This document shows, in pieces, positions 1 through 64,000 of a stretch of 64,000 bases of DNA (within the stretch, counting starts at the first letter, position 1; every line of letters starts with the position of its first letter). The notes under the pieces were generated by a model. The model did not search any database and was not told where the DNA came from. It saw nothing but the letters and a program-made list of their open reading frames with translations. This stretch comes from a virus. Location: IMG/VR virus record IMGVR_UViG_3300025141_016157, positions 64,001 through 128,000 of that record; one strand, 5' to 3'. The position numbers and the translations under genes are program-made.

Positions 1-156
1 ACACTTACAGGATCTTCCGCAAGGAGCTCTAAGCGTCTTAATGAGTCAACTAAAAGAACTCTTGGATCATCCTCGAGACGGGTTGGCAGATCTTCTGCAA
101 CATCATCAAACAGCGAAGTTGATCGCTGGGCGGTGCTTGCTGGGATTAAAAACTAA
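1..156 (+). CDS. 3' end of probable prohead scaffold/core protein (partial)
   Basis: Frame 1 is open from base 1 to TAA at 154-156 (..KRLNESTKR..SEVDRWAVLAGIKN). It lies directly upstream of the capsid gene, the position of T4 gp22. Confidence 0.65.
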   Translation, partial: TLTGSSARSSKRLNESTKRTLGSSSRRVGRSSATSSNSEVDRWAVLAGIKN

Positions 157-198
157 TTAACTCACAAATTGTTTTAAAAACTTAAAGGAAAAATAACA

Positions 199-2211
199 AT
201 GGCTAAGAAATTTACATTAGACCAGTTAACTGAGGGAATACGTCAAAGAGACGTAGGTCAGCAGTCTGCTCTTTTGACTGAGAAGTGGACCCGTACAGGT
301 CTTCTTCGAGGTATGAACGACACAGGTCGTGAGAATATGGCTCGCCTTCTTGAAAACCAGGCAGCACAGCTTCTTCGCGAGCAGTCTTCAATCGGTAACG
401 GTGCACGGGGCACCGCTTCATCGGGTGATCTTCGTGGTTTCACAAATATCGCCTTCCCAATCGTTCGTCGTGTATTCGGCGGTCTCGTTGCAAATGATCT
501 TGTTTCAATTCAGCCCATGAGCTTACCCTCTGGACTGCTTTTCTATCTTGATTACACATACGGAACAAATATTGGTGGAAGCTCAACAACAACTGGTGCT
601 GCTGGTACAGAAGATCAGCAGGATTATCGTAAGGGTCAATCAATCTACAACCTTCCAACTGGTAAGGGCGTAAGATCTGGATCAGATGCTATCGGTGGTC
701 AGTACAACCTTGCAGGTACGGGATACTCTAGAGTCAACACGCAGCTTGCTGCAGGTGAACTAGTCCTTCTTGCATCAGGTGCTATGGCACAGCAAACATC
801 ACTTCAGGGTGGTCAATACCTTATGTCAACAGGTTCTGACGGAAGACTTCTTCAGTTTGACCCACAGATCTGTACTCTAATTGAAGACAACCTTGATGCT
901 GATGGTAACCGTCAGGGTCTTGGTCTATTCCAGGCAATGCTTTGGGATGTCAACAATTTCCCTGCACAAGCTGATCTTACAGCTGTTAAGGAAATTGGTC
1001 TTTATGCTGGCGGCGCAGTTATAGGAACTGCAAGAACGGCAGCGGACCCGACGGGTGCCTCCGCTACTGCTGATGGTGAAGCACTTATCAACGGTATAGG
1101 AGTCAAGGTTCTCTCTGCATCTGATTCAGTTCAGGGTGGCCAGGTTGTTAATATTCGAAGGCTTAATCAGCTAGGAACTTACGATGGTAGCAAATTCACA
1201 CCTGATCCAATGGTTACTAGAAACACAGCCAATGCAGCACTGTTGACAATTATTTCTGGTACATTCAGACCTGACATGGCAACAACAGGCGTGTCGTCAT
1301 ATCACGGATTCTCAGGATCATATGTCCAGTCTCCAACACTTAATGTTGGCGGCGACGGTGATACCCTTACTATTCCGACCTTTGAGTCTAACTTTGGAAC
1401 AGGCGCAACAGCAGTTAATCCTGAAATTCCAGAAATTGACATCAAGATCGAGTCAATAGCTGTTACAGCTGAGACACGTAAGTTGAGAGCACGCTGGTCA
1501 CCAGAACTCGCACAGGACTTGAACGCTTACCACAGCCTTGACGCTGAGGTTGAGCTTACTCAGATCCTCTCTGAGCAGATTGCTCTAGAGCTTGATCGCG
1601 AGATTCTTAATGACCTTCTCACACAGGCAAAGGGTGCTAACTACTACTGGTCAAGAGCTCCGGGTAAGTTTGTTAACAAGAAGACAGGCGCTGTTCAGTC
1701 ACTTGCTAGCTCACTTCAAACTGGTCCTAACTTCACCGGTACAGTTCGTGAATGGTACGAGACTCTTGTTGAGACCATCATCGATGTTGCTAATGAGATT
1801 CACCGTAAGACCCTTCGTGGTTCTGCAAACTTCATCGTGGTTTCACCCGATGTTGCTACAATCTTTGAGGCTTCCGTCCTCTACAAGCCCAATTATAGCC
1901 TTGATGGCCAGGGTCAGGTCGGATCACCCTTCCAGCTTGGTGCAGCACCGATTGGTAGCTTGAGCAACCGTTTCACGGTCTATAAGGATCCATACTTCCC
2001 GCGCAACAAGGTTCTTGTTGGTTATAAGGGTGGTAGCTACCTTGAGACTGGTTACGTATACGCTCCTTACGTACCTCTCATTGTCACTCCTACTATCTTC
2101 GCACCAGAGGACTTCACACCCCGCAAGGGCGTGATGACTCGCTACGGTAAGAAGATGGTTCGTGCTGACTTCTACGGTACAGTTACATGTATGGATATGG
2201 ACGTTATCTAA
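199..2211 (+). CDS. gp23: Major capsid protein, T4 gp23-like, with large central insertion
   Basis: gp23 motifs: LLENQ, FPIVRR..VANDLVSIQPM..PSGLLFYL, TRKLRARWSPELAQDL.A.H.LDAE.EL, YAPYVPL, F.PRKGVMTRYG. AAGGA RBS upstream. Confidence 0.96.
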   Translation: MAKKFTLDQLTEGIRQRDVGQQSALLTEKWTRTGLLRGMNDTGRENMARLLENQAAQLLREQSSIGNGARGTASSGDLRGFTNIAFPIVRRVFGGLVANDLVSIQPMSLPSGLLFYLDYTYGTNIGGSSTTTGAAGTEDQQDYRKGQSIYNLPTGKGVRSGSDAIGGQYNLAGTGYSRVNTQLAAGELVLLASGAMAQQTSLQGGQYLMSTGSDGRLLQFDPQICTLIEDNLDADGNRQGLGLFQAMLWDVNNFPAQADLTAVKEIGLYAGGAVIGTARTAADPTGASATADGEALINGIGVKVLSASDSVQGGQVVNIRRLNQLGTYDGSKFTPDPMVTRNTANAALLTIISGTFRPDMATTGVSSYHGFSGSYVQSPTLNVGGDGDTLTIPTFESNFGTGATAVNPEIPEIDIKIESIAVTAETRKLRARWSPELAQDLNAYHSLDAEVELTQILSEQIALELDREILNDLLTQAKGANYYWSRAPGKFVNKKTGAVQSLASSLQTGPNFTGTVREWYETLVETIIDVANEIHRKTLRGSANFIVVSPDVATIFEASVLYKPNYSLDGQGQVGSPFQLGAAPIGSLSNRFTVYKDPYFPRNKVLVGYKGGSYLETGYVYAPYVPLIVTPTIFAPEDFTPRKGVMTRYGKKMVRADFYGTVTCMDMDVI

Positions 2212-2233
2212 AATAGATCTCATCTATAGTTCT

Positions 2234-2266
2234 AAAGGGCACCTCTATGAGGTGCCCTTTTTTTTT
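2234..2266 (+). terminator. Rho-independent terminator after capsid gene
   Basis: AAAGGGCACCTC-tat-GAGGTGCCCTTT stem-loop followed by a T run. Confidence 0.9.
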
Positions 2267-2297
2267 AATTAAAAAACTGTTTTTTAATTAAAAAACT
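2261..2297. repeat. Tandem 18-bp repeat of a 16-bp palindrome
   Basis: TTTTTTAATTAAAAAACT at 2261-2278 and 2280-2297. Confidence 0.8.
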
Positions 2298-2397
2298 TCT
2301 TTTTTACAAACTTAGTTGATATTTAAACATTGAGATATAATAATCTCTAATTTAATAATAAAATTACTCTCACTATACAATCATAGGAAAAAATCAA

Positions 2398-2883
2398 ATG
2401 GGAAGACCGACAATATTTAAATATACATTCGATAAATTAGCATACACAGAAGACTTTGGAGCAAGCGCAAGAGATTTTCTCTTAGACATGAAAAATATCT
2501 ACCTTGCTGGGACAACTGTTAAAGAAGGTAGAACATTAGAGGCACATAGTATAACGATTCATAGAGGCCCACAGCAAATAATTGCAAATAGTACAGGATC
2601 GAATAGTGTTACACTTTTGTCAGGCAGCGTCTACCCCATCGGAGTAACACTGGACTCAACCGGCAACAAGCCTGGTCAAATCCATAATATATACGTTGTA
2701 TCTTTCCCTGTTGGCGGAGAATCGATTGTACTTTCTGGGGCAAATACTTCTTTTGCAGGAAATGGTACTGTCTCGGATTATAGATTCATAACATCCGGAT
2801 CTGGTGCAACATGCAGATGGAATACCTCTTCGAAAGTATGGGACGTTCAGCTTCACGGATCAGGATCATTTATAGCCTCATAA
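2398..2883 (+). CDS. Hypothetical protein, probably virion-associated (beta-rich)
   Basis: 161-aa ORF with AGGA RBS, G/S/T-rich, in the head module. Confidence 0.7.
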   Translation: MGRPTIFKYTFDKLAYTEDFGASARDFLLDMKNIYLAGTTVKEGRTLEAHSITIHRGPQQIIANSTGSNSVTLLSGSVYPIGVTLDSTGNKPGQIHNIYVVSFPVGGESIVLSGANTSFAGNGTVSDYRFITSGSGATCRWNTSSKVWDVQLHGSGSFIAS

Positions 2884-2918
2884 CTTCCGATTGCTAGATG
2901 AAAGACTAACAATAATAA

Positions 2919-2945
2919 ATAAGCACTGCAATTTGCAGTGCTTAT
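2919..2945. terminator. Inverted repeat/probable terminator
   Basis: ATAAGCACTGCAA-t-TTGCAGTGCTTAT. Confidence 0.6.
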
Positions 2946-2950
2946 CACCC

Positions 2951-2991
2951 TAGACAATATAAATCTTTCTAAATATATAGATTAAATGGAG
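2951..2991 (+). promoter_or_regulatory. 41-bp promoter+RBS cassette, copy 1
   Basis: TAGAcAATATAAATCTTTCTAAATATATAGATTAAAtGGAG; 39/41 identical to 3377-3417. Confidence 0.75.
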
Positions 2992-3001
2992 CAAACAAGT
3001 C

Positions 3002-3367
3002 ATGGCAGTTACAGTTACTACACAACAAAACCCAATTGGGACCATAATGGTTCAAGATACGGCAGCAATACAGACTGCAGTTGATAATACAACAGGCTCA
3101 AGTGGCACACTCTATATGGTGGAGATTGTTAATTCTGCAGGAGCAATAGTTTATTTTAAGATGGCAGATACTACAGATGCCACAGCGGGAACGACTGCGG
3201 CTGATATAGTTCTCATGTGCCCAGCTTCTTCTACGAGAAGCTATGCTTTCCCAAACGGGATAGCATTTGCCAACGGTTTTAGTCATTGGTGTGTTGCAGG
3301 CGCAGCAGAAGCCAATGTAGGTGCACCAGGCTCCGTCGCTGTCCGGTATATCACAAGTGCAAGCTAA
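3002..3367 (+). CDS. Hypothetical small structural/decoration-like protein
   Basis: 121 aa, A/T/G-rich, beta-sandwich-like composition, GGAG RBS. Confidence 0.7.
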   Translation: MAVTVTTQQNPIGTIMVQDTAAIQTAVDNTTGSSGTLYMVEIVNSAGAIVYFKMADTTDATAGTTAADIVLMCPASSTRSYAFPNGIAFANGFSHWCVAGAAEANVGAPGSVAVRYITSAS

Positions 3368-3376
3368 ACTGGTGAT

Positions 3377-3417
3377 TAGATAATATAAATCTTTCTAAAT
3401 ATATAGATTAAACGGAG
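3377..3417 (+). promoter_or_regulatory. 41-bp promoter+RBS cassette, copy 2
   Basis: TAGAtAATATAAATCTTTCTAAATATATAGATTAAAcGGAG. Confidence 0.75.
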
Positions 3418-3426
3418 GTCATAAAA

Positions 3427-3669
3427 ATGGCATTAAGAAAAGTAAGGATAGCAGGACCACCAAGGTGGACAAGAGAAGGTAGACGATATCTTGAAAAGCA
3501 TCAGGGTAAAAGTGAAGTAGTAGAAGTAGAACTATCTCCTGAGTCAGAAGCTGAAACTGTAGAGGAATCTCTAGATGTTGTTCATGAAGCTCCCAAAGAA
3601 GAAGTCAAAAAAGTATCTATAAAAAAGAAGAAGGCTGCAACAAAAAAGAAATTAGCAAAGAAAAGCTAG
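3427..3669 (+). CDS. Small protein with acidic middle and Lys-rich tail
   Basis: 80 aa, GGAGG RBS, C-terminus KKKKAATKKKLAKKS. Confidence 0.75.
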   Translation: MALRKVRIAGPPRWTREGRRYLEKHQGKSEVVEVELSPESEAETVEESLDVVHEAPKEEVKKVSIKKKKAATKKKLAKKS

Positions 3670-3708
3670 CCTAGACAATAAATTTAAAAATAATTTTTCA
3701 AATAGGTG

Positions 3709-3777
3709 AAGACATTATCCGCTTATGGGTTATTTAAATTTCTCATAAGCGGATTCTTTTTGTAATGTCTTTTTTTA
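3709..3777 (+). terminator. Long two-stem hairpin followed by T run
   Basis: AAGACATTA/TAATGTCTT outer stem, ATCCGCTTATG/CATAAGCGGAT inner stem, then T tract. Confidence 0.6.
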
Positions 3778-3805
3778 TTGTATATTTAAAATTGGGAATA
3801 GAGCA

Positions 3806-4993
3806 ATGAGCACGTTTGCAGAGACAACAAATCCGACACCTTTTGGCTTTTACGATGGTGAGACTATGTTTCAAACAGAGGCAGACTCCATTGTAACATT
3901 TGTCAAAAGAAAGCTTGGTGATGACGTCTTATCAGTAGAGCTCACAAAAAAGCAGATATGGGCAACATTTGAAGAAGCAACACTAGAGTTTAGCTCAATT
4001 TTAAACACATATCAGGCAAAGTCTCAAATAGTTAATTTTCTGGGAATGCCAACTACGGGATCAGATGGATTAATGTCTGGATCTGAGGGTAAGTACCCTA
4101 GAGAAAATCTCGACTACCTGACTAGATTTGCTGAGCCATATTCATTTGAAGCAGGTGTCGGAGGATCTTACAATACACTGTCCGGATCTCTAGATCTAAA
4201 AGCAGGAGTTCAAGATTACAATATCTATAATACACTGTCAGATGCAAATGGAGATTTACTTTTTTCCTCTAGTTTAAATACTAAGATGGGTAAGATGCAG
4301 ATTGTTGAGGTTTTTCACTTTAGTCCGCAAGCAGCTTATAGATTTTTTGATACAACATCTGCAATAAACTATCTTAATAATGAGTTTAGCTTTGAGTCAT
4401 TTACCCCTGAGACGATATTTTATGTTCTACCGGTATTTGAAGATATTCTTAGGGCTGGGCAGCTTGACCTTTCAAATAGAGTTAGAAGGTCAAACTATTC
4501 TTACAAAGTATCAGGCCAGAATATAAGAATTTATCCAATACCTCAGTCAGATGCAGATACACCAAAAAAATTGTGGATCAGGGTTAGATATGGATCAGAT
4601 CCATTGGATCCAGCCTATCGTGACGATACTATAGGCGGAGTTTCAAATCTTTCAGATCTTCCTTTTGGAATTATACCCTATACTAATATTAATAGCATAG
4701 GTCAACAGTGGATCAGGCAGTGCTCCCTTGCGCTTTCAAAGGAGCTATTAGGTCAAGTTAGATCAAAATTCTCAAACATTCCAATTCCGGGATCAGAGCT
4801 TCAGCTGAATGGTAAAGATTTAATAACGCAGGGAAGAGAAGATAAAGATAAGCTCTTAACACAGCTTAAAGAAATGCTTGAGACAATGACTTATGATAAG
4901 TTGATGGAGACTGCTGCTACGAGAGCAGAGTTTATAAATAAACAGCTTAAATTTGTGCCTATGCCGAATGGCTTAGCAATCTTTATGGGATAG
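3806..4993 (+). CDS. Neck protein (gp13-like)
   Basis: RKLG..V.SVELT..Q near the N-terminus and WIRQ..LAL.KE.LG.VRSKF..IP.PG....LNG..L near the C-terminus; synteny. Confidence 0.8.
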   Translation: MSTFAETTNPTPFGFYDGETMFQTEADSIVTFVKRKLGDDVLSVELTKKQIWATFEEATLEFSSILNTYQAKSQIVNFLGMPTTGSDGLMSGSEGKYPRENLDYLTRFAEPYSFEAGVGGSYNTLSGSLDLKAGVQDYNIYNTLSDANGDLLFSSSLNTKMGKMQIVEVFHFSPQAAYRFFDTTSAINYLNNEFSFESFTPETIFYVLPVFEDILRAGQLDLSNRVRRSNYSYKVSGQNIRIYPIPQSDADTPKKLWIRVRYGSDPLDPAYRDDTIGGVSNLSDLPFGIIPYTNINSIGQQWIRQCSLALSKELLGQVRSKFSNIPIPGSELQLNGKDLITQGREDKDKLLTQLKEMLETMTYDKLMETAATRAEFINKQLKFVPMPNGLAIFMG

Positions 4994-4997
4994 ATTT

Positions 4998-5663
4998 ATG
5001 AGTAGACTTTTTATAACACCCAGAGAGATAAATTTAATTAATGATATTGCAAAAGAGCTTGTTAAGGATGTTGTAGGGCAGGCAATTTATTACTACCCGA
5101 TTTCAATTGTTAAGTCAAACGTTCATGATGTTTACGAAGAGTCTACAAAGAAGGTTTTTGAAAATCCAATAAAAATAGATGCACTTGTAAAATATGAACC
5201 TCAAGATATTAGGGCAAATAAATTTGGAAGTGAAGAATACTATACAATAGAAGTGTACATCCAGGAAAGAGATCTAATTGATAAAGGCATATCTGTTCAA
5301 GAGGGAGATTTCTTTTCATACGGTGAGGTATTTTTTGAAGTTATTACAGTCCCAGACTCAAATACGATATACGGAGAGGTTGAGCATAAAGGGTTTATTA
5401 CAATTACAGGAAAACAGGCAAGAAAGGGACAGTTCGAAACAAAGGTCTTTGGACCCACAGACGAGAGATACAGCGATCCAGATGCAGTTCAAGACGAATT
5501 CTATCAGCAGAGGGGTTTCAAGGTAAATCAGGAAGGAGTCACAGGAGACGTACGAGAGCTTCAGAGAAAGGGAGTCCTAGATAAACCATTGACTGGGCCG
5601 CAGAGTGTAACAGATGAGGCAGGAGACAAGGCGGGACCTGGTTTTTACGGCGACGATGAGTGA
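4998..5663 (+). CDS. Neck/head-closure protein (gp14-like)
   Basis: GQ.IYYYP, DVYEE, EGDFF.YG..FFEV; follows the gp13-like gene. Confidence 0.7.
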   Translation: MSRLFITPREINLINDIAKELVKDVVGQAIYYYPISIVKSNVHDVYEESTKKVFENPIKIDALVKYEPQDIRANKFGSEEYYTIEVYIQERDLIDKGISVQEGDFFSYGEVFFEVITVPDSNTIYGEVEHKGFITITGKQARKGQFETKVFGPTDERYSDPDAVQDEFYQQRGFKVNQEGVTGDVRELQRKGVLDKPLTGPQSVTDEAGDKAGPGFYGDDE

Positions 5664-5671
5664 GGTAATGC

Positions 5672-6874
5672 ATGTCCAGTGAATCTGATAAGAGAAATGA
5701 GCTAGCAACGCCAGAAAACTTTGGAATACCGTCTGCAGGAATAGAAGATATGGATCGAGCTGTTTTCGATCTGTTTGATAAATTCTTGCCCTTACAAGTA
5801 AAAATAGATGATCAGTCGACAAAAGTTCCAGTTGTCTTTTCAACTGGTGAGAGATTTGCGCTTACAAGAAGAAACTCACCAATTAGAGATAGAAATAATG
5901 CTATAATTCTTCCAGTCATAGCAGTATATAGAAAAAATATTGATCTTTCACCTGGTCAATCCGGTTATGGATCACCAATAGCGTTTAGAGATCAGCCAAC
6001 ATACACAGTTAAAAAAAGATTATCTAAAAAAGATAGAAATTATCAAAATATTATTAACAGATACGGTATTAAAAATCAAAAAAATGTTAGCAGTAGAAAA
6101 AACTTTACTTTTACAGATAATTTTCCTGGAAACATAGCACAGCCGGGAACTTTTGCAACTCGTAGAAATGGAAAGAATCTTTCTCTAATATCAAGCGCAC
6201 AGACAACAAGCATTTCAAATTTTCTTACTGATAATATTTTTGAAATTATAACAATACCGTATCCGACATTTATGGTTGTTTCATACGAAATAGTATTTTG
6301 GACACAGTACGTACAAAATATGAATCAGCTTTTAGAAGTTATGATGTCAAGATTTACTGGGCAAGATACAGGATTCAAGCTTACTACAAAAAAAGGCTTT
6401 GAGTATGTTGCATTTATAAATTCTCCAATTAATACAGCTGATAATTTTAATGATTTTTCAAAAGATGAAAGAATTATTAGATATAATTTTACAATTGATG
6501 TTCCGGGCTATCTTCTTGCCACAGAGCAGGAGGGATTGCCTAGTCCATATAGAAAATATGAATCTGCACCTCAAATAGAATTTGGATATGTTCAAGTAGA
6601 TGGATTTGTTTTTACAGAAGATAAGAATCCCGAAGCAGTTGTTGATCAAAATAAATTTATACTTTCTGAAATTGAATCTGAAGCCATGACATCACTACAA
6701 AGAGGTCAAACATCAGCAAAAGTAGTTGAAACAATCATAAATCCATTCACTGGCGAGGATACAATAGCTGTTTCAAAAATAAAAACTCGCAATGAAAGAG
6801 CTGGTGAGACCGTTGCAAGTTCAAGAATTGCAATAGAATTACAAACAACCTTAGATTCTCCTACATCTGAGTAG
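5672..6874 (+). CDS. Tail terminator/sheath stabiliser (gp15-like)
   Basis: KVPVVF..GER, LP.I, Y....WT.Y..MNQ..E, RII.Y.F...V.GY; precedes sheath. Confidence 0.7.
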   Translation: MSSESDKRNELATPENFGIPSAGIEDMDRAVFDLFDKFLPLQVKIDDQSTKVPVVFSTGERFALTRRNSPIRDRNNAIILPVIAVYRKNIDLSPGQSGYGSPIAFRDQPTYTVKKRLSKKDRNYQNIINRYGIKNQKNVSSRKNFTFTDNFPGNIAQPGTFATRRNGKNLSLISSAQTTSISNFLTDNIFEIITIPYPTFMVVSYEIVFWTQYVQNMNQLLEVMMSRFTGQDTGFKLTTKKGFEYVAFINSPINTADNFNDFSKDERIIRYNFTIDVPGYLLATEQEGLPSPYRKYESAPQIEFGYVQVDGFVFTEDKNPEAVVDQNKFILSEIESEAMTSLQRGQTSAKVVETIINPFTGEDTIAVSKIKTRNERAGETVASSRIAIELQTTLDSPTSE

Positions 6875-6934
6875 AGATTTTTGATCGTTTAAGAGATAGT
6901 TATACCTGTAAAGAGTAGAACAGGAGATTTGTCA

Positions 6935-9900
6935 ATGGCCGAACAGACATTTAAATCACCCGGGTTTTTTGAGAGAGAGATAGATCTGTCTCAGACTTCA
7001 ACTTCGGTGTCAGGAGTTCCTGCAGGAATTGCTGGAACTTCACAGATGGGACCAGCATTTGTCCCAGTTACAGTGGGTTCATTTATTGATTTTGAAAATA
7101 GATTTGGAACACTTGATCCTGACATGTTTGGGCCCTATGCGGTAAGAGAATTCTTAAAGCACAGGACAGCACTTACGTATGTAAGAGTTCTAGGAGCAGG
7201 CGCTAATTCAGCTGGAACAGACTTTATAACCACACAGGTAGCAGGAACAGTCAAAGGTGCAGGATTTATTATTCAAGGTGCTGACGCCGAAGCTGGTCAA
7301 GGACCAGATGGCGATCATAGTAGAAAGCTCGGATGTGTACAGTTTATTAGTGCTAGACACTATGTCTCAGCATCTGAAGCCGTAGGGTATCCAGTTCTTA
7401 CAGATAATATATCAGTCGGACTTGATAACAATGTTGCAAACCTTGTTAGAGCTGTTCTCATGACTCCAACAGGATCACGATTCCAGGTTTTACCTTTTGC
7501 ATCATCTTCATATCCTGTTGATGTCTTCTCATATTTAGATAATAACGATCTAGCCAAACCATCATCTTCTGGTATGTTTAAGCTAATTCTATCTTCAACT
7601 GCAGGCTCTACATTTGGATCAACAGATGGAGTTTCAGGAATAAAAATATTTACAGCATCTCTAGATCCAGGATCTGACGCATATATTTCAAAAATTCTTA
7701 ATACAGATCCTCTACAATTTCAGTCAACACAGCATTTACTTTATGCTGATTTCCCAGTTGAGAAAGAGATTGCAAGGGTCGACCTTGGATCAGAAACTAG
7801 ACCGTCCTGGACTAGCGGATCAATAGCACTTTCATCTGGATCATCATTGACATCTTCGAAGTCAGGAGCAGGATCTGTATCGTTTAATAATCTTTTTGGA
7901 AAATTTGATTCACGATATACAACACCTACAACACCATTCTTTATATCTCAACCCTACGGTGATACAGAATATAATCTATTCAGAGTTGAGACAATATCAG
8001 ATGGTGCATGGGCATCCACTAAATTCAAGATATCAATTAGGGACATTAGAAAACCACAAAGCCCTGGTCAAGATCCGTATGGAACATTTACTCTAGAGGT
8101 TAGAGATTTCTCTGATACTGATAGAAGCAGATCTGTACTTGAAAGATACACGGGATGCACTCTCAACCCTGCTAGCGACGACTATGTTGCAAAGAAAGTT
8201 GGAGACTATAAAGCATTTTATAATTTTGATGCAATTGATCCTGATGAAAGAAAAGTAGTTGTTCAAGGAAAGAATCCAAATATATCAAGCAGAATAAGAA
8301 TTGTAACAACAGATGAGCTAGATATGGGATTGATACCTGCAAATGCTATTCCGTTTGGATTTAGAGGTGTACCAGTTCTAAAGACAACTGATACACTAAC
8401 AGATAACACTGGCTCAATACGAGGAGATGTGCCAACCCCATCTGGACCGGGATCTTGTAGAAGACTATCTTCAAATATTGGCGGGTGGAGCACAGATGAT
8501 GGTTCAGGACCAGGGTCAGCAACATGGTCTCAGTTTATCACATCTTCAATTCTCCCACCTGTTCCAATGAGGTTTAAAGTTACAAAGGGAGTTGCAAACA
8601 AATCTCCAAACTTTACCGGTGAGCAGAGTGATACAGAACTCGTAGATGGAAATCTATACTGGGGAGTAAAATTTACCAGACTTGCACAATCTAGTTCAAC
8701 ACAGACTGATACGATATATAGGACAAACCTGTCTTCGATGCCAAATGGTCTTATATCTTCTTACTCGAAGCTTATAGGAATACTAAAGCTTGATACAAAT
8801 GTTACGGGCTCAGGTGCTGACAAGTTTAACAATAATAAATTCAGTCTATCAAGAGTTGCATTTTACAATGGAACGGGATCATATACTGATAGCGTTGTTG
8901 ACTCAGTTCAATCACAAATTACAGGATCTACTGTGGCACACATGATTGATGCAGCATACATTAGAGATGGAATTGTTGATCCTACACTATATACAATTGC
9001 AGACGGATCTGAGCACAATAAGCGACTAACATTCGCATCACTTGCAGCACTTACATCCTCTGTTTATTTTAATAAGTTTACTGACTTTGCAAAGTTTACA
9101 ACATTCTTCTATGGTGGGTTTGACGGATTAAACATATTAGATCCAAATATGGCAAATATGAATGATAAAGCAAGCTCTTCAGATACTGGCGGATATTCAT
9201 CTGGTGCAACCCTTGATATAGGTCTCAACAATGAGGCAAATGATTTTGGAACAGGAGATGATAATGCAATTATTCAATCGTATAGAGCTGCTGCAAGGAT
9301 CCTAACATCTGAAGTTACATCTCGTGTAAATATAGTTTCAATTCCAGGGATTAAAGATTCTACGCTTACTGACTACGTTATGGAATTATTGCCGGGATAT
9401 GGAAAAGCTTTTTATGTAGTTGATTTACCTGCTTATGATGCTGAACAGACTAGACTATTTAGAGATAGTTCAAATCGTCCAAACATAGACAAGACTTCAT
9501 CGGTATTTGCAGGACGTGCTGTTGATAATAATTACTCTGCTACTTACTTCCCGGATGTTACAATAACTGATGAGATTAACAATAGACCTGTAAGGGTTCC
9601 GGCATCAGTTGCAGTAATAGGTGCACTTGCATATAATGATAATGTATCATACCCATGGTTCGCACCTGCAGGTTTCAATAGAGCATCTTTAGGATTTGTT
9701 ACAAATACAGATGTCAGATTAAATCAGCAAGATAGAGATACTCTTTACGAAAATAGAGTCAATCCGATAGCTTCATTCCCAGGAGCTGGATTTGTAATAT
9801 TTGGGCAGAAAACTCTTCAGATCCTCAAGAGCTCTTTGGATAGAGTAAACGTCAGAAGGATGCTTCTTGAAGTCAAAAGGGTAGTCGGCGAAGTTGCAAC

Positions 9901-10153
9901 AAACATAGTATTTGAGCAAAATACGCCTGCAACTCGTGCAAGGTTTGTTTCAGAAGTTACACCACTTCTATCAAACATACAAATTCAGCAGGGGATTGAT
10001 CAGTTCAGAATAGTAATGGATTCTACAAACAACACAGATGAGGATATTGCAAACAATATTCTAAACGGTCGAATTGTAATAGTTCCGACTAGAGCAGTTG
10101 AATTTATTGCAATTGACTTTATCATAACAAATGCTGGTGTAGATTTTGTTTAG
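6935..10153 (+). CDS. Tail sheath protein 1
   Basis: SPGFF.REID, GPAFVP, PWFAPAGFNR, LYENRVNPI..FPG.G..IFGQKT...LDRVNVRR, PTRA.EFI.IDF. The ATG at 6935 is the likely start (CAGGAG RBS). Confidence 0.95.
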   Translation: MAEQTFKSPGFFEREIDLSQTSTSVSGVPAGIAGTSQMGPAFVPVTVGSFIDFENRFGTLDPDMFGPYAVREFLKHRTALTYVRVLGAGANSAGTDFITTQVAGTVKGAGFIIQGADAEAGQGPDGDHSRKLGCVQFISARHYVSASEAVGYPVLTDNISVGLDNNVANLVRAVLMTPTGSRFQVLPFASSSYPVDVFSYLDNNDLAKPSSSGMFKLILSSTAGSTFGSTDGVSGIKIFTASLDPGSDAYISKILNTDPLQFQSTQHLLYADFPVEKEIARVDLGSETRPSWTSGSIALSSGSSLTSSKSGAGSVSFNNLFGKFDSRYTTPTTPFFISQPYGDTEYNLFRVETISDGAWASTKFKISIRDIRKPQSPGQDPYGTFTLEVRDFSDTDRSRSVLERYTGCTLNPASDDYVAKKVGDYKAFYNFDAIDPDERKVVVQGKNPNISSRIRIVTTDELDMGLIPANAIPFGFRGVPVLKTTDTLTDNTGSIRGDVPTPSGPGSCRRLSSNIGGWSTDDGSGPGSATWSQFITSSILPPVPMRFKVTKGVANKSPNFTGEQSDTELVDGNLYWGVKFTRLAQSSSTQTDTIYRTNLSSMPNGLISSYSKLIGILKLDTNVTGSGADKFNNNKFSLSRVAFYNGTGSYTDSVVDSVQSQITGSTVAHMIDAAYIRDGIVDPTLYTIADGSEHNKRLTFASLAALTSSVYFNKFTDFAKFTTFFYGGFDGLNILDPNMANMNDKASSSDTGGYSSGATLDIGLNNEANDFGTGDDNAIIQSYRAAARILTSEVTSRVNIVSIPGIKDSTLTDYVMELLPGYGKAFYVVDLPAYDAEQTRLFRDSSNRPNIDKTSSVFAGRAVDNNYSATYFPDVTITDEINNRPVRVPASVAVIGALAYNDNVSYPWFAPAGFNRASLGFVTNTDVRLNQQDRDTLYENRVNPIASFPGAGFVIFGQKTLQILKSSLDRVNVRRMLLEVKRVVGEVATNIVFEQNTPATRARFVSEVTPLLSNIQIQQGIDQFRIVMDSTNNTDEDIANNILNGRIVIVPTRAVEFIAIDFIITNAGVDFV

Positions 10154-10187
10154 CTAATAGTTAACATATAGAATGGAGATCATTTAG

Positions 10188-13100
10188 ATGGCAGAAAAAG
10201 TTTTTAAAAGCGCAGGAGTTTTCGCAACTGAGACAGACCTCTCAAGGCCTGTAGCTGCGTCGCCTACTGGTATTCCGGCAGGCATTATTGGGCCGTCAGT
10301 AGAAGGGCCGGCATTTGTACCAATTACTGTCGGGTCGTACTCGGATTTTAGAAGAGTCTTTGGTGATACTGATGGTAAGAAATTTGGACCTTTGGCTGTA
10401 TATACTTTTCTACAGCAATCAACGGCACTAACATACCTACGTGTTCTAGGAATCGGTGATGGATTAAAGAGAGATTCATCAACAGGAAAAGTAAATAGGG
10501 CAGGATTCACTGTTGGCGAGAAGATGGTTCAAAATGACGGTCTTCTTGGAGCAAACCCGTATGCAGTCGCGGCAGGTGATGAGGGTAGAACATGGTTTAT
10601 TGGTTGCTTTATGTCTGGAACTTCGGGAAGTGTCGTATTTTCTGAAGCAGGTCTTCAGGCGGGCGGAAACCAGCAAGCAGTTCCAATTATCAGAGGTATT
10701 TTGATGGCAGCATCTGGAGTAATACCTCAGCTTTCAGGTGCACACATAGGTGACATTTCAGGTCAGTCTGCACAGCCTACAAATACTGACCCAGCAGTAT
10801 TAGGATCAGCAACAACACAAGGCGGTGCATCAGGATCTGTAAACCCGTCAACAGGAGACTTTGTTCTACTCTTAAATGGGCATAAGTCAACAGACGCATA
10901 TAAGAATGTTATAACTGCATCATTTAAGCTTGGCGATAATTATCTTGCCAACAAACTAAATACAAATCTTGACAAACTTCAAGAGGCAGGCCACTATCTA
11001 TATACTCACTATGATATTAACAATTCATTTGCTGAAGTGACAGGTAGCGGAATTATAAATCCTAAAATAGTATGTCCAGCTACTGGTGCGTATCTTAACA
11101 ATACTGCACTAGAAGATATTGGATTCTTACTTACTGGATCAGGTGTAAGAGATTCTTCAACAGCAGGTGTAACACCAAATTACGAATCGTTTCAAGATAG
11201 ATTTACCACAGCTAAGTCACCATTCTTTCTTTCACAGGACTTTGGTGGAACAAAGCACAACTTGTTTAGAGTTCACGCAAGGGGTGATGGTGAATCGCCA
11301 ACAGCAAAATACAAGATATCAATTGAGAATATTTCGCCGGCATCAGAAGTTGCAACAAATCAATTTGGAACATTTGACCTGATGGTTAGATCATTTACAG
11401 ATTCTGATGAGATGCCAGAAATTATTGAGCCCTGGGTTGGTCTTACAATGGATCCTTCAAGTGAAAAATTTATCGGAAGGGTAATTGGTGATCAAAGGGT
11501 ATTTTTCGACTTTGATCAAAGTCTAACAAGTCAAAAACTTGTTGTTGAAGGAAATCATGCAGGAAACTCATCTCTAGTAAGAGTCGAGATACCAAGGGCA
11601 GTAGAGCTAGGATATGTTCCAGATAATGCACTACCAATGGGATTCAGAGGGCCTTCCCACCTTGTCTCTTCAGGGTCAGGACCTTTGTCATCATATGACG
11701 GATCGCTTCTCGGACCAGGTGGCGGAAGAAGTGATAAGCTTCAGATTACAGACGATGTATGGAAGAGAGCAGTATCTTTACCGATTAGATATAGAAAGGA
11801 TGTTAGAAAAGCTCAAACTGCAACAGAAGAAGGAATACACTTTGTGGGAGCAAATCCGTCTCTATACTGGGGTGTCCAGTTTAGAATGAGAGATCCAGAC
11901 AACTTGATAACAAATGCATTTGGAGATCGCGAACTTAGAAGTCTAAATTCAGCAACAGCTACATTTGATTCTTCAATGGAGTCTAGAACAAAATATTTTC
12001 CCAACTTTGATCCAGCAGCGTTTAAGTTTGCTGTGGGTAACAATCCCGGAGTTGCTGATGTAAACGGAACAGTTCTTGATTGTGATACATTTAATAACAA
12101 CATATTTACTCTAGAAAGAATTAGAATAAAAACTGGATCAAACGATGCATTACTGGCTGATCCACTTATGTGGAAAAGTGCATCATACATAAGAGAAGGA
12201 AGCATTGCAGCAGATCTTGGAATGAGAGCACTTAAAGTGAAAGATCTATCTCTTCAGGGAAATAGAAAATATGCGAAATACTCAACCATTTTACAGGGTG
12301 GGTACGACGGAACTGATATTTTCAATATTGATAAGAGAAGGATGTCATCTACAGCATGTAAAAGAGAAATGGATGATTCAGTAAACCAGGGTGGAACTTC
12401 AGGGGCAACAGTTGCAACATATAGAAAGTCTATTGACATAATGGGTGTCAAGGCTGATGTTGATATTAATCTTCTATCAATTCCTGGAATTAGAAACTCT
12501 GGTGTTACAGATTACGCAATTACAGCTGTTGAGTCAAGATATGACGCGATGTATGTAATGGATATTGAGCAAAGAGATGAAAATAACATGGTTATGACTG
12601 GATCAAAGGATGCTGATGGTAATATGATAGTTCCAAGTATATCAAATACGACAGCCGGATTTAGTGCAAGAGGTCTCGACTCATCATTTGCTGCAGCATA
12701 TTACCCAGATGTTAATATGACAGATCCTACAACCGGAGGAACAGTATTAACACCAGCAAGTGTTGCTGTCATGGGTGTAATGTCTCAGAATGATAAGATT
12801 GGTAGACCGTGGTTTGCACCTGCAGGCTACTCTAGAGGAAAGCTAGATTCTTCAATCTCAGGTACATCACTAAGTCTTGAAAGAGCTGACCTTAACAGAT
12901 TGTATGAAGTTAATATCAATCCACTGGTATCTTTTGCCGGAGGATCTCCGGTTGTCTGGGGGCAGAAAACATTGCAAGCAAATGCATCTGCACTTGATAG
13001 AGTTAATGTGAGAAGGCTTCTAATAGATGTTAGAAGAAAAGTCAAGAATATTGCAAATTCACTTCTCTTTGAACCCAACAGACAAGAGACATTAGACAAG

Positions 13101-13313
13101 TTTAATGCTCTTGTTAAGCCTATCATGCAGAGAATTCAGGATCAGTCAGGTGTAGATAGATTCAAGGTTATAATTGATACTACAACTACTACACAGGCTG
13201 ATGTTGAAAATAATACAATTAGAGGTAAGATATACTTACAACCAACCCGTACCGCAGAGTTTATAGCGCTAGACTTTACAGTAACAAATGCTGGCAATTT
13301 TGACAGTGTTTAA
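10188..13313 (+). CDS. Tail sheath protein 2 (paralogue)
   Basis: GPAFVP, PWFAPAG.SRG, INPL, WGQKT, LDRVNVRRLL, FEPN, PTRTAEFI.LDF. Confidence 0.95.
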   Translation: MAEKVFKSAGVFATETDLSRPVAASPTGIPAGIIGPSVEGPAFVPITVGSYSDFRRVFGDTDGKKFGPLAVYTFLQQSTALTYLRVLGIGDGLKRDSSTGKVNRAGFTVGEKMVQNDGLLGANPYAVAAGDEGRTWFIGCFMSGTSGSVVFSEAGLQAGGNQQAVPIIRGILMAASGVIPQLSGAHIGDISGQSAQPTNTDPAVLGSATTQGGASGSVNPSTGDFVLLLNGHKSTDAYKNVITASFKLGDNYLANKLNTNLDKLQEAGHYLYTHYDINNSFAEVTGSGIINPKIVCPATGAYLNNTALEDIGFLLTGSGVRDSSTAGVTPNYESFQDRFTTAKSPFFLSQDFGGTKHNLFRVHARGDGESPTAKYKISIENISPASEVATNQFGTFDLMVRSFTDSDEMPEIIEPWVGLTMDPSSEKFIGRVIGDQRVFFDFDQSLTSQKLVVEGNHAGNSSLVRVEIPRAVELGYVPDNALPMGFRGPSHLVSSGSGPLSSYDGSLLGPGGGRSDKLQITDDVWKRAVSLPIRYRKDVRKAQTATEEGIHFVGANPSLYWGVQFRMRDPDNLITNAFGDRELRSLNSATATFDSSMESRTKYFPNFDPAAFKFAVGNNPGVADVNGTVLDCDTFNNNIFTLERIRIKTGSNDALLADPLMWKSASYIREGSIAADLGMRALKVKDLSLQGNRKYAKYSTILQGGYDGTDIFNIDKRRMSSTACKREMDDSVNQGGTSGATVATYRKSIDIMGVKADVDINLLSIPGIRNSGVTDYAITAVESRYDAMYVMDIEQRDENNMVMTGSKDADGNMIVPSISNTTAGFSARGLDSSFAAAYYPDVNMTDPTTGGTVLTPASVAVMGVMSQNDKIGRPWFAPAGYSRGKLDSSISGTSLSLERADLNRLYEVNINPLVSFAGGSPVVWGQKTLQANASALDRVNVRRLLIDVRRKVKNIANSLLFEPNRQETLDKFNALVKPIMQRIQDQSGVDRFKVIIDTTTTTQADVENNTIRGKIYLQPTRTAEFIALDFTVTNAGNFDSV

Positions 13314-13362
13314 AATGAAGTAGCGTTATACTTATAATTTGAAACCTTAGGAGAATATTCAG

Positions 13363-13854
13363 ATGGCAGAAACACTTTCAGTTAGCGAGATGCTACCCAA
13401 CAAGTTCGAACCCAAGCGACAGTTTCGGTGGGTCTTCGCTATAGAGGGTATCGATTCATTTTTGATGAAGACAGCAGCAAGACCACAGATGCAATTTCAA
13501 GAGCTTGCAATTCCTTTTATCAATTCGTATAGATACATGGCGGGAAGGATGCAATTTCAGACAATGCAGATTTCCCTTTACGATCCAATTGCACCATCAG
13601 GCGCACAGCAGGTGATGGAGTGGATTAGAACTCACTACGAATCAGTATCAGGACGAGCAGGCTATGCTGATTTTTATAAGAGAGATATACAGATTAAGTT
13701 ACTAGATCCTATCGGTACTGTCGTAGAACTTTGGGATATGAAGGGTGCAATGATTACAACTGTAAACTTTCAAACTCTCACTTATGAAAATGATAATGCT
13801 CCCGTTACCATTGATCTAACACTGAGATATGATAACTGCGTATTACAGTACTGA
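13363..13854 (+). CDS. Tail tube protein (gp19-like)
   Basis: FEPKR..R, LYDPI.PSG.Q.V.EW, YK.D....LDP.G..VE.W..KGA; follows sheaths. Confidence 0.9.
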   Translation: MAETLSVSEMLPNKFEPKRQFRWVFAIEGIDSFLMKTAARPQMQFQELAIPFINSYRYMAGRMQFQTMQISLYDPIAPSGAQQVMEWIRTHYESVSGRAGYADFYKRDIQIKLLDPIGTVVELWDMKGAMITTVNFQTLTYENDNAPVTIDLTLRYDNCVLQY

Positions 13855-13882
13855 TTAAAAATATATTCTATTGGTTTCTTTT

Positions 13883-13914
13883 AAAAATCCTCCCTGAACA
13901 GGGGAGGATTTTTT
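13883..13914 (+). terminator. Rho-independent terminator after tail tube
   Basis: AAAAATCCTCCC..GGGAGGATTTTTT. Confidence 0.85.
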
Positions 13915-13915
13915 A

Positions 13916-13944
13916 TTTACAATAACTACGTCGTATGTTAGATT
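13916..13944 (+). promoter_or_regulatory. sigma70-like promoter
   Basis: TTTACA-N17-TAGATT with TG extension. Confidence 0.5.
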
Positions 13945-13963
13945 TTCTTAGAGGGAATATTAT

Positions 13964-14767
13964 ATGAGCGATATGATAGAAAAGTTGGACCTTGTTAAAG
14001 AAAAATTTGGCTGGGAAGTTCCTATTGAAGCGGTTCCGTTGCCTTCAAGAGGTAAGGTTTATCACAAAGGATCACCACTTTATAATAGAGAGGTTATTGA
14101 AATAAAAGCAATGACTGCACAGGAAGAGGATATTTTGATGTCACCTGCACTTCTAAAGCAGGGAAAGATCATGTCACAACTTCTTTCATCTTGTATAGTT
14201 GATAAAACAATAGATCCAGACGAAATGTTGTCTGGAGATAGAAATGCTGTAATGGTGGCAATAAGAATTACTGGATATGGAGCAGATTATTCAGTAAGCA
14301 CACAGTGCCCAAATTGCACTTTTACAAGTGTTCAAACATATGATCTAGGCCAGCTTGCACTTAAAAGGCTGGATTTATCACCTGTAAATGATAGCGGCAG
14401 CATTTTTGAATTTAAGCTTCCGGTTACAGGAAAGACAGTCCATTTTAAATTTTTGAGCGGAAAAGAAGAGTCAGATAGATCTTTAATGCTAGAAAGAATG
14501 AAAAAAATGACAAATGGAATGGGTGTAGAGAGAGAAGTAACTTCCAAACTAGAAACTCAAATTATATCAATAGACGGAATTGATGATAGAAACGCAATTA
14601 GACAATTTGTATCAAAGATGCCTGCAAGGGACTCTAAGTCTCTAAGAAGACATATTCAAATTAGTGAGCCTGGCGTAGATATGAATGTTGATATGAAATG
14701 TCCTGAGTGCATGAAGCACGGGAGGGTTGCGCTACCACTTGGCGCAAACTTTTTTTGGCCCGAGTGA
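13964..14767 (+). CDS. Baseplate-hub/tail assembly chaperone (gp26-like, two CxxC)
   Basis: LPSRG..Y, MTA.EEDIL, GDRNA....IR..GYG, CPNC/CPEC, ends NFFWP; lies between tube and tape measure. Confidence 0.75.
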   Translation: MSDMIEKLDLVKEKFGWEVPIEAVPLPSRGKVYHKGSPLYNREVIEIKAMTAQEEDILMSPALLKQGKIMSQLLSSCIVDKTIDPDEMLSGDRNAVMVAIRITGYGADYSVSTQCPNCTFTSVQTYDLGQLALKRLDLSPVNDSGSIFEFKLPVTGKTVHFKFLSGKEESDRSLMLERMKKMTNGMGVEREVTSKLETQIISIDGIDDRNAIRQFVSKMPARDSKSLRRHIQISEPGVDMNVDMKCPECMKHGRVALPLGANFFWPE

Positions 14768-15059
14768 TGGAATGAGAGAAGAGTTTCTAGAAGAAGCTTT
14801 TCTATTACAATATCATTTAAATATGAATTATTCTGATGTAAGATCAATGCCACTTCCATATAGAAGGTGGTTCATTAAGCGACTTGCTGATGAGTTTAAG
14901 AAGCAGTCTGATGCAAGGAAGAAAGCATCTGATGAAAGACAAGGTCTTGTTGACATTCCAATGGGAGATATGTCGCTATCCCAAGATTCAAACCAGCAAG
15001 GTGAAAGAGTGTCTTCGCAGGTATACGCGCCTAGAACGACAAAGTTTAGCAATGACTAA
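14748..15059 (+). CDS. Tail chaperone second ORF (own ATG at 14772 or frameshift extension)
   Basis: +1 frame overlapping the T7 run at 14750-14756; MP..YRRWFIKRL. Confidence 0.65.
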   Translation, partial: TFFGPSDGMREEFLEEAFLLQYHLNMNYSDVRSMPLPYRRWFIKRLADEFKKQSDARKKASDERQGLVDIPMGDMSLSQDSNQQGERVSSQVYAPRTTKFSND

Positions 15060-15099
15060 ACTTTCTAAAGGTATATTTACCACTGTAGGAGAATAGTGC

Positions 15100-17529
15100 A
15101 TGGCTGGTGAAATGACAGAAGCAACAGGTCGAAGACTAGCAGACGCAATGGAAGCCCTTGCCGATGATGGCATTGGCAGCAGAAGGAGAGATCAGTCAGA
15201 CTCTTCATACGAAGCAGGGAGTAGAAGGGGACGCACGGGAGGCGGAGGTGCTACGTCACCAAGCATCGTAGACAGGCAGTGGGAGGCAGTATTTACGTCT
15301 ATTGCAAATACTGCACCTATAGCAGAAATAAGAAGATTATCAAGTGAGTTTGACAGGCTAGCTGATCCACAGGTCCTAGATAGAATGCAAGCTCTTCAAA
15401 GACAACTAGGAGGTATTGGAGGAGCTGGCGGAGAAGCATTTAGAGAAGGTGCTGGAATGGTCGGGGATATGCGTGACACATATCTTAGATTTAATGAAGA
15501 GCTTGCTGGATCAATAACATCAGGAAATGATGCTGTTTCTGGTCTCGGGGTAAGTTTACGATCCCTGCTTGGAGATGCAGGAAGAACCTATGATGCATTT
15601 GAAATGATGACAATCGGTGCAAGAGGGTCAGCGAATGGATTTAGATTCATGCAAAATGAGACTGATGAGACCATGCTTAGGATGGGTTTATTTGGTCAGC
15701 AAATGGATTTACGTGCATCTGAGATTGCTACATTTCAGGAAAGAGAGATATCTCTAGGGATTGAATCTGGAACAATGCTAGAGAATGCAGCTATTGCTGC
15801 AACAAGAGTTGCTGACGTTTACGGTGATTCTGGCAAAGAAATTATGAATATTATCGAGGAGATAGTATCTGACACACGGAGGTTTGGAAACGTTTCAGAG
15901 ACAGAGGCAGCAAAGATAGGTGGAGCTTTAAGACAGCTCGGTCTAGACTATGGCGAGCTTGGCGGCATGACTGATAAGTTCTTTGACTTCGAAGGTGCTG
16001 CTAGTAGTGTGTCAGCACTGACATCAGTGTTTGGTGTTCAAATAGATGCCATGGAGGCAATGAGGCTTGCAAACTCACCTGATAGGCTTGATTTCTTAAC
16101 TTATATGAGAGATCAGTTTATGGCATCTGGTAGAGCTGTTGAAGATATGACTCTTGCAGAAAAAAGGCTTATTCAGCAACAGCTAGGATTATCAGATATT
16201 CAGGCTGTTGAGAGACTCTTTGATCCAACAGTTGATCTGGAGAATCTAGATGCTATAGATGAGGCAGCAAACAGGGGAACAACATCACTTGAAGGTAGCA
16301 TAGAAGAACTAGAGACACAAATTAAGAACTTTGGAGACGGAACTGACGATGCTCTTGAAAGAGTGAGGGATGCATCTAGGGATGCATTCACTGCTGGAAT
16401 GCAAAGAGATATAATGGCTACAATTACAACTGCTGAAGATCTTATTGGAACGATGGAGCTTGTTGGTCAAGCTGGGGGAAGGGAGCTAGCAGATTCTGAT
16501 CAGTTTGGATTCCTCCAGCAGGGACTTAGGGATATGGAAGCTTTTGTAAGCAGCATGGATGGATCTATAGGTGAAATTCAGCAGGGGCTAATTCTTGCAT
16601 TTACTGGAGACGGTACAGAGGCAAATCCTGGAATTACTGCTACAATAATCAAAGAGCTAGGGGACGCATTTGAGGCTCTTCTTAATGATCCAAGGTGGCG
16701 ATCCAGGTCTCCATCGCTTGCAGGTCTTGCGATAACTGGCGGAGTTATCAAAGCTCTCCAGGAACTTTCTCCCGAAGCTAGAAAGAGTTTCGATGCCATA
16801 GGGAAAGAAGGAGATAAATTTGCAGCAAAACAACTAGATGGCTGGTCAAAAGAAATTGGAAAACTAGGGATGAAATCTACTGATTTCGGAAAATCAGAGA
16901 TAGAAAAGCTTGCTAGTGATTTTGGAACAACGACAGCTAGGGTTGAATCTGCAATAAATGCAAATCTTAAAAATACCAAGCAGAGAGACAAGGCACAAAA
17001 AATAGAGACACATCTTGAGGGAATTATGAACCTCGGAGACAAGCAGCTCGTTCAGAACCGCCTATCTGAACTTGCAAGGTATTACAAAGTTTCAAAAGCA
17101 TCGCTTGAGTCATATACATCTGGAAAGAAAGATCAGGATGCAATTTTTAAAGATATACTGGATACAAAGAAAAAAGATGCTGAGAAGGCAGAGAAAAAGA
17201 AAAAAGAAGATGCAGCTAAAAAAGCAGAGGGCAAAGACAAGCCAGAAGTAAATTCAAAAGCTGATGAATCAAATAAAGAAAGTATTAGAGCAATTAAAGA
17301 TGCAAAAACTGCGCAGCTCAAGGCTGAAACAGAGCTAGAAGAACTTAAATCAAAGCTTGAAAGTAAAAAAGGAGAGGATGGTATTATTAATCTTACAATT
17401 AACCCTGCTGATGTTATACTCGAAGTTTCAGATAGAGAAATTGGAAGGGCAGCCCTCAATGCATTCTCCTCCGGGACACCAGTTTTAAGCGATTCTGGTA
17501 AATCTTGGAAAGTTGTTTTAAAAACATAG
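15100..17529 (+). CDS. Tape-measure-like protein
   Basis: 809 aa, helical A/G/E/L-rich, follows the chaperone pair. Confidence 0.65.
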   Translation: MAGEMTEATGRRLADAMEALADDGIGSRRRDQSDSSYEAGSRRGRTGGGGATSPSIVDRQWEAVFTSIANTAPIAEIRRLSSEFDRLADPQVLDRMQALQRQLGGIGGAGGEAFREGAGMVGDMRDTYLRFNEELAGSITSGNDAVSGLGVSLRSLLGDAGRTYDAFEMMTIGARGSANGFRFMQNETDETMLRMGLFGQQMDLRASEIATFQEREISLGIESGTMLENAAIAATRVADVYGDSGKEIMNIIEEIVSDTRRFGNVSETEAAKIGGALRQLGLDYGELGGMTDKFFDFEGAASSVSALTSVFGVQIDAMEAMRLANSPDRLDFLTYMRDQFMASGRAVEDMTLAEKRLIQQQLGLSDIQAVERLFDPTVDLENLDAIDEAANRGTTSLEGSIEELETQIKNFGDGTDDALERVRDASRDAFTAGMQRDIMATITTAEDLIGTMELVGQAGGRELADSDQFGFLQQGLRDMEAFVSSMDGSIGEIQQGLILAFTGDGTEANPGITATIIKELGDAFEALLNDPRWRSRSPSLAGLAITGGVIKALQELSPEARKSFDAIGKEGDKFAAKQLDGWSKEIGKLGMKSTDFGKSEIEKLASDFGTTTARVESAINANLKNTKQRDKAQKIETHLEGIMNLGDKQLVQNRLSELARYYKVSKASLESYTSGKKDQDAIFKDILDTKKKDAEKAEKKKKEDAAKKAEGKDKPEVNSKADESNKESIRAIKDAKTAQLKAETELEELKSKLESKKGEDGIINLTINPADVILEVSDREIGRAALNAFSSGTPVLSDSGKSWKVVLKT

Positions 17530-17541
17530 TATAGGAAAGAT

Positions 17542-17793
17542 ATGAAAAATATAGTAGAAATTGTTATGGAAACAGACATCATGTCTTCACTAGTTGAGGA
17601 TCTTACAGAAGAAGAGCAAAAAGATTTTAAAAAATGGGCTTCTGATACACTTTCACCTTTAAATGAGCTTGCGCACATAATAAATGATATGTCATCTACA
17701 GTAGAGTCTGCAGAAAGAATATCTGAGGTTGTTCATAGTATTTTATCACCCGAGGGGTTTGCGGAGGTTGAGAAATGTCTAGAGAAAAGCTAG
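17542..17793 (+). CDS. Hypothetical acidic protein
   Basis: 83 aa with AGGA RBS; overlaps the next gene. Confidence 0.65.
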   Translation: MKNIVEIVMETDIMSSLVEDLTEEEQKDFKKWASDTLSPLNELAHIINDMSSTVESAERISEVVHSILSPEGFAEVEKCLEKS

Positions 17794-20700
17794 GTGAGTT
17801 TTTAGAATCTTATACAGAGGGATCAACTACAACACCAGGAAAAATATCATATACAAATCGTGATAGAGACGGCCAGGGGCTTGATCCAGGAGTAGATGAT
17901 CTCGGTATAGATCCAGGATCTGGTCGACCACTTTTGCAACATAATTCCAAAGGTCCACAGGGTATAAGTCTTGTAAATGATTTTCTTAGCTTTCTTACAA
18001 ATCACGCACCCAATTATTATAAACTTAAACAAGGAGCTACAACTGCACAGTCAGTTAAGCATTTGACAGAAGACGGTTCGCCGGTAGTTCTTAAGGCAGC
18101 AGAAAATACAAGTGCTGAAAATGTCTTTGTTAAGACTGCTGAATCAGCAGGCGATGGATTAGGTGCGACAATGTCACAATATTCCAATAGCGGCTATCTT
18201 GATGGGTTAAATAATATAGTTTCAAAACTAGGTGATATTACAGATCCATCAATGGATGAAGGGCCTGGCCCGCATTCTGGAAATAAGCTTTTGACATCTA
18301 TTGAAGGGCAAGATCAAAATGTAACGGGAAAGACATTTGTAGATACAACAGTTGATGACCTAGAGCAGAACTCACTAAATGCAGTTCAGGGAATGCTTCA
18401 AGAAAGAAATAGATTTAACACTTCTCAAGAAAGAGCATTTGCTCCCTATGATAATAGTCAATTATCAAAAAATATGAAAACGGGAAAAGACGGGCAAGGG
18501 TCAAGAACCGCCCAGTCAGAATATGGATCTTTTGTTAAATCTGCACCCGAGATGGTGAATAATGATCTTGCTCATGTTGGAAGATCAATGATACTTCAAG
18601 CTCTTGGTATTGACTGGTCTGATAGCCCAGGCGGGGCTACAAATCCCAACGAATTTGAATATGATACAGAGTCTGTAATAGTTAATGGCGCAGCTATGGT
18701 TCTTAACACACCGACTAGTGTTCAATTCCCTAGGGCAAAAAATGCATATGGTGCACCGGTTGTCGGAGATGGTGTTGATAGCTCGCCATTGAGTGAAGGA
18801 GCATTTGAGACTGATGGCGAGAGTCACAGCTACGGAGGACACTATACACCTGATTTAGCTTACAGCTCTCCAAAGTCAAGAGCAGTGCTTAGGGCACGAG
18901 CAGCTGCAGTAATAATTGGAATGGTTATTGCTACAAAGACTGTATCTGACTCTTTGGATATAGCATATAGTACTATAGAGTTAGGAAGAAGTCACGGAAA
19001 GTTAGGTGAGGCAAAGAGATTCGCAGCTAATGCAAAAACCCAGGTCTTTCAAAGGCTTGTTATTCCAGTCACAAGATTCCCGTATTCTGACTGTTTAAAC
19101 ATGGGTCTTACTATGCTTTTTGGAACAAGTGATATGTCGTTTGACAAAATAAAAAATGTTAGTAATCATCAAACAATATCGGAAGCACCTGGGTTCTGGT
19201 ATGCAATTGGAAAGTCTATGCTACAGAAGTTTGCTGCAGCATCTACATCTCTTACAAAAAATCTAGAGTCGTTTGAATCAGATCCCGTAGGTTCTTCCAC
19301 TGCAATTCTTGCAGATGTTACTAGAAGCGGAATAGTAGGCGTTATTAACTCAATAGTTCAAATAGGCGATATAGGACTATTTTCAACAGGGGGAACTGCA
19401 AATCTACAAAATGCAGCAAACGGCGGGGTGCGACCTTGGAATGTAGACTCTCTGGTCGAAGGCCCGCAAACAAGAATTTCAAAGAGTAGGGTAAATACAA
19501 ATGGTCAAACTTCTGCTGCACTTGCGTGGAGGGGAATGTCTGCACCTAGTCTCTACCTTCTTCCTAGAAATGTTATAAAAGCAGTTGTAGACTCTAATAC
19601 TCTAAACTGGGGGCCGAATCCAATTAAAGCTCATACTGCAACTTCTTTAATTGAGAAATCATATATTGATGTAAACGGATATGGACCCACTGCAGGAATA
19701 TCAAGAGGTAGAATTCCAACAGATGTTAGGAGAAAAATGGAGAATACTCTAGATGCAGAGTATGTACCGTTTTATTTTCATGATGTAAGAACCAATGAGA
19801 TGATAGGATTCCACGCATTTTTAACAAATTTGAGTGACTCATTTAGTCCACAATTTTCATCAAACAAGGGGTACGGAAGAATCGATCCTGTCTATATTTA
19901 CAAGGATACAAAAAGAACAGTTACATTTAGTTTCTACGTTGCTGCAACATCAAAGGAAGATTTTGATGAGATGTGGTTTAAGATCAACAAGCTTACAACA
20001 CTGGTATATCCCCAATGGTCAAAAGGAAGCGGCTTAGTAGATGGAGACGACAACAAGATAGTTCAACCATTCAGTCAGGTAATAGGTGCAACACCGCTTG
20101 TTAGACTAAGAATTGGCGACGTTATAAGGGGAAATTATTCAAGATTTAACCTTGGAAGAATGTTTGGAATAGGAACTGATGAGTTTAAGATAGCTGATAA
20201 TACATTTGGCTTGGGCGGTGGATCATCTGGTTTCGTTAATATGACAGCACCGTGGACAACAGCAGTTTCTGATTTCATGATTGACTATATATTTTCCACT
20301 GCATATGGTTCACCAATGGCGCTTCTGCCTTTCAGCGGAGATGCAGGAGCAAGTGTTGCAGATAAACTTGTAAGATCAGTTGTGGGAACTGGAATGGAGG
20401 CACTCGGAGGAAGCGGAATAGTTAATCCAATTGGTGCTGCACTAATACTAGGGGAATTAAGCAATCCCGATTCTGATGAGGCAATAGCTGATTCGCTGGG
20501 AACATCAAATGTTGTTCTAGACGGTGTGGCTGCACTTGCATCTAAAATAGCAACAGGCAGGGCAAAATCAAATCTAGGAACAGGCGGAGGATATACCGGA
20601 ACAAGCTTTCCATTCCTTAAGCCATCATCGAATATTGGATATACACTTGTAACTGAATCAGGAGAAACAAAGTTAAGAACTACAATTCCGTACAGGGTTG

Positions 20701-21389
20701 CAGTAAAGGACAAAAAGAAAGTTGCAATTAACTCAATTAAGAATGCAAATAGCGCATATGTCAGTAAGGGTCTTGAGAAGCAAAATCATATGAAGACGAG
20801 ATATGAAGTACAGTTCTTTGATTTAGATGCACCAAAGGTTGATGGAAAACTATATGTTTGGCATGAGGATTTAATGCCAAATCCCGATATGCTATTTATG
20901 GTTCGAGTAAGTCTTTTGCTTGATCCCGTTGCTACTGTTGCAGGACTTGGGCAGATGGTAGTTAATGAGACAGCATCTAAATATATGGGATTTCCTGCTG
21001 ACGCATTAAATATTTTCACAACTGATGCTGCTGAGTTTATGCATCCTGCAAACAATCCGATAACGAGAGCATTTGAAAATTCTGGCGGGCGGGGTCTAGC
21101 AGGTGTCTTGCAAAGTTTATCATATGACTGGTATGATAATACAATTCCATGGGAGACTGAGTGGGGCTCTAGGGCACCAATGATGGCAAAAGTAAGTGTA
21201 ACATTTGATGTTATTCATGATCTACCTCCGGGAATTGACTCCAGCGGATATAACAGAGCACCTGTATATAACGTAGGAAGGACTATGAATGCAATTTCAG
21301 GTGACGAAAATCCAGATCATGGGCAAGGCTCTAGGCAATCCTATACACGTGCAGGTATAAAAGCAGTTCAAAAACTTAAGAAGGAGTAG
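17775..21389 (+). CDS. Large baseplate/tube-initiator-like protein
   Basis: Tube-fold-like segment PFYFHD.R....F.AFL..LSDSF......GYGR.DPV.IY..T.R...F.F and a C-terminal WET...RAP; synteny. Confidence 0.6.
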   Translation: MSREKLGEFLESYTEGSTTTPGKISYTNRDRDGQGLDPGVDDLGIDPGSGRPLLQHNSKGPQGISLVNDFLSFLTNHAPNYYKLKQGATTAQSVKHLTEDGSPVVLKAAENTSAENVFVKTAESAGDGLGATMSQYSNSGYLDGLNNIVSKLGDITDPSMDEGPGPHSGNKLLTSIEGQDQNVTGKTFVDTTVDDLEQNSLNAVQGMLQERNRFNTSQERAFAPYDNSQLSKNMKTGKDGQGSRTAQSEYGSFVKSAPEMVNNDLAHVGRSMILQALGIDWSDSPGGATNPNEFEYDTESVIVNGAAMVLNTPTSVQFPRAKNAYGAPVVGDGVDSSPLSEGAFETDGESHSYGGHYTPDLAYSSPKSRAVLRARAAAVIIGMVIATKTVSDSLDIAYSTIELGRSHGKLGEAKRFAANAKTQVFQRLVIPVTRFPYSDCLNMGLTMLFGTSDMSFDKIKNVSNHQTISEAPGFWYAIGKSMLQKFAAASTSLTKNLESFESDPVGSSTAILADVTRSGIVGVINSIVQIGDIGLFSTGGTANLQNAANGGVRPWNVDSLVEGPQTRISKSRVNTNGQTSAALAWRGMSAPSLYLLPRNVIKAVVDSNTLNWGPNPIKAHTATSLIEKSYIDVNGYGPTAGISRGRIPTDVRRKMENTLDAEYVPFYFHDVRTNEMIGFHAFLTNLSDSFSPQFSSNKGYGRIDPVYIYKDTKRTVTFSFYVAATSKEDFDEMWFKINKLTTLVYPQWSKGSGLVDGDDNKIVQPFSQVIGATPLVRLRIGDVIRGNYSRFNLGRMFGIGTDEFKIADNTFGLGGGSSGFVNMTAPWTTAVSDFMIDYIFSTAYGSPMALLPFSGDAGASVADKLVRSVVGTGMEALGGSGIVNPIGAALILGELSNPDSDEAIADSLGTSNVVLDGVAALASKIATGRAKSNLGTGGGYTGTSFPFLKPSSNIGYTLVTESGETKLRTTIPYRVAVKDKKKVAINSIKNANSAYVSKGLEKQNHMKTRYEVQFFDLDAPKVDGKLYVWHEDLMPNPDMLFMVRVSLLLDPVATVAGLGQMVVNETASKYMGFPADALNIFTTDAAEFMHPANNPITRAFENSGGRGLAGVLQSLSYDWYDNTIPWETEWGSRAPMMAKVSVTFDVIHDLPPGIDSSGYNRAPVYNVGRTMNAISGDENPDHGQGSRQSYTRAGIKAVQKLKKE

Positions 21390-21394
21390 TATAA

Positions 21395-21691
21395 ATGTCA
21401 ATAGGAAGATACACATTTTCAGTGTCAATTGGTGAGGGAAAGGGAAAGTCAAACCCGAGAGTGTCAAGCAAAATATATACTGCCGTTACAACAGGTGCAA
21501 TTCCTATATCAATAAGAAAGCTAGAAAGGGGAGAGAGGCTAGACACAATATCAATGGATGCATATGGATCACCTGTCTATTGGTGGGTTATAGCAGCAGC
21601 ATCAGGGATAGGCTGGGGATTACAAGTACCACCTGGTACAACTATTAGAATACCAGTTAATATAGGACAGATATTAGGAATGGTGACATAG
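21395..21691 (+). CDS. LysM-like baseplate wedge protein (gp53/tail X-like)
   Basis: GERLD.I...YG...YWWVIA..SGI.....PPGT.IRIP. Confidence 0.8.
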   Translation: MSIGRYTFSVSIGEGKGKSNPRVSSKIYTAVTTGAIPISIRKLERGERLDTISMDAYGSPVYWWVIAAASGIGWGLQVPPGTTIRIPVNIGQILGMVT

Positions 21692-24600
21692 ATGGCATTT
21701 AAAGATATATTCACATCTGACGATACAATGAAAGTACCTCCAGAAAACAGGCTTGACCTAGCAGTGACAGCTCTAAGCAAGTACTATATGTCAACTGCAT
21801 CCGAAACAGAGTTAAAAAATTATAAAAGAGGGAATTCAAGTGATGATAAATCTATTGCAGAGGAAAAGCTAAATGCAAGAAAAGAATCATCAGAAGTGAA
21901 GAGAAAATTAAGATCACTTATTCAAGATACATCCATGGGCGGATTATTTGTTAACGAGATTATCAGGAAGGTTGAGGAAGATACAGTTTTAAAATCCTAC
22001 AAAGGTATTCAAAATATTTTAAAGGTTAAGTTTGAAAGTCATGCGCCAGGAGTTATAAACTCAACAGTTGAAAATGATAACGATAGAGGTATAAATGCAC
22101 AATGTGGTCAACTAATTGTTCAATCACCTGCAGAGTCACCAGATGATAGTGCACAGGCAGCTGCTGATGCAGTATCAGGAGATAGCGACGGAGATGGCGA
22201 TGAACCAGCGGGAATTGTTAATTCAGTAGTTGGGGGAAATGCATCGGGAATCCCAGATGCAATAAACAATCCATGGCTTTCTGCAATACTTGTCAACGAT
22301 AGCACTTTAACACCGGGAAATAATAGAAATGTAGCTGGTTCATTATTTTTCAATAGCATTCCAACAACTGAGATGTCGCAGTGTTCACCCTTTATCAAGA
22401 TTACGTTTATCACAGAAAATGATAATTTTCTAGACGGTGCCAGATCAATGACACTGCAGGGATTTACAAAAGCTTCTGACACATCTATGTGGGATTGGTC
22501 AACTGGAAAAAATATAGATTGGAACACACTTAGCCTAAGAAGGGATGCTGGGTTTGATGTTTCCGGTGAGGTATCAGCAGCAGCAATATCTGAAGAGGCA
22601 CCAGCAAACTCTGCGCTTAGAGAGTTCGAGGGGCTGACAATAGATGCTACCAGGGTCATAAGCAGCGGTATTGAACTATTTCAGGCACCACAAACTCTAA
22701 ACAATCTTGGTGTTGCTGATGACCCAGCACTGGGAGGAGCTCTTAATCCCTCTGCACCCCTAGCTTCATTGCAAAGATTAAGCATTGATATTAGTGGATT
22801 AGGTCTTTCTACACTTTGTAATAAAACTGCATCCATGGAGTTTATTTTACATGATAGATCTCAAATGAGGCTTATAGCACCCATAGTAGGTGCAAGCTCA
22901 TTTGCCGGGACACATGTTGAGATTGAGTATGGCTGGATGCACCCACAGGCATCGTTTGCTCAATCTGGTAATGTCTACGCAAACTTTCTAAACTCACTCA
23001 GGTCAAAGTCATTATTCAATATTCAGGTTGCAGATTTATCAGTTCTAGAGGATGGGCAAGTTAGAGTTAATTTAAAATTAGCCTCTAGGGGTGCAGCAGA
23101 AATGAATGCTGTTCCTGCTGCTAGTGGTGTATCGAAAGTTTCTGCAGCTATGATAGCTCCATTTTTAAATAAAGTTTTATCACAAATGTCTCATATGAAA
23201 TCTAAGTCATTCCAAGAGTCACAGCAGGCAGCAGCAGATGCAGAATCAGCATCAGAATATGTTGCTGCTGCAGCTAGAACAGCAGATAGAGAGCTTCTTG
23301 ACATTCAAAGAGGATTTTCTGCACAGGCAAACTTCAATACACCGAGAGCTATGATAGATCTTGGTTTGTATAGAGAGCTATTGTCCAATCTAAGGTCTGG
23401 AGCATCTTCTGTCGCACAATCTGCTGCAATATCATCTGCAATAGAGATAATTAATGATATTATGACAACTGCAGATGAAGATCAGGACTCAAGCGGTGCC
23501 AGGGTTACACTAGCAAGTGAGCTTGAAGCAAAAAGAGCAATGCTTGAAAGGCTTGATATCTTTGATAATGGAACAAATACTCCTGTGCAGGAAGTTGAAG
23601 CAGAGGATAGAGCAGCAGAAGGTGCTGCACCCGTTGATGCAAACGCAGAAGACGCAAGTACAAATAGAGGAACAATATCTCCAACCTTAGGGTCAGTTTT
23701 ATTGACATATATCGGAAGGCCCTTGCAGGCAATTGGAAAATGGGATGAAGTTCAAATGATTTTCTATCCGTTTAACTATCAAGCTGGTGCAATGACAATG
23801 ACAAATATTGCAAACTTTAGGCTTACTGGATTTCCAGACTTTTTAATGAAAATAATTGATGAAAGACCTTTCTGCTCGACGGCTCAATTTGCAGAAAAGC
23901 TATTTAAAGATGCATGTGGTCCTGAAACTATATCACATCCAAACTACTGGGGTGATGAAGCATACGCAAGAGTTGATCAGGAAGCACTTCGTGAGCTAGG
24001 AACAAGAGAAGAAAGGCTAGAGGCTATACAGGATGTACGACTTGCAAACGAAGCAGCATTATCAAGAATATATAGCACTCGCGGTAGAGAGCTTGCACCA
24101 GAGTTTGAAGTTCCAGATATTACTATGCTTACTGAGTGTGTTCCTGCAAAATCTTCACCTGAAGGACAGTCTAAATCAATTCTAAGGATTCATGTTTTCG
24201 ATGCAAAAGCAGGAGTACCAATAGAGGCAAATTTACTATCACAAATAGTTCAAGGAAATGAGCTTGCAATTAGAGTCAAACCAGAGGGTATACAACCTAG
24301 TTCAGATGCATCTGAGGAAGACGAGGCTGATCAAGGCACTGTTGCAGAAAGTGAAAGTGATGAAGCAGCAGCAGAGCAACTAGCCGGGATAGTTGCAAAT
24401 GATGAAGTTGGTCAAGGAGAGTCTGATGCAACAGATGCTGTTCCCGTGCCTCATACACTTTATATTTCAAAAATATCAGCAGAAATGATTAAAGATGCAA
24501 TAAAGTCAGTATACCCATCAATAACTTTCGGGTCACAATTTACAAATGTATTTAGCTTTGGAATGTCTTCTAATACAGGCGGAGCAGTAAATCAGGTTTT

Positions 24601-24934
24601 ACTGCTTAACGCCATTGAACAAAACAGGGATGAAGACTCAGGACCACAAAGAAACTCTAATATAGACGATGTATTTGTCATTCCTACAAATGCAACGTTA
24701 CAAACAGCTGGGTTTCCCAATGTTACTTACGGTCAAAAATACTATATTGACATGGGAACAGGAACAACAGCTGATAACTTCTACTATGTAGTTGGAATCA
24801 GACACACGTTGACACCGGGATCGTATGAGACTACTTTAACGCTAACATATAATGGATCAGGAACAAGTAGGTCTTTAAGAACTGCAATGTCAACAGTTGC
24901 CGGTGTTGTATACCCGGGTGATAGTGTAGGATAA
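21692..24934 (+). CDS. Baseplate hub-like protein
   Basis: IEYGW.HP; C-terminal G.P....GQ..YID.GTGT.ADN.Y.V.GI.H.L.PG.YET.L.L typical of hub proteins. Confidence 0.6.
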   Translation: MAFKDIFTSDDTMKVPPENRLDLAVTALSKYYMSTASETELKNYKRGNSSDDKSIAEEKLNARKESSEVKRKLRSLIQDTSMGGLFVNEIIRKVEEDTVLKSYKGIQNILKVKFESHAPGVINSTVENDNDRGINAQCGQLIVQSPAESPDDSAQAAADAVSGDSDGDGDEPAGIVNSVVGGNASGIPDAINNPWLSAILVNDSTLTPGNNRNVAGSLFFNSIPTTEMSQCSPFIKITFITENDNFLDGARSMTLQGFTKASDTSMWDWSTGKNIDWNTLSLRRDAGFDVSGEVSAAAISEEAPANSALREFEGLTIDATRVISSGIELFQAPQTLNNLGVADDPALGGALNPSAPLASLQRLSIDISGLGLSTLCNKTASMEFILHDRSQMRLIAPIVGASSFAGTHVEIEYGWMHPQASFAQSGNVYANFLNSLRSKSLFNIQVADLSVLEDGQVRVNLKLASRGAAEMNAVPAASGVSKVSAAMIAPFLNKVLSQMSHMKSKSFQESQQAAADAESASEYVAAAARTADRELLDIQRGFSAQANFNTPRAMIDLGLYRELLSNLRSGASSVAQSAAISSAIEIINDIMTTADEDQDSSGARVTLASELEAKRAMLERLDIFDNGTNTPVQEVEAEDRAAEGAAPVDANAEDASTNRGTISPTLGSVLLTYIGRPLQAIGKWDEVQMIFYPFNYQAGAMTMTNIANFRLTGFPDFLMKIIDERPFCSTAQFAEKLFKDACGPETISHPNYWGDEAYARVDQEALRELGTREERLEAIQDVRLANEAALSRIYSTRGRELAPEFEVPDITMLTECVPAKSSPEGQSKSILRIHVFDAKAGVPIEANLLSQIVQGNELAIRVKPEGIQPSSDASEEDEADQGTVAESESDEAAAEQLAGIVANDEVGQGESDATDAVPVPHTLYISKISAEMIKDAIKSVYPSITFGSQFTNVFSFGMSSNTGGAVNQVLLLNAIEQNRDEDSGPQRNSNIDDVFVIPTNATLQTAGFPNVTYGQKYYIDMGTGTTADNFYYVVGIRHTLTPGSYETTLTLTYNGSGTSRSLRTAMSTVAGVVYPGDSVG

Positions 24935-24943
24935 AATAACATA

Positions 24944-24972
24944 TTGAAAATACAGGGATTGGATGTTATAAT
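24944..24972 (+). promoter_or_regulatory. sigma70-like promoter (probably leaderless transcript)
   Basis: TTGAAA-N17-TATAAT with TG extension; ATG follows after 6 nt. Confidence 0.8.
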
Positions 24973-24978
24973 CAATCT

Positions 24979-26163
24979 ATGATTTTAGCAATTTCATCTC
25001 GAACAATAGGGTCTGATCTCAATTTAATCTTCGATGGATCAGAATGGTCATGGTCAAAGAATTTTCCGAAAGAATCTCTTCTCTGGGGTTTTGAAGACTA
25101 TAGAGATTTAAGAGATGCAGCTAGCTCACTAAAGCTAGATATTCCAGAATTTTGGAATACACCGTGGGGAAATGCTCAATCACACGTTCAAAAAAAGTTT
25201 TCATATGTAAAGTGGCAACATGCACTCCCGGTATCACAGTGGAAAGATATAGTAACAAGGCTTGTAGATCAGCTCTGGAGACATTTCTCATGTGAAGATA
25301 ACAGTTACTATGTTAGTACTCACATAAGAAATCGTAGAATCACCCAGGGACTCTCTAGGCCTATTGTATCGGACGCTCTGTGTAGGGAGAAGATAGATAG
25401 CGCAAAGAACGGAAAAAGAGGGCTTGTAGAAAGATTTTTGCCTATAGATGATGGAAAGCCAGAAAGGTCGATATACTCATTTTCAAACACAGTTACTGGT
25501 AGAATGACAATAAAAAAAGGTCCAAACATTCTTACTTTAAAAAAAGAAGATAGAAATATTCTTAAATCTAGATTTAAGAATGGAAAACTTATAGAGATAG
25601 ACCTTCAATCTGCAGAGCCAAGAGTTGCACTTTCTATGTTTGACAAACATATAGACGGAGACATATACAGTGAGATAATAAAGTCGCTTGGCATGAATAT
25701 TACAAGAGATATATCAAAAATTGCAACAATATCAGCACTCTATGGTGCATCACATCATGCTTTGTCATCACATGTTTCAAATAGCTCTGATGCAATGAAA
25801 ATCATAGATTCAGTAAAGGAGTACTTTGGAGTCAGGCATTTAGAAAAAATGATTATAGATCAACACAGTGAGAACTCGTATATTACAAATACGCATGGTA
25901 GAAAAATCTTTTCAGAATCAGCCAGCGTTAATCATTTAATACAGTCATCTACTGTAGATGTTGCATTTGATGTTTTCGAATTGATTATAGGAAAGATAAA
26001 AGAGTTGAAAATAGATGCAGTTCCAGTGTATATTATACACGATGCTATTATCTTCGATGCTAGAGAAAAAGATCTTGAAAAAATTTATAAAATATGTGAA
26101 GATGGGTTTGTATCAAAAACTGTGAAGACTAGATTTCCAGTTAAAATAAAGGAGATAGAATGA
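24979..26163 (+). CDS. Minimal family A DNA polymerase domain protein
   Basis: T.TGR, motif A D.QSAEPR, motif B-like K....SALYG, N..IQS, motif C IHDA. Confidence 0.8.
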   Translation: MILAISSRTIGSDLNLIFDGSEWSWSKNFPKESLLWGFEDYRDLRDAASSLKLDIPEFWNTPWGNAQSHVQKKFSYVKWQHALPVSQWKDIVTRLVDQLWRHFSCEDNSYYVSTHIRNRRITQGLSRPIVSDALCREKIDSAKNGKRGLVERFLPIDDGKPERSIYSFSNTVTGRMTIKKGPNILTLKKEDRNILKSRFKNGKLIEIDLQSAEPRVALSMFDKHIDGDIYSEIIKSLGMNITRDISKIATISALYGASHHALSSHVSNSSDAMKIIDSVKEYFGVRHLEKMIIDQHSENSYITNTHGRKIFSESASVNHLIQSSTVDVAFDVFELIIGKIKELKIDAVPVYIIHDAIIFDAREKDLEKIYKICEDGFVSKTVKTRFPVKIKEIE

Positions 26164-26741
26164 CCTCAAAAATAGAAGAAAAAATAAGATTAAATTGGGA
26201 AAAATACCAAATGCTATCAGAAAAACTTGGTGACGAAAATATAAATATTTTTCTTGAATTTATGGGTGAAAGGCTTGTCATGTGTCCTGCATCGCTTAAA
26301 GAAAATGAGTATAACTCAAGACCTGGTGGGCTTATTGAACATGCACTAGATGTTGCATTAGCAATGAAATCTATTAATGAAGCTTTAGACCTTGGTGTTT
26401 CAACATCATCTATTTTAAAAGTTGGTCTTTTTCATGAAGTTGGAAAGATAGGAGATGAGGAGAATTCTTGGGTAGTTGAACAAGATTCTGACTGGCATCG
26501 CGAAAAGCTTAAGCAAAATTATAAATATAATGAAAATGCTCCTAAGATGTCTATATCGCATAGAACACTATATCTACTTCAAAAATTTAATATTAATCTT
26601 ACACAAGATGAGTGGATTGCAATTCAGATTGCACCCGGATCACACTATGAAGAGAATAGGTTTTATGTCGGATCAGAACCTCCACTAGGTATCCTTTTAC
26701 AAAAAGCTAAGTCTTTAGTAATTCATCAGTCAACAAGCTAG
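26160..26741 (+). CDS. HD-domain-like hydrolase
   Basis: CPAS....Y...PGGL.EH.L, LFHEVGKIG (HD appears as HE). Confidence 0.7.
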   Translation: MTSKIEEKIRLNWEKYQMLSEKLGDENINIFLEFMGERLVMCPASLKENEYNSRPGGLIEHALDVALAMKSINEALDLGVSTSSILKVGLFHEVGKIGDEENSWVVEQDSDWHREKLKQNYKYNENAPKMSISHRTLYLLQKFNINLTQDEWIAIQIAPGSHYEENRFYVGSEPPLGILLQKAKSLVIHQSTS

Positions 26742-26761
26742 GAATAGAATATTTATATGAT

Positions 26762-28480
26762 ATGCCTACTAAGAAAGATAATTTTTTAAAAAGATATTTC
26801 ACACAAAGGTCTGATCTATCAGGACCAATTTCAAGATCTGGCGATGGCTTCGGTGCTGCTGGTGCTATGGGTAGTGGAGATGGGTATAAAGAAAAAATAG
26901 GAAGGGAAAAGATACCGTGGTATCTAAGCGACTTTAGAGGTCAACCATCTATGGCAGCGGACTCAGGATTCTCTTCAATAGTTATGTCAAGAGTAAATAA
27001 GGGAAGAGATGAAATTCACGATCCTAAGAGAATGTTTCCAGATCAAGATGTGAAAGATTCAGATGAGGAAGATAATTACTTATCAAGGGCTCAGCATAAA
27101 ATGAAAGAATCATCACAAAAATATTTTAATGAAAATCATATAGTAAAAAATTCCCAATATTCCCTATCAGAGTTGTCATCCCTTATGGGTGAAGATATTG
27201 ACTGGGAAAGGTTTATACCTGATCCCGTTGAAGACTTGGGATCAAGTATTTCAACAGGCATAAGTGATAACTGGAGATCATTAGTTCCCGACTCACTAGA
27301 AGATGAGGCCGAAGATGCTTACGAGTATGTATCAGATCTTTTATCACAGGCAGCCACCCAGGGAGAAGAGGCGTATGACTTACTTTCAGATAAGATAGAT
27401 ACTCTTACACAAGATTCTGAAACGTTTAGAGACGTTAAAGATATAGCAATGGAAGTCGGCAGAGACTTTATAGCACTAACTGCTGCTGGGATACCAGTAA
27501 TCGGAACACCTCTTGCCGCCGCTTATGTTTTATACAATCTATCAGAGCTAGACGAAGGGCAAGAGCAGGCAAGAAGGTCTATAGATCTACTCTTGACTAA
27601 TGGATCGTATGAAAATCTTGAAAATATGCAAAGAGTATCTGGCGATCTATTTGATGATTACATAGATCTTCTTCAGGCGTCGACATATCTTATTCCGTTT
27701 GTTGGAGTTGGAAGGGGAATTGTTGGGACAGCGGGAAAGCTTTTAAATAGAACAAAAGCTACAACAGCAACTGCTTTTTTAGGCCTAACTGGTTCAAGTG
27801 TTCTAAAGTCTGCTATAAAATCAGAAATACTGCTTAGTAATGTCTTTAAGATTGCAGCCAGGATGGCAAACTCAGACGTTGCTGACTCCCTAGGTTTAGA
27901 CAAAACTTACTTTTTTGATTCAATTGTTAAAATACCATCTACGCTAATAGTCATGGCAGATATTATAGAAGAGGCGATTAAGCAGTATGAATCATGGGAA
28001 CAGTCAGGATCACATTCACAATTTAGATTTAATCCCTCACCTCTTTCACTACAAAGAAGTGAAATTCAAAGTTCTGAAGAGAGGTTAGCAAGTGATGACT
28101 ATTTGACAGGTATCGAAGAGTGGATAAGGTCTGTTTCTAGAGACGTTACAGATTCAGTCCTGGGATCAGGACCAGATATAACAATTGAGGCAAAAAAAAT
28201 GAAAGATAATGAGAAGATATTAAGAGCATTTATTAGAGAGTCAATCTATCATACTACAAGAACTGAGCTAGAAGCAAAACCAGCCGGATGGGAGTACAGA
28301 GTACCACCCACATCAGATGAAGATGATACATCTGCAATGGGATCAGGAAAAGATCTTGTTAATTTTAAAACAGACATGGGATATGCAAGCTATCAGTCAA
28401 GACCAGAGAATATAAAAGAACAAGCGCTAAGACGAATTATTAGAAGAAAAATTAGAATTTCTGAGTCTAAAAAAAAGTAG
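26762..28480 (+). CDS. Hypothetical late protein with hydrophobic IP[VF][IV]G segments and internal tag-like helices
   Basis: 572 aa; ATATTTA upstream; ends at an A_AAA_AAG-TAG slippery site. Confidence 0.8.
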   Translation: MPTKKDNFLKRYFTQRSDLSGPISRSGDGFGAAGAMGSGDGYKEKIGREKIPWYLSDFRGQPSMAADSGFSSIVMSRVNKGRDEIHDPKRMFPDQDVKDSDEEDNYLSRAQHKMKESSQKYFNENHIVKNSQYSLSELSSLMGEDIDWERFIPDPVEDLGSSISTGISDNWRSLVPDSLEDEAEDAYEYVSDLLSQAATQGEEAYDLLSDKIDTLTQDSETFRDVKDIAMEVGRDFIALTAAGIPVIGTPLAAAYVLYNLSELDEGQEQARRSIDLLLTNGSYENLENMQRVSGDLFDDYIDLLQASTYLIPFVGVGRGIVGTAGKLLNRTKATTATAFLGLTGSSVLKSAIKSEILLSNVFKIAARMANSDVADSLGLDKTYFFDSIVKIPSTLIVMADIIEEAIKQYESWEQSGSHSQFRFNPSPLSLQRSEIQSSEERLASDDYLTGIEEWIRSVSRDVTDSVLGSGPDITIEAKKMKDNEKILRAFIRESIYHTTRTELEAKPAGWEYRVPPTSDEDDTSAMGSGKDLVNFKTDMGYASYQSRPENIKEQALRRIIRRKIRISESKKK

Positions 28481-28698
28481 ATAGTGATAATGAGCCTCTA
28501 GATATTGATGAAGATTGCTCAGCAGAACACATCGACGAATTTAGCTCAATAGGCGGCGGATCAATTTCCGGATACACACTTCCCCTTGGAATGAAAGGCA
28601 AGGGAAGCGCAATGGATAGTGTCTTTCCCTGGAAGAAAGTAAAAAATAAGTCACAAAGTAAGAAAAAAAGATCAAAAAAGACTTCTAAAAAATCTTGA
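28477..28698 (+). CDS. Start-less -1 frame extension of the 26762 gene
   Basis: 73 sense codons VDSDNEPLDIDE..IDEFSSIGGGSISGYTLPLG..KKTSKKS, bounded upstream by TAA at 28468. Confidence 0.65.
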   Translation, partial: VDSDNEPLDIDEDCSAEHIDEFSSIGGGSISGYTLPLGMKGKGSAMDSVFPWKKVKNKSQSKKKRSKKTSKKS

Positions 28699-28723
28699 AA
28701 ATATTTTCTATTTGCTGTAATAT
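28695..28723 (+). promoter_or_regulatory. sigma70-like promoter for SSB
   Basis: TTGAAA-N17-TAATAT. Confidence 0.6.
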
Positions 28724-28795
28724 CATTATGCAATGGCAAATTAAACATTAAAAACTAACACATTGCAATTTAAAAACTAAAAGGAAAAAAATAAC

Positions 28796-29581
28796 ATGGC
28801 AATTGATTTTGAAGCAATTAGAAAAAAGCTTGATCGGCTTAGTGGAGCAACACGAAATAGATCGGTTATGTGGAAACCAACTGAAGGTGAAGAGCACGTC
28901 GTTCGGCTGCTTTCTTTTCCCGATAATGATGGACAACCATTTAGGGAGATGTGGTTCTACTACGGGATTGGAAACAATAGAGGACTATTGGCACCGAACC
29001 AGTTTGGAAAACCTGATCCCATTCAGGAGTTAATTACTAATCTTCGAGAGGATGGGTCAAAGGAGTCTTATGAGCTAGCAAAGAAGCTATATCCAAAGAT
29101 GAGAACATATGCGCCTGTCATTGTTCGCGGAGAAGAGGACAAAGGTGTTCAAATTTGGGGATTTGGAAAGACTGTTTACCAGGCACTTCTAGGTCTCATG
29201 CTTGATGAAGACTATGGTGATATTACAGATCCAAAGACTGGAAGAGATATAAAGGTGTCATGTGTTAAGCAGCCAGGAAGAAAGTGGGCAATGACTGAAG
29301 TTCGACCAAGAGGAAAGCAGTCAAATCTTGCGACTAGCTCCGAGAAAGCTTCAGAGTGGACTACAACTATTCCGAATCTTGATGACATTTATACATGCAA
29401 GACTTACGATGAGCTATCAAAGATTGTCAATGATTGGATCTCTGACGAAGAAGATGATGGATTCGGAAGTGATGGTCTAGATAATTCATCTAATACAACA
29501 AGTACAAGTAGCACGACAGAAGCGTCTAGCAAGTCATACAATAATTTAGACGATGCTTTTGCTGATTTGATGGATGAATAA
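28796..29581 (+). CDS. Single-stranded DNA-binding protein (gp32-like)
   Basis: WKP..G...VR.L, DPI.E, W.FGK.VY, DITDP..GRD; acidic C-terminal tail LDDAFADLMDE. Confidence 0.85.
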   Translation: MAIDFEAIRKKLDRLSGATRNRSVMWKPTEGEEHVVRLLSFPDNDGQPFREMWFYYGIGNNRGLLAPNQFGKPDPIQELITNLREDGSKESYELAKKLYPKMRTYAPVIVRGEEDKGVQIWGFGKTVYQALLGLMLDEDYGDITDPKTGRDIKVSCVKQPGRKWAMTEVRPRGKQSNLATSSEKASEWTTTIPNLDDIYTCKTYDELSKIVNDWISDEEDDGFGSDGLDNSSNTTSTSSTTEASSKSYNNLDDAFADLMDE

Positions 29582-29609
29582 GAAATCTTAAAATATTAGA
29601 AATATAAAT

Positions 29610-29641
29610 AAGCGGCACCAGATTTAATCTGGTGCCGCTTT
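29610..29641 (+). terminator. Perfect 15-bp inverted repeat/terminator
   Basis: AAGCGGCACCAGATT-t-AATCTGGTGCCGCTT. Confidence 0.8.
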
Positions 29642-29668
29642 GAACATATACTGTTTTTACTGTATATT
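29640..29668 (+). promoter_or_regulatory. sigma70-like promoter for recA operon
   Basis: TTGAAC-N17-TATATT. Confidence 0.65.
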
Positions 29669-29690
29669 AAATCATATTTTAGAGGAAGAA

Positions 29691-30857
29691 ATGGGAAAAG
29701 ATATCATACCTGAAGATTTTACGCAAGACTTGATCAAGTCTCTAAACAAAGATCACGGTCAAAGAGTTGCATATAATTTATCAGTTGATGAATCACCTAC
29801 ACATGTAAAAAGATGGATTAGCACTGGTTCAACTCTTCTTGATTATATATGTTCGAATAGAAGAGATGGCGGTCTTCCAGAAGGAAGAATTGTTGAAATA
29901 TTTGGCCCACCATCAATTGGAAAGTCTCACATAGCAACGCAGATTGCAAGAAATACTCAAAAGCTAGGGGGCATAGTTGTTTACATTGACACGGAAAATG
30001 CAACCTCAGTAGAAAATTTGCAAATGCTTGGTGTAGACGTTTCAAAAAGGTTTGTGTATGTTGATACTCATTGTACAGAAGAGGTTTTTCAAGTTGCAGA
30101 ATCTACAATTTTAAAGGCAAAGGGAATGAACAAAGACGTTCCTATTACAATTGTATGGGATTCAGTTGCTGCTTCATCTCCAAAAGCTGAACTTATTGGT
30201 GACTACGATAAAGAGTCAATTGGGCTGCAAGCAAGGGCAATTTCAAAAGGGATGAGAAAAATAACAGGTGTTATTGGTGAGACAAATACGCTTTTTGTAA
30301 TTTTAAATCAAATAAGAACAAAGATAGGTGTTATGTTTGGAGATCCTCATACTACTCCGGGTGGTAAAGCTATACCATTTCATGCATCAACAAGAATTAA
30401 ACTTGGAGCAGGGCAGCAGATTAAAGATGGGGATGACGTTATAGGAATTAATGTCTCTGCGAAAACAATTAAAAATAAAGTAGCACCACCGTTTAGGAAA
30501 GTTAATTTTGAAATTCATTTTGGTGTAGGAATAAAAGAACATGAGCAAGTGTTTGACCTGCTAAGAAAAAACGGACCAGAGGAAATAGACGGAAATAAAA
30601 TTGAAGTATCAGGAACGGGCGGATGGAAAAACTTGAGTGTATGTAATTTATCAACTGGAGAAATTCTAGTTGATAAAAAGTTTAGAAAGGCAGAATTTGA
30701 CACGATTCTTTCGTGCCCAGACCATTCAAATTATCTAAATGATTTAATTGAGGTTGCTATGGTTAAAAAGTTTAATACTTCACCAGACATAGATGTTGAA
30801 TCACTTAGTGAAATGGAAGCAGTTGCAATAGAATTGGAAATGGCCGATCTCAAATAG
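29691..30857 (+). CDS. recA: RecA/UvsX recombinase
   Basis: ISTGS..LD, GGLP.GRIVEIFGP.S.GKS, YIDTE, DSVAA, NQIR, TPGG.A..F, KNKVAPPF. Start moved to the ATG at 29691 (GAGG RBS). Confidence 0.95.
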   Translation: MGKDIIPEDFTQDLIKSLNKDHGQRVAYNLSVDESPTHVKRWISTGSTLLDYICSNRRDGGLPEGRIVEIFGPPSIGKSHIATQIARNTQKLGGIVVYIDTENATSVENLQMLGVDVSKRFVYVDTHCTEEVFQVAESTILKAKGMNKDVPITIVWDSVAASSPKAELIGDYDKESIGLQARAISKGMRKITGVIGETNTLFVILNQIRTKIGVMFGDPHTTPGGKAIPFHASTRIKLGAGQQIKDGDDVIGINVSAKTIKNKVAPPFRKVNFEIHFGVGIKEHEQVFDLLRKNGPEEIDGNKIEVSGTGGWKNLSVCNLSTGEILVDKKFRKAEFDTILSCPDHSNYLNDLIEVAMVKKFNTSPDIDVESLSEMEAVAIELEMADLK

Positions 30858-30858
30858 A

Positions 30859-31806
30859 ATGGACACATGTATAATTGTTGACGGATTAAACTTATTTACT
30901 AGACACTTTGTTGCAAATCCATCTACAAATCAGAACGGAGAGAGTGTAGGTGGTATTACTGGTACCGTCACTGCTATATCAAGACTTTCGGAAAGATTTA
31001 GCCCAGACAGAATTGTAGTCGTATGGGAATCTGGTGGGTCCTCGAGAAAGCGTGCAATTTTTCCAAACTATAAGTCAGGTAGAAGACCGCAAAGGCTTAA
31101 TAGATACTACGGTGATGACATACCCGACACAGTTGAAAATAGAGACAACCAGTTAGAAATTCTAATATCAATTTTAAGAAATATGCCCATAGTTCAGATA
31201 TACATTCCAGACTGCGAAGCAGATGATGTCATCGGGTATCTTTCAAAGTATACACTAAGAGAAATGAGAAAAGTAATTGTTTCATCAGATAAGGATTTTT
31301 ATCAGCTTTTAGACAAGAATACATTAATTTACTCACCTACATGGAAAAAGTTTGTTTCTTTTAAACAAGTTAGAGAAAAATTTGAAATATCTGCACAGAA
31401 TTTCTGTCTTGGAAAATCAATATGCGGCGACGTGTCAGATAATATTGACGGAATCAAAGGCGCAGGATTTAAAACTGTTGCAAAAAGGTTTCCAAGATTT
31501 AGGGAGGAAAATTTTTTTACAATTTCTGAACTTATGGCTGAGTGTAGCAGGAAGATAGAAAGTGGCTCTAAGGTTAAGATATACAAGTCGATAATTGAAA
31601 ATGAAGATGTCATAAGGCGAAACTGGAAATTAATTAATCTTGACACTAACAATTTATCACACAGCCAAATTGCTAAAATAGTAAATTCAATTGATACTTT
31701 TAGCCCTACACGAAATAAAATGAATATATTGAAAATTTTTAAAAATCACGCAATTCAAAATATTGACGTAGATAGATTTTTTTTATCAATGAAATTACTC
31801 AAATAA
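30859..31806 (+). CDS. 5'-3' exonuclease/flap endonuclease (T4 RNase H-like)
   Basis: IVDG.N, YK..R, EADD.I, SSDKDF.QL, GD.SDNI.G.KG.G.KT. Confidence 0.92.
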   Translation: MDTCIIVDGLNLFTRHFVANPSTNQNGESVGGITGTVTAISRLSERFSPDRIVVVWESGGSSRKRAIFPNYKSGRRPQRLNRYYGDDIPDTVENRDNQLEILISILRNMPIVQIYIPDCEADDVIGYLSKYTLREMRKVIVSSDKDFYQLLDKNTLIYSPTWKKFVSFKQVREKFEISAQNFCLGKSICGDVSDNIDGIKGAGFKTVAKRFPRFREENFFTISELMAECSRKIESGSKVKIYKSIIENEDVIRRNWKLINLDTNNLSHSQIAKIVNSIDTFSPTRNKMNILKIFKNHAIQNIDVDRFFLSMKLLK

Positions 31807-31816
31807 GAGAAGGATA

Positions 31817-33187
31817 ATGAGCGAAGAAGCATACTTTGGAAAGTACGGAAAATCATTTCAGGAAAAAATATTTCAAGCATTTATAGCTGACTCCAACTGG
31901 GCAGCACAAATGATAGAGATAATGACTCCTACATATTTTGAAAAAGAATATTTGAAATATCTTACTAGTAAATATTTCTCCTATTATGAAAAATACAAGT
32001 GTTTTCCTACACTTCCACTTCTTGTAACGATAGTAAGAGATGATCTAAGAGAGGGAAATGATGTAATATTGAGAGATCAAATAGTAGAATTTCTGCACAG
32101 GGTAAAAACAAACCCAGATGTAGGAGATCTTTGCTTTGTAAAAGAGAAGTCTCTTGATTTTTGCAAAAAACAGTCTCTGAAAGATGCACTTGAACAAGCT
32201 GTTGACCTAATTGCAACTGAAAAATATGATTCAGTTGTCACTCTTATGAAAGAAGCTATATCAAAGGGTACACCTGCAACACTTGGTCACGACTTCTTTA
32301 ATGAATATGAAACTAGATTTACAAAGATAACAAGATCTACATGTCCGACAGGCCTAGCACAGATAGATAAAAAAGATATTTTAAACGGCGGTCTTGGTCG
32401 AGGGGAAATTGGTGTCATTACAGCACCAACCGGAGTGGGAAAATCACACTTTCTTGTTCACGTCGGATGTGAGGCGCTAAAGGTTGGGAAAAATGTAATA
32501 CATTACACATTTGAATTATCTGAAAGAGCTGTTGGGATAAGATATGACTCAAATCTTTGTAATATTCCCAGTAATGATATTGTTGAAAGAAAGGATGAGG
32601 TTATAAAGAACTACAAAGATAGTGATTTAGGCAGGCTAATCATTAAAGAATATCCAACGGGATCTGCAACCGTTATGACAATTAGAAATCATATTGAAAA
32701 GCTTCTATTGAAAGGTTTTGTACCAAGCCTGATAGTCATTGATTACGCAGACATTATGAGATCATCAAGGTCTTATGACTCTTTGCGACACGAGTTAAAA
32801 CTAGTATATGAAGAATTGAGAAATCTTGCAATGGATATGAACCTTCCAGTATGGACTGCTTCTCAGGCAAACAGAGAGGCATCAAATGCATCCGTTGTCG
32901 GTCTAGAGAATATGTCAGAAGCATATGGAAAAGCAATGGTTGCAGATGTTGTTCTTTCAATATCAAGAAAGCCAATGGAAAAAGCAACAGGCGAAGGAAG
33001 GCTTTTCATAGCAAAGAACAGGGCAGGAAGAGATGGAATACTATTTCCAATTTATCTCGACACGTCAATGTCAAAGCTTAGAATTGTTCAAGATTCTTCT
33101 GAGATGTCACTTTCTGATGTAGTAAAGTCAGATGAGTCAGATATGAAGAATCTTTTAAAGAAAAAATGGAGACAGGTCAATTCTTAG
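31817..33187 (+). CDS. Replicative helicase (DnaB/gp41-like)
   Basis: Walker A APTGVGKS, FELS, IIKEYPT, IDYAD, WTASQ.NR, AKNR.G. Confidence 0.92.
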   Translation: MSEEAYFGKYGKSFQEKIFQAFIADSNWAAQMIEIMTPTYFEKEYLKYLTSKYFSYYEKYKCFPTLPLLVTIVRDDLREGNDVILRDQIVEFLHRVKTNPDVGDLCFVKEKSLDFCKKQSLKDALEQAVDLIATEKYDSVVTLMKEAISKGTPATLGHDFFNEYETRFTKITRSTCPTGLAQIDKKDILNGGLGRGEIGVITAPTGVGKSHFLVHVGCEALKVGKNVIHYTFELSERAVGIRYDSNLCNIPSNDIVERKDEVIKNYKDSDLGRLIIKEYPTGSATVMTIRNHIEKLLLKGFVPSLIVIDYADIMRSSRSYDSLRHELKLVYEELRNLAMDMNLPVWTASQANREASNASVVGLENMSEAYGKAMVADVVLSISRKPMEKATGEGRLFIAKNRAGRDGILFPIYLDTSMSKLRIVQDSSEMSLSDVVKSDESDMKNLLKKKWRQVNS

Positions 33188-33216
33188 GTGTAATATTGAC
33201 TTAAAGGAAAAAATCA

Positions 33217-35733
33217 ATGTTTACTTATGACAACGTATATGAATCAAGTCTAAAATATTTCAAGGGAGATTCTCTGGCTTCAAATGTTTTTTTAACGAAA
33301 TATGCTTTAACTGGCAGAGATGGTGATATTCTTGAAGAATGTCCAGAAGATATGCACAAAAGACTTGCAAAAGAGTTTGCTAGAGTAGAGAAAAAATACC
33401 CCAATCCTGTATCAGAAAGAGAAATTTTCTCCCTTTTGAAAGATTTCAAGTATATAATACCGCAGGGTTCACCTATGGCTGGTATTGGAAATAATAATCA
33501 GATACAGTCAATATCAAACTGCTTTGTTGTCGAATCACCTCACGATTCTTATGGTGGAATTCTTAAGACAGACCAAGAGCTAGTTCAGATTGCCAAACGG
33601 CGAGGAGGTGTAGGTTTTGACATATCCAATATTAGACCAAAGGGTATGACAACTGGGAATGCAGCAAGGACAACAGACGGAATTGAAGTTTTCATGGATA
33701 GATTTAGCAATTCATGTCGTGAAGTAGCCCAGGGAGGCAGACGCGGTGCATTAATGCTAACCATATCAGTCCACCATCCGCAGATAAAAGATTTTATAAA
33801 GATTAAAAGAGATCTATCAAGAGTTACAGGTGCAAATATATCAGTAAGAGTAACAGATGAGTTTATGAATGCTGTAAAAGAAAATGGTGAAGTTGGGCTT
33901 AGATGGCCTGTTGACTCCTCATCACCAAAAGTTACAAAGATCGAACAAGCTTCAGAAATATGGCACCTCTTAATTGAGTCAGCACATTCATCAGCAGAGC
34001 CTGGAATATTATTTTGGGATACTGCTAAGTCAATGACACCTTCTGACATATACGAAAGTGAAGGCTTTGGATCTGTGTCAACAAACCCATGCGGTGAAAT
34101 TATATTGTCGCCGTATGATTCATGCAGGCTTATGCTTGTAAACTTGACTTCTTTTGTAAGAGACCCGTGGTCAGATAATGCTGAGTTTAACTTTGGCGAT
34201 TTTGCATCAAAAGTTCAAAAAGCTCAGCGGTTAATGGATGACATGATCGATCTTGAAGTAGAGCAAGTAGACAAGATTATTCAAAAAATAGAGAATGATA
34301 CTCAGCCTGAAAGTGTAAAAAAGATTGAGAAAGATCTATGGGAAAATATCAAGCTTCAAGCTGTCAATGGCAGAAGAACCGGTCTCGGGATAACTGGTCT
34401 GGGTGATACACTTGCAATGTTATCCATACGATACGGATCAAAGGAATCTATCAGAATAACAGAAGAAATATATAAGTGGCTTGCAATTAATTCTTACGAG
34501 TCATCTATTATCCTTGCAAAAGAAAGAGGGTCATTCCCAGCGTGGGATTCAGAAAAAGAAAAAGATCATCCGTTTATTTCAAGAATTGTAAGTGAGCTTC
34601 TACCCCACAGACAAGAAGATTATGAAAAATATGGTAGAAGAAATATTGCAAATACTACAACAGCTCCTGCTGGGTCAGTATCAGTCCTTACACAGACAAC
34701 ATCTGGCATTGAGCCGGCATTTATGCTTCACTATACACGACGTAAAAAGCTGACAGGTCAAGATTCAAGCGGAAGAGTAGATTTTGTAGATGATAGCGGT
34801 GATGAATGGCAAGAATATACTGTGTATCATCATGGGTTTAAAAGATGGATGAAGCACATGTCCGAATCGGATCCTGATATCTTTATGGGTCTTTCAGATG
34901 ATGAGATGGTATCAATGAGTCCATACACAAGGGCAACTGCTAGTGAGATTGACTGGATCTCGAAAGTAAAAATGCAGGCCGCTGCTCAAAAGTGGGTATG
35001 TCATGCAATATCAAATACAACAAATCTACCCTCTGATGTTGATGTTGAAACTGTAAAGAAAGTTTATATGACAGGCTGGGAGCTTGGCTGCAAAGGAGTA
35101 ACAGTATATCGCGATGGAAGTAGAGCTGGAGTTCTTGTATCTAGTGATAAAACATCGAAAAAGAAAGACCTATCCTTTAAAAGCAATCGTGCACCAAAGC
35201 GCCCAGAGATCCTGTCTTGTGAAATACATCAAGCTTCTGTTTCAGGAGAGCCGTGGACTATAATAGTAGGATTGATGCAAGGAAGGCCATACGAGATATT
35301 TGGGGGAAAATCTGAATATGTTGAAATACCGAGAAAATATAAATCTGGATTTTTAACAAAAAAATCTAGAAAGACTATGAATTCAAAATATAATCTAAGC
35401 TTCGGCGAAGAAGGCGAAGAAATAATTGTAAGAGATATTGCAACTGTATTCGACAACCCAAATTATTCAGCATTTACAAGAACATTATCACTAGCATTAC
35501 GACACGGAGCTCCTGTTAACTATGTCTGTGAGCAACTTCAAAAAGATAGGGATGCAGATTTATTTAGTTTTTCAAAAGTAATAGCAAGATGTCTTAAAAA
35601 GTACATAGCAGATGGAACAAAGCCTGGAAACGGAACAATAGATTGTAACTGTGATAATGCAGAAGAGTGCGAAGTAGTATATCAAGAGGGATGTGCTACA
35701 TGCCTTACATGTGGTTTTGCGAAATGCGGATAA
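33217..35733 (+). CDS. nrdJ: Class II (B12-dependent) ribonucleotide reductase
   Basis: SNCFV, GGVG, RRGA.M, EPG, TNPCGE, TTAP.G, KG.TVYRDGSR, C-terminal domain ending in EGC.TC..CG..KC. Confidence 0.93.
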   Translation: MFTYDNVYESSLKYFKGDSLASNVFLTKYALTGRDGDILEECPEDMHKRLAKEFARVEKKYPNPVSEREIFSLLKDFKYIIPQGSPMAGIGNNNQIQSISNCFVVESPHDSYGGILKTDQELVQIAKRRGGVGFDISNIRPKGMTTGNAARTTDGIEVFMDRFSNSCREVAQGGRRGALMLTISVHHPQIKDFIKIKRDLSRVTGANISVRVTDEFMNAVKENGEVGLRWPVDSSSPKVTKIEQASEIWHLLIESAHSSAEPGILFWDTAKSMTPSDIYESEGFGSVSTNPCGEIILSPYDSCRLMLVNLTSFVRDPWSDNAEFNFGDFASKVQKAQRLMDDMIDLEVEQVDKIIQKIENDTQPESVKKIEKDLWENIKLQAVNGRRTGLGITGLGDTLAMLSIRYGSKESIRITEEIYKWLAINSYESSIILAKERGSFPAWDSEKEKDHPFISRIVSELLPHRQEDYEKYGRRNIANTTTAPAGSVSVLTQTTSGIEPAFMLHYTRRKKLTGQDSSGRVDFVDDSGDEWQEYTVYHHGFKRWMKHMSESDPDIFMGLSDDEMVSMSPYTRATASEIDWISKVKMQAAAQKWVCHAISNTTNLPSDVDVETVKKVYMTGWELGCKGVTVYRDGSRAGVLVSSDKTSKKKDLSFKSNRAPKRPEILSCEIHQASVSGEPWTIIVGLMQGRPYEIFGGKSEYVEIPRKYKSGFLTKKSRKTMNSKYNLSFGEEGEEIIVRDIATVFDNPNYSAFTRTLSLALRHGAPVNYVCEQLQKDRDADLFSFSKVIARCLKKYIADGTKPGNGTIDCNCDNAEECEVVYQEGCATCLTCGFAKCG

Positions 35734-35764
35734 TAATTAGTATAAACCCAAGAGGAATTTAAAA

Positions 35765-36367
35765 ATGCATTGGAAAAGTACAATATCACCTTTAATAAAA
35801 GAAATAGAGCTAAGAAAATCTCCTCAAATAATAAGAGTAAATAAGTTCGATGAAAAGTCAGCAAAAGAATTTCAAGATCAAGTATCACTTGCGCACAACA
35901 CAGGGCAAAAGGTAATTCCTGTTATCATCGATTCTTATGGCGGCCAAGTTTATTCGCTTATGGCAATGATAGCTACAATTAATGCATCTGAAATACCAAT
36001 TGTAACAATTGTAGAGGGAAAGGCGATGTCTTGCGGTGCAGTCTTATTTTCATTTGGTGAACAGGGTCTAAGATTTATGGATCCCGATGCTACTATTATG
36101 ATTCATGATGTTTCATCTATGGATTTTGGAAAAGTTGAAGAGTTAAAAGCTAGCGCAGCAGAGGCAGATCGTCTAAATGATAAAATTTATACTATGATGG
36201 CTAGGAATTGCGGAAAGAAAGATGACTATTTTTTAAAAATTGTAGATAAGAAAAAGCATGCAGACTGGTTTTTAGATTCTAATGAAGCAAAGAAGCATGG
36301 AATGGCAAATCAGATAAGAGTTCCAAAGCTTTCAATAAGTGTAGATGTGTCAATAGACCTGGAGTAA
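35765..36367 (+). CDS. clpP: ClpP-like serine protease subunit
   Basis: IDSYGG.V, G.AMSCG (catalytic Ser), IMIH, D.F....EA..G. Confidence 0.85.
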   Translation: MHWKSTISPLIKEIELRKSPQIIRVNKFDEKSAKEFQDQVSLAHNTGQKVIPVIIDSYGGQVYSLMAMIATINASEIPIVTIVEGKAMSCGAVLFSFGEQGLRFMDPDATIMIHDVSSMDFGKVEELKASAAEADRLNDKIYTMMARNCGKKDDYFLKIVDKKKHADWFLDSNEAKKHGMANQIRVPKLSISVDVSIDLE

Positions 36368-36374
36368 ATATAAA

Positions 36375-37328
36375 ATGGATAAAGATTTTTATAACAAGTC
36401 TAGCTCCGATAGTTTAGGCTGGAAGCCTTCTTGGTTTGGATGCGAAGAATTTGACTTTAATTTAGTAAAAGCGGTCCAAAAATGGCAAAAAGCTCATGGA
36501 TTAACCGGAGACGGTCTTGTTGGGCCAATGACATATAGAAGGATCTGGACAGAAAGGGAAGTCAGCATTTCAGACTATGAGCCTAGAAAAAACGATTATA
36601 CTTCTTATGGCAATCATCACATTGTTCACAATGGGAACTTTATCCCTATTGAATGGAATAAGGTTGTTCTATGGGATGAAAGAGATGGATTCAAGGCAAG
36701 CAAGGGATGCTATACTGATTATTCTGGAAAACCTGATCGTGAACCGACAATGTTCGTGAACCATTGGGATGTATGTCTTAGTGCTGAGTCTTGTGCGACA
36801 GTTTTGAATAGGCGTGGAATATCTGTCCATTTTCTTATAGACAATGATGGAACAATCTTTCAAATGCTAGATACGCAGCACAAGGCGTGGCATGCCGGAA
36901 TCCCGAGGTATGAAGGTGGCAATACGAAGGGGATTGGGGTAGAGATTAGTAACGCGTATTATCCAAAGTACCAGGATTGGTATGTTCGAAAAGGCTTTGG
37001 TGAGCGACCACTTCAAGAACATGGCTATGTTCATGGAAAAACCCTGGACCCATTTTTAGATTTTTATCCTGTCCAGCTTGAAGCTTTAAAAGCGCTATGG
37101 AAAGCTATTCATATTGGTATTGGTATTCCGCTTGAGTATCCAAAGAATTCCAACGGGCATATCGAAACTAGCATCCACAAAGAATGCGAACGAGGAAAAT
37201 TTCATGGAATATGTAACCACTACAACTTTATCAAAACGAAAATTGATTGTGCTGGTCTTGATCTTCCTACTCTTTTAGATGAAGTAAAGAGAACACCGAT
37301 GTATTGCCTGGATAAAAATAGTGAATGA
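36375..37328 (+). CDS. N-acetylmuramoyl-L-alanine amidase with peptidoglycan-binding domain (endolysin-like)
   Basis: AV..WQ..HGL..DG.VGP.T; H.D, SVHFLI..DG.I.Q, AWHAG, IGVEI, H..DC. Confidence 0.88.
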   Translation: MDKDFYNKSSSDSLGWKPSWFGCEEFDFNLVKAVQKWQKAHGLTGDGLVGPMTYRRIWTEREVSISDYEPRKNDYTSYGNHHIVHNGNFIPIEWNKVVLWDERDGFKASKGCYTDYSGKPDREPTMFVNHWDVCLSAESCATVLNRRGISVHFLIDNDGTIFQMLDTQHKAWHAGIPRYEGGNTKGIGVEISNAYYPKYQDWYVRKGFGERPLQEHGYVHGKTLDPFLDFYPVQLEALKALWKAIHIGIGIPLEYPKNSNGHIETSIHKECERGKFHGICNHYNFIKTKIDCAGLDLPTLLDEVKRTPMYCLDKNSE

Positions 37329-38188
37329 TAAATAATATGAATCTATCACTAGAAAGAATTATAGGGGATACACCGCTAGTAAAGATCTCAGATAAAATAT
37401 ACGGAAAGCTAGAAACATACAGTCCATCTGGATCTGTAAAAGATAGAATGATTTCATATGTTGTCAAGAAATCAATCGACAGGGGTGAAATATCAGAAAA
37501 TACTACACTTTGTGATGCAACAAGCGGAAACACTGGGATAGCGCTAAGCATGATTGCTGCATCGCTTGGTTTAAAATGCGTTATTTTTATGCCATCTAAC
37601 ATGTCTGAAGAAAGAAAGAAAATGATGAAAATCTATGGTGCAAGAATTATAGACGCACCTGAAGATGATTTTGAAAGAGCGATTTCAATGAGGGATGAAT
37701 TCATATCTGCGGGATCTAATATATGGTCACCCATGCAGTTTAGCAATCTTGAAAACATAGAATGCCATGAGACAATTACAGGTCCGGAAATTCAAAATCA
37801 GATAACAAGTCGAGGCCTAGCATGGTCAGCATTTATTCATGGCTCAGGGACGGGCGGAACAATTGAAGGAGTTCGTAGATTTTTAAAAAATACACCTACA
37901 GAAATACACATGGTTGTTCCAGATGAATCACCGCATGGAATACAAGGGATCGGTGATGGAAAAGATTTCCTAGCCAATCCAGAAGAAATGGATGGTATCA
38001 TAGTAATAAAAACAGAAGATGCAATCATGCGAGCAAAAGACTTTGCAAGAGAAACTGGACTTCTAGTGGGTATCAGTTCTGGAGCTAATATACTTGCATC
38101 GGAAAAATATGTAGCTAATAACTCTCCTGATGGGTCAGTTGTTACAATTCTATGTGATCGTGGTGAGCGGTATATGTCAATCTATTAA
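37325..38188 (+). CDS. cysK: Cysteine synthase (PLP-dependent, CysK/CysM family)
   Basis: IG.TPL, P.GSVKDR (PLP Lys), TSGNTG, G.GTGGT, HGIQGIG, GISSGAN, D.GERY. Confidence 0.92.
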   Translation: MINNMNLSLERIIGDTPLVKISDKIYGKLETYSPSGSVKDRMISYVVKKSIDRGEISENTTLCDATSGNTGIALSMIAASLGLKCVIFMPSNMSEERKKMMKIYGARIIDAPEDDFERAISMRDEFISAGSNIWSPMQFSNLENIECHETITGPEIQNQITSRGLAWSAFIHGSGTGGTIEGVRRFLKNTPTEIHMVVPDESPHGIQGIGDGKDFLANPEEMDGIIVIKTEDAIMRAKDFARETGLLVGISSGANILASEKYVANNSPDGSVVTILCDRGERYMSIY

Positions 38189-38217
38189 TTGTAAAGATTA
38201 ATATTTTTTTATATAAT
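38189..38217 (+). promoter_or_regulatory. sigma70-like promoter
   Basis: TTGTAA-N17-TATAAT. Confidence 0.7.
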
Positions 38218-38243
38218 AATAAAAATTACTGTAGTGAGAATAG

Positions 38244-39182
38244 ATGAAAGATTTCATATTTAAAATTAACAAAGCTAGAATTGACAAAGTAGCTAATGAA
38301 ATAGCAAGGGTAAATCCCCAGCTATCTGATATAAAAGGATGGGAGGATGATTGCTCTGTTGCTTTAAAGATTCAAGCAGCGATTCTTTTATCAAAAAAAG
38401 AAGATTTTGCAGATATTGTAGAGAATGAAAAGGGAGCTATTAGTATATCTAAGGTTGTTCCCGTGAGATATTTCAATACAGCCGGTGATCATTGCTATTT
38501 TGTAAAATATAAAAGATCTTTTATTCACATACCCAAGACTGGGGGTCGACATCTAATATACAAATATTTTGTATTTCAAGTTGGTGGCAACCACATGTTT
38601 GCAAAAACTAATAGTGAAAACTATGGTCAATATACAGAAGATTTTAAAAGATGCTTTACGATTGTAAGAAATCCATTTAGCTGGCTTTATAGCTACTGGG
38701 CACATATTTCAGAAGGCGGGGATCATACGGGTCATCACGGATGCCGACTCATTTCAAATAATAGTACATTTGAAAAATTTATTTTTAATGTCTGCAATCT
38801 AGAAAAAGATGAGTACTGGTTTCCCTATAATAGTGGAATGACTTCTCAGATTTTTGACATTGATGAAAAAATATGTGTAAGCGATATAATATTTTTTGAA
38901 AAATATAGTGAAGGCATTATGTCTCTCAATATTGAAGAAAAGTGCGAGCCTTTCTTGTCATTCGAATGTCAGGAAAAACATAGAAGATTTATTGAATTTA
39001 GGCAAAGCTCAGACGAATATAAGAAACACTATACTGATGAAATGATTGATGCAGTTAGTAGAAAGTTTAAGTTTGACTTAGATTTCTTAGGGTATGACTT
39101 TAACGGATTAGTTCACAAAAAGTCATCAATTCATATTCCCAAGAAAGTGTTCAAAAGTGAACTATCAAATATTTGGAAATAG
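38244..39182 (+). CDS. Sulfotransferase family protein
   Basis: FIHIPKTGG (5'-PSB), VRNP..W..S.W (3'-PB), Y..Y.......V...F..D...LGY. Confidence 0.8.
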   Translation: MKDFIFKINKARIDKVANEIARVNPQLSDIKGWEDDCSVALKIQAAILLSKKEDFADIVENEKGAISISKVVPVRYFNTAGDHCYFVKYKRSFIHIPKTGGRHLIYKYFVFQVGGNHMFAKTNSENYGQYTEDFKRCFTIVRNPFSWLYSYWAHISEGGDHTGHHGCRLISNNSTFEKFIFNVCNLEKDEYWFPYNSGMTSQIFDIDEKICVSDIIFFEKYSEGIMSLNIEEKCEPFLSFECQEKHRRFIEFRQSSDEYKKHYTDEMIDAVSRKFKFDLDFLGYDFNGLVHKKSSIHIPKKVFKSELSNIWK

Positions 39183-39270
39183 TATAAAGTGTTGATCCCG
39201 CAAAGATCACCTTATAATCTAATTCAAGAGAAGTTGTATATTTATGATATATAAATGATGGTGGAGCAGT

Positions 39271-40059
39271 ATGACAAACTATGCTAAGAAAAACGCGTCT
39301 TTAATTTTTGAACATATTAGGATCGATGAGGCTGAGGCAGAAGATGTAGATGTAGTAGGCTTTGAAATCAATGAAACGTTAGATTCTGATATATGGTCTG
39401 AAAGTGAAAAGATGAAACCTGAGGTTAGAGAGAAACTTCTTGCTGTCTCTGAAGACTTTATAGCTGGGCTTCCATTCGATGTTGACGCTGAAGATATTAA
39501 ACTAACTGGATCTCTTGCGACATATAACTGGTCAAGATTTTCCGATGTTGATCTTCATATTGTAGTTGATTTTACTACTGTTGATGATGATGAACAGCTA
39601 GTAAAAGATTATTTTAATTCCAAGAAGACTGTGTGGAACTTAAAGCATGAAATTTATATACGAGGATATGAAGTTGAAATATACGTTGAAAATATAAATG
39701 ATAAACACACAGCACAAGGCATGTATTCAATTCTTCACGATGAGTGGATAAAGAAACCAAAAAGAGAATTTTTTGAGATAGATGAGGAAGAAGTTAGGAA
39801 AAAGGCAGCATCAATAATGTCGCAGATAGAGTATATCGAAGAAGTCTCAAGCGATGAGCCAGCAGAAGCAGAAAAACTAGCAGAAAGAACAAAAGAAAAA
39901 ATTAGAAAGATGAGACAGGCAGGTCTTGATTCAGAGAAGGGAATCTATTCAGTTAAAAATGTTGCTTTTAAAGTCCTAAGAAGAAACGGATATCTTGAGA
40001 GGCTAAGTAATATAAAGACTCAGTCATATGACAGGGTAATGTCTCTAGCAGACCTATAA
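39271..40059 (+). CDS. Pol-beta superfamily nucleotidyltransferase
   Basis: TGS...YNW..SDVDLH, third acidic residue in VEIY, FK.LRR.G. Confidence 0.8.
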   Translation: MTNYAKKNASLIFEHIRIDEAEAEDVDVVGFEINETLDSDIWSESEKMKPEVREKLLAVSEDFIAGLPFDVDAEDIKLTGSLATYNWSRFSDVDLHIVVDFTTVDDDEQLVKDYFNSKKTVWNLKHEIYIRGYEVEIYVENINDKHTAQGMYSILHDEWIKKPKREFFEIDEEEVRKKAASIMSQIEYIEEVSSDEPAEAEKLAERTKEKIRKMRQAGLDSEKGIYSVKNVAFKVLRRNGYLERLSNIKTQSYDRVMSLADL

Positions 40060-40067
40060 TTAGATAC

Positions 40068-40703
40068 ATGATTATTACAGAGAAAAGGATAAGAGAAATT
40101 GTTCTCGAAGAAATTATAAGAGAGCAAGAAGAAGTCAATCAAGATTGTCCAATTCCATTTCTTGCTGCCATATTAGCCTCTGAAGCTCCCAATAGTGAAA
40201 GAGAGATGAGTGCCGTATATGATGTTATTATGAAACGAGCAGAAATAGGCTTTAAAGAAGTAAATACGGTCGATGGACAATTAAGAGTTCCCAGGCAATT
40301 CTCTGGATATACAAGATTTAGACCAGACGATACTGCATTTATTGCATACTATAGTGGTACTGCTCCAGATTCTGAATATTCAGTTTCAGCAGATAGAGTA
40401 GAAACAGAGAAGCTTATAAGAAGAAATCAATTTAAAAGAGCATGTGGTGTAATAGTCTCAGATTTTCAAGATCCCGGTAACCCAGATGCACCTACATATG
40501 GAGCAACTCATTTTGTAAATCCAAGAGCAGCATCGACAGATAACAAGTGGTGGGAACTAGATACGTTTAGACCGATTCCGATTAATAATGGATATATAGG
40601 TGATCATCTTTTTGGGTGGGACTTGACAACAAGACAGTCAAGAGAATCATATTTACAGTTTAGATCTAGCCATCCAGAATTTAGCAGTCTCTATCCGGAT
40701 TAA
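40068..40703 (+). CDS. SleB-like cell wall hydrolase with N-terminal tag
   Basis: ASEA (catalytic Glu), V..VI..R, QFS, GATHF, IGDH.F; N-terminus MIITEKRIREIVLEE. Confidence 0.75.
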   Translation: MIITEKRIREIVLEEIIREQEEVNQDCPIPFLAAILASEAPNSEREMSAVYDVIMKRAEIGFKEVNTVDGQLRVPRQFSGYTRFRPDDTAFIAYYSGTAPDSEYSVSADRVETEKLIRRNQFKRACGVIVSDFQDPGNPDAPTYGATHFVNPRAASTDNKWWELDTFRPIPINNGYIGDHLFGWDLTTRQSRESYLQFRSSHPEFSSLYPD

Positions 40704-40706
40704 GCT

Positions 40707-41366
40707 TTAATCTTCAAATTTTCTCAGCCTGGCAACACCATCTGTCACAGTAACATACGTCTGGTGTGTAACCCAGTCGCCTGCATTGATATATGTTTTA
40801 ATATTCTGATCTTCGTCAACCCATATTAAAGCTTCTGGTATGTGTGTATGACCCATAATAAACACATCAACTTTGGGATGGTGTCTAAGAATATTTATAA
40901 TTGATCTTAGCTTGTGCTTCTTAATTTGAATTTCCGTCCACCATGTTGTAAAGTCAAAGTTAAAAGTGAATTCAAGTATATTTTGAATAACAGATAGAAA
41001 TTTAACAAATACTCTATTTGCAAGAGCACCCTTGTCGTAAGAATCGCCGTGTTCAACTCTAAACACTCGGCCTTCATCTTCAAAGTCATACCTTTTAACA
41101 AATTCAACACCCATTATTTTTTTACCAACAACTCCCATTAAACCTTCGTCATGATTTCCAACTACATAGATAATTCTTTTTGCATCACCCATTTTTTCAA
41201 GTATCTGAAGACATCTTTCTGTAAAGACAGGTATCTTTATAAAATCTATAATATCACCAGCGAGAACAAGCTCATCACAATCCTCAGACTCTAAAAATGA
41301 TAAAAGCTCGAGAGACTTATAGAACCTAGTCCCAATATGTGTATCAGATATAATAACTCTTTTCAT
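40707..41366 (-). CDS. Calcineurin-like metallophosphoesterase (LpxH-like)
   Basis: ISD.H, GD..D, GNHD, HGD, GHTH, N.GDW. Confidence 0.88.
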   Translation of the reverse strand: MKRVIISDTHIGTRFYKSLELLSFLESEDCDELVLAGDIIDFIKIPVFTERCLQILEKMGDAKRIIYVVGNHDEGLMGVVGKKIMGVEFVKRYDFEDEGRVFRVEHGDSYDKGALANRVFVKFLSVIQNILEFTFNFDFTTWWTEIQIKKHKLRSIINILRHHPKVDVFIMGHTHIPEALIWVDEDQNIKTYINAGDWVTHQTYVTVTDGVARLRKFED

Positions 41367-41459
41367 TGAACAGTTTGCTAACCTTATATTAATATTATAT
41401 ACAGAACTACAAGGTGTACTATACTTGTGTTACTGAAGTTTAAAAATAAAGGAAAAAAA

Positions 41460-41702
41460 ATGACAGATACAAAAAACACATCAATGGCTTTTAGCGATGA
41501 GGTAATTGGACAAATTGCAAAACTAGTCCAACTAGCAATTATTACAGGGACAGATATTGTTGATAATTTAAGGATGATGCGTGTAACTCTTGATGGAGAA
41601 ACTGATGTTCTTACACTAACTGAAGAATATCGTGAAATATCAGAGGCTCAGGTTGAAAAGCTTATGCAAGAAGTAGAGGCACTTCAATCAGAAGAGGTGT
41701 AA
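41460..41702 (+). CDS. Hypothetical protein
   Basis: ATG at 41460 after AAGGA; QLA..TGTD.VD.LR. Confidence 0.7.
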   Translation: MTDTKNTSMAFSDEVIGQIAKLVQLAIITGTDIVDNLRMMRVTLDGETDVLTLTEEYREISEAQVEKLMQEVEALQSEEV

Positions 41703-41705
41703 GCT

Positions 41706-42077
41706 ATGGAAGATAGACTCTTAGAAATATTTAGGAGAAGAGAATCTTTTATGAAGAGCCTTGGTGATTCTTCCGGAGAATCTATGAACTGGCCACTTGA
41801 TTTATCAAAAAAAGAAAATCAGCAACATGTCAGGGATATGGCACTAAGAGGTGTCGAAGAGATGTTTGAAGCACTTCAGCATTTAAAAAACTGGAAACCT
41901 CATCGGAAAACAGAAATAACTGAATTTGATAGAGAAGAATTTCTTGAAGAGATTGTAGATGCATTTAATTATTTTCTATCGATTCTTGTCCTTACAGGAT
42001 TTGATGATAATGATTTAATTGATGCATACAGAAGAAAAGACAAGATTATAAATGAAAGATTGAGGACTGGATATTGA
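41706..42077 (+). CDS. All-alpha dNTP pyrophosphatase (dimeric dUTPase/dCTPase-like)
   Basis: EE..E, WKPH, EE.VD..NY, Y..K...N..R...GY. Confidence 0.8.
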   Translation: MEDRLLEIFRRRESFMKSLGDSSGESMNWPLDLSKKENQQHVRDMALRGVEEMFEALQHLKNWKPHRKTEITEFDREEFLEEIVDAFNYFLSILVLTGFDDNDLIDAYRRKDKIINERLRTGY

Positions 42078-42985
42078 AAGTTAAAAAGCTATTTGAAGAT
42101 CAGAATTATTTTTCAAAGATGATAGGTACTGTGTGTAACACATCAGAAGATCTTGATAACTTTACAAAAACCCTATCTCTTGCACTTCATAAAGAAGTAA
42201 GTGATCTTGTATCTGCTACTAACTATAGATCTCACACTGATGATAGTATGGTTCCAGATGCAGACAAGATACTTTTTGAATCAGTAGATGTAATTAGATA
42301 TGCAGTAGCTATAATGAATGCGTGGAGCATAACTCCTGAAAAATTTCAAAAAGCATGGATACTAAAGGACAAGTATCTTTCACTTTCAAGAAAGATTGAA
42401 GGAAATACTTGGAAAGGGGAAAAAGTTGCAATTGTTGATATGGACGATGTTCTTTGTGAGTTTAGAGTAGGATTTTCAAATTGGCTAAATAAAAACTACA
42501 GCGTTATAACTGATGTAGAATCAAAAGAGTATTATTTTATTAATGCTCTTGAAAAAGCAGGTATAAACCCAGAGGGAATATTTTTAAAATTTGTATCTGA
42601 AGATGGATTCTCATCTTTAAAGCCAGCATCCGGTGCAATAGATTTTATTAAATCTCTTCAGGAGAAAGGTTATTTTATTCATATATTGACTGCAAGGCCA
42701 GGAGATAATCTAAGATGTCTTTATAATACACTTGACTGGCTTGACTCAAACAATGTCTGCTTTGACAAGGTTAGCTTCTCATCAGAAAAACTGAGATGGT
42801 GCATGCAATCAGAATACTGGTCATCAGGTGCAATAGAGTTTGCAATAGATGATTCACCTAAACATGCAGCAGAATATGCAAAACATGATATAAGAGTTCT
42901 TTTGCCAAGAAAGACTTATAATACAGAGGTTCAAAGTCTTTCAAATGTAATTGTCTATGATTCTTTCCTAGATATTGATATTTAA
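42074..42985 (+). CDS. Degenerate all-alpha dNTPase domain fused to HAD 5'-nucleotidase
   Basis: N-terminal KE..DL..E.VD..RY; C-terminal VDMDDVL, LTAR, K, IDD.P, YN. Confidence 0.75.
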   Translation: MKVKKLFEDQNYFSKMIGTVCNTSEDLDNFTKTLSLALHKEVSDLVSATNYRSHTDDSMVPDADKILFESVDVIRYAVAIMNAWSITPEKFQKAWILKDKYLSLSRKIEGNTWKGEKVAIVDMDDVLCEFRVGFSNWLNKNYSVITDVESKEYYFINALEKAGINPEGIFLKFVSEDGFSSLKPASGAIDFIKSLQEKGYFIHILTARPGDNLRCLYNTLDWLDSNNVCFDKVSFSSEKLRWCMQSEYWSSGAIEFAIDDSPKHAAEYAKHDIRVLLPRKTYNTEVQSLSNVIVYDSFLDIDI

Positions 42986-43084
42986 TTTATCCAATGATTA
43001 AGAATTTTCTGCAGCAGTTGAATAATTAAACATGTTAACTGCTATAATTGTAGAAATAAATTTATTAACGAAATAGAGGAAAAG

Positions 43085-44017
43085 ATGAAGCTAACTCAAA
43101 AATCTTTAAAGAAAATTATTCTTAGCGAGCTTAGAAGGTCCATATCAGAACAAGCACGAGATGCGGGTGACGTCCCCGGGGGCCAGGCACCAGCACGAGG
43201 CACCCAAGCCTATGCTGACAGCCAGAGAGAAATATGGGGTGTCTCTGATGAAGATCTCGAAAGAGAGCGCATCCAGAAACAGGCAGACGAGCGAGGAATA
43301 TCTTTTGAAGAAATGGAGGCTATTCTTGCTCATATGGATTCCCCAGAGTACCGCAGAGAACAATACCTAAGACAGCAAGAACAGGCACGTGCCCATGCAC
43401 GGGATGAAGGAAACTGGCCTGAGCCAAGGACTGGCAATATGTATGAAATCATTGGTGATCCACACAGCGTTGATATTCAAAACGGATTGAAGTGGTTGTG
43501 GCTTGGTGCAGTCCGGGACTCTAAGGTTTTGGAAGGTGTTGCTAAACAGTTCACCCCTAGAGTTCCAGCTGAGGGTGAGTACTTGGCAGGTTTTTCTTCT
43601 CCGATGTGGGCATTGGTTGATCACAGGGACGAAAATGGTGTATATACACAGCTTGTCACTCAGCCCGTGGGTGAGAGGCGAAGAGGCGCAGAGATATGCA
43701 GAATCACCGTCGAATACATTATGAAAGTATCGGGCGATCAAGTAGATTGTGAAATGGCATGGAACAGTGATATGGTTAGACCAGGTAGCCAGCTTGCGCG
43801 AATGATGGACGCAGCAGTTCAGGCAGTAAATGGTTCATCAGCTTCTTTCCCTGCATCGCTAAAATTCTTTCCTGATGGACGAACTGAGGGAGCAAACGCA
43901 GAAGTTCCAGCCTCAGAAGACGAAGTACCGGTTGCAATTCTTGAATTCACAGGAGGCGAGGTTGTGGCGCTGGTCAACATGGACTTCGGTTTTCGCGTTA
44001 GCCCATATGCTCGATAA
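43085..44017 (+). CDS. Hypothetical protein with N-terminal tag
   Basis: 310 aa; MKLTQKSLKKIILSE; GAGG RBS; ATAATTA upstream. Confidence 0.8.
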   Translation: MKLTQKSLKKIILSELRRSISEQARDAGDVPGGQAPARGTQAYADSQREIWGVSDEDLERERIQKQADERGISFEEMEAILAHMDSPEYRREQYLRQQEQARAHARDEGNWPEPRTGNMYEIIGDPHSVDIQNGLKWLWLGAVRDSKVLEGVAKQFTPRVPAEGEYLAGFSSPMWALVDHRDENGVYTQLVTQPVGERRRGAEICRITVEYIMKVSGDQVDCEMAWNSDMVRPGSQLARMMDAAVQAVNGSSASFPASLKFFPDGRTEGANAEVPASEDEVPVAILEFTGGEVVALVNMDFGFRVSPYAR

Positions 44018-44075
44018 TAGACTGACAAATTATGAACACTTCGCATTGTTTTTTTCATAGTTGAGTTTTTTTATA

Positions 44076-44104
44076 TTGTAAACTTTAATTTCTTGCTGTA
44101 TTGT
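44076..44104 (+). promoter_or_regulatory. sigma70-like promoter
   Basis: TTGTAA-N17-TATTGT. Confidence 0.55.
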
Positions 44105-44129
44105 ATAAATGTAAAGCACAGGAGGAAAT

Positions 44130-44558
44130 ATGTTTCGTTTTACCCTACTCACGCCCCTACTTTTTTCACTCTCAGCATACGGAGATATTCCACCAGATAA
44201 TATTCGCATTGAATCTACTCTGGTTGGAAATGCTCCTATAGAGATTCCTGAGAGTGATTGCTCTTCTCCCATTTCAAACTCTATTGTTAAGTTTTTAGAT
44301 ACGGGATCAATGTGCATTGAAGGTGTTCGTGCCCATATTGATGGAAGAGGTTGTAATACAATTTTCTGGGAAAGGGGTTCTGATAATGAATATATCTTCT
44401 TTTGCAAGACAAGAGATACATGTGATATTACTCATGTAGGAAGATTTATTGCATACCCGACTTCACTTCCCGCACCTGAGATTTATTCTAGAAATCCTGC
44501 TATTTGCGAAGATTCAAATTATATTATTTTTCATGAACAAAATAATGTTAGTGAATAA
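44130..44558 (+). CDS. Exported Cys-rich hypothetical protein
   Basis: AGGAGG RBS; signal-peptide-like MFRFTLLTPLLFSLSAYG; six Cys. Confidence 0.7.
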   Translation: MFRFTLLTPLLFSLSAYGDIPPDNIRIESTLVGNAPIEIPESDCSSPISNSIVKFLDTGSMCIEGVRAHIDGRGCNTIFWERGSDNEYIFFCKTRDTCDITHVGRFIAYPTSLPAPEIYSRNPAICEDSNYIIFHEQNNVSE

Positions 44559-44588
44559 AATTAACTAGCGTTAAATATAGGAATACAG

Positions 44589-45575
44589 ATGCCAAAAAAT
44601 AAAAACTTAGAACCAGTTACTTTTCCAATGAAGATTAGATTTGACGAGGATCCGAGCACTGAGTTTAAGAATGATCTTGAATCAATTAATATTTCACTAC
44701 TAGACCATCCCGACCCGCTTAGGGCAAGAAGGATGGTGTACCAATTTATTAATGCAACATGGGAAGATGAGCCCGGTCTTCACAATCCAGACGATGTAGA
44801 TGACTGGAAGCTTTTTCAAGCACTAGAAGCTGCGCTTCAGTTCAAAGCTTTGCCTACAGTCTTGGAGACGCTTGATTTTACATTTAGAATTGAAGGAATC
44901 GATGTCCAGACAGTTACACATTTAATTCGGCATAGAACAGGATCTTTCTCTGCTCAGTGTACAGGAGACAGGTGGCAATCTCATGCAAATGCATTAGTTC
45001 CCGGTCCCATTCAGAATAGTCCTGAGATTTATGAAAGATGGAAAAGTCTAGTTGTTGAGTCAAAGAAGCTTTATTGTGACATGATTGATACAAGGAAGAT
45101 TTCGATTATGGATGCACGAACAATTCTTCCAAAGTGTCTCGAGACACATTATTACGCACGCTTTAATATGAAAGATCTTCTAAACTTTATTAGACAAAGA
45201 ATGGATAAGCAAATTCAGCCAACAACTGACAATATTATTGCATATCAGATGTACTTAGCCGTTGCAAGAATATTTCCAGAAGTTACAACAGTCGTGAATA
45301 TGCACTCACCTTCGAGACATTATGTTGCTACTGCAAGAACCGGAAAGGCAACAAATCTTTATTTTCCAGATAAAGATTCTGATTCGTTTGACTGGCACCC
45401 TAATGACTTTATCTACTCAGCATATCGCGATGAAGTAAATGGTACAGACCCAGATCTCGGCGGAAGAGAAAACTTTAAATTTTCAGAATTGGCATCAATG
45501 TACGATAGACAGGTCAATGACCTTGTAGAAAAGTACAATGAGTGGAAAGAAACTGTCGGATTTGAATCACCATAG
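44589..45575 (+). CDS. thyX: Divergent flavin-dependent thymidylate synthase-like protein
   Basis: E...FTF.I.G......H..RHR..SF, DAR.ILP, N...L..F...R. Confidence 0.75.
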   Translation: MPKNKNLEPVTFPMKIRFDEDPSTEFKNDLESINISLLDHPDPLRARRMVYQFINATWEDEPGLHNPDDVDDWKLFQALEAALQFKALPTVLETLDFTFRIEGIDVQTVTHLIRHRTGSFSAQCTGDRWQSHANALVPGPIQNSPEIYERWKSLVVESKKLYCDMIDTRKISIMDARTILPKCLETHYYARFNMKDLLNFIRQRMDKQIQPTTDNIIAYQMYLAVARIFPEVTTVVNMHSPSRHYVATARTGKATNLYFPDKDSDSFDWHPNDFIYSAYRDEVNGTDPDLGGRENFKFSELASMYDRQVNDLVEKYNEWKETVGFESP

Positions 45576-45583
45576 GCGAAAAA

Positions 45584-46000
45584 ATGTCTTTTTCAGATTC
45601 ATTTAGCATGATTGAATCATGGCTTTTTGAAAAGGATTATGAAGTCTTGTACGAGACTGATGGTCAAGATGCTGTTTATTTTGGCTGTAAGCAAATTATT
45701 CTTAACAGTAGAAACCATATTGAAAAGAGACTATATATACTTTTGCACGAATGTGGTCACATACTAATAAATAGCAACTCTTTCGACAGGGTATTTTCCC
45801 TTAGCAGCGAAACAGAAGCTATAATGGGCGGTAGAAAAGTTTCTAGAAAAAGAAGAGTTGCAAAGCTAACAGAGGAAATTGAAGCCTGGAAACGAGGTGA
45901 GAATCTTGCAAGAAGGCTTGGGATAGAAATAAATGAAGAAAAGTTTGATAGAATACGTGCGAATGCTATTATGAGCTATATCGAATGGGCAAGAGATTAG
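45584..46000 (+). CDS. Small zincin (HExxH; IrrE/ImmA-like)
   Basis: LLHECGH and EE..AW..G. Confidence 0.75.
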   Translation: MSFSDSFSMIESWLFEKDYEVLYETDGQDAVYFGCKQIILNSRNHIEKRLYILLHECGHILINSNSFDRVFSLSSETEAIMGGRKVSRKRRVAKLTEEIEAWKRGENLARRLGIEINEEKFDRIRANAIMSYIEWARD

Positions 46001-46809
46001 CTCACTGAATGTTTAATATTTGTGTAGAGCTTAGTTAGAAATTTCTCTAGAGATTTTCTATCATTCTTTAATGTTTCTTTATATCTGGAAACTATTCCAG
46101 CAAGATCAGAGTCTTGCCTTTTGATAAGTGAAAGCGCTTCTTCTTGCGTGTATTTATCTAAAAGCTGCTCAGATGCTTCATATGCAAATGCATCAATTTC
46201 ATTATGAAGGCTAAGGTAGTCTTCCTGCGTTCCGCCTTTTGACAACTGCTTGGGATCGTTCTGTAGTTCTTCCCATGCCTCTTCTTCACTAATCCCTTTG
46301 CTTTCTGCCTGTTTCTTAAGTTGATTATAGTGAACTAGTTCATGGTTGATAGTTCGTGATATTATCTTTGATAGCTCTGTAGAGTCTAAGTCATCCATAT
46401 CATACTCATCAGAGTAGGGTCTAAACTCAAGCCATATAATGTGTTTCCCATTTTCAGGACCTCTGTATTGACCTCTCATCATCCAGTTGCTAGGATATCC
46501 TCCATATTCATCTCCCGGTCCTAAAGTATATAGCTCATTATCTGTAACACTGAGGAAAAAATATAGATCTGTACCAAGATCACTAGCAGATGTATTTAGT
46601 GCATCCATAAGAGTTTCAATTGCAGGAGTTGACCAGGTCGACTCATCAACAAGATCTACATCATTTTCATTGTGAGCCATTTCCCAAAACTTAGAATCGA
46701 CAATTCCTTGAAAAATAGCTGATGTCAATTCTTTATCAGGTGCTGTTGATTCACACAGCAAGATCTCTTCCTTGATGATCTGTCTTAATTGCCTGCGTGT
46801 GATTTTCAT
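45997..46809 (-). CDS. Zincin (HExxH) protein with N-terminal tag
   Basis: MKITRRQLRQIIKEE; HELVHYNQ; Y....EIDAFA. Confidence 0.82.
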   Translation of the reverse strand: MKITRRQLRQIIKEEILLCESTAPDKELTSAIFQGIVDSKFWEMAHNENDVDLVDESTWSTPAIETLMDALNTSASDLGTDLYFFLSVTDNELYTLGPGDEYGGYPSNWMMRGQYRGPENGKHIIWLEFRPYSDEYDMDDLDSTELSKIISRTINHELVHYNQLKKQAESKGISEEEAWEELQNDPKQLSKGGTQEDYLSLHNEIDAFAYEASEQLLDKYTQEEALSLIKRQDSDLAGIVSRYKETLKNDRKSLEKFLTKLYTNIKHSVS

Positions 46810-46856
46810 GTTTAAACCCTGTTAGATAATAATTATTTCACTTTTTCTAATTTATT

Positions 46857-46885
46857 TTAAAAACTACTTGCGACAAAGTTATAAT
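46857..46885 (+). promoter_or_regulatory. sigma70-like promoter
   Basis: TTAAAA-N17-TATAAT. Confidence 0.55.
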
Positions 46886-46915
46886 CATCTATACTATAAA
46901 CAAGGAGAAATAGTA

Positions 46916-47356
46916 ATGAAAGCGTATCTTGCAAGTTCATGGTTTAACCCTGTTGCAAATCAAGAGGTTGATGATATTATCTCATCACTTGAGAACAATA
47001 ACTTTGAGGTATTTTCACCTCGTGATTTTTTTGTTTGTCCGCCAACTGCTGACCTGGCAACACAAAAGTCAACCTATGAGGGAAATCTTGAACATCTTCA
47101 CAAGTGTGATTTTATGGTTTGTAATACTCATGGAAAAGATATGGGTTCAATTTTTGAAGCTGGATATTTTAAAGCACTTGAAAAGCCTATCGTTTATTTC
47201 TGCGCTGGGCTGCCCGCAGGGGCGGCATTCAACTTAATGTTGGCACAGAGCGGAGTAAAAGTATGCACATCTATTGATGAGCTTAATGACTACATGGCAC
47301 GCTGTAACTCAGAGGGTAAGCTTCTTTTCGAGCCATACTATGGAAATATTGAGTAG
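46916..47356 (+). CDS. Nucleoside 2-deoxyribosyltransferase/nucleotide N-glycosidase family
   Basis: YLAS.WF, VFSP, D.G..FE.GY..AL.KP, NLML; start at 46916 (AAGGAG RBS). Confidence 0.85.
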   Translation: MKAYLASSWFNPVANQEVDDIISSLENNNFEVFSPRDFFVCPPTADLATQKSTYEGNLEHLHKCDFMVCNTHGKDMGSIFEAGYFKALEKPIVYFCAGLPAGAAFNLMLAQSGVKVCTSIDELNDYMARCNSEGKLLFEPYYGNIE

Positions 47357-47375
47357 AATTTAATAACATCGTTGC

Positions 47376-47404
47376 GTGTAAATTTGGCTAATTTATTTTA
47401 TAAT
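47376..47404 (+). promoter_or_regulatory. sigma70-like promoter for dnaE
   Basis: GTGTAA-N17-TATAAT. Confidence 0.6.
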
Positions 47405-47420
47405 AAATTGAGGAATATAA

Positions 47421-50400
47421 ATGTCATCTATTATTAAACCCAAGAAGTTTGTCGGTCTACATGCACATTCTGGAACAGGTAGTCCGTATGACGGTCTTGG
47501 ATATCCAAACCAGCATATTGACTTTGTCTTGTCAAATGAAATGAATGCATGGGCACTGACTGATCACGGTAACGGTAACGGTCTTGCCCATGCACATGCT
47601 TATGCAAAGAAGCTAAAGAAGAAAGGTAGGGATTATCGACAGATTTATGGTGTTGAGTTTTACTTTGTACCTTCATTGCTTGAATGGCGTGAATCTTACG
47701 AAGCACATCGTGAAGAAGTTCGTGCAGCAAGGTCTGAAAAGAAGTTAAAAGAGTCAACAGATATTAACTCTGAAGATGAGATTTCTGGAGGTCTTATAAT
47801 TGAAAATGAAGATGAGACAAAAAATGATTTCGAGAAAAACGATTGGAAGAGGCGATATCACCTAGTTGTCATCGCAAAGAATCAAATTGGTCTACAGAAT
47901 CTTTTCACTCTTGTCAAGAAGTCTTATACAGATGGTTTCTACAGATTCCCTAGAATTGATTACAATCTTCTCAAGATGCACGGTGAGGGTCTTGTAGTAA
48001 GTACAGCATGCATTGGTGGCTATCCCTCATCTTTAATTGCTAGAGGGGAGGCAACAGGCAAGTCTGATAGTGATATTATTCTAGATTTAGAAAACATGTC
48101 TGATAGATTTATTGATGCCGTAGGCAGGAAAAACTTTAATCTAGAAGTTCAATTTAACTCTCTATCAATGCAACATAAAACCAATAAGCATCTTATTTCT
48201 CTACATGAGAAAACAGGTATACCGCTTGTCGCTACTGCTGATAGTCACTACTATGGTAGAAATATGTGGGAAGCACGAGAATTGTATAGAAAACTCGGCC
48301 GCATGGGTGCAAGAGGAGATGCAATGCCGTCACTTCCAGCTTTTGAAGACTTGAAGTGTGAGCTCTATCCCAAGAATGCTGAACAAATGTGGGATGAGTA
48401 TAAACAGCATGCTTCAAGCTATGATTTCTACAAGGGTAAAGATCAGCTAATAGCTGATGCAATTGAAAGATCTTACGATATTGCATGGGAACAATGCGAA
48501 GATGTCTGGTTTGATGAGGAGGCAAAGCTTCCAAGATTTGGTACACCGACAGACTCAGCATTCAATCAGCTAGCACGAAGAGTTAAAGAGGCACTAGTTA
48601 AAGAAGACCTTCATAAAGATCAAGAATATGTTGATCGTGCAAAGATGGAGCTAGATGATATCAAGTATCTTGGATTTGAAAACTATTTCCTAACTATGAC
48701 AAAGGTTTTTGACCTAGCATCACAAAGCACTATTATCGGCCCAGGTCGCGGCTCTGGCGCTGGATCACTAGTTAACTACTTGCTAGGAATTACAACAACA
48801 GACCCGATTAAATATGGGCTTCTATGGGAGAGATTTCTTCACAGGGCAAAGGCAGGATGGCCAGACATTGATACAGATGCTGGTGATAGAGATGTCCTGA
48901 TCAATGCTTCAAGAGAACTTTTCGGAGAAGAGTCTGTTGTTCCAGTTTCCAATTTTAATACACTTAAGCTTAAGTCCCTTGTTAAGGATGTTTCAAAGTT
49001 TTATGGTATTGACTTTGGCGAAGTTAACGCAATGACAAATACTTTAGAAAAAGATGTTATGCATAAAGCTATGGGTGATCATGAAGAAAGATCAACATAT
49101 GTTCTTACACATGAAGATTGTATGAAGTACTCGCAGAAGTATTCTGATTTTATGGATGAATACCCGAAGGTAAGTGAACATGTCCAGAATCTTTTTATGG
49201 AGTCTAGATCAATTGGTAGACATGCTGGGGGTGTTTTAATCTGCCCGAATCTCGAGAAGCATATGCCCGTTATTAAGGTAAGGGGCGAATTGCAAACACC
49301 ATGGTCTGAAGGTATGAACTTTAGACATCTTGAAACAAACGGATTTCTTAAGTTTGATTTTCTCGGTCTAACAACACTTAAGATGGTCGAAGATTGTACA
49401 AGACTTATTCTTAGAAAGCAAGGCAATCTATCACCTACGTTTGCTGATATTCAAAAGTTCTTTGATGAAAAGATGAATTGTAGATATAATGATCTTGATG
49501 ATCAAAATGTATGGGAGCATGTTTACCATAAGGGTCGGTTTGTACAGGTATTCCAGTTTACCCAGCAAGGCGCAAGAAACTTTTGCACTTCTGCAAAGCC
49601 AAGTACTATTGAAGAATTAGCAACAATTACAGCAATCTATCGGCCAGGACCTCTTTCTGCTGGTGTTCATAGAAAGTACGTAAAAGCTAAGAAGTCAGTT
49701 GAGGATGGTAAACCTATTGAGTATGATCACCCTGTTATCGAAGAGATTCTAAGCGAAACTTACGGCTTTATCTCGTTCCAAGAGCAGTTCATGCTCTTAG
49801 CACAGAAGCTAGCTAATTTTGACAAGGGTGCATCAGATAAGATGCGTAAGACACTAGTTAAGAAATCACTCGATTCAAATGCTGCAAAGGTTCAAGAAAG
49901 AATTGACCTTCACAAGAAGTTTGTCAACGGTGCAGTTGAGATATCTGGGATGGATAAGGACAAGGCTGAGAAGCTCTATGAGACAATTGAATTCTTCTCT
50001 GGGTATGGCTTCAATAAGTCGCATGCAGTGTCCTACGCCATTGATTCCTATTACTCTGCATGGCTTCACACATACTATGAAAAAGAATGGCTTGCAACAT
50101 GCTTGCAAACACAAAATGGCTCTAGTAAGTTTGGAAAGGTCATCTCTGAGATTAAATCACTAGGATATACAATTTTACCGCCTGACATCAACGCCTCTTC
50201 TGATGTCTGGGTTTACAGTGATGAGAGGGGAGGCTTTGTCCCACCTCTAACAGCAATCAAGGGTGTTGGCGACGCTGCCGTTGCAGAGATTATGGAAAGG
50301 AGACCATTCTCCAGTCTTGATGAGATGATGTTTACTGAGGATGGCAAGTGGCGACCATCAAAGATGAACAAGACATGTTTTAGCTCACTTTCTTTGGTCG

Positions 50401-50978
50401 AGGCTTTTGGAAGCCTAGATGAGTTCAAAACTGGAAAGGTACTAAATCACAGACAACTTTACACTGTTATCATTGACAACTATGACCTCCTTAAGAAGGG
50501 CAGACATGGAATGACAAAGACTGCTGTTAAGAAATTGTTAAAGGAACAGGACTACATTCCAAACTTTATCGATATCAAGCTTAACGAGGTTGATGGAATG
50601 CCTGACTGGAATCGTGCAGAGAAGATTGGAAACAGTGTTGAATTAATGGCAAGTGCAGATGAGACTCTTGTATTCCCGCCAAGAATTATGGCAAAGATTG
50701 AAAAGGCAGATGTTCGCCCAGTCACTGCACTCTCGGGAAAAGAAAGAGATATTGTCTGGTTCTGTATTCAAACAATGGAAGAGAGAACAACAAAGAACAA
50801 CAAGAAGTTCTATCGGATGAAGGTCATGGATAATAACTCTGAGAGCTGCTGGCTCCGTGTCTGGGGTAGGTTTGATGATCCCCCTGACCTATATACCATG
50901 TGGCTGGCTGAAGTAGCTTCTACAGAGTCCTGGGGTTGTTCTACATCATCATATAAGATGAAGAAGCTAGAGGTTTAG
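47421..50978 (+). CDS. dnaE: DNA polymerase III alpha subunit
   Basis: PHP LH.HS..DG, TDHG, DSHY; GRGS.AGSLV, PDIDTD, HAGG, KFDFLGL, YRPGP, YGFNKSHA..Y, PDIN.S, IKGVG. Confidence 0.96.
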   Translation: MSSIIKPKKFVGLHAHSGTGSPYDGLGYPNQHIDFVLSNEMNAWALTDHGNGNGLAHAHAYAKKLKKKGRDYRQIYGVEFYFVPSLLEWRESYEAHREEVRAARSEKKLKESTDINSEDEISGGLIIENEDETKNDFEKNDWKRRYHLVVIAKNQIGLQNLFTLVKKSYTDGFYRFPRIDYNLLKMHGEGLVVSTACIGGYPSSLIARGEATGKSDSDIILDLENMSDRFIDAVGRKNFNLEVQFNSLSMQHKTNKHLISLHEKTGIPLVATADSHYYGRNMWEARELYRKLGRMGARGDAMPSLPAFEDLKCELYPKNAEQMWDEYKQHASSYDFYKGKDQLIADAIERSYDIAWEQCEDVWFDEEAKLPRFGTPTDSAFNQLARRVKEALVKEDLHKDQEYVDRAKMELDDIKYLGFENYFLTMTKVFDLASQSTIIGPGRGSGAGSLVNYLLGITTTDPIKYGLLWERFLHRAKAGWPDIDTDAGDRDVLINASRELFGEESVVPVSNFNTLKLKSLVKDVSKFYGIDFGEVNAMTNTLEKDVMHKAMGDHEERSTYVLTHEDCMKYSQKYSDFMDEYPKVSEHVQNLFMESRSIGRHAGGVLICPNLEKHMPVIKVRGELQTPWSEGMNFRHLETNGFLKFDFLGLTTLKMVEDCTRLILRKQGNLSPTFADIQKFFDEKMNCRYNDLDDQNVWEHVYHKGRFVQVFQFTQQGARNFCTSAKPSTIEELATITAIYRPGPLSAGVHRKYVKAKKSVEDGKPIEYDHPVIEEILSETYGFISFQEQFMLLAQKLANFDKGASDKMRKTLVKKSLDSNAAKVQERIDLHKKFVNGAVEISGMDKDKAEKLYETIEFFSGYGFNKSHAVSYAIDSYYSAWLHTYYEKEWLATCLQTQNGSSKFGKVISEIKSLGYTILPPDINASSDVWVYSDERGGFVPPLTAIKGVGDAAVAEIMERRPFSSLDEMMFTEDGKWRPSKMNKTCFSSLSLVEAFGSLDEFKTGKVLNHRQLYTVIIDNYDLLKKGRHGMTKTAVKKLLKEQDYIPNFIDIKLNEVDGMPDWNRAEKIGNSVELMASADETLVFPPRIMAKIEKADVRPVTALSGKERDIVWFCIQTMEERTTKNNKKFYRMKVMDNNSESCWLRVWGRFDDPPDLYTMWLAEVASTESWGCSTSSYKMKKLEV

Positions 50979-51009
50979 CCAGATATATATTATCTGAGTG
51001 TGACACAGC

Positions 51010-52341
51010 ATGAAGATAACAGAGTCAAGAATCAGAAGAATTATAAGAGAAGAGCTTCTTCAGGAATCTAGTGACTTTAGATTTGACATTAACAAAAGTG
51101 TATATGTACTTCCTGATGCGCAGGTAGAGATTGAAAAAGCGGGGGATGGCTGGCTATTAAAGATCAGGAATTTACAAGCAGGACAATTTGGTTCAGTTCC
51201 TTTGAACATCTACGGACCATCCTACATGCTTGATTCGCTTGTACCACACGGAGCAGAGCCGGGCGATAAGCATCATAGGTTCTTGCAATCTGTAGGCTTT
51301 CCATTTGATGATCATCCTCCCTACGAAACCTGGGAGAATGAATTTCCCGGGGGCGCCAGAAGATTTATCACTGATGGTGACTACCTTGATCAGTACCTTG
51401 AAAGATTTCACAAAGATGAGGAATTTACTAGTGAGTTCAGGCTAAGCTACTTTGGCTACGCTCAGGATGTCTTACAGGGAATTCGCTTAACGCTTGATAG
51501 AATTGACAGCTATATACATAGCAATAGGGTTCAAAATATCATAGCTAGGGATCATGATGATTTTAAAGATAAGCTTGCAAAATTTTTCTCAATAAGTGAA
51601 ATAAACATTGTTGATAAGACAGCACGAGATACGGCTGGTTTCTATATGCCATCTGAACACAGTATCACAATTGCAGTTGCAAGAAACCCGCGTAAGGTGA
51701 CAAGGGAAACAACCTATCATGAATTTCTTCATCACTGGCAAGAAATTTTTGATGAACCTGAAAATTTTGATTGGAAGTTTCGTCCACTTGAACGTGAAGA
51801 TGAGACAGGCTTAGGGCAAGAAGATGAAACATATGAAGCTCTTTATTCACAACTAATGGCTGCCTCAAATATTCCAGTAAGAAGGTGGCTTAGGAACCTC
51901 GGAGCAAGCTATCTTAATCTTCCTACTAATTTTGACAGATATACTGTTAGAGAGTCAATGAGAAAAGCTGAAAGCTTTGAGATGTCATTAAGCGCTGATG
52001 ATAAGGGGGAGTGGAGTGGTTTTGATTCAGTCTTTAAGGCATTTTACCAGTTTCAGGAAAACCACTTTACAATGTCCCTAAGACGACTCTTTATGATCTT
52101 AAATAACTTAGGATATGATTTAGATTTAACTAGTGATAATAGCATTGAAAGATTTAAAGAGGGATTAAATTTATTTTTAAGATTTGGATTTCCACACAGC
52201 GTATATCTTAAAAACAGGGATTTGATTGCGTTACCTTTGTTTCTTAAGCCTACACCAAAGAATATAAATTTAATCACAAGAATAGGTGATACTCTTGCTT
52301 CTAATGAAATACATTCTGACAGTGGTACTGAAACTGTATAA
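51010..52341 (+). CDS. Zincin (HExxH) protein with N-terminal tag
   Basis: MKITESRIRRIIREELLQES; AGFY.P....I.I, TYHEFLHHWQ. Confidence 0.82.
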   Translation: MKITESRIRRIIREELLQESSDFRFDINKSVYVLPDAQVEIEKAGDGWLLKIRNLQAGQFGSVPLNIYGPSYMLDSLVPHGAEPGDKHHRFLQSVGFPFDDHPPYETWENEFPGGARRFITDGDYLDQYLERFHKDEEFTSEFRLSYFGYAQDVLQGIRLTLDRIDSYIHSNRVQNIIARDHDDFKDKLAKFFSISEINIVDKTARDTAGFYMPSEHSITIAVARNPRKVTRETTYHEFLHHWQEIFDEPENFDWKFRPLEREDETGLGQEDETYEALYSQLMAASNIPVRRWLRNLGASYLNLPTNFDRYTVRESMRKAESFEMSLSADDKGEWSGFDSVFKAFYQFQENHFTMSLRRLFMILNNLGYDLDLTSDNSIERFKEGLNLFLRFGFPHSVYLKNRDLIALPLFLKPTPKNINLITRIGDTLASNEIHSDSGTETV

Positions 52342-52381
52342 AACAATTATTAAGAATAATTATATTAAGAGCAAAGTTATT

Positions 52382-53314
52382 ATGAAAATCACACACAAGC
52401 GGCTAAAAAGAATTATAAGAGAAGAGCTTCTACGTGAGGCCAGTGGAGCTGCAGGTCCGGGCACAGTTCCAGGATACAATTATATTGAGGTATCTGAGTA
52501 CAGAGGTAAACCTGCTCACATGATAAATGCTAAGCATCTCAAAAGAACTTTGAAAGAGACATTGGGTATAAAGCAACATGGAACGGCTGACGACCACTTC
52601 CACCAGGCGGGCTTGGGAGGTATTATTTCTGGTTGGGGAAGCCTAAGTAAGAAACTAACAAAAATCTGGAGCGATCGAATCCCCCAGGGACAAGGCGGTC
52701 ATGGAACGGGATGCCAAAGCTGCTGGGCAGACTTCTTTATTCTTGTAGATCTTGGAAAATGTGGAGCATCTCAGGCATACTTGATCCCTGGTGTTAGCGT
52801 TGTTGAAGATATTCCAATTATAGTATTTGGAGATATTAGTCTTGAGCCTCTAATTGATCACATAGCAGATGAAGCAGGCTTGGCGATAATTGGGAAAGGC
52901 GAAAAAAGAGATGATGCTGAACAACAGACTGTTGAAAATGAGTGGGCAGAATGGACAGGTAGACAGTATGAGCTTATTAGTAAATTTCATAATAAGGTGT
53001 ATTATGGAGGCGAGATGCTTTCCGACCTATTACACGATGCATTTGTTTTCCGGACACCAGTAATTGTTGTGCTCCCAAGGTCATCGCTAATTAAAGATAT
53101 TGATCCGTGTGTCATTGCTAAAAATTATCAACTTCTTAGAGCGCCACCGGTGACACCGGTGGCTCCAGCTGTTAAGGATGAAGTAGAGCTTGATCCTGCA
53201 AGCGTGGAGATAGATCCCCAGGGCCAGCAAATAGATATTGATTCTGAGATATATGATGCGCCTCTTGAGCCGTATAAATCTCCCTTTAGAACTCCAATAG
53301 GTAAGCAAGATTAA
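52382..53314 (+). CDS. Hypothetical protein with N-terminal tag
   Basis: Probable start at ATG 52382 (MKITHKRLKRIIREELLREAS), preceded by ATAATTA. Confidence 0.8.
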   Translation: MKITHKRLKRIIREELLREASGAAGPGTVPGYNYIEVSEYRGKPAHMINAKHLKRTLKETLGIKQHGTADDHFHQAGLGGIISGWGSLSKKLTKIWSDRIPQGQGGHGTGCQSCWADFFILVDLGKCGASQAYLIPGVSVVEDIPIIVFGDISLEPLIDHIADEAGLAIIGKGEKRDDAEQQTVENEWAEWTGRQYELISKFHNKVYYGGEMLSDLLHDAFVFRTPVIVVLPRSSLIKDIDPCVIAKNYQLLRAPPVTPVAPAVKDEVELDPASVEIDPQGQQIDIDSEIYDAPLEPYKSPFRTPIGKQD

Positions 53315-53315
53315 A

Positions 53316-56300
53316 ATGAAGATAACAGAATCCAGAATCAGAAGAATCATAAGAGAAGAGCTTCTTAAAGAAGATAGCGAAGATACCGTTCTAGGAAAAA
53401 TGAGCTGGCCCATGGCGCCTGGTGTCTCAGACCCGTTTGGTGAACTACGATCCTCAAATCCCCCACCAGTTCTTTCAACATCAATGTGGTATGACCTCGA
53501 TGGTGACGCAATGCTATCGAGTCATAAGATTGAATCAAAGAAATTTATTGAACACCTTATGGATACTATAGAGCACAGAGGTGGAGTTGCAAACTCTGTT
53601 GCAAATGCTGGACACATCGCAGCTGTCTACAAGGAAATGGGTGTTGAGACGCGAATAGCTCCATACCCTGGGCCTAAGCATTGGGGTGCAGGAGATTATG
53701 AGTCATGGGGAGAGTTTCCAGGATCAGCAAGAAGTTTTTTTAAAAAGTATGACCCATGGGTTCTTGATGCGGACGAGATATTTCTCGTAACAGTTGATAA
53801 TACTTCTTACAGGGCTCCTGGCCAAAAAGTTACAGAGATTGAACCTGAAGATATGGAGATGGGAGTTGAATACGGAGGAACAACTGATCCCGCAGCTGGC
53901 AAGATTAAGCGAGCACTTAGCTCTCTACTTGGTGACCTTACGCTTCCTGCCCATTACGATCCTTCACCAGTTCAACTGACCGCTGCTAAATCATGGCTGT
54001 CTCAATGGCTTCCAGGAGGAAATCCATCTCCTGAAATGGCTAGGGCAATGGCAGCTACAAATCCATACAATGCTGTCTGGGAAACATTTCTAGGTCCAAT
54101 AAAAGAGTGTCTAAGCGGTCAAGCAGCTGCCAAAGAAGAAGCTACTCGAAGAGCATCAAAGCAGGATGATTTCTATTCTAGAGAAGGGGCAGACATAACC
54201 TTTGCTGGAGGAGCAACGTCAGAGGATACCCAGGCTGTTCTCAAACAAATGCAAAAAACTGGGGAGGCAGAAAAGATATCAGATGAATCAATTGGGACTT
54301 CTTCTGCTGGTCTGTGTGCATCAGCCAGAGCATCAGAGCTTATAGCATTGTTAGTTTTGCCATCTGGACAGTTTACTTTAGCCGGAAGGATTGCGCTAGC
54401 AGCTGGTCTCGTTCATCTTGCAAGAGGCTCTCACAGAGAGGCTATGTTTGAACTACTGCTTGGTGCATTTGAGATTGTAGCAGCAACCAAAGCGATTGTA
54501 AGATATACCGCAGTAGTTAAAAGTGCACTTAGGTCAGGAAAGCTTCCGGCAGATGACATTCTCGAAGAAATGATTAAAGCTGGAGTATTTGAAGAGCATG
54601 CTGATATAATAAGGCGGTTAGCAAGACAGCCAAAGATGGAGGAAGAAGTTCAAGCTATGCGCCAAGAGATGGCAAGAGTAATCGAGACAATGGATAGTAC
54701 AGATCCCTTGAAGCCTTATCTGGATGCATATGTTAGAGGAGCCAGTTCAGATGAGCTTAGGGGAATATACAAGGCTGCCAAGGCTGAGATTGAGTCTGGA
54801 GCTCGCTGGGACATTCACACGTCAACTAGACGTGCAGCTGATATTGATCCAGATGAGCTCGATGCGTGGCTAGAAAGACTTGAGGACTTACCGCTTACAT
54901 CATCTCCTGGATCTAGAAAAGCTGTAATAGACAAGTATATAGAATCTCAGATCAGTATAAATAGAGCTCTGGAAGCTGAACAGGCAACAGCAAGAGGTGC
55001 AGGTCGAGGGAAATCGACTCCGGAAAATCCATGGGGAAAGGGTCCTGAGCCTAAAGCAATTAGACCCGCAGGATCTAAGGCGCCATTAGCACAAACAGCC
55101 AATATGGGAAGACAGATTATTGATTTAGCATATGCCAAATTACGATCGATACCTGATGGTAAAATTTATAAGATTGCAAAATTCGAAAGAGGTCACTTCA
55201 GCGACGTTGATAGAATTGAAATTAGACTGGATGGTTTGTTTGATGTTGATGATATTGAAAAAATTGTTGACGACTCTCTCGGTGACTATCTAAACACGCT
55301 CACACCCCCGCAGGCATCAAGGTATAAGCAAGATGTTATTGAAGAAATCCAAAACCTTGACTTTGTAGTAGGACCAAGGACTCCTGACAGGGTGGGACAA
55401 TATGTCCAATCCGGACCTGGTCAAAGAGGCCAAGTCTGGGTTGAACCGTTTGACAAAGAAGAGTGGAAGGCTATAGTAGGAACCAATAGAGATCGACCAG
55501 ATTTTGAAGAAGCCGTTAAAAAAGCTTTTATCGACGCTCTAGATTCTGGAACAAAATTTGATTTGCCAGAGCAGGTGAGAAATACACTTTCTCATGAACT
55601 TGGTCACTGGATAGACCTCACTATCGAGGGAAATAAATATGATCACCTTATTGTAGATTCAAATGGAATTCCCATGAGGGAAATCGATGGCAAGCAGATG
55701 ACATTTGATCAAGCTGTCAAAGAAAGAAAAGTTAAAACAATAGAAGAATGGCTACAGGACCCGCCGGATATCTTTGGAGATTTCGTAACGCAACCCTGGC
55801 ATGGAAGAATTGGGGAGCTAGATGCTGAAATAACAAGAGGCGTAACAGATTTTCAAGATTCCCTAGAGGCATCAATTAAAAGAATTCGTGACCTTGATGA
55901 TCAATATAAGCTTCCCTGGGATATCTCTCCCAGAAAGCCGCCGCGAGATCAACAGCCAGTAGCATCTGATAGTCCGTCAGCATGGGATAGAAGAAGTACT
56001 ACCAAACACCCATCACAGACTACTCGCAGACAAGAGCCGAAAAAATGGGATGATGCAGAGACAAAGTCAGCAATGCACAAAGAAGAGATGGCAGAGATCG
56101 GCTTGGACGAACTAGATTATACATATCAAATATTGACTGATAAAGATCTATTTAGGGATATATTTGTCGGAGACTACTTTCCTATTGAGCCTAACCGTGG
56201 GTATCTTGATGATTATGGATGGGTAGGAAGTGCAGAAAATATCGTAGATCAAAAGATTGATGACGTTCTTTTCGAACCTGGCGGATTATGGGACTGGGCT

Positions 56301-56393
56301 AGAAAGGAAGCAGGAATAAACGTTGAGTACATTGACATGCAGGAGTCAGTTGTATATGTGTCTCGGTGGATGAAACTTGCAGGTATAAAATGA
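53316..56393 (+). CDS. Large multidomain protein: N-terminal tag, hydrophobic segment, zincin, C-terminal RWxxLAGIK
   Basis: MKITESRIRRIIREELLKE; LSHELGHWID...GELDAE; ends SRWMKLAGIK. Confidence 0.85.
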   Translation: MKITESRIRRIIREELLKEDSEDTVLGKMSWPMAPGVSDPFGELRSSNPPPVLSTSMWYDLDGDAMLSSHKIESKKFIEHLMDTIEHRGGVANSVANAGHIAAVYKEMGVETRIAPYPGPKHWGAGDYESWGEFPGSARSFFKKYDPWVLDADEIFLVTVDNTSYRAPGQKVTEIEPEDMEMGVEYGGTTDPAAGKIKRALSSLLGDLTLPAHYDPSPVQLTAAKSWLSQWLPGGNPSPEMARAMAATNPYNAVWETFLGPIKECLSGQAAAKEEATRRASKQDDFYSREGADITFAGGATSEDTQAVLKQMQKTGEAEKISDESIGTSSAGLCASARASELIALLVLPSGQFTLAGRIALAAGLVHLARGSHREAMFELLLGAFEIVAATKAIVRYTAVVKSALRSGKLPADDILEEMIKAGVFEEHADIIRRLARQPKMEEEVQAMRQEMARVIETMDSTDPLKPYLDAYVRGASSDELRGIYKAAKAEIESGARWDIHTSTRRAADIDPDELDAWLERLEDLPLTSSPGSRKAVIDKYIESQISINRALEAEQATARGAGRGKSTPENPWGKGPEPKAIRPAGSKAPLAQTANMGRQIIDLAYAKLRSIPDGKIYKIAKFERGHFSDVDRIEIRLDGLFDVDDIEKIVDDSLGDYLNTLTPPQASRYKQDVIEEIQNLDFVVGPRTPDRVGQYVQSGPGQRGQVWVEPFDKEEWKAIVGTNRDRPDFEEAVKKAFIDALDSGTKFDLPEQVRNTLSHELGHWIDLTIEGNKYDHLIVDSNGIPMREIDGKQMTFDQAVKERKVKTIEEWLQDPPDIFGDFVTQPWHGRIGELDAEITRGVTDFQDSLEASIKRIRDLDDQYKLPWDISPRKPPRDQQPVASDSPSAWDRRSTTKHPSQTTRRQEPKKWDDAETKSAMHKEEMAEIGLDELDYTYQILTDKDLFRDIFVGDYFPIEPNRGYLDDYGWVGSAENIVDQKIDDVLFEPGGLWDWARKEAGINVEYIDMQESVVYVSRWMKLAGIK

Positions 56394-56539
56394 AGATAAA
56401 AGGTGCCACCCAGGCTCACAAGGGTCATCTTGATTTCGAAGATGATGAAGAAATAGACATCGAATTTGATGATTACGATTCTCCATTCACTACAGACTTC
56501 TGTGAAATGTTTCCTGATCACCCGAAATGCAGAGATTAA
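56390..56539 (+). CDS. 49-aa acidic protein with C-x8-C tail (not in ORF track)
   Basis: ATGA overlap with the previous stop; MKIKGATQAHKGHLDFEDDEEIDIEFDDYDSPFTTDFCEMFPDHPKCRD. Confidence 0.6.
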   Translation: MKIKGATQAHKGHLDFEDDEEIDIEFDDYDSPFTTDFCEMFPDHPKCRD

Positions 56540-56552
56540 TTTATATCAAATC

Positions 56553-56581
56553 TTAAAAACTTTAAACTATCATGTTATAAT
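56553..56581 (+). promoter_or_regulatory. sigma70-like promoter (probably leaderless)
   Basis: TTAAAA-N17-TATAAT with TG extension; ATGs at 56585 and 56588. Confidence 0.6.
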
Positions 56582-56584
56582 AAT

Positions 56585-57493
56585 ATGATGTTAATGTTTC
56601 CAACACAAAATTTATTTATCGAAGGTCCTGACTGTTCAGGAAAGACAACACTCGTTAGAAATATTCACGATCTTTCCAGATACAAATGGCATATTCATGA
56701 TAGATCTCAGATATCAAGAAAGATCTTTAAGTATGAATACAGTAGAAATCTTTACTATTCTGACGATGATTTTCACAGGGAGATTTTTAATCTTAACAAT
56801 AGGTTTATTTTTCTACTCCCAGATATTGAAATAATAAAAGATAGATTTAAATTGAGAGGGGATAATATTCACAAGAGTATAAGCGATATTGAAAAAGTTT
56901 ATCATCTTTTTAAAGAAGAGCTTGAGCGTATCTCCAGTTTACCAAATATTATACCGTGTTTCTCAGTTGCGACACCCAGGGCTGTTGAAGCTCTATGCAC
57001 AACGCTGTCTCTAATAGAAAGAACAATGCTGAGAGAAGTTTCAGATCAAGTTATAAAATCTGTCAATTTTTGTGGTGATGAATGCTTTCCTATTGAGTTT
57101 ACTCTGTACGACAATGGAATGTTTGAAGAGGCAGATCCATTATCAATGAGATATAAGCCCGAGGAGGAGTATTATGAAAAAATCTATGATAGAGTTCACA
57201 ATAAAATTACAAATGAAATGCTGGGAAAAAATGAGTATAGTAGAACAGAATCATTTTTATCAAGAAGATTTGTTTATTCCGATGATAGTTGCATATCATT
57301 TATTCAGCTTTCAGTAAGAAAAAATGTTATGGATTTTCACACAGTAATAAGATCAACAGACGTCAAGAATATCTTTCCTCATGATCTTAAATTTTTATAC
57401 TATCTTGCATCAACATGTTACAAAAGGTTCAAAGATAAGTGTAGTTCAGCAAGGCTTCGTTTTAATTTGAACTCTGCACACATAATTAGTTAA
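56585..57493 (+). CDS. dNMP kinase fused to ThyA-fold (dCMP hydroxymethylase-like) domain
   Basis: IEGPDCSGKTT, DRS..S; C-terminal SC...IQ......RSTD....FPHD....SAHI. Confidence 0.7.
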   Translation: MMLMFPTQNLFIEGPDCSGKTTLVRNIHDLSRYKWHIHDRSQISRKIFKYEYSRNLYYSDDDFHREIFNLNNRFIFLLPDIEIIKDRFKLRGDNIHKSISDIEKVYHLFKEELERISSLPNIIPCFSVATPRAVEALCTTLSLIERTMLREVSDQVIKSVNFCGDECFPIEFTLYDNGMFEEADPLSMRYKPEEEYYEKIYDRVHNKITNEMLGKNEYSRTESFLSRRFVYSDDSCISFIQLSVRKNVMDFHTVIRSTDVKNIFPHDLKFLYYLASTCYKRFKDKCSSARLRFNLNSAHIIS

Positions 57494-57519
57494 AATAATA
57501 ATATAGGATTGGAGAATTT

Positions 57520-58530
57520 ATGAGAGCACTAATCACAGGAGGTTGCGGATTTATTGGATCAAATCTTGCAAAAGCTCTTGTATCAAATGGCTGGACAGTA
57601 GACGTAGTAGATAATATGTCAGCAGGATCAATTTCTGCACTTGATAACTTAAAGATAAGACAATTACCCAATGCAAGCTTTTTACCACATTTTTATGAAA
57701 GTACTACTGGGACGGAAAGGGAAAGGATGCAAGATGAAATCTTGGTCATACCCGACGATCTTTCGCATGAATCAGTTTTAAATCATATAAGATCAAAAAT
57801 GTATGATATTGTCTTTCATCAGGCAGCAATACCACGAGTAAGCTACTCAGTTGAAAATCCTGCAGAAACCACATACGAAAATATTACAAAAACAGTTTCA
57901 CTTTTTGAAGCTTGTAATGGAAATGTTAAAAGGGTCGTCTGGGCATCTTCATCTTCAGTATATGGTGGCGCAAAGATTCTTCCAACTCCAGAATCAGAAA
58001 GAGGAAAGATGCTACCTCTTTCTCCATACGCCTGGCAAAAATTTGCGATTGAAGACTTTTCAAAGATTTGTGGAACACTCTATAATTTAGACATAGTGTG
58101 TTTAAGATATTTTAATGTTTTTGGACCTGGTCAGCTTGGAGACTCTCCGTATGCAACTGCAATATCTGCATGGTGCAATGCTGTAAAGAAAGGTTGCGGC
58201 CTTAGGAGTGACGGAGACGGCAATCAATCAAGAGATCTCTGCTATATAGAAAATGTTATCCATGCTAATATTCTAGCTGCTACTTCAAGTAAGACATTTA
58301 ACGGTAGATGCTATAATGTAGCTTGCGGAGATAGAGTTTCAAATAATGAAATATTAGAGTTTTTTACTAATAAATTTGATGCTAGTATTATAAATGCACC
58401 TGAGAGACCTGGTGATGTCAAGCATACACAGGCAGATATAACTAGAATACAAGATGAGCTTGGGTATTCACCAATTGTTGAATTTTGGGAAGGTCTAGAT
58501 AAAACTATCAAATGGTGGGGTCTTGAGTGA
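57520..58530 (+). CDS. NAD-dependent nucleotide-sugar epimerase/dehydratase
   Basis: TGGCGFIGS, ASSSSVYG, SPY...K, LRYFNVFGP, GDG.Q.RD, RPGDV. Confidence 0.93.
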   Translation: MRALITGGCGFIGSNLAKALVSNGWTVDVVDNMSAGSISALDNLKIRQLPNASFLPHFYESTTGTERERMQDEILVIPDDLSHESVLNHIRSKMYDIVFHQAAIPRVSYSVENPAETTYENITKTVSLFEACNGNVKRVVWASSSSVYGGAKILPTPESERGKMLPLSPYAWQKFAIEDFSKICGTLYNLDIVCLRYFNVFGPGQLGDSPYATAISAWCNAVKKGCGLRSDGDGNQSRDLCYIENVIHANILAATSSKTFNGRCYNVACGDRVSNNEILEFFTNKFDASIINAPERPGDVKHTQADITRIQDELGYSPIVEFWEGLDKTIKWWGLE

Positions 58531-58952
58531 GTATTAAAATTCCAAAACATGTAAAATCTTCATGGGTAAAAAAAGGCATGTCAAAGCCAATACAAAAACC
58601 GTGGGGCCATGAATATGTGTGGGCAGGATTTTCAGGAATTCATGGAAAATCTCTATTTATAAAAAAAGATCATAGAACAAGCTTTAAGTATCATAGTTTA
58701 AAAACTGAAGTTTTGTTTCTTCAAAAAGGAACAGCAGAAGTTACGTTTGGCGATGAATACTCATTACGAGATCCAGTTGGACACCCATTTAAAATAGAAA
58801 TCATTGATGCCGGAAGCTCTCTAATGGTACAGTCAAATTGCCCCTATAGAATAAAAGCAATATCTGACTGTGAGATTATTGAAATAGGTAATAACTCATC
58901 AGATACACCAGTAAGAATAGAAGATGACTACGGAAGAATAGAAAATGAATAG
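58527..58952 (+). CDS. Cupin (mannose-6-phosphate isomerase-like)
   Basis: KPWG.E, S..YH..K.E, IIE, RIEDDYGR. Confidence 0.8.
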   Translation: MSIKIPKHVKSSWVKKGMSKPIQKPWGHEYVWAGFSGIHGKSLFIKKDHRTSFKYHSLKTEVLFLQKGTAEVTFGDEYSLRDPVGHPFKIEIIDAGSSLMVQSNCPYRIKAISDCEIIEIGNNSSDTPVRIEDDYGRIENE

Positions 58953-59514
58953 AATGCCAGAATTTATTATATTTACAGGTCCAATGTTTGGAGCAAAAAC
59001 AAGCAGGCTACTAGCAACAATTGATAGATTTTCATATCAAAATAGAAAAGTAATAGCATTTAAACCTAAAATAGATAGAAGATATTCGCAGACAGATATA
59101 ACAACACATAACGGAATTTCTATTGAAGCACATGCTGTCAATACAGGTGAAGATATAGTATCTCAGGTTCTTGAAAGAGAAGATTGCATAGACGTTGTAG
59201 CTGTTGATGAAGCATTTATGATAGAAGATTGTGCAGATTCCCTGTTAAAGCTATTTAGAATGGGAAAGACAATAGTAGTTTCATCTCTTCAGCTGTCTGC
59301 ATCTGGAAATGTTTTTACAGAGATTAGAGATATGATGCCATGGGCAACCAAGATAGAAGTTTGTCCAGCAGTTTGCACTGTTTCTGGTCATGATGCATAT
59401 TATACACACAAGAAGGTAGATGATCTTGCAGAAATTACTGTTGGTGGATCAGAGCTTTATGAACCTCGTTCATGGAAACATCATTCCTTCATGAATCAAA
59501 CTTTTAAAAATTGA
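58945..59514 (+). CDS. tdk: Thymidine kinase
   Basis: GPMFG.KT, KP..D.RY, VDEA, AVC, VGG.E.YEP. Confidence 0.9.
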   Translation: MNRMPEFIIFTGPMFGAKTSRLLATIDRFSYQNRKVIAFKPKIDRRYSQTDITTHNGISIEAHAVNTGEDIVSQVLEREDCIDVVAVDEAFMIEDCADSLLKLFRMGKTIVVSSLQLSASGNVFTEIRDMMPWATKIEVCPAVCTVSGHDAYYTHKKVDDLAEITVGGSELYEPRSWKHHSFMNQTFKN

Positions 59515-59521
59515 GAAAAAA

Positions 59522-60436
59522 ATGATTGAACCTACTAGTGTAAATTGCGTAATTTATCATGCTGATTGTACCGATGGTTTTGGTGCTGCTTATGCCGCAT
59601 GGAAATGCTTGGGCAATAGAGCTGAATATCATCCATGTAAGCACGGCATGGATACACCAGACATAACGGGAAAAAGCGTTGTTATTTTAGATTTTTCCTT
59701 TGACAACTCAACAACAAAAAAAATGATTTCTGATGCTGAGTCATTGCTTGTAATTGACCATCATAAATCTGCAATGGTTGAGTTGCATGATATTACTAAT
59801 ACTCGTTTTGATATGACTAAGAGCGGAGCAATGCTAGCTTGGGAATTTTTTCATCCCGGGAAAGAACCTCCAAAGTTCATCCAGTATATTCAAGATAGAG
59901 ATCTTTGGAAGTGGGAACTCCCATACTCAAGAGAGTTTGCAGCAGCGTTTGACATGGTACCATTTGAGTTTGAAGAATTTGAGAAGTTTGAAGATGATTC
60001 TGTATTTGATGATGCTAGAAAGAGAGGGTCCTTTATCCTAGCTTATTCTAAGACAGTTGTTAAGAAAGTGTGTGAAAAAGCATCACCTCGAAAAATGATG
60101 GGAAAGGATGTAATGGTGGTAAATGCTTCACACTGGATGTCAGAGATTGGAGCTAGACTAGCTCCTGACTGTGATCTTGCTATGATATGGTACTGGGATC
60201 ATGATGCAAAGCATACAAAAGTTAGCCTAAGAGCGTTTCATGATACCGTAGACGTTTCAGAGATAGCTAAGAAATTTGGCGGAGGCGGGCATAGAAAAGC
60301 AGCGGGATTTCAACTTCCAAAAAATAAGCATGTAGAAGATTTATTTGATAAGCCAAAGCCTGCAAAGAAGAAGAGGGTGACAAGGCCAAAAACTAAAGCA
60401 AAGCAAGATCAGCAAAAAAAAGATGATGAAAAATAA
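59522..60436 (+). CDS. DHH/DHHA1 phosphoesterase
   Basis: YH.DC.DG, LDF, IDHH, DRDLW, SLR, GGGGH..AAGF; basic tail. Confidence 0.9.
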   Translation: MIEPTSVNCVIYHADCTDGFGAAYAAWKCLGNRAEYHPCKHGMDTPDITGKSVVILDFSFDNSTTKKMISDAESLLVIDHHKSAMVELHDITNTRFDMTKSGAMLAWEFFHPGKEPPKFIQYIQDRDLWKWELPYSREFAAAFDMVPFEFEEFEKFEDDSVFDDARKRGSFILAYSKTVVKKVCEKASPRKMMGKDVMVVNASHWMSEIGARLAPDCDLAMIWYWDHDAKHTKVSLRAFHDTVDVSEIAKKFGGGGHRKAAGFQLPKNKHVEDLFDKPKPAKKKRVTRPKTKAKQDQQKKDDEK

Positions 60437-60447
60437 GGTTATAGCCA

Positions 60448-61089
60448 ATGTCAACTATATTTGAAAAAGATGGAAGAAGAATTCTATTTGTTCATATTCC
60501 TAAGTGCTCCGGTACATCTGTTAGAATGATGCTCCAGGAGGAAGGGTGGAAACCTCAACCTCAGCATATAATAAGGCCAACATTCTTTATCACAGGAGAG
60601 TTTGCTGGTCCCGTTACGTCTAATCATCAGCACGCAGAGATGAGAAATGACTGGATTTCAAAATGGGATTATGAGTTTGCACTTGTAAGAAATCCATATG
60701 ATAGATTAGTATCTCGTGGAAAACAGTCAGCAAGAAGGCTAAAGCTTACTTATATCAAAGAAGTTAATTTTTTTGCTTGGGCAGATGATGTTCTAGGAAG
60801 AGTTATGAGAAAAGAGGGTCCCGGCGCAGAAGATAATCACTACAGACCACAAGTAGAATTTATTTCAGATAAAACTCAATGGTTTAGAATGGAAGACCAG
60901 AAAGAGCTTTTTTTAGAAACCCTTAGAAAGGAGAATATAATATCAAACACTGCAAAGCTTGGCGTTTTTAACAAATCTCTTTCTGAGAATAATGAGTATA
61001 GCTTTAATTGGGGTATGTTTCCCGATATCCACAAAAGATTTTTAGATAAATACAAAAAAGATTTTGACGTATTTGGATATAAAATATGA
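60448..61089 (+). CDS. Sulfotransferase family protein
   Basis: FVHIPKCSGTS, VRNPYDR.VS, H..PQ, Y..DF..FGY. Confidence 0.85.
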   Translation: MSTIFEKDGRRILFVHIPKCSGTSVRMMLQEEGWKPQPQHIIRPTFFITGEFAGPVTSNHQHAEMRNDWISKWDYEFALVRNPYDRLVSRGKQSARRLKLTYIKEVNFFAWADDVLGRVMRKEGPGAEDNHYRPQVEFISDKTQWFRMEDQKELFLETLRKENIISNTAKLGVFNKSLSENNEYSFNWGMFPDIHKRFLDKYKKDFDVFGYKI

Positions 61090-61499
61090 AAAGGCCGACG
61101 TGGAATAAAATATGGCTAGAGTTTGCAAACTCTATATCAAAAAGATCATATGATCCAAGGTACAGAGTTGGAGCAGTAATAGTAACAGAAGATAACACAC
61201 AGGTTTTATCAGTAGGGTATAATGGTAACTATGCAGGAGGGCCAAATCAAGTTGAATCTACAGTTCCAGGAGAGTCTGGAATGATACATGCTGAAATTAA
61301 TGCTTTGCTTAAAATGGATTATAATAATCCAAAGTCTAAAAAGTTATACCTTACTTTATCACCGTGCAGAATGTGTGCAAAGGCAATAATAAATGCAGGA
61401 ATATCAGAAGTTTTTTATTCCGAGATCTATAGAGATGATTCATCTCTTAAAATTCTAGATGAGTCGGGAATAAAACATAAGCTAATTCAATTAGAGTAA
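61086..61499 (+). CDS. dCMP deaminase
   Basis: VGAVI, GYNG, HAE.NA, SPC..C. Confidence 0.92.
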   Translation: MKRPTWNKIWLEFANSISKRSYDPRYRVGAVIVTEDNTQVLSVGYNGNYAGGPNQVESTVPGESGMIHAEINALLKMDYNNPKSKKLYLTLSPCRMCAKAIINAGISEVFYSEIYRDDSSLKILDESGIKHKLIQLE

Positions 61500-61516
61500 A
61501 TAATTATTAATGTATC

Positions 61517-61795
61517 ATGAAAGAATTGAACTCTAAATCCATCAACAAATTAGTCTCTTATATAAGAGAGAACCTATCAGTATCTGCAGGCACAGGTGAT
61601 AACAAAAGAATTCTTATCAAGCCCGGGTTGAAAATAACGCATGTGGGCAATAAAGAAAATCAGGGTTCTGGGCTCAATTATACAGTTGATGCAGTTTTAG
61701 ATTCAGAAGATGGATTACTTATAAGATGTGTAAGACCCCCAGACGTCTTTATCACACTCACAGGCACTGACCTAAAACAGTTTGAGAGAACATAA
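61517..61795 (+). CDS. Hypothetical protein
   Basis: 92 aa; ATAATTA upstream; TAATG coupling to the next gene. Confidence 0.7.
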   Translation: MKELNSKSINKLVSYIRENLSVSAGTGDNKRILIKPGLKITHVGNKENQGSGLNYTVDAVLDSEDGLLIRCVRPPDVFITLTGTDLKQFERT

Positions 61796-62484
61796 TGACA
61801 ATAACAAAAAAAGATTTATTATCTAAAATTAGAGATGATCTAAATTTATCAGATACCCTAGAAGAATCTATAATTGCCCAGCCAAAGAAGTTTAGATTAA
61901 AAACTGATTTATTGAGCGAGGCAAACAAGGTAAATCATGTTGAGCTATATGATCAGTACGTAAAAGACTTTAATAAGATAAGCATTGAGTTAGACTCAGC
62001 TAATAGAAAAGACTCTAGCTCTAACGGATCACTCTATAGATCTTTAAAAATAGATGAGACATACAATCTAAACTCAGTATATCTTCATGAGCTTTACTTT
62101 AATAATATTAGCGATCTTCATAGTAATATTCCAATGGACTCTTTGGTGTATATGAGGCTGTCTAGAGATTTTGGAACATTCGATGCCTGGCAGCAAGATT
62201 TTATAGCCAGCTGCATGGCCTCAAGATGCGGATGGGCTATCACATATTATAATATGTTCACACAGACTTATATGAATTGTCCTATTGATCTACACTCGAT
62301 TAATGTGCCTGTTGGTGCATACCCAGTAATTGTTATGGATGTTTGGCAGCATGCATATTATCGTGATTATCTAAAGGATAAGAAATCTTATGTTTTTGGA
62401 ATGATGAAACAGCTCAATTGGAGCGTGATTGAAAAGAGGGTTGAAAAAGCAGAAGAGATATCAAGAGTGGTAAAAGGTGGATAG
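61795..62484 (+). CDS. Fe/Mn superoxide dismutase-like protein with N-terminal extension
   Basis: H..LY..YV, N...LHELYF.N, FG.F..W...F, GW, P..V.DVWQHAYY.DY, NW. Confidence 0.85.
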   Translation: MTITKKDLLSKIRDDLNLSDTLEESIIAQPKKFRLKTDLLSEANKVNHVELYDQYVKDFNKISIELDSANRKDSSSNGSLYRSLKIDETYNLNSVYLHELYFNNISDLHSNIPMDSLVYMRLSRDFGTFDAWQQDFIASCMASRCGWAITYYNMFTQTYMNCPIDLHSINVPVGAYPVIVMDVWQHAYYRDYLKDKKSYVFGMMKQLNWSVIEKRVEKAEEISRVVKGG

Positions 62485-62488
62485 GTAA

Positions 62489-63121
62489 ATGTCAAGTTTA
62501 AAAGATATTAGTCTTTTCTTAGAAGAGACAGCAAAAGAATTATATGCAGAGCCTTTAAGCTCTACTGATGCTGTAAGGCAGACAGGTGACTCCGTTGATG
62601 ATCAAATAGATTCATTTCTTATAGCATTTGAAAGAGACTCGGTAATTTCAAAAGATGAACAGGTAATGGAGTCTTTAAAAGATATGAGCCTAAGGGTTTT
62701 ATTTGAACAGCCAAGCGCTGCAGAAGAAGCTGAGGATGCTGAGGGTGAAGATGTTGCTGTAGATCCAGAAGAAGAAGAGGCAAAAGATCCTGAAACTGAA
62801 GACCCTGTGGGAAGCGAGAGGATAAAAGTAGATGAACCAGTAGATACTCCCATGCTTCCCCTTGATATTGATTCATTTGCAAAGAGGGTTGCAAGGCTTG
62901 CTGAAAATGGACCTACACTTCTTGATCTTGAGACTGTTATAGTAAATCGAGCATTAAACTACCTAAGAGAAAATTATAACGAGCAACATGCTAAATCTCT
63001 TCTTGAGGTTCTTGATGATCAATTTGATTTCAATATTGACGATGCCGGTGCGCCTCTAGAGACACCGTTTGCTGTAGGAGCATATGCCGGCGGAACAGGC
63101 GGCCTCGGTGGAGGCGGGTGA
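62489..63121 (+). CDS. Acidic hypothetical protein (prohead-core-like)
   Basis: 210 aa; DS.D.QID; repeated xxE sites; Gly-rich C-terminus. Confidence 0.7.
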   Translation: MSSLKDISLFLEETAKELYAEPLSSTDAVRQTGDSVDDQIDSFLIAFERDSVISKDEQVMESLKDMSLRVLFEQPSAAEEAEDAEGEDVAVDPEEEEAKDPETEDPVGSERIKVDEPVDTPMLPLDIDSFAKRVARLAENGPTLLDLETVIVNRALNYLRENYNEQHAKSLLEVLDDQFDFNIDDAGAPLETPFAVGAYAGGTGGLGGGG

Positions 63122-63124
63122 TAT

Positions 63125-63415
63125 TTGACCAAGTCTATATTAAAAGAGTTAGAAAGAAGAAAATCACTACATTTTAATATTCCATCCTCAGCTCACTCTT
63201 CATTGAGAATAAACTGTTTTAAGCTTGGGATAACAATGCAAGATTTTTTTGAAGAGATTTCAAATCTTGTTGAGTCAGAATCACCTATTGTACTTTCAAT
63301 TATGGAAACTGTCGCAGAGAATAAGAAAAACAAACAAATTAAAAAGCTTGCCGAAACAGATGTAGAATCGTTGTATAATATGATAGAGAAAGAAATCGGT
63401 GAAGGTAAAAGTTGA
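63125..63415 (+). CDS. Hypothetical protein, possible ribbon-helix-helix
   Basis: KSLHFNI....H..LR..C...GITMQDF. Confidence 0.55.
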   Translation: MTKSILKELERRKSLHFNIPSSAHSSLRINCFKLGITMQDFFEEISNLVESESPIVLSIMETVAENKKNKQIKKLAETDVESLYNMIEKEIGEGKS

Positions 63416-63684
63416 CAAGTAGAGTAGCTAAATTTTTTAAAAATATAAGAAATAGATTTCATTTATTCTTTGTTGGAAAAGTCTTTGAAAAAAGGTGCAA
63501 AGATCTAGAAGCACAAGTAGAGTTTATGTCTTCAATAATCACACAACAGTCTCAGCTGATAGCATCCCTTGCTGTTGTTCAAAGTGATCTGGCAAAGTCC
63601 ATAAGGGAGAATGGACTATTGGACTCTAGCGGAGAATATCTTACACTTAGGATACCCATCTCAGATGACGGTCCTGCTAATTAA
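63412..63684 (+). CDS. Hypothetical coiled-coil protein
   Basis: 90 aa; TTGA overlap. Confidence 0.55.
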   Translation: MTSRVAKFFKNIRNRFHLFFVGKVFEKRCKDLEAQVEFMSSIITQQSQLIASLAVVQSDLAKSIRENGLLDSSGEYLTLRIPISDDGPAN

Positions 63685-63733
63685 GACTAATTAATCTCTA
63701 TATCGTAATATTTATTATAAAGAGGAATTAATT

Positions 63734-63973
63734 ATGGGTGACAATGAAATAGACATTCAGGAAGTAAATGCGCATAAAGCTGGAGAAAAGATTGGCCTTG
63801 TTGATAGGATTGTAGGTAGAATAATATCAAGAAAGTTTTTTGTATTTTTAACTGCAACTGGCCTTATGGCATTCTACGGTCTAGACAGTGAGACATGGGG
63901 CATGATAGCAATGATTTATATCGGCGGTCAGTCAGTTATAGATGCAGCAATTGCATGGAGACACGGTGCTTGA
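63734..63973 (+). CDS. Small two-TM membrane protein (holin-like)
   Basis: SRKF followed by two hydrophobic helices, YIGGQ..ID; GAGG RBS. Confidence 0.6.
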   Translation: MGDNEIDIQEVNAHKAGEKIGLVDRIVGRIISRKFFVFLTATGLMAFYGLDSETWGMIAMIYIGGQSVIDAAIAWRHGA

Positions 63974-64000
63974 ATCAATTACGATTTTGATTATTAAGGA

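What the first reader, a model, noticed from the sequence alone, without database searches (positions are those of the whole stretch)
28466..28698. Unannotated -1 frameshift candidate: A_AAA_AAG directly before the stop
Seen: the 572-aa ORF ends TCT AAA AAA AAG TAG. The -1 frame is closed by TAA at 28468 and then open for 73 codons, with no ATG until 28591. It reads as a plausible protein (acidic stretch, IDEFSSIGGGSISGYTLPLG, Lys-rich tail) and fills the gap up to the next promoter. Known: A_AAA_AAG is the dnaX/IS-type bacterial slippery heptamer. Inference: two isoforms are made, the longer with a basic, possibly DNA-binding tail. This lies outside the usual tail-chaperone context. No strong downstream hairpin was seen.
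Basis: partly seen in the sequence, partly recalled or inferred. Interest (0 to 1): 0.72.

Follow-up and report, generated by a model that had tools for sequence, protein, structure and literature searches.

The report
Poly-A slippage adds conserved protein tail
A run of eight A's at the end of an unknown gene in a large uncultured marine phage is a real, evolutionarily conserved slippage site: some copies of the protein gain a 73-residue tail encoded in another reading frame, and dozens of related phages do the same with A9-A11 runs.

Summary
ORF 26762-28480 ends TCT AAA AAA AAG TAG, and the -1 frame is open from 28471 to 28698.

The recoding is real and conserved. In 37 non-identical related loci from marine metagenomes, the same tail lies in frame -1 (21 loci), +1 (3 loci) or 0 (13 loci). 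The tail has an acidic stretch, an E-F/Q-S...G-[YW]-x-x-P-[LM]-G core and a basic end. Every out-of-frame locus has an A8-A11 run exactly at the junction; the window's A8 is the shortest.

- **Selection:** tail dN/dS is 0.04-0.19.
- **No independent start:** 22 of 24 out-of-frame tails have no start codon before the core motif.
- **Stable run length:** independent assemblies of near-identical phages agree in 20 of 20 pairs, and a second contig carries the identical A8.
- **No RNA stimulator:** no conserved RNA structure flanks the run.

The family pattern (run length 9 or more, both shift directions, variable base after the run) points to RNA-polymerase slippage. In this phage, A_AAA_AAG followed directly by a stop could equally act on the ribosome.

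The protein has no known family. It always sits between an HD-domain gene and the gp32-like SSB gene. The logic resembles dnaX tau/gamma.

The scan had noted this same stretch once before from an overlapping window (e1-5660213). This is a new member of a known kind of recoding.

The parts
26762..28480 (+). Main ORF (572 aa, P0001), the short isoform made by standard decoding. It has a disordered N-terminal region with conserved short motifs, a helical and partly hydrophobic core, and a beta-hairpin plus basic helix '...ALRRIIRRKI..ESKKK' at the end.
   Evidence: No Pfam, PHROG, PDB or Atlas match. 84 cluster representatives found by exhaustive profile search.
28469..28476 (+). A8 homopolymer, the slippage site. 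With G28477 it forms A_AAA_AAG (28471-28477) in the 0 frame. The only stretch open in both frames is 28471-28477.
   Evidence: The homologous position carries A9-A11 in all 23 other non-identical out-of-frame loci.
28478..28480 (+). 0-frame stop codon TAG, directly after the run. It overlaps the tail-frame codons GTA GAT (Val-Asp). In relatives the stop is TAG in 19 of 24 loci, embedded in tail-frame [LIV]-D codons.
28471..28698 (+). -1-frame tail ORF (P0002). 73 residues are added after the Lys run, giving a predicted 645-aa long isoform. The acidic part runs from about 28477 to 28536, the core 'EFSSIGGGSISGYTLPLG' is at 28537-28590, and the Lys-rich end is at 28630-28695. Stop TGA is at 28696-28698.
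   Evidence: alignment of tails; dN/dS 0.09-0.19 against L002 and L003; tail HMM 74 bits; no start codon before residue 41.
28695..28723 (+). Sigma-70-like promoter (TTGAAA, 17 nt, TAATAT) for the downstream SSB gene. It overlaps the tail's stop codon. No + strand terminator lies between 28480 and 28698.
28796..29581 (+). gp32-like single-stranded-DNA-binding protein gene, the invariant downstream neighbour (context only).
   Evidence: PF08804, phrog_1192. One search shows conserved synteny, with the SSB 65-89% identical across the family.

Best explanation
The A run at 28469-28476 is a programmed slippage site. One gene makes two proteins through it. Standard decoding gives the 572-aa body, ending ...ESKKK. 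A one-base shift of register on the A run gives a 645-aa isoform that continues ...SKKK-VDSDNE... into a conserved, disordered tail (acidic stretch, G-Y-x-x-P-L-G motif, Lys-rich end).

Shown: the tail is conserved as protein and is physically part of the same polypeptide in in-frame relatives. It cannot initiate on its own. It is reached only through an A8-A11 run in every out-of-frame relative.

Inferred: the shift is made mainly by RNA polymerase stuttering on the run. Extra A's in a fraction of mRNAs (+1 A gives the -1 frame, +2 A or -1 A gives the +1 frame) are then translated normally.

In this phage the run is only A8, but it is followed by G and then a stop. Ribosomal -1 slippage of tRNA-Lys on A_AAA_AAG before a slowly decoded stop probably contributes as well. 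Sequence alone cannot separate the two.

The function of the tail is inferred only as a partner- or nucleic-acid-binding linear-motif module of a replication-module protein.

The confidence given (0.5) is for the full statement, with transcription as the main route. That recoding on the A run makes two isoforms at all I hold at about 0.85-0.9.
For: - **Same tail, three frames.** Across 37 non-identical loci the tail lies in -1 (21), +1 (3) or 0 (13).
- **Run always at the junction.** All 24 out-of-frame loci have an A run there: A8 once, A9 ten times, A10 eight times, A11 five times. In 160.6 kb of related loci, 28 A/T runs of 9 or more lie at the junction and 5 elsewhere.
- **Purifying selection.** Tail-frame dN/dS is 0.04-0.19 where dS is measurable. 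A tail HMM found the untrained subfamily's tails at 31-71 bits, with one hit per locus among 5,048 frame segments apart from one weak extra hit in L037.
- **No independent initiation.** 22 of 24 out-of-frame tails have no ATG, GTG or TTG before the core motif.
- **One polypeptide.** In-frame relatives read straight through '...ESKK-x-ILKSD-acidic-...GYTAPM...'.
- **Repeated frame switching.** The frame state changed at least 5 times on the protein tree (3 changes forced by supported branches), and the window's own supported 11-member clade holds -1, +1 and in-frame members.
- **Signature of transcriptional slippage.** Runs are 9 or longer in 23 of 23 relatives. Both directions are used. The base after the run is G (16), T (4) or C (4). 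The 0-frame stop lies 1-12 nt after the run. No conserved RNA structure was found. These match the criteria in PMC3711429 and PMC5009743.
- **Reverse configuration.** In-frame members with A9-A11 have stops 2-12 codons away in both other frames, as in Thermus dnaX.
- **One transcript.** A sigma-70-type promoter is present and no terminator lies between the body and the tail.
Against: - A8 is at the lower limit for RNA-polymerase slippage. This genome tolerates about a dozen A8 runs and one sense-strand A9 run inside other ORFs, so slippage at A8 cannot be frequent here.
- The window's site is exactly the strongest bacterial ribosomal -1 heptamer, placed directly before a stop.
- No RNA or protein data exist. 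The host and its tRNA-Lys set are unknown.
- No RNA polymerase gene was found, but the record is only about 58% complete, so it is not known which polymerase transcribes the gene.
Confidence: 0.5

Rival explanations
1. Purely ribosomal -1 programmed frameshifting. tRNA-Lys slips back one base on A_AAA_AAG (28471-28477) while the TAG stop waits in the A site. Relatives would use A_AAA_AAA, and the three +1 lineages would use ribosome sliding or a +1/-2 shift on the poly-A run.
For: The window has the canonical dnaX heptamer in the right phase, immediately before a stop. Any A run of 8 or more contains a -1 heptamer in every phase. 21 of 24 out-of-frame loci need a -1 shift. This genome tolerates A8 runs inside other genes, which fits a context-dependent (stop-adjacent) ribosomal event better than a length-driven polymerase event. 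Ribosome sliding on poly-A is documented (PMC4363877).
Against: No 3' stem-loop or pseudoknot was found in the window (z = +0.45) or conserved in the family (0 pairs), and no conserved upstream element was found. Selection keeps runs of 9-11 rather than 7 in 23 of 23 relatives. The base after the run is not held at G. The distance to the stop varies from 1 to 12 nt. Three lineages need the opposite direction.
Confidence: 0.35
2. DNA-level explanation. The A run is an assembly or sequencing error, or a phase-variable tract (replication slippage), or the tail is a decaying remnant after a frameshift mutation. No RNA- or ribosome-level recoding is involved.
For: Homopolymers are error-prone and mutable. 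In-frame and out-of-frame states interchange in evolution.
Against: 24 non-identical loci from many projects and assemblers are out of frame. 20 of 20 pairs of near-identical loci from different records have the same run length. A second contig has the identical A8. Tails remain under strong purifying selection in out-of-frame lineages separated by more than one substitution per site, which a dead remnant would not show.
Confidence: 0.07
3. The tail is a separate small gene translated on its own (re-initiation or coupling after the TAG stop), not a fusion.
For: One gene caller called a 75-aa ORF from a TTG in L007.
Against: 22 of 24 tails have no ATG, GTG or TTG upstream of the conserved core, and the window's first start is Met41, after the core motif. 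In 13 loci and about 25 cluster representatives the tail is fused in frame. In the window, L002 and L003 the tail frame opens inside the A run itself.
Confidence: 0.03

Closest known systems
dnaX tau/gamma recoding. E. coli uses -1 ribosomal frameshifting at A_AAA_AAG, Thermus thermophilus uses transcriptional slippage on A9, and 'two-ORF' dnaX genes of Chlorobi-type bacteria carry A7-A10 with the gamma stop right after the site (PMC5009743, PMC3711429).
   Same: Two isoforms share the N-terminal body and differ by a C-terminal module. The switch is a Lys-coding A run. Homologues alternate between a long form made by slippage and a long form in frame with nearby stops in the other frames. The gene lies in a replication context.
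   Different: The protein is unrelated: it has no AAA+ or clamp-loader domain and no Pfam hit. No stimulatory stem-loop or internal Shine-Dalgarno element was found. Both -1 and +1 configurations occur within one family. The function of the tail is unknown.
Shigella flexneri spa13/mxiE and Citrobacter rodentium tssM transcriptional frameshifting on A/T runs (PMC5009743, PMC4256274).
   Same: RNA-polymerase slippage on a homopolymer gives a fraction of product with a C-terminal extension or two length variants. No RNA structure is required.
   Different: Those are bacterial secretion-system genes with single or few lineages. Here the gene is a phage gene, and the site is conserved over dozens of lineages with 26-55% protein identity.
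Phage tail assembly chaperone G/GT-type -1 frameshift (Xu, Hendrix and Duda 2004, cited in PMC10885494).
   Same: A conserved phage recoding event that gives a C-terminally extended minor isoform.
   Different: The genomic context differs: a replication module (PolA-HD-gene-SSB) rather than tube-to-tape-measure. The slip site is a long A run rather than a defined heptamer. The direction is not fixed.

Membership tests
dnaX/IS-type programmed -1 ribosomal frameshift site | X_XXY_YYZ slippery heptamer in the 0 frame | tested here: met
   A_AAA_AAG at 28471-28477.
dnaX/IS-type programmed -1 ribosomal frameshift site | 3' stimulatory stem-loop or pseudoknot a few nt downstream | tested here: not met
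   In the window the MFE is -14 kcal/mol with z = +0.45. RNAalifold on 21 homologous junctions predicts 0 pairs.
dnaX/IS-type programmed -1 ribosomal frameshift site | Upstream internal Shine-Dalgarno-like stimulator | tested here: inconclusive
   Only GAG/GAA (a Glu codon) precedes the run and no AGGAGG-like element is conserved. The host's anti-SD sequence is unknown.
dnaX/IS-type programmed -1 ribosomal frameshift site | Heptamer and shift direction conserved among homologues | tested here: not met
   Runs are A8-A11. The next base is G (16), T (4) or C (4). Three lineages need a +1 shift.
Programmed transcriptional realignment (RNA-polymerase slippage) site | Homopolymeric A or T run of about 8-9 or more at the frame junction | tested here: met
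   The window has A8, which is borderline. All 23 other non-identical out-of-frame loci have A9-A11. The threshold follows PMC3711429 and PMC5009743.
Programmed transcriptional realignment (RNA-polymerase slippage) site | Run conserved while phase and direction vary; nearby stops in the non-productive frames | tested here: met
   -1, +1 and 0 configurations occur within one clade. The 0-frame stop lies 1-12 nt after the run. In-frame A9-A11 members have stops 2-12 codons away in both other frames.
Programmed transcriptional realignment (RNA-polymerase slippage) site | mRNA population heterogeneous in run length | not testable with these tools
   No transcript data were available.
Phase-variable contingency locus (replication slippage) | Run length polymorphic among near-identical genomes | tested here: not met
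   20 of 20 near-identical locus pairs are concordant. L062 is identical to the window. Read-level heterogeneity was not testable.
Phage tail assembly chaperone (G/GT) frameshift | Gene pair located between the tail tube and tape measure genes | tested here: not met
   The neighbours are PolA, an HD-domain protein, a gp32-like SSB, RecA/UvsX, FEN and DnaB.

The most novel reading that the evidence does not exclude
The gene encodes a disordered hub or scaffold protein of the phage replisome, placed between the polymerase/HD genes and the SSB gene. Its C-terminal tail (acidic stretch, G-[YW]-x-x-P-[LM]-G motif, basic end) is a partner-docking module. The poly-A run is an evolvable rheostat that sets the tailed-to-tailless stoichiometry, a phage analogue of dnaX tau/gamma. 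Lineages tune the ratio by changing run length and register, or even by inverting which isoform is the default.
Probability: 0.15. Interest if true: 0.8.

Novelty: new member of a known kind. Interest (0 to 1): 0.6.

Why it matters
Conserved recoding in phages is well documented almost only for tail chaperones and a few capsid genes. This case is strongly supported by comparison and lies in a replication module, in a widespread and entirely uncultured marine phage group that has no member in GenBank phage records.

Gene callers miss the tail in every out-of-frame locus and leave a 'gap' of about 200-300 nt before the SSB gene. About two thirds of the family is therefore mis-annotated as truncated.

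Natural -1, +1 and in-frame variants coexist around one homopolymer. That gives a ready-made series for asking how run length and register set isoform ratios, and whether RNA polymerase or the ribosome does the slipping.

Tried and rejected
**Function searches that gave nothing**
- Pfam and PHROGs on the body, the tail and diverse family members.
- A family profile against PDB sequences.
- ESM Atlas by features and by structure.
- tblastn of four family members and the tail against 50,697 GenBank phage records.
- AlphaFold2 on a natural in-frame homologue with a 21-sequence alignment gave mean pLDDT 48.5 with a disordered N-terminus and tail. I ran no fold search because the model is too poor.

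**RNA structure**
- Downstream in the window: z = +0.45.
- Upstream in the window: a weak stem, z = -1.76, not conserved in the family.
- Family-wide RNAalifold predicted 0 pairs on both sides of the run.

**Other checks**
- Independent initiation of the tail is rejected.
- Assembly error and phase variation are largely rejected.
- Two other homopolymers near ORF ends in this window, A8 at 60414-60421 and T8 at 31777-31784, have alternative frames that close at once, so they are not recoding sites.
- The first single-protein scan of viral contigs and the scan with the 19-sequence alignment A2 found nothing or could not run. Profile A1 and the smaller alignment A3 worked.
- No tRNA genes in the window.
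- No recognisable RNA polymerase in the record, which is inconclusive because the record is about 58% complete and the PF00940 control did not ring.
- I did not run complex prediction, because I make no claim about a specific binding partner.

Full report
**1. Observation**

The sequence is as described.
- ORF 26762-28480 (572 aa, P0001) ends TCT AAA AAA AAG TAG.
- The A8 run is at 28469-28476.
- The -1 frame has TAA at 28468-28470. It is then open to TGA at 28696-28698.
- The -1 frame reads KK-VDSDNEPLDIDEDCSAEHIDEFSSIGGGSISGYTLPLG-MKGKG...-Lys-rich (P0002). Its first ATG is at 28591.
- The only stretch open in both frames is 28471-28477, which is the heptamer A_AAA_AAG.
- A8 runs are not rare here: the window has 5 against 6.6 expected, and the 160-kb genome has about a dozen inside ORFs. 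The run alone is therefore not the signal.

**2. Context**

The window belongs to a 160,346-bp fragment of an uncultured marine myovirus. CheckV estimates it at about 58% complete.
- It has a gp23-like capsid protein, two giant sheath paralogues, DnaE and RNR.
- The gene sits in a replication module: a 1080-aa ORF, a PolA fragment, an HD protein, this gene, a gp32-like SSB, RecA/UvsX, FEN and DnaB.
- A sigma-70-like promoter for the SSB gene overlaps the tail's stop codon. No terminator separates the body from the tail.

**3. Relatives**

A word-indexed search found 12 homologues at 41-55% identity.
- Most end at the same '...ESKKK' within 0-2 residues.
- The two most distant carry an in-frame tail, '...DDVDEQSVVANIAGVSTPLGTG...', that resembles the window's -1 frame.
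- I fetched their DNA and translated all three frames. The tail is present in every locus, but in different frames behind different A runs.

| Frame of tail | Loci | A run at junction |
|---|---|---|
| -1 | window; L001, L006, L007; L002, L003 | A8; A9; A11 |
| +1 | L004, L005 | A10 |
| in frame | L008, L009 | no run |

- An exhaustive profile search found 84 cluster representatives. About 45 stop at or just after a KKK. About 25 continue in frame into the same tail module.
- Profile-guided scans of IMG/VR and JGI contigs added 52 loci.

**4. Systematic junction analysis**

I built HMMs of the body's C-terminal 100 residues and of the tail. I searched stop-to-stop segments of all forward frames of every locus.

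After removing identical loci, 37 loci had both parts:
- The tail is in -1 in 21 loci, in +1 in 3 (L004, L005, L048) and in frame in 13.
- All 24 out-of-frame loci have an A run at the junction: A8 once (the window), A9 ten times, A10 eight times, A11 five times.
- The base after the run is G (16), T (4) or C (4).
- The 0-frame stop lies 1-12 nt after the run. It is TAG in 19 of 24 loci, embedded in tail-frame [LIV]-Asp codons.
- In 160.6 kb of these loci, 28 A/T runs of 9 or more lie at the junction and 5 elsewhere.
- The tail HMM hit one place per locus among 5,048 segments, apart from one weak extra hit in L037. It recovered the tails of the subfamily it was not trained on at 31-71 bits.

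**5. Is the tail expressed?**

- Tail-frame dN/dS is 0.04-0.19 for the pairs with measurable dS.
- 22 of 24 out-of-frame tails have no ATG, GTG or TTG upstream of the conserved core, so they cannot be separate genes.
- In-frame long forms, and a short-form family of about 265 aa that lacks the central domain, read straight through '...ISESKK-x-ILKSD-acidic-...-GYTAPM...'. The tail therefore belongs to this polypeptide.
- On a tree of the protein body, the frame state changes at least 5 times, 3 of them forced by supported branches. The window's supported 11-member clade contains 7 members in -1, 2 in +1 and 2 in frame (quick IQ-TREE with SH-aLRT support only; L048 and L027 were left out as too short).
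- Out-of-frame lineages separated by more than one substitution per site keep the tail intact. This is only explicable if the tail is translated.

**6. Not an artefact**

- 20 of 20 pairs of near-identical loci from different records agree on the run length.
- A second contig (123 kb, ERZ27249081) has the identical A8-G-TAG junction and tail.
- Four contigs encode the exact 572-aa product.

**7. Mechanism**

Evidence for RNA-polymerase slippage:
- Selection maintains a long homopolymer (9 or more in 23 of 23 relatives), not a heptamer.
- Both -1 and +1 configurations occur.
- The 3' base and the stop distance vary.
- No conserved RNA structure exists on either side of the run.
- In-frame members that keep A9-A11 have stops 2-12 codons away in both other frames.

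These are the criteria used to assign programmed transcriptional realignment (PMC3711429). They mirror Thermus dnaX and the 'two-ORF' dnaX genes with A7-A10 (PMC5009743). Insertion of one A gives the -1 frame. Insertion of two A's, or loss of one, gives the +1 frame.

Evidence for the ribosome in this phage:
- The window's run is the shortest of all (A8).
- A8 runs are tolerated inside other genes of this genome.
- The window's site is the strongest bacterial ribosomal -1 heptamer, placed directly before a stop.

Either route yields the same 645-aa protein, ...SKKK-VDSD....

**8. What the protein is**

The function is unknown.
- There is no Pfam, PHROG, PDB or Atlas match.
- There is no relative in GenBank phages.
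- AlphaFold2 on a natural in-frame homologue gave mean pLDDT 48.5. It shows a disordered residue 16-176 region, a helical core with one strongly hydrophobic segment (window residues about 236-258), a small hairpin plus basic helix before the Lys run, and a disordered tail.
- Synteny PolA-HD-gene-SSB holds in every locus. The SSB is 65-89% identical and this gene only 26-55%.
- The conserved tail elements are an acidic run, E-[FQA]-S, G-[YWF]-x-x-P-[LM]-G, in most lineages a '...FGGG...' element, and a Lys/Arg-rich end.
- I infer a linear-motif docking or nucleic-acid-binding module of a replication-associated protein. This inference is not tested.

**9. Comparison and novelty**

Recoding on poly-A is a known kind: dnaX, IS elements, Shigella spa13/mxiE and Citrobacter tssM. 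What is new is the gene family, the phage replication-module context, and the breadth and plasticity of the conservation. I classify it as a new member of a known kind. The same stretch was noted once before by this scan from an overlapping window (e1-5660213).

Noticed in passing
window 14750-14756 (end of ORF 13964-14767): A T7 run lies just before the stop of the ORF upstream of the 809-aa ORF. The +1 frame stays open after it to the end of the stretch translated (about 50 codons, FFGPSDGMREEFLEE...).
   Followed up: partly
L014, L015, L025-L028 (e.g. L014:1498-2301): A short-form family of about 265 aa lies at the same position, directly upstream of the gp32-like gene. It has the N-terminal domain, the 'FIRE' motif and an in-frame tail but lacks the central helical domain. 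L026 lies on a 382-kb contig, so some carriers are jumbo phages. L015 and L027 keep an in-frame A9 at the homologous SKK site.
   Followed up: partly
window 28695-28723: The sigma-70-like promoter of the SSB gene overlaps the last codons and the stop of the tail (...KKS*). Several close relatives (L001-L005) end the tail with the same '...KKS*' followed by similar codons, so tail end and promoter may share the same bases there too; the promoter itself was scanned only in the window.
   Followed up: partly
L037:3073-3177: A second, weak tail-HMM hit (15 bits) lies in another frame and overlaps the end of the main tail hit. It may be a further frameshift or a sequencing error inside that tail.
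   Followed up: no
window 28192-28199: A second A8 run lies inside the same gene (EAKKMKDN), 281 nt before the ORF's end. Slippage there would only truncate the protein.
   Followed up: no
whole record G000 (160,346 bp): CheckV estimates the record at 58% complete. 140 of 148 crude ORFs are on one strand. No recognisable single- or multi-subunit RNA polymerase was found. The phage combines DnaE, a stand-alone PolA fragment and two sheath paralogues of about 1050 aa.
   Followed up: partly

Follow-up and report, generated by a model that had tools for sequence, protein, structure and literature searches.

Six proteins with unrelated bodies, encoded in a 64,000-nucleotide window of the 160,346-bp genome of an uncultured marine T4-like phage, begin with the same short leader peptide or "tag". 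This leader is probably a signal for targeting to the capsid (prohead core) and for processing, a sequence-distinct and much expanded analogue of the phage T4 capsid-targeting sequence (CTS). We read it so because the genome encodes a gp21-type protease, the leader ends in I-x-E, small head-module proteins carry its motif, one tagged protein copies the scaffold C-terminus, the tagged bodies avoid [LI]xE, and the putative cargo is diverse. A protein made late in infection would carry the leader as a 14–19-residue amphipathic helix at its N-terminus, and the helix would dock it onto the scaffolding core during prohead assembly. A gp21-type S77 protease would then cut after the Glu of I-x-E, at residue 14 and/or at a second [LI]xE at residues 19–22, releasing within the head a mature protein that would be present in virions and leave together with the DNA when the next cell is infected.

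It may well be that a large, uncultured marine T4-like clade, extending up to a 484-kb huge phage, relies on this one portable 14-residue label to bring many rapidly changing proteins into its heads. Our sample would then contain over 200 unrelated families of such proteins, among them a cell-wall hydrolase, an L,D-transpeptidase, an exonuclease and HExxH enzymes, with tandem-tag polyproteins and mimics of the scaffold C-terminus as variants. Proteins that enter a cell along with the phage DNA are at work before phage genes are expressed, for example in anti-restriction or in modification of the host RNA polymerase, and to our knowledge such proteins are almost unknown outside a few model phages. 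If the leader is indeed a cleavable address label, the injected proteome of uncultured phages would become readable from genome sequence through the tag and the avoidance of the cleavage motif, so that lists of candidate injected proteins could be drawn up for uncultured ocean phages. The tag would also single out hundreds of orphan families in which to look for counter-defence or takeover factors, and would give engineering a second packaging tag.

The tag and its six bearers

The tag pattern MKIT-x3-[IL][RK]-x-II-x-EE opens exactly six ORFs, at window positions 40068, 43085, 46809 (minus strand), 51010, 52382 and 53316, and regular-expression and HMM searches of all six frames of the whole genome gave no further full match. 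Their products are called T1 to T6 in that order; protein T4 is distinct from phage T4. The ATG starts and coordinates of all seven N-termini quoted in a preliminary description of this DNA (these six and that of an SOD-like protein) were confirmed, as was its observation that one tag sits on unrelated bodies, all BLASTP comparisons among the six bodies giving E values above 0.04.

In the clade the tag is a basic, Arg-rich, amphipathic helix of 14–19 residues with the form MKIT-RRQ-L-R-x-[IL]-I-x-E. Its similarity was described as stopping after an [LI]xE site, and tags pooled from relatives bear this out: I12 is present in 93% and E14 in 89%, the first [ILVM]xE finishes at residue 14 in 246 of 279, and the information content (279 tags), 2.85 bits at E14, is down to 0.15 by residue 17. 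A second [LI]xE site lies at residues 19–22 in the genome studied here, and the [LI]xE sites of its six tagged proteins cluster within the first 22 residues.

The tag is conserved as protein and not as DNA, because all synonymous codons are in use at each of its positions (Ile is ATC, ATT or ATA in about one third of cases each, Leu8 has six codons, and Arg is both AGA and CGN). The tags of proteins T4 (51010) and T6 (53316) differ from each other at synonymous sites only, and from this and the free codon use it follows that selection acts on the peptide. Both observations speak against reading the shared N-terminus as a leftover of common descent or as a recombination cassette, a conserved 5' segment for gene shuffling that has no function as a peptide. 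Such a cassette would fit the frequent occurrence of tagged genes in tandem clusters and the identity in DNA of the two CTS copies of phage T4, but it also sits badly with 173 singleton bodies among the relatives that have no residual similarity to one another, and we consider it very unlikely.

A second tag HMM was built solely from the tags of relatives, so scoring the proteins of this genome with it is not circular. It recovered T3 (E 1.9e-8), protein T4 (1.6e-4), T6 (3.2e-4) and T5 (8.5e-4); T2 (E 1.2) and T1 (E 7) were not significant, which counts against the capsid-tag reading. T1 is a member of the tagged set despite its E value, because its homologues (45–50% identity) start MKITRGDLRSIIRE..LLxEQ, with the leader present in all and E19 invariant.

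T1 (211 aa; 40068..40703, plus strand; leader MIITEKRIREIVLEEIIRE, 40068-40124) has a body of the SleB/CwlJ cell-wall hydrolase type. The SleB-like label given to it earlier holds at the level of the family, in which 7 of 10 members match PF07486 (Hydrolase_2; best E 3.5e-6); T1 alone scores 18.1 bits, under the cut-off of 27, and its AF2 model (pLDDT 46.6) is too poor for a fold test. Its 192-aa body is free of [LI]xE. T2 (310 aa; 43085..44017, plus strand; leader MKLTQKSLKKIILSELRRSISE, 43085-43150) is a weakly tagged orphan and T5 (310 aa; 52382..53314, plus strand; leader MKITHKRLKRIIREELLRE, 52382-52438) a tagged one, a related-locus search having found relatives of neither.

T3 (270 aa; 45997..46809, minus strand; leader MKITRRQLRQIIKEEILLCE, 46750-46809) belongs to a cargo family that is kept across the clade. 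Among its 120 homologues there are two leader types, and the E20 that closes the leader, the HExxH motif and a downstream HNEIDAF..E are all invariant. Its AF2 model (pLDDT 88.5) has a leader helix at residues 5–19, with pLDDT below 50 at 17–19, and a folded body from residue 26; the tag is thus predicted to be a separate helix, and the low-confidence linker that joins it to the body contains the L-x-E site. Foldseek searches with this model gave no match at E <= 0.001, and VIA gave matches with Z 4.5–5.4 to M1 aminopeptidases, DUF885 and an HExxH domain.

Protein T4 (443 aa; 51010..52341, plus strand; leader MKITESRIRRIIREELLQE, 51010-51066) has only two homologues among 5.8e9 proteins, a full-length one (80% identical) that retains the leader and an N-terminally truncated fragment. 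T6 (1025 aa; 53316..56393, plus strand; leader MKITESRIRRIIREELLKE, 53316-53372) has a single homologue, P0135, in which the leader is likewise retained. HExxH occurs in T3, protein T4 and T6 (HELGH in the last), and the label "zincin", applied earlier to T3 and protein T4, draws its support from these motifs and is kept here as putative. Pfam and PHROGs searches with the six tagged bodies gave almost nothing, PDB sequence searches with T1 and T3 nothing significant, and blastn of the protein T4–T5 region against phage records no match; the best ESM Atlas score for T6 was 0.80, which we take as a lead only.

Tagged proteins in related phages

Relatives yielded a pool of 311 unique tagged ORFs, and 272 of the pooled bodies fell into 206 BLAST clusters, 173 of them singletons. 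Related marine contigs and the 484-kb huge phage carry up to 17 tag copies each, with 17 in the huge phage, and five of the five large contigs retrieved by the tag pattern alone also carry the protease of the same clade. Pfam searches with 100 diverse tagged proteins gave single matches only, to YkuD, RNase_T, EF-hand and RFC_C. A degenerate DNA pattern of the tag variant of our phage (..IIxEE) found nothing in IMG/VR, whereas the consensus pattern did; strict matches number about 100 in IMG/VR, while 596 Gb of prokaryote genomes contain 5. These five lie on two contigs of marine MAGs, one of which holds the clade protease, and the tag is essentially phage-specific. A tblastn search of 50,697 phage records with the 22-aa tag, a query too short for this purpose, gave no match.

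Eight proteins have an internal copy of the tag, and all eight also begin with one. They are therefore cargo proteins fused in tandem, and a free N-terminus is not a requirement of the tag.

Head module, cleavage motif and known systems

The gp21-type protease (L001:16053-16694; Peptidase_S77 PF03420, E 1.7e-25; phrog_207, E 4e-56) is part of a T4-type head module that also has a portal (PF07230, E 8e-79) and a gp23-like major capsid protein (199..2211, plus strand). The conserved N-terminus of the latter, M-x-K-x-FTLNQLTEGIR, has an h-T-x-x-Q-L-x-x-x-I skeleton in common with the tag. Immediately downstream of the protease gene lie the genes of two small proteins, p135 and p81, which carry the tag motif in about 80 relatives, as ..KL[ST]+xxLKxIVKECLVEILxEG and ..KLTPxxLKKIVLEEKKK, respectively. 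The scaffold (gp22-like) gene has its start at genome position 62705, outside the window, and its 3' end (1..156, plus strand) encodes ..EVDRWAVLAGIKN; about 60 relatives share the C-terminal E[VL]xRWxxLAG[IL]K, the most conserved short motif of the protein. T6 ends in a copy of it, SRWMKLAGIK (56361..56390, plus strand), and P0135 ends DRWKLLAGI even though its C-terminal half is not alignable with that of T6, so both combine the N-terminal tag with the scaffold's RWxxLAGI. We liken this segment to scaffold C-terminal coat-binding segments such as the P22 C-terminal helix-turn-helix; judging from other phages, RWxxLAGIK may bind the capsid protein. Structure prediction for a complex of the tag with the full scaffold scored 0.00, which is no answer and weighs neither for nor against binding.

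The putative late-promoter motif ATAATTA starts 12 nt upstream of the T1 start codon (40056..40062, plus strand) and 27 nt upstream of that of T3 (46830..46836, minus strand), and lies before T5 at 52356-52362, so that ATANTTA precedes three of the six tagged genes. The portal, protease, p81, scaffold and sheath genes have it 20–40 nt upstream as well. The proposed co-occurrence of tagged genes with ATANTTA did not hold in relatives, where the motif accompanies 18% of tagged versus 17% of control ORFs, and this counts against the capsid-tag reading.

The ratio of observed to expected [LI]xE is 2.30 in the head-core proteins of our phage and 0.51 in its tagged bodies (z -2.85). In the pooled tagged bodies [LI]xE relative to [LI]x[DQK] comes to 0.73 (CI 0.64–0.83), compared with 1.02 in untagged proteins (permutation p <= 2e-4), and no polar residue is more depleted than E at the third motif position (Mann-Whitney p 2.8e-5). 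The depletion in relatives is moderate, about 20–27%, which counts against the capsid-tag reading. These opposite statistics, enrichment in the core and avoidance in the cargo, would make a cheap general test for proteins that meet the head protease.

They also bear on the possibility that the leader does target the prohead core and is cut there, while the tagged proteins are assembly accessories, core or scaffold parts that are degraded or expelled, and not delivered cargo. The motif on p135 and p81 and the scaffold-like C-terminus of T6 are what one would expect of such parts, and the 2.3-fold enrichment of [LI]xE in the head-core proteins recalls gp22, gp67 and gp68 of phage T4, which are cut to pieces (PMC9026906). 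The tagged bodies, however, avoid [LI]xE, in contrast to core proteins that are sacrificed, several of them appear to be enzymes (cell-wall hydrolase, YkuD, RNase T and HExxH proteins), and 206 body clusters with fast turnover fit host-directed proteins better than assembly parts. We therefore regard an accessory role as unlikely.

The neighbours of the tagged genes are replication and nucleotide-metabolism genes, outside the head module, which counts against a capsid tag. Together with the basic, amphipathic nature of the tag, this location would suit a helix directed at some non-capsid partner (for example host RNA polymerase, nucleic acid, the membrane or a chaperone) or an N-terminal signal for degradation by the phage's ClpP-like protease, with I-x-E incidental. 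An ORF judged ClpP-like by eye only is present at window 35765-36367, and two ORFs have tag-like strings at their C-termini. The internal tag copies weigh against any signal that needs a free N-terminus, and a non-capsid partner leaves unexplained the specific avoidance of [LI]xE in the bodies, the motif on head-module proteins, the C-terminus of T6 and the invariant junction Glu of the T1 and T3 families; we think it quite improbable.

The targeting and processing signal that we favour has its closest model in phage T4, whose gp21 cuts after L/I-x-E and whose CTS is a 10-residue N-terminal leader of internal proteins that are otherwise unrelated (PMC9026906, PMC3012670). The CTS (on IPI, IPII, IPIII and Alt, and removed by gp21) and the clade tag are alike in being short N-terminal leaders of unrelated proteins and in ending in L/I-x-E, and both phages have a gp21-family S77 protease, a gp20-like portal and a gp23-like capsid protein. 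The genes for the T4 internal proteins and for the tagged cargo are similarly scattered, polymorphic and fast-evolving (PMC9026906, PMC3012670). The analogy with the CTS drawn in the preliminary description is partly borne out: the S77 protease, the I-x-E end, the motif in the head module, the scaffold-like C-terminus of T6, the avoidance of [LI]xE and the hundreds of unrelated bodies in relatives back it at the level of sequence. MKTYQEFIAE (10 aa) and MKITRRQLRx[IL]IxE (14–19 aa) have no sequence similarity, and the tag HMM has 0 matches in the phage T4 genome, where the CTS pattern has 2 exact copies, a result that counts against the capsid-tag reading; it also has 0 matches in the T4-like cyanophage S-SSM7. 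The clade has by far the larger repertoire, with as many as 17 tagged proteins per genome and, in the sample, over 200 body clusters, against 3–4 in phage T4, and unlike phage T4 it has tandem-tag fusions and a cargo family with a scaffold-like C-terminal motif. The function of the CTS is experimentally established, whereas that of the clade tag is read from sequence alone.

In phiKZ-like phages the cleavage motif is S/A/G-x-E, and we know of no description of a single leader sequence common to their processed proteins. Their propeptides are long, whereas the clade reuses one 14-residue leader almost verbatim. In these giants (phiKZ, 201phi2-1 and SPN3US) a diverged gp21 homologue processes many head-internal proteins after Glu, and the propeptides may hold several cut sites (PMC9026906). 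The processing predicted for the clade would resemble theirs in the gp21-like protease and the cut after Glu. Literature searches with the tag strings found no paper that describes this tag, and a further search found no description of a metagenomic CTS beyond the phage T4 and SPN3US papers.

The SOD-like protein

An SOD-like protein (229 aa; 61795..62484, plus strand; Sod_Fe_C, E 6.3e-18) had been listed as a weaker bearer of the tag. The tag HMM score is negative for it and for its 12 relatives, and we do not count it among the canonical tag bearers. Its N-terminal extension is variable, and [LIV]xE[SA] stands directly before the conserved body in this protein and in 12 of 12 relatives, a conserved junction that suggests processing.

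The tagged proteins and their genome

The window covers bases 64001-128000 of one phage contig of 160,346 bp. The phage is a T4-like myovirus, though a distant one: no deposited phage has a major capsid protein more than 50% identical to its gp23-like one (window 199-2211), and the closest are those of uncultured 484-kb phage LR756508.1, Flavobacterium phage immuto, Microcystis phage Mel-JY01 and Rhodothermus phage RM378. The region immediately 5' of the window encodes a T4-type large terminase, a gp20-like portal (PF07230, E 8e-79) and, at L001:16053-16694 (L001 is a segment of this genome upstream of the window), a prohead serine protease of the gp21 type (Peptidase_S77, E 1.7e-25); the protease has 558 relatives in IMG/VR. 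The protease gene is followed by four small ORFs and then by the gene for an acidic, coiled-coil scaffold of 483 aa, whose 3' end is at window base 156. A 200-aa ORF at window 35765-36367, with ATAATTA 32 nt upstream, has by eye the look of a ClpP/S49-type serine protease; on that reading the genome would have another protease in addition to the S77 enzyme of the head.

The N-termini quoted in the preliminary description were all found where it places them, each on an ATG codon, and a six-frame regular expression and HMM scan of the whole genome gave exactly six strong ORFs with the shared tag, T1 through T6, at window 40068, 43085, 46809 (minus strand), 51010, 52382 and 53316, respectively. 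The first tag HMM was trained on these six; a second, built from the tags of relatives only, finds T3 (E 1.9e-8), T4 (1.6e-4), T6 (3.2e-4), T5 (8.5e-4), T2 (1.2) and T1 (7). T1 is a true member because its homologues (45–50% identity) begin MKITRGDLRSIIREMLLTEQ, in which E19 is invariant across the family; T2 is an orphan whose membership is weak. With the first 22 residues cut off, the six bodies have no significant pairwise similarity, as had been claimed, and comparison with Pfam and PHROGs added almost no annotation. The SleB-like assignment of the T1 body is supported for the family, since 7 of its 10 members match the SleB/CwlJ cell-wall hydrolase profile; HExxH, a motif in line with the zincin label, is present in each of T3, T4 and T6. 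The tagged genes are surrounded by genes of replication and nucleotide metabolism; the ip genes of T4 likewise sit outside the T4 head cluster.

A seventh proposed tag bearer, the SOD-like protein (window 61795-62484), was not upheld, as it and 12 relatives score negatively with the tag HMM. It has an N-terminal extension of ~30 residues that is variable among these relatives. In this protein and 12/12 relatives [LIV]-x-E-[SA] stands directly before the conserved body ([YI]VAQPK..), which suggests that it too may be cut by the head protease, though it has no canonical tag. Elsewhere in the genome, a 118-aa ORF at L001:7357-7713 (genome 51357-51713) has MNREAFRKIIHEEIKSVLQDDALF as its N-terminus, with ATATTTA 28 nt upstream; its resemblance to an ORF of related contig L096 that carries the canonical tag MKVSRSQLRQMIREVMADLEEDALF makes it a probable cargo gene whose tag has decayed. 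An internal tag-like string, MSLTFDNLRSLIDDVL, was seen at genome position G000:C1:135856, near residue ~322 of a large multi-domain protein of 1562 aa encoded outside the window (genome 134893-139581), and C-terminal tag-like strings are ..EQALRRIIRRKIRISESKKK (window 26762-28480) and ..ITEDKLREIVRNVLLG (genome 152150-152575).

Anatomy and distribution of the leader

The tag consensus is M-K-I-T-R-R-Q-L-R-x-[IL]-I-x-E-(E)-(L). Positions 2–12 carry 2.2–3.7 bits of information each and E14 carries 2.85; by position 17 about 0.15 bits remain. Since positions 1–14 served in part to select the sample, only the sharp drop beyond them is unbiased. The preliminary description had the similarity stop after an [LI]xE site, and residue 14 indeed closes the first [ILVM]xE in 246 of 279 tags; the variant found in this genome extends to a second site (LLxE at 19, LCE at 20, ISE at 22). 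At each tag position every synonymous codon is in use, indicating that selection acts on the peptide, which rules out a recombination cassette as well as a signal in the RNA or DNA. In a confident AF2 model of T3 (pLDDT 88.5) the tag forms a helix of its own (residues 5–19), the L-C-E site lies at the point where confidence sinks to less than 50, and residue 26 is the first of the folded body. Distant homologues of T3 (alignment A7) have the same body behind another leader, MKLLxENWRxY-h-x-E, of equal length and with the same invariant terminal Glu, which shows that leaders are exchangeable. The MKLLxENWRxY leader is similar to the N-terminus conserved in the prohead protease itself (..LKLLTEWxPL..), which also holds conserved LTE and [IL]xES sites.

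In nine long related contigs the tag HMM has 0 to 17 matches each, with at least one in eight of them, and nearly all of these matches begin with a start codon at the first model position. In the 484-kb phage LR756508.1 a variant, M[KR]L[TS]E[RK]KL[RK]xI[VI]KEEIxxVLxE, is present 17 times; immuto, which is possibly a relative, has one weak copy, and its gp080 begins MKKSQLRQIIKEAL. HMM searches found no tag in the T4-like cyanophage S-SSM7, RM378 or T4 itself. The strict back-translated pattern MKITRRQLRx-h-I-x-E occurs in 68 stretches (~100 matches) of IMG/VR and in two stretches only of 596 Gb of prokaryote genomes (185,579 species genomes), a 306-kb contig of the "Methylococcaceae bacterium TMED69" MAG (L235, NHDW01000006.1) and a long contig of a "Rhodopirellula" MAG (L234, CAXGAI010000004.1). 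The stretches in these two marine MAGs are probably mis-binned phage DNA, as the TMED69 MAG encodes the clade S77 protease (63% identity). Five large contigs were retrieved by means of the tag only, and a protease of the same clade (62–69% identity) is encoded on every one of them.

The pooled sample contains 311 unique tagged ORFs: Met is the first residue in 284, a GTG, TTG or ATH codon is the probable start in 19, and the tag is truly internal in 8. The bodies are very diverse: 272 of them form 206 BLAST clusters, 173 of which are singletons, and Pfam matches among 100 diverse bodies are few (YkuD L,D-transpeptidase, RNase T, EF-hand and RFC_C). All eight proteins with internal tags (on contigs L089, L152, L154, L160, L175, L186, L192 and L199) also begin with a tag, and the second has lost its Met and kept its sequence. 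They are apparently tandem fusions of two tagged cargo genes; such fusions argue against a signal that requires a free N-terminus and fit an element for docking and cutting that can act internally. The putative late-promoter motif ATANTTA lies upstream of T1, T3 and T5, and of the portal, protease, p81 (an ORF of the head module), scaffold and sheath genes. Its suspected co-occurrence with the tag failed in relatives, where it is no more frequent before tagged than before other ORFs, so its placement is compatible with late expression and does not discriminate.

Probable capsid targeting and cleavage

In T4 the capsid targeting sequence (CTS) of internal proteins is a 10-residue leader that suffices to bring foreign proteins into the head and is removed afterwards, the protease gp21 cleaves after L/I-x-E, and the mature parts of T-even internal proteins are diverse (PMC9026906, PMC3012670). 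The present phages likewise have a gp21-family protease and a common leader on unrelated bodies that ends in L/I-x-E. In the T4 leader, Asp in place of the processing Glu (residue 10) blocks the cut. The leader described here and MKTYQEFIAE of T4 are not related in sequence (in T4 the tag HMM has 0 matches and the T4 CTS pattern 2); the present leader is longer (14–19 residues versus 10) and is used on a larger scale (up to 17 per genome, >200 body clusters in a limited sample), and, unlike the T4 CTS, it occurs in tandem fusions and, in one family, with an added scaffold-like C-terminal motif. The system thus appears to be like that of T4 in its working, not in its leader sequence, and we consider it rather probable that the tag is a clade-specific capsid-targeting leader removed by the protease. 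The tag as first described is real, and its interpretation as a capsid-loading label is supported in part, by evidence at the sequence level. The leader would dock the protein in the prohead, and the head protease would then cut after the Glu of [LI]xE; the body, poor in such sites, would survive the enzyme that would degrade the core proteins. Our literature search found no paper with these tag strings or with such a tag in uncultured phages.

The frequencies of [LI]xE are as expected if bodies must survive an [LI]xE-specific protease and core proteins are meant for cutting. In the seven head-core ORFs of this genome, from the portal-adjacent p284 to the scaffold (L001:15226-20000 and window 1-156), [LI]xE occurs 46 times versus 20 expected (2.3-fold) and [LI]xD is at expectation, an excess that fits core proteins being cut to pieces. 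In the five bodies of this genome that the gene caller reported as tagged, [LI]xE occurs 13 times versus 25 expected (0.51, z -2.85), with [LI]xD and [LI]xK above expectation. Dividing [LI]xE by [LI]x[DQK], each taken as observed over expected, gives 0.73 (bootstrap CI 0.64–0.83) for 242 tagged bodies and 1.02 (0.96–1.08) for 653 untagged ORFs (label permutation p <= 2e-4). When tagged bodies are compared with untagged ORFs of 150 aa or more, E shows the strongest depletion of all polar residues at this position (0.80 versus 1.07–1.21 for D, K, Q, R and N), with a per-protein Mann-Whitney p of 2.8e-5. The six tagged proteins of this genome have [LI]xE sites within their first 22 residues and 0–1 in each body, except that of T6, which has 9 in 1000 residues.

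Short motifs also connect the tag with head assembly proteins. The first two ORFs after the protease gene, p135 and p81, which by size and position recall, we presume, the T4 small core proteins gp68 and gp67, carry near their N-termini (~80 relatives) the motifs M-x-KL[ST]+xxLKxIVKECLVEILxEG and ..KLTPxxLKKIVLEEKKK, respectively, and in both proteins conservation is highest in this N-terminal segment. The invariant capsid protein N-terminus, FTLNQLTEGIR, has the skeleton h-T-x-x-Q-L-x-x-x-I in common with the tag. The extreme C-terminus of the scaffold, E[VL]xRWxxLAG[IL]K, is kept in essentially all relatives (..DRWAVLAGIKN here, window 124-156), and the same motif ends the 1025-aa T6 (SRWMKLAGIK, window 56361-56390). 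The sole T6 homologue among 1.8e9 representatives retains the tag at its N-terminus and the motif, as DRWKLLAGI, at its C-terminus, although its C-terminal half is otherwise unalignable with T6 throughout, so two separate short motifs link this cargo family to head assembly. An untagged 961-aa ORF of related contig L144 also ends ..GRWQKLAGIR.

Follow-up and report, generated by a model that had tools for sequence, protein, structure and literature searches.

The enzymes enclosed by encapsulins carry short C-terminal cargo-loading peptides, which dock them inside an HK97-fold shell; scaffold, protease and DNA are all absent from these systems, and the peptide stays on. In Staphylococcus phage 80alpha, the scaffold protein and the CpmB protein of the satellite SaPI1 have in common a C-terminal helix-and-hook with an RIIK motif, which binds the N-arm of the capsid protein (PMC5644958). 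In herpesviruses, the tail of the scaffold protein attaches to the capsid protein, and cleavage at the M site takes it off (PMC12474303). In phage T4, the capsid targeting sequence of IPI-III loads unrelated proteins into the core (PMC3012670).

The phage studied here is an uncultured marine phage that, judging by its genes, is distantly related to T4. It is represented by a single contig of 160,346 bp with a G+C content of 36.9%, and the window, that is, the whole stretch of DNA that was analysed, comprises 64 kb of it (bases 64001-128000). Positions are those of the window unless the genome or another contig is named. The window contains the gene of a 1025-aa putative capsid cargo protein, P0001 (53316-56393, plus strand), recognised as an open reading frame with two relatives, P0005 and P0011. 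Its C-terminal tail resembles that of the product of the gene preceding the capsid gene.

As in the case of 80alpha and CpmB, a second, unrelated protein possesses the C-terminal peptide of the scaffold (about 16 residues in 80alpha), and here, as in 80alpha, an apparently amphipathic stretch leads into a short basic-hydrophobic end (..AGIK, compared with RIIK in 80alpha). The two systems differ in that they share no sequence homology, that a protease-type site precedes the tail here, and that binding is a prediction here. Besides, CpmB is a rival scaffold of the satellite that changes the capsid size, whereas P0001 belongs to the phage itself and is a large, enzyme-like accessory protein. The herpesvirus pair of scaffold (UL26.5) and protease precursor (UL26) is similar in that two proteins, one of them the scaffold, bear the C-terminal tail, with a maturation site shortly upstream at which the body is released from the shell. 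However, the herpesvirus genes are nested in frame and encode a 25-residue tail, whereas here the genes are separate and lie 56 kb apart, six residues separate the candidate cut from the motif, and the protease belongs to the T4 gp21 type. Like the T4 targeting sequence, the peptide is short, terminal, located beside an (L/I)xE site of the gp21 kind and attached to proteins with unrelated bodies, its removal being predicted in the present case; the N-terminal LAGI copies found in related phages have exactly the T4 format. The T4 sequence, however, is N-terminal only, while the LAGI tag of P0001 is C-terminal and stands alongside a different N-terminal tag, and the T4 sequence is not known to imitate the tail of gp22.

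A full-text literature search for the motif strings yielded nothing relevant. The loading principle is already known, while the LAGI tag itself is undescribed. What this locus contributes is the C-terminal copy on a large putative cargo protein, tagged at both ends and possessing an apparently swappable enzyme domain.

Genome organisation and head genes

The major capsid protein (670 aa; 199-2211, plus strand) was assigned as gp23-like by a Pfam match to PF07068 (E 2.6e-76). By this protein, the closest cultured relatives are Flavobacterium phage immuto, Microcystis phage Mel-JY01 and Rhodothermus phage RM378, with 40-48% identity. A search of the genes near the capsid gene against PHROGs revealed a T4-type portal (phrog_213) and a gp21-type head protease (phrog_207), and the cluster runs from the portal gene through a 284-aa gene, the gp21-like protease gene, four small genes and a 483-aa gene to the capsid gene, in the same order as T4 genes 20, 21, 22 and 23. 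The phage genome also encodes a DnaE-type polymerase and a GroEL homologue.

The N-terminal propeptide of the capsid protein is conserved and ends in LLE|NQ, with L51 and E52 invariant in 41 aligned sequences. Since the propeptide ends in this invariant pair, we infer that the protease of the clade probably keeps the (L/I)xE rule of T4. The capsid protein has 670 aa in this phage, 634-663 aa in the near clade and 525-596 aa in more distant relatives, so the near clade and this phage appear to carry an insertion of about 100 residues in the gp23 fold.

Scaffold protein

The 483-aa open reading frame (genome 62705-64156) starts 1.3 kb before the window, and its 3' end occupies positions 1-156 (plus strand), with the stop codon at 154-156, 42 nt 5' of the capsid gene. 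Its product consists of a conserved N-terminal helix, a long acidic middle part, a conserved C-terminal block and the tail. It contains 24 [LI]xE sites against the 9.5 expected from its composition, a 2.5-fold enrichment that fits a protein meant for shredding by a gp21-type protease. No Pfam or PHROG family matched it above the threshold. Comparison with T4 gp22 using hhalign gave an E-value of 9e-4 and a probability of 23%, the C-terminal block being colinear with the LTESQK region; by eye, the N-terminal helix also looks like the start of T4 gp22. The order of protease, scaffold and capsid genes recurs in immuto, Mel-JY01 and about 50 IMG/VR loci, and in every relative with the downstream DNA covered a capsid-sized open reading frame begins 15-45 nt 3' of the scaffold gene.

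The first-pass annotation, made from the bases of the window, had supposed that the gene upstream of the capsid gene encodes the scaffold. This is borne out by the gene order, the acidic, [LI]xE-rich body and the weak colinear similarity to gp22; because of this synteny, composition and weak homology, the 483-aa product is accepted here as a gp22-type scaffold.

Scaffold tails of related phages

The scaffold ends in the tail RWAVLAGIKN (124-153, plus strand). A back-translation search of IMG/VR revealed 402 relatives of the scaffold, and 79 of the best 80 of these 402 end in R[WFML]xxLA[GNK][IL] followed by 0-5 residues. In an alignment of 41 scaffolds, the tail residues R474, L478 and A479 are among just twelve invariant columns. 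The scaffolds of the cultured phages end in RWQKLAGIIK (immuto), RMKKLAGIVK (Mel-JY01) and RIKRLAGL (RM378), while the true T4-like phages differ, gp22 of T4 ending in VASRF and gp22 of cyanophage S-SSM7 in LGRMK. The ..VASRF end of T4 gp22 (gene 22, L099:8118-8927) matches the ..V-S-R-F with which many tails of far T4 relatives begin (..VSRFKKLAGII), as if T4 gp22 had kept the first half of such a tail; the KLAGI part is absent.

A protease-type [ILVM]xE triplet lies within 16 residues upstream of the motif in 66 of 71 unique scaffold tails, and in 54 of the 71 its spacing is exactly E-x6-R. The scaffold of this phage has N-S-E at x2 spacing, which is not the canonical [ILVM]xE, a point counted against the interpretation preferred below; x2 is the spacing of its own clade. 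These features suggest that R[WFM]xxLAG[IL] serves gp22-type scaffolds as a docking tail throughout a very large clade of far T4 relatives, a reading we hold to be probable.

Protein P0001

The C-terminal tail of P0001, RWMKLAGIK (56364-56390, plus strand), directly precedes the stop codon (56391-56393) and is kept in both P0005 and P0011. Upstream of it lies M-Q-E (56337-56345, plus strand), a candidate head-protease site with a predicted cut after Glu1010. This site, M-Q-E|S at residues 1008-1011, is conserved in P0005, and six residues separate its Glu from the tail Arg. The shared RWxxLAGIK end reported in the first-pass annotation is present as described, with MQE|S-x5-RWMKLAGIK on the 1025-aa protein and RWAVLAGIKN on the product of the gene before the capsid gene.

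The same annotation had P0001 tagged at both ends, and the N-terminus agrees with this as well as the C-terminal LAGI tail does. Residues 1-19 (53316-53372, plus strand) form a putative amphipathic helical tag ending in L-K-E|D, and 19 of the first 22 residues are identical to the start of a neighbouring 443-aa protein (at 51010), the remainder of the two proteins being unrelated. Several more proteins encoded by the genome, among them two small ones beside the protease, start with similar helices. A tblastn search of 50,697 phage records with the N-terminal tag matched immuto phages alone. A 572-aa protein (26762-28480) ends in a LRRIIRRKIRISE stretch, and this end looks like a helical tag of the N-terminal type placed at the C-terminus.

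Pfam and PHROGs gave no match above the threshold for P0001 or for the 174-aa protein described below. The HELGH sequence of P0001 (HExxH, residues 760-764; 55593-55607, plus strand) may be a zincin-type metallopeptidase site; the Pfam family Zincin_1 matched below threshold (E 0.04-0.2, 12-14 bits against a cut-off of 22.4). Internal [LI]xE triplets are ordinary in number (12 against 11.8 expected), which was counted against the interpretation preferred below. An AlphaFold2 model of residues 590-1025, built from an alignment of two sequences, had a mean pLDDT of 47.7, too low for a fold search, and placed a helix at 1008-1021, followed by four non-helical end residues, at a local pLDDT below 40. 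Residues 330-395 (54303-54500) contain a moderately hydrophobic helical stretch, with Kyte-Doolittle values of up to 1.66 over 19 residues. It is conserved in P0011 and may, like segments of ejection proteins, be membrane-active.

A 49-aa open reading frame (56390-56539) overlaps the stop codon of P0001 (ATGA). Its last 20 or so residues resemble the end of a 259-aa gene that follows the P0005 gene (L005:5630-6409; E 2e-5) and opens with an MKITESRIRR tag. The 49-aa frame appears to be what a deletion has left of a further tagged cargo gene.

Relatives of P0001

In public protein sets of 5.8 billion and 1.8 billion proteins, two relatives of P0001 were found. P0005 is 74% identical to it and ends in M-Q-E-S, five residues and RWMQLAGIN; over the last 78 codons the two genes show 16 synonymous and 7 non-synonymous differences. 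P0011, encoded on a Tara Oceans contig (L224:1713-5012), is the positional orthologue of P0001. It has in common with P0001 the N-terminal tag and residues 1-497, with 49% identity, while its C-terminal portion of about 600 residues is unrelated to that of P0001 (best BLASTP E-value 2.0). The top language-model match of this half scored 0.95, the ten best named matches were all kinase families, and a sub-threshold Pfam match to ABC1 covers an HxN..DFG stretch. The C-terminal half of P0011 looks like a protein-kinase-like domain standing in place of the HExxH domain.

P0011 ends in L-E-E, five residues and RWKLLAGIS, the candidate site being L-E-E|G. The tail is kept although the adjoining domain has been swapped, which indicates that it is modular. 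Taken together, P0001 and P0011 look like variants of a polymorphic design with swappable effectors.

Conservation of the tail codons as a ribosome-binding site of an overlapping next gene was also considered and rejected. The DNA 3' of the stop codon differs in all three homologues: in the window a start codon overlaps the stop, in P0005 a full tagged gene follows at once, and in P0011 there is a 31-nt spacer. As the downstream context varies in this way, an overlapping ribosome-binding site cannot explain the conservation of the tail.

Occurrence of the motif on other proteins

The first-pass annotation had proposed a scan of the full genome for the motif. A six-frame scan of all 160,346 bp with R[WMFYL]xxLAG[ILVM] gave three matches, each of them terminal: the C-termini of the scaffold and of P0001 and the N-terminus of a 174-aa protein. 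The latter (L002:12256-12780; genome 140256-140780, outside the window) is highly charged, contains repeats and starts with DRLAQLAGL followed by L-N-E|A, and its homologue in a 141-kb relative (G001:102461) has the same start. It is probably an internal head protein with an N-terminal LAGI tag.

An exact scan of IMG/VR for RMQKLAGI resulted in 81 matches, 66 of which lie at the extreme C-terminus, 13 at the N-terminus and about two elsewhere. The carriers of the C-terminal matches have mostly scaffold signatures. All 13 N-terminal copies are followed by [IL]xE within 2-6 residues after the motif. Phage immuto has three copies of the motif; one is on its scaffold, and the other two lie close to the N-terminal ends of small proteins, with I-T-E|S directly after them.

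Three contigs (L115, L117 and L174) encode non-scaffold proteins of 221-285 residues with an N-terminal helix of the LRxxIRE type and an xNE|SF-x-RMQKLAGIIK C-terminal end, which is the same two-ended design as that of P0001. Two stretches of unrelated IMG/VR contigs (L117:5137-13351 and L174:1811-9978) are dense in small proteins that start with LRQLIRE-type helices or with [RH]MQKLAF/G. A 177-aa protein (L117:10614-11147) has HMQKLAGI, then I-S-E|S and a 17-residue extension. Fourteen long related contigs carry the motif on the scaffold alone. This indicates that cargo use of the tail is sporadic, and it was also weighed against the interpretation preferred below.

Significance of the shared tail

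When the C-terminal 8-mers of all pairs of proteins of this genome were compared, the scaffold and P0001 formed the best pair, with a score of 31 against a null value of 27.8 +/- 2.5 and a null maximum of 37. The score falls inside the null range, so the similarity within the single genome is not beyond chance, which was likewise held against the preferred interpretation. The scaffold family as a whole was represented by an 18-column profile of 57 scaffold tails, from which the tails of the phage's own clade were left out. With this profile of distant scaffolds, the tail of P0001 scored 14.5 bits, against 7.3 bits for the phage's own scaffold tail. Of the 49,164 windows in the proteome it was the best one outside the scaffold, and 14.5 bits was not reached by any of 2x10^7 random 18-mers of the same composition. 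The match of the P0001 tail to the scaffold family is beyond chance.

The P0001 tail is nearer to distant scaffold tails than to that of its own phage, a further point that counts against the preferred explanation. It has the E-x6-R spacing that is modal in the distant scaffold clades, and in comparison with the phage's own scaffold tail, four of seven conserved codons differ at synonymous positions. Since its spacing is x6 rather than x2 and the codons differ in this way, it is not a recent copy of the 3' end of the phage's own scaffold gene. The earlier proposal of a docking signal copied from the scaffold thus stands as regards a conserved, modular, terminal peptide beside a head-protease-type site; as regards recent copying, the spacing and the codons speak against it.

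Proposed role of the tail and alternative explanations

The tail of P0001 is, in our opinion, rather likely to be a removable tag that loads the protein into the prohead by mimicking the docking tail of the scaffold. The motif, its strictly terminal position, its conservation and modularity and the flanking protease-type sites are read directly from the sequence. We favour a loading tag because the peptide is terminal, flanked by protease-type sites, universal on the scaffold and sporadic on unrelated accessory proteins, and because it survives a domain swap. The scaffold copy is read as ancestral and the cargo copies as derived.

The events proposed for P0001, namely binding, cleavage, packaging and ejection, we infer from these features. 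During prohead assembly, the tail would occupy the receptor of the scaffold tail, and P0001 would be built into the prohead. The receptor would most likely be the inner face or the N-terminal propeptide of the gp23-like capsid protein, which is favoured because of the analogy with 80alpha and the herpesviruses. Two cuts by the gp21-like head protease would follow, one at M-Q-E|S, six residues before the tail Arg, and one at L-K-E|D, behind the N-terminal helix. This cutting would free an untagged body of about 990 residues inside the head, which would leave with the DNA at infection. A complex prediction for the capsid protein (41-row alignment) with P0001 residues 981-1025, run without controls, scored 0.01 against a mark of 0.32 and is taken neither for nor against binding. 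When tail positions +1 and +6 were assessed for covariation with the columns of the capsid alignment in 41 pairs, the propeptide accounted for 6 and 8 of the top 40 columns, respectively, with 4 expected, a weak signal confounded by phylogeny. A search of the literature on the cultured relatives found no virion proteomics.

The tail may also be a prohead-loading tag whose receptor is the scaffold core, for example its conserved N-terminal helix, or the portal, with the cargo co-polymerising with the core; we consider this possible but unlikely. According to the T4 literature, targeting sequences bring proteins into the scaffolding core (PMC3012670), the N-terminus of the scaffold is a second strongly conserved block and could receive the tail, and the tail residues covary only weakly with the capsid columns. 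However, in 80alpha and the herpesviruses, where the contact has been solved or mapped, the extreme C-terminus of the scaffold touches the capsid protein. A markedly smaller probability is given to the motif being an exosite for the gp21-like head protease, which would place nearby [ILVM]xE sites for cutting and have no loading role. The fixed short distance to the cut site would agree with it, as 54 of the 71 scaffold tails keep E-x6-R and each of the 13 N-terminal tags has LAGI-x(1-4)-E. But about 24 other [LI]xE sites of the scaffold have no motif nearby, an exosite need not be at the extreme terminus, where about 79 of the 81 copies are located, and it would not explain the gain of the motif by unrelated accessory proteins.

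It is still less probable, and indeed very unlikely, that the tail has a role outside the head common to the scaffold and P0001, such as self-association or the binding of a host factor or of the phage's GroEL-like chaperonin. The genome does encode a GroEL homologue and the binding of the tail to the capsid is itself predicted, but the motif is universal on the gene between those of the protease and the capsid protein and is split from the body by a site of the head-protease type. The resemblance of the two C-termini by chance or composition is hardly credible: the 8-mer score within the genome does lie in the null range, but the profile was not reached by any random peptide, the tail is conserved in P0005 and P0011 across the domain swap, and the E-x6-R spacing is identical.

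Biological implications

If the loading-tag reading is correct and the tail is a loading signal, the packaged and probably injected proteins of this clade of marine T4-like phages, which is very large and for the most part uncultured, would be predictable from their terminal motifs. To our knowledge, the way in which gp22-type scaffolds grip the shell has not been worked out, even in T4, and the tail would provide a clue to this. It would also offer a natural short C-terminal tag for loading foreign proteins into T4-type heads. The exchange of a zincin-like for a kinase-like domain behind a constant tail suggests an arms-race effector delivered with the DNA.

A broader picture can be drawn tentatively, and we regard it in its entirety as doubtful. 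Distant marine T4 relatives might use a two-channel capsid-loading code, consisting of the scaffold-tail mimic R[WFM]xxLAG[IL] at either terminus and an N-terminal amphipathic helix of the LRxIIxEE type, each with an (I/L/V/M)xE site next to it for its removal. Under this scheme, P0001 and its relatives might be a polymorphic ejected effector, in which a constant delivery module of about 490 residues, possibly membrane-active, is combined with swappable enzymes, zincin-like here and protein-kinase-like in P0011, both tags holding the protein in the prohead. If such a two-channel code exists, the injected proteome of thousands of uncultured phages would be readable from sequence alone.

What the first reader, a model, noticed from the sequence alone, without database searches (positions are those of the whole stretch)
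56585..57493. Kinase fused to a ThyA-fold domain with the dCMP-specifying Asp
Seen: the N-terminus is a P-loop dNMP kinase. The C-terminus has C(57290)...Q...RSTD-VKNIFPH-D(57383)...SAHI. Known: E. coli ThyA has RSCD-x7-N177 (dUMP), whereas T4 dCMP hydroxymethylase has RSND-x7-D (dCMP). The domain is short and appears to lack much of the folate-binding region. Inference: this is a compact enzyme that modifies dCMP (chemistry perhaps not folate-dependent) and phosphorylates the product.
Basis: partly seen in the sequence, partly recalled or inferred. Interest (0 to 1): 0.75.

Follow-up and report, generated by a model that had tools for sequence, protein, structure and literature searches.

The report
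Phage kinase fused to mini thymidylate-synthase
An uncultured marine phage encodes one protein that joins a small nucleotide kinase to a stripped-down thymidylate-synthase-type domain with a cytosine-reading active site, so it and hundreds of relatives probably make an altered cytosine nucleotide for their DNA; which alteration cannot be told from sequence.

Summary
ORF 56585-57493 (302 aa) has two confidently modelled domains. Residues 5-146 form a YorR/thymidylate-kinase-like P-loop kinase. Residues 147-302 form a 156-residue thymidylate-synthase (TS) fold. The TS domain keeps the catalytic Cys236, the Arg pair 227/228, Arg256-Ser257, His299, and Asp267 at the position where ThyA has Asn177.

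Profile comparison links the domain to T4 dCMP hydroxymethylase (E 4.6e-8). Fold searches put the flavin-dependent dCMP hydroxylase AfhB first, but only marginally. The middle helices and C-terminal arm that hold folate in ThyA are absent.

The fusion is virus-only and has no relative in cultured phages. It lies downstream of dnaE in 81 of 81 loci. It also exists split, as an adjacent kinase gene and mini-TS gene.

Best reading (about 0.55): a homodimeric enzyme that modifies dCMP at C5 and phosphorylates the product. The chemistry is unresolved. The published Asp169-to-Asn marker for hydroxylases flips at least 11 times within this family.

This scan already reported the same family at least seven times on other genomes, with the same reading. 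It is a new variant of a known kind.

The parts
56585..57493 (+). Whole gene: kinase / mini-TS fusion, 302 aa plus stop. The true start may be the ATG at 56588.
   Evidence: ORF list. More than 250 homologues of about 300 aa. Model pLDDT 93.8, pTM 0.90.
56597..57022 (+). N-terminal P-loop nucleotide-kinase domain (residues about 5-146), YorR/TMPK/dNK-like and unusually small.
   Evidence: VIA Z 13.1 (2jaq), 13.0 (YorR 3kb2) and 11.5 (TMPKs). Family profile against YorR 2axp gives E 1.2e-5. phrog_761 'thymidylate kinase' gives E 1.2e-7. Pfam hits lie only below threshold.
56624..56650 (+). P-loop (Gly14, Asp16, Gly19, Lys20, Thr21, Thr22).
   Evidence: Gly14, Asp16, Gly19 and Lys20 are invariant in 77 of 77 sequences.
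56699..56719 (+). Asp39-Arg40-Ser41...Ser44-Arg45: inferred binding site for the acceptor nucleotide.
   Evidence: Asp39 and Arg40 are 77/77 and Ser44 is 75/77. The role is inferred from position in the kinase fold, not tested.
56843..56863 (+). LID segment Arg87...Arg91-Gly92-Asp93.
   Evidence: Invariant. Aligns with the Arg-x-Arg-Gly-Asp-Glu stretch of YorR.
57023..57490 (+). C-terminal minimal thymidylate-synthase-fold domain (residues 147-302, 156 aa).
   Evidence: Domain-only model has pLDDT 97.1. Of its Foldseek matches in the PDB, 362 have E<=1e-3, and every match listed is a TS-superfamily enzyme, with AfhB 9iqu first at 7.1e-7. VIA gives Z 11.9 for MilA, 11.3 for AfhB and 11.0 for ThyA. 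hhalign to T4 gp42 gives E 4.6e-8.
57161..57175 (+). Glu193-x-x-Tyr196-Tyr197: inferred counterpart of ThyA Glu58 / T4 Glu60 (Glu-x-x-Trp-aromatic).
   Evidence: Glu193 is 77/77, Tyr196 75/77 and Tyr197 73/77. Also invariant in stand-alone forms. The correspondence rests on motif comparison with the T4 gp42 sequence; it is not a residue-level structural alignment.
57260..57268 (+). Ser226-Arg227-Arg228: counterpart of ThyA Arg126/Arg127, which bind phosphate across the dimer.
   Evidence: Arg227 is 77/77 and Arg228 76/77. Aligned to the T4 gp42 Ser-Arg-Arg. In the dimer model, residue 227 touches residues 296/297 of the other chain.
57290..57292 (+). Cys236: counterpart of the catalytic nucleophile (ThyA Cys146, T4 Cys148).
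   Evidence: 77/77. Aligned to the T4 and AfhB cysteines.
57317..57319 (+). Arg245: an Arg shared with T4 dCMP hydroxymethylase and AfhB.
   Evidence: 76/76. Aligned to the Arg-Asp motif of T4 gp42 and AfhB. MilA shows the same motif, where it is aligned to a different query (the L083 218-aa protein), not to this family. That E. coli ThyA has Ala at this position is from my memory of its sequence; no ThyA alignment was printed.
57350..57361 (+). Arg256-Ser257-Thr258-Asp259: counterpart of ThyA Arg166-Ser167-Cys168-Asp169.
   Evidence: Arg256 and Ser257 are 76/76. Position 259 is Asn in 37, Asp in 29 and Glu in 10 sequences, with at least 11 changes on the family tree.
57383..57385 (+). Asp267: at the ThyA Asn177 / T4 Asp179 base-specificity position.
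   Evidence: 76/76. Aligned to T4 Asp179.
57473..57481 (+). Ser297-Ala298-His299: counterpart of ThyA His207. The protein ends three residues later.
   Evidence: Ser297 is 75/77 and His299 76/76. Aligned to T4 Ser-Leu-His and AfhB Ser-Ala-His.
47421..50978 (+). dnaE-type DNA polymerase, the constant upstream neighbour of the fusion (context, not part of the enzyme).
   Evidence: Pfam DNA_pol3_alpha, PHP and finger domains. Present upstream in 81 of 81 loci.
41706..42985 (+). Two dUTPase_2-family genes, the second fused to an NT5C nucleotidase. Candidate dCTP/dUTP-clearing enzymes (inferred pathway partners).
   Evidence: Pfam PF08761 and PF06941.
44589..45575 (+). ThyX (flavin-dependent thymidylate synthase). 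Because the phage has it, the fusion is not needed for dTMP synthesis.
   Evidence: Pfam Thy1, E 2.2e-22.
57520..61499 (+). Downstream run: NAD-dependent sugar epimerase/dehydratase, unassigned 141-aa protein, thymidine kinase, DHH phosphoesterase, sulfotransferase-like protein, dCMP deaminase.
   Evidence: Pfam. Recurrence in the 81 loci: thymidine kinase 68, deaminase 65, epimerase 63, DHH 49, the 141-aa protein 24.

Best explanation
The gene encodes a homodimeric, bifunctional enzyme of phage nucleotide metabolism.

Mini-TS domain (147-302), proposed mechanism:
- It binds a cytosine mononucleotide, most likely dCMP. Asp267 reads N3/N4 of cytosine. Arg256, Ser257 and Arg227'/Arg228' from the partner subunit hold the 5'-phosphate.
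- Cys236 adds to C6. The activated C5 then attacks an electrophile stacked over the ring.
- Elimination of Cys releases 5-substituted dCMP.

Kinase domain (5-146): the fused YorR/TMK-like domain uses ATP to turn that product into the diphosphate. Host NDP kinase and the phage DnaE polymerase then carry it into DNA. dUTPase_2-family enzymes, dCMP deaminase and ThyX reshape the canonical pools.

My odds for the group added at C5:
- Hydroxyl from a flavin hydroperoxide, as in AfhB and RB69 gp48: about 0.35.
- Hydroxymethyl from methylene-tetrahydrofolate, as in T4 gp42: about 0.20.
- Some other electrophile: about 0.15.

What is shown: the fold, the conserved catalytic inventory, the fusion/split relationship and the genomic context. 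What is inferred: substrate, chemistry, the order of the two activities, and DNA modification.
For: 1. Two domains are modelled at high confidence (pLDDT 93.8, pTM 0.90). The kinase aligns at Z about 13 and the TS fold at Z about 11-12, with about 141 of 156 residues aligned. The domain-only model gives only TS-superfamily hits in its listed matches, with the dCMP hydroxylase AfhB first.

2. Sequence homology to the cytosine branch is significant: T4 dCMP hydroxymethylase at E 2.2e-4 and AfhB at 5.5e-3 in a PDB-wide profile search, and hhalign E 4.6e-8.

3. Cys236, Arg227/228, Arg245, Arg256, Ser257, Asp267, His299 and Glu193, together with the kinase P-loop and LID, are invariant or near-invariant in 77 sequences down to 29% identity. 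The TS-domain residues in this list are also conserved in stand-alone forms. That pattern argues for catalysis rather than a relic.

4. The position of ThyA Leu143 is acidic or polar here (Asp233; Asp 39, Ser 15, Gln 7, Asn 6 of 77). Hydroxymethylases and hydroxylases show this, methylases do not (rule from PMC13326640).

5. Relatives carry the kinase and the mini-TS as adjacent, overlapping genes next to ThyX, NT5C and dCMP deaminase. YorR/TMK-like kinase genes neighbour the proven 5-hydroxy-dCMP synthases in DLP3, RB69 and RL38J1.

6. A homodimer is predicted: score 0.88, best of 3 controls 0.00. That mark was reached by 20 of 30 proteins solved as pairs of one chain and by 1 of 23 solved as single chains. 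The runs agree in at least 94% of contacts, and partner pLDDT is at least 90. The interface is the TS sheet plus kinase residues 6-65, and residue 227 touches 296/297 of the partner. TS dimers are solved structures, so this pass may reflect likeness rather than independent evidence.

7. The phage has ThyX, so it does not need this domain for dTMP. The fusion is the only TS-fold gene on the 160-kb contig.

8. The gene is core in its lineage: dnaE lies upstream in 81 of 81 loci, with thymidine kinase and dCMP deaminase downstream in 68 and 65.

9. The same contig carries an NDP-sugar gene set and two GT4-type glycosyltransferases. GT4 is the enzyme class that decorates 5-hydroxycytosine DNA in RB69 and DLP3.
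Against: - No activity, cofactor or DNA chemistry has been measured, and no cultured phage carries the gene.
- The domain lacks about 34 residues between the Glu58 and Arg126 equivalents. By ThyA numbering that stretch carries Trp80, Trp83 and Tyr94. It also lacks everything after His207. Both T4 gp42 and AfhB keep the middle segment, so known cofactor sites may not exist here.
- Pfam PF00303 is not matched above threshold.
- The marker said to identify hydroxylases (Asp169 to Asn) is Asp in this protein. In the family it is Asn 37, Asp 29, Glu 10, with at least 11 switches, even between sister sequences. No active-site column co-varies with it, and gene context does not differ between the types.
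- Fold and profile rankings of AfhB, T4 gp42, MilA and ThyA are effectively tied.
- Two of the five loci with a stand-alone mini-TS (L082 and L083, the two where the kinase gene lies directly upstream) also encode a second, larger cytosine-type TS homologue. The mini-TS may therefore do something different from ordinary dCMP C5 modification.
- The glycosyltransferase cluster is about 113 kb away and could serve surface polysaccharide instead.
Confidence: 0.55

Rival explanations
1. Folate-dependent dCMP hydroxymethylase (or methylase) plus kinase. This would be a trimmed equivalent of T4 gp42 fused to its nucleotide kinase, giving 5-hydroxymethyl- or 5-methyl-cytosine DNA.
For: The best sequence-profile hit is T4 dCMP hydroxymethylase. 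This protein keeps Asp at the Asp169 position, which binds the pterin in ThyA. The phage already uses folate chemistry through ThyX. An acidic residue at the Leu143 position fits hydroxymethylation (rule from PMC13326640).
Against: The segments that hold the folate tail and close over it are missing (lengths and alignment ranges). Asp169 is normally conserved in folate enzymes but is freely Asp, Asn or Glu here. An acidic Leu143 position argues against a methylase.
Confidence: 0.2
2. The kinase does not phosphorylate the 5'-phosphate of the product. Either it is a deoxynucleoside kinase that feeds dCMP to the TS-like domain (salvage first, modification second), or it phosphorylates the new C5 hydroxyl or hydroxymethyl group to make a leaving group, as 5-hmdU DNA kinase does for thymidine hypermodification.
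For: The top structural matches of the N-domain are deoxynucleoside kinases and YorR (Z 13), slightly above thymidylate kinases (Z 11.5). RB69 and DLP3 have a separate gp1-type dNMP kinase; the RB69 one was shown to convert 5hodCMP to 5hodCDP. This leaves the cluster's small kinase without an assigned role. A dUTPase_2-NT5C fusion and a thymidine kinase in the window point to active nucleoside-level traffic. There is a weak BFVD match to SP10 5-hmdU DNA kinase (E 2.9e-3).
Against: The Asp-Arg-Ser...Ser-Arg stretch after strand 2 sits where NMP kinases bind the acceptor phosphate (inference from position). No gp1-type dNMP kinase was looked for in this genome. Fold cannot separate these kinase classes.
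Confidence: 0.15
3. The TS-like domain is not a C5-modifying enzyme. It is a nucleotide-binding or regulatory module for the kinase, or it catalyses a cofactor-free reaction, for example pool depletion by covalent capture or a C6-adduct-assisted reaction on a cytosine nucleotide.
For: Very little of a cofactor pocket remains. The Asp169 position drifts. Two of the five loci with a stand-alone mini-TS also carry a second, more conventional cytosine-type TS homologue.
Against: The nucleophile, the acid/base Glu and every phosphate ligand are invariant across fused and stand-alone forms. A canonical dCMP deaminase is already present in 65 of 81 loci.
Confidence: 0.1
4. An ordinary thymidylate synthase (dUMP to dTMP) fused to thymidylate kinase.
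For: The architecture resembles a viral cluster automatically named 'Thymidylate kinase/Thymidylate synthase domain-containing protein' (437 aa; Atlas score 0.91; a lead only).
Against: Asp, not Asn, is at the Asn177 position in 76 of 76 sequences. The folate-binding parts are absent. PF00303 is not matched. ThyX is present in the same genome.
Confidence: 0.02

Closest known systems
Flavin/O2-dependent 5-hydroxy-dCMP synthases of the TS superfamily: phage HY126 AfhB (PDB 9iqu, 9iqc), RB69 gp48, DLP3 gp80, RL38J1 gp216 (PMC13326640)
   Same: TS fold. It is the top Foldseek hit for both the whole protein and the isolated domain, with Z 11.3. Shared features are the catalytic Cys, Asp at the Asn177 position, an acidic residue at the Leu143 position, the Arg-Asp motif after the Cys strand, and a chain that ends soon after the Ser-Ala-His strand. 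A small YorR/TMK-like kinase gene lies beside the synthase in three phages; here it is fused.
   Different: Those enzymes are 217-238 residues in the crystal structures and keep the segment between the Glu58 and Arg126 equivalents. This domain has 156 residues and lacks that segment. Their diagnostic Asn at the Asp169 position is Asp here and is unstable across the family. They are not fused to a kinase. Flavin binding here is untested.
T4 gp42 deoxycytidylate hydroxymethylase (PDB 1b5d, 1b49), working with the separate gp1 dNMP kinase
   Same: Best sequence-profile relative (E 2.2e-4; hhalign E 4.6e-8). The Arg pair, Cys, Arg-Ser-x-Asp followed by seven residues and Asp, and Ser-x-His are all in register. 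The pathway logic is the same: make a modified dCMP, then phosphorylate it.
   Different: gp42 has 246 residues with a folate site. Only the C-terminal half aligns by sequence. The kinase here is YorR/TMK-like, not gp1-like, and is covalently joined.
MilA, CMP 5-hydroxymethylase of mildiomycin biosynthesis (PDB 5b6d, 5b6e)
   Same: Highest VIA score for the TS domain: Z 11.9, rmsd 3.0 A, 141 residues aligned. Cytosine-specific Asp.
   Different: MilA acts on the ribonucleotide, depends on folate, has 325 residues and a bacterial secondary-metabolism context.
Bacillus subtilis SPbeta YorR (PDB 2axp, 3kb2) and thymidylate / deoxynucleoside kinases
   Same: Fold (Z 13.0) and sequence (profile E 1.2e-5), with shared P-loop and Arg-x-Arg-Gly-Asp LID.
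   Different: YorR stands alone and has no known substrate. This domain has about 145 residues and is fused.

Membership tests
Thymidylate synthase superfamily (ThyA / dCMP hydroxymethylase fold) | TS alpha/beta fold with the central sheet that forms the dimer interface | tested here: met
   Foldseek probability 1.00, and only TS-superfamily entries among the matches listed. VIA Z 10.6-11.9 with about 141 of 156 residues aligned. A TS-like sheet-to-sheet homodimer is predicted (score 0.88, best control 0.00; likeness to solved TS dimers may explain the pass).
Thymidylate synthase superfamily (ThyA / dCMP hydroxymethylase fold) | Catalytic Cys (ThyA Cys146) and phosphate ligands (Arg126', Arg127', Arg166, Ser167), plus His207 | tested here: met
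   Cys236, Arg227, Arg228, Arg256, Ser257 and His299 are invariant or nearly so in 77 sequences and aligned to T4 gp42 and AfhB.
Thymidylate synthase superfamily (ThyA / dCMP hydroxymethylase fold) | Match to Pfam PF00303 at the curated threshold | tested here: not met
   No hit for this protein or in the genome. Only 2 of 62 family members reach even E 0.065.
Thymidylate synthase superfamily (ThyA / dCMP hydroxymethylase fold) | Folate-binding elements: the Trp80/Trp83 helix region, Tyr94, and the C-terminal arm | tested here: not met
   The chain ends 3 residues after His299. There are only 34 residues between the Glu58 and Arg126 equivalents, against 68 in ThyA. VIA aligns the domain to chain residues 1-210 (E. 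coli-type numbering) and no further. Residue roles come from established ThyA literature and PMC13326640.
Cytosine-specific branch (T4 gp42, MilA, AfhB) | Asp in place of ThyA Asn177 | tested here: met
   Asp267 in 76 of 76 sequences, aligned to T4 Asp179.
Cytosine-specific branch (T4 gp42, MilA, AfhB) | Acidic or polar residue at the ThyA Leu143 position (product not a methyl group) | tested here: met
   Asp233 here. In the family: Asp 39, Ser 15, Gln 7, Asn 6 of 77. Rule quoted from PMC13326640.
Flavin-dependent 5-hydroxy-dCMP synthase (AfhB, RB69 gp48) | Asn at the ThyA Asp169 position (the published diagnostic) | tested here: not met
   Asp259 in this protein. In the family it is Asn 37, Asp 29, Glu 10, with at least 11 changes on the tree. 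The rule therefore gives no consistent call for this clade.
Flavin-dependent 5-hydroxy-dCMP synthase (AfhB, RB69 gp48) | Binds a flavin and uses O2 to hydroxylate C5 | not testable with these tools
   Needs purified protein (colour, absorbance at 370/455 nm) and an 18-O2 assay, as in PMC13326640.
Folate-dependent dCMP hydroxymethylase (T4 gp42) | Conserved Asp169 and a complete folate pocket | tested here: not met
   Asp is present here but not conserved in the family, and the pocket elements are absent.
YorR / thymidylate kinase / deoxynucleoside kinase P-loop kinases | P-loop NTPase kinase fold with Walker A Lys and an Arg-rich LID | tested here: met
   Z 13.1-11.5. Gly14, Asp16, Gly19, Lys20, Arg87, Arg91, Gly92 and Asp93 are invariant. 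YorR profile hit at E 1.2e-5.
YorR / thymidylate kinase / deoxynucleoside kinase P-loop kinases | Pfam PF02223 or PF01712 at the curated threshold | tested here: not met
   Scores of 14.0 and 14.2 bits against cut-offs of 27. The separate kinase gene of the split form in L083 does pass PF02223 (31.1 bits).
YorR / thymidylate kinase / deoxynucleoside kinase P-loop kinases | Phosphate acceptor (nucleoside or nucleoside monophosphate) | not testable with these tools
   Fold and motifs do not separate the two classes.

The most novel reading that the evidence does not exclude
[quoted passage not shown] In this reading it uses neither the known folate pocket nor the known flavin pocket, possibly forms a composite active site with the fused kinase, and installs a cytosine modification not yet described, or a C5 phospho-intermediate made by the kinase. 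That would make an undescribed modified base a core feature of a large, abundant lineage of marine and freshwater DnaE-encoding phages.
Probability: 0.15. Interest if true: 0.85.

Novelty: new variant of a known kind. Interest (0 to 1): 0.62.

Why it matters
TS-superfamily enzymes make the non-canonical pyrimidines from which phages build hypermodified, restriction- and CRISPR-resistant DNA.

- This family is virus-restricted. It holds 455 clusters at 50% identity in a library of 1.84 billion representatives.
- It is unannotated and has no cultured representative.
- It sits beside the replicative polymerase in every locus examined.

If it is active, a whole lineage of abundant aquatic phages carries a modified cytosine that nobody has measured. 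That would affect how their DNA behaves in sequencing, restriction and host defence.

The 156-residue domain is also the smallest TS-fold catalytic candidate that I found. It is a natural test of which parts of the fold are needed for C6 attack, and of how the superfamily switched cofactors. The kinase fusion assigns a probable role to the unexplained small kinase genes next to 5-hydroxy-dCMP synthases in RB69, DLP3 and RL38J1.

Tried and rejected
- Pfam, PHROGs and single-sequence PDB searches of the whole protein gave only weak kinase hits. The TS relationship appeared only with family profiles and structure.
- tblastn of the whole protein and of each domain against 50,697 cultured-phage records found nothing usable: no match at all, or E 0.3-0.7 to two Pelagibacter podophages for the kinase.
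- BFVD holds no viral protein with both domains (best TMq 0.38).
- The scan of 185,579 prokaryote genomes gave one full-length hit, on a 26-kb MAG contig that is probably viral. The other hits were kinase-only.
- I tried to settle the chemistry with the Asp169-to-Asn rule. It failed: at least 11 switches, no co-varying active-site column, and the same gene context for the Asp, Asn and Glu types.
- I tried to rank AfhB, T4 gp42, MilA and ThyA by fold and by profile. The results are ties.
- I looked for a second TS-like or kinase-like gene within 10 kb in the 80 fused loci and on the whole 160-kb contig. None was found.
- T4-type beta-glucosyltransferase (PF09198) and GT2 (PF00535) are not found in the contig. 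The PF09198 control did not ring anywhere, so that result is uninformative.
I obtained context of the stand-alone forms through the search for related loci instead.
- Literature searches for a described kinase/TS fusion in phages found none.
- I could not obtain residue-level structural superpositions or model coordinates. The Glu193 = Glu58 assignment and the list of missing helices therefore rest on spacing and motifs.
Full report
**What is there**

The window is part of a 160-kb IMG/VR viral contig (window = contig 64001-128000). The contig belongs to a tailed phage with a contractile tail. It encodes a major head protein, a tail sheath, UvsX, a DnaB-type helicase and ribonucleotide reductase, and a DnaE-type polymerase.

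ORF 56585-57493 on the plus strand encodes 302 residues.
- Cys236 is at 57290.
- Arg-Ser-Thr-Asp is at 57350-57361.
- Seven residues later, Asp267 is at 57383.
- Ser-Ala-His-Ile is at 57473-57484.

Homologue N-termini suggest that the second ATG (56588) may be the true start.

**Two domains**

Single-sequence searches see only a weak P-loop kinase signal. An alignment of 32 homologues gave an AlphaFold2 model with mean pLDDT 93.8 and pTM 0.90.
- Residues about 5-146 align to deoxynucleoside kinases, SPbeta YorR and thymidylate kinases at Z 11.5-13.1.
- Residues 147-302 align to TS-superfamily enzymes: MilA Z 11.9 (141 residues aligned), AfhB Z 11.3, ThyA Z about 11.

Modelled alone, the C-domain has pLDDT 97.1. 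It has 362 PDB matches at E<=1e-3. Every match listed is from the TS superfamily, and the phage HY126 dCMP hydroxylase AfhB ranks first at 7.1e-7.

A profile of 62 C-domains finds T4 dCMP hydroxymethylase at E 2.2e-4 and AfhB at 5.5e-3 in the whole PDB. hhalign against T4 gp42 gives probability 94.9% and E 4.6e-8. The kinase profile finds YorR at E 1.2e-5.

**Active-site inventory**

I compared 77 distinct sequences from 80 IMG/VR loci, 29-70% identical to this one.

In the kinase, these are invariant or nearly so: Gly14, Asp16, Gly19, Lys20, Asp39, Arg40, Arg87, Arg91, Gly92, Asp93.

In the TS domain, these are invariant or nearly so: Glu166, Glu193, Tyr196/197, Glu211, Gly214, Asn216, Arg227, Arg228, Cys236, Arg245, Arg256, Ser257, Asp267, Phe270, Ser297, His299.

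The alignments to T4 gp42 and AfhB give these equivalences:

| This protein | ThyA | T4 gp42 |
|---|---|---|
| Arg227/228 | Arg126/127 | Ser-Arg-Arg |
| Cys236 | Cys146 | Cys148 |
| Arg256-Ser257 | Arg166-Ser167 | Arg-Ser |
| Asp267 | Asn177 | Asp179 |
| His299 | His207 | His in Ser-Leu-His |

Further points:
- Arg245 aligns to the Arg-Asp motif of T4 gp42 and AfhB, and MilA carries the same motif (seen against a different query). From my memory of the E. coli sequence, ThyA has Ala there.
- Asp233 occupies the Leu143 position. That position is acidic in hydroxymethylases and hydroxylases (PMC13326640).
- I infer that Glu193 corresponds to Glu58 from the Glu-x-x-aromatic-aromatic motif, which is also present in T4 gp42 (sequence).

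**What is missing**

The domain has 156 residues, against 264 in E. coli ThyA, 246 in T4 gp42 and 217-238 in the AfhB crystal chains.
- It ends three residues after His299, so the C-terminal arm is absent.
- Only 34 residues separate the Glu58 and Arg126 equivalents, against 68 in ThyA. By ThyA numbering that stretch holds Trp80, Trp83 and Tyr94.

T4 gp42 and AfhB both keep the middle segment, so this is a distinct, minimal clade.

**Distribution and context**

- The family has more than 250 clusters of about 300-aa proteins at 90% identity.
- In an exhaustive profile search of 1.84 billion representatives it has 455 clusters at 50% identity.
- It has no Pfam family, no relative in cultured phages, and no two-domain match in BFVD.
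- Among 185,579 prokaryote genomes there is only one full-length hit, on a MAG contig that is probably viral.

In the 81 loci (80 relatives plus the window):

| Neighbour | Loci (of 81) |
|---|---|
| dnaE upstream (immediately upstream in 42) | 81 |
| Thymidine kinase | 68 |
| dCMP deaminase | 65 |
| NAD-dependent sugar epimerase | 63 |
| SOD-like protein | 56 |
| DHH phosphoesterase | 49 |

These counts are; the families are.

The window also encodes ThyX, two dUTPase_2-family proteins (one fused to an NT5C nucleotidase) and a nucleoside 2-deoxyribosyltransferase-like protein. The phage therefore makes dTMP with ThyX. The fusion is its only TS-fold gene on the contig.

**Fusion and split forms**

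The exhaustive search also returned stand-alone mini-TS proteins of 164-228 residues with the same invariant residues.

In five viral loci carrying such forms:
- Two have a gene matching the fusion's kinase profile (E 1e-17 and 1e-14; Pfam thymidylate kinase 2.4e-7). It lies directly upstream of the mini-TS gene, and the reading frames overlap.
- A third has the kinase gene about 600 nt downstream.
- One of these loci also has ThyX, NT5C and dCMP deaminase alongside.

Lee et al. (PMC13326640) list a YorR- or TMK-like 'nucleotide kinase' gene close to the proven 5-hydroxy-dCMP synthase in DLP3, RB69 and RL38J1, and assign it no role. The kinase/TS-homologue pair thus recurs as fused, adjacent and neighbouring genes. 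This is the strongest evidence that the two activities belong to one pathway.

The ESM Atlas also points to a viral cluster of 437-aa proteins automatically named thymidylate kinase/thymidylate synthase (score 0.91). I treat that as a lead only.

**Quaternary structure**

Two copies of the protein are predicted to pair. The score is 0.88 and the best of 3 controls is 0.00. That mark was reached by 20 of 30 proteins solved as pairs of one chain and by 1 of 23 solved as single chains. The runs agree in at least 94% of contacts, and partner pLDDT is at least 90.

The interface combines the TS sheet (227-257, 290-297) with kinase residues 6-65. Residue 227 contacts 296/297 of the other chain. This is the arrangement by which ThyA's Arg126'/Arg127' reach the partner's active site. 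TS dimers are well represented among solved structures, so the pass may simply reflect that likeness.

**Which chemistry**

I could not resolve this.

Points favouring a flavin/O2 hydroxylase:
- AfhB is the top structural hit, though only marginally.
- The chain ends right after the Ser-Ala-His strand, as in AfhB.
- A small kinase is associated with known hydroxylase clusters.
- The contig start carries an NDP-sugar gene set (nucleotidyltransferase, PIG-L, WbqC, UDP-glucose dehydrogenase-like, epimerase) and two GT4 glycosyltransferases. GT4 is the class that arabinosylates 5-hydroxycytosine DNA.

Points favouring folate:
- T4 gp42 is the best profile hit.
- This protein has Asp at the Asp169 position.

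The published diagnostic (Asn at Asp169 predicts 5-hydroxy-dCMP synthesis) does not work for this family. The position is Asn in 37, Asp in 29 and Glu in 10 sequences. It changes at least 11 times on the tree, even between well-supported sister sequences. No active-site column co-varies with it, and gene context is the same for all three types. Either the residue no longer contacts a cofactor in the way it does in the full-size enzymes, or both side chains serve.

One observation argues for caution. L082 and L083, the two stand-alone loci where the kinase gene lies directly upstream of the mini-TS, also encode a second, larger cytosine-type TS homologue. The L083 one (218 aa) matches MilA at E 3e-8. 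The L082 one (248 aa) has no PDB hit by sequence but matches the C-domain profile. The mini-TS may therefore not simply duplicate ordinary dCMP C5 modification.

**Verdict**

The most likely function is a homodimeric enzyme that activates a cytosine mononucleotide at C6, adds a group at C5, and phosphorylates the product for incorporation by the phage's DnaE polymerase (about 0.55). My odds for the added group are hydroxyl about 0.35, hydroxymethyl about 0.20 and something else about 0.15.

This is a new, minimal, kinase-fused variant of a known kind of enzyme, and I found no description of it in the papers I could search. This scan had already reported the same family at least seven times on other genomes, with the same conclusion. 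I reached mine from my own tests.

- The instability of the Asp169 marker.
- The predicted dimer.
- The split forms with an overlapping kinase gene.
- The second TS homologue in two of the stand-alone loci.
- The distant sugar/glycosyltransferase cluster.

Noticed in passing
G000:C1:124-9147 (locus L089; outside the window, about 113 kb upstream of the fusion on the contig): A run of genes: sugar-1-phosphate nucleotidyltransferase, an unknown 379-aa protein, PIG-L deacetylase, WbqC-like protein, UDP-glucose dehydrogenase-like protein, NAD epimerase/dehydratase, PD-(D/E)XK nuclease, and two tandem GT4 glycosyltransferases. One of the glycosyltransferases also matches 'GT4 in conflict systems'. 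The run could decorate DNA or a surface polysaccharide.
   Followed up: partly
L083:2207-2863 and L082:2039-2785: Two phages that carry the kinase and mini-TS as adjacent separate genes also encode a second, larger cytosine-type TS homologue (218 and 248 aa). The 218-aa protein ends right after its Ser-Met-His strand, like AfhB; the 248-aa one continues about 17 residues past its Asn-Leu-His. Each has Asp at the Asn177 position. So these genomes have two cytosine-type TS-fold enzymes plus ThyX.
   Followed up: partly
window 42074-42985: A single ORF fuses a dUTPase_2-family (all-alpha NTP pyrophosphatase) domain to an NT5C-type deoxyribonucleotidase. It lies directly after a separate 123-aa dUTPase_2 fragment-like gene (41706-42077). 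It might take a dNTP all the way to the nucleoside.
   Followed up: no
window 46868-47356: A nucleoside 2-deoxyribosyltransferase-family gene (PF05014, E 5e-16) lies just upstream of dnaE. It is conserved in 46 of 81 related loci. The family includes nucleotide N-glycosidases such as MilB, the partner of MilA.
   Followed up: no
window 51010-56393: In this phage three genes (443, 342 and 1025 aa, no Pfam family) are inserted between dnaE and the fusion. In 42 of 81 relatives dnaE is the immediately preceding ORF.
   Followed up: no
window 61795-62484: A protein with an Fe/Mn superoxide-dismutase C-terminal domain lies in the same gene run and is conserved in 56 of 81 loci. It might relate to oxygen or flavin chemistry, or to ThyX and RNR. 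This is speculative.
   Followed up: no
window 37325-38188 and 35765-36367: A PLP-dependent (PALP family) enzyme and a ClpP-like protease are encoded among the replication and lysis genes.
   Followed up: no
window 58527-58952: The 141-aa ORF that overlaps the end of the epimerase gene has no Pfam match. Earlier notes call it a cupin. It recurs in only 24 of 81 loci.
   Followed up: no
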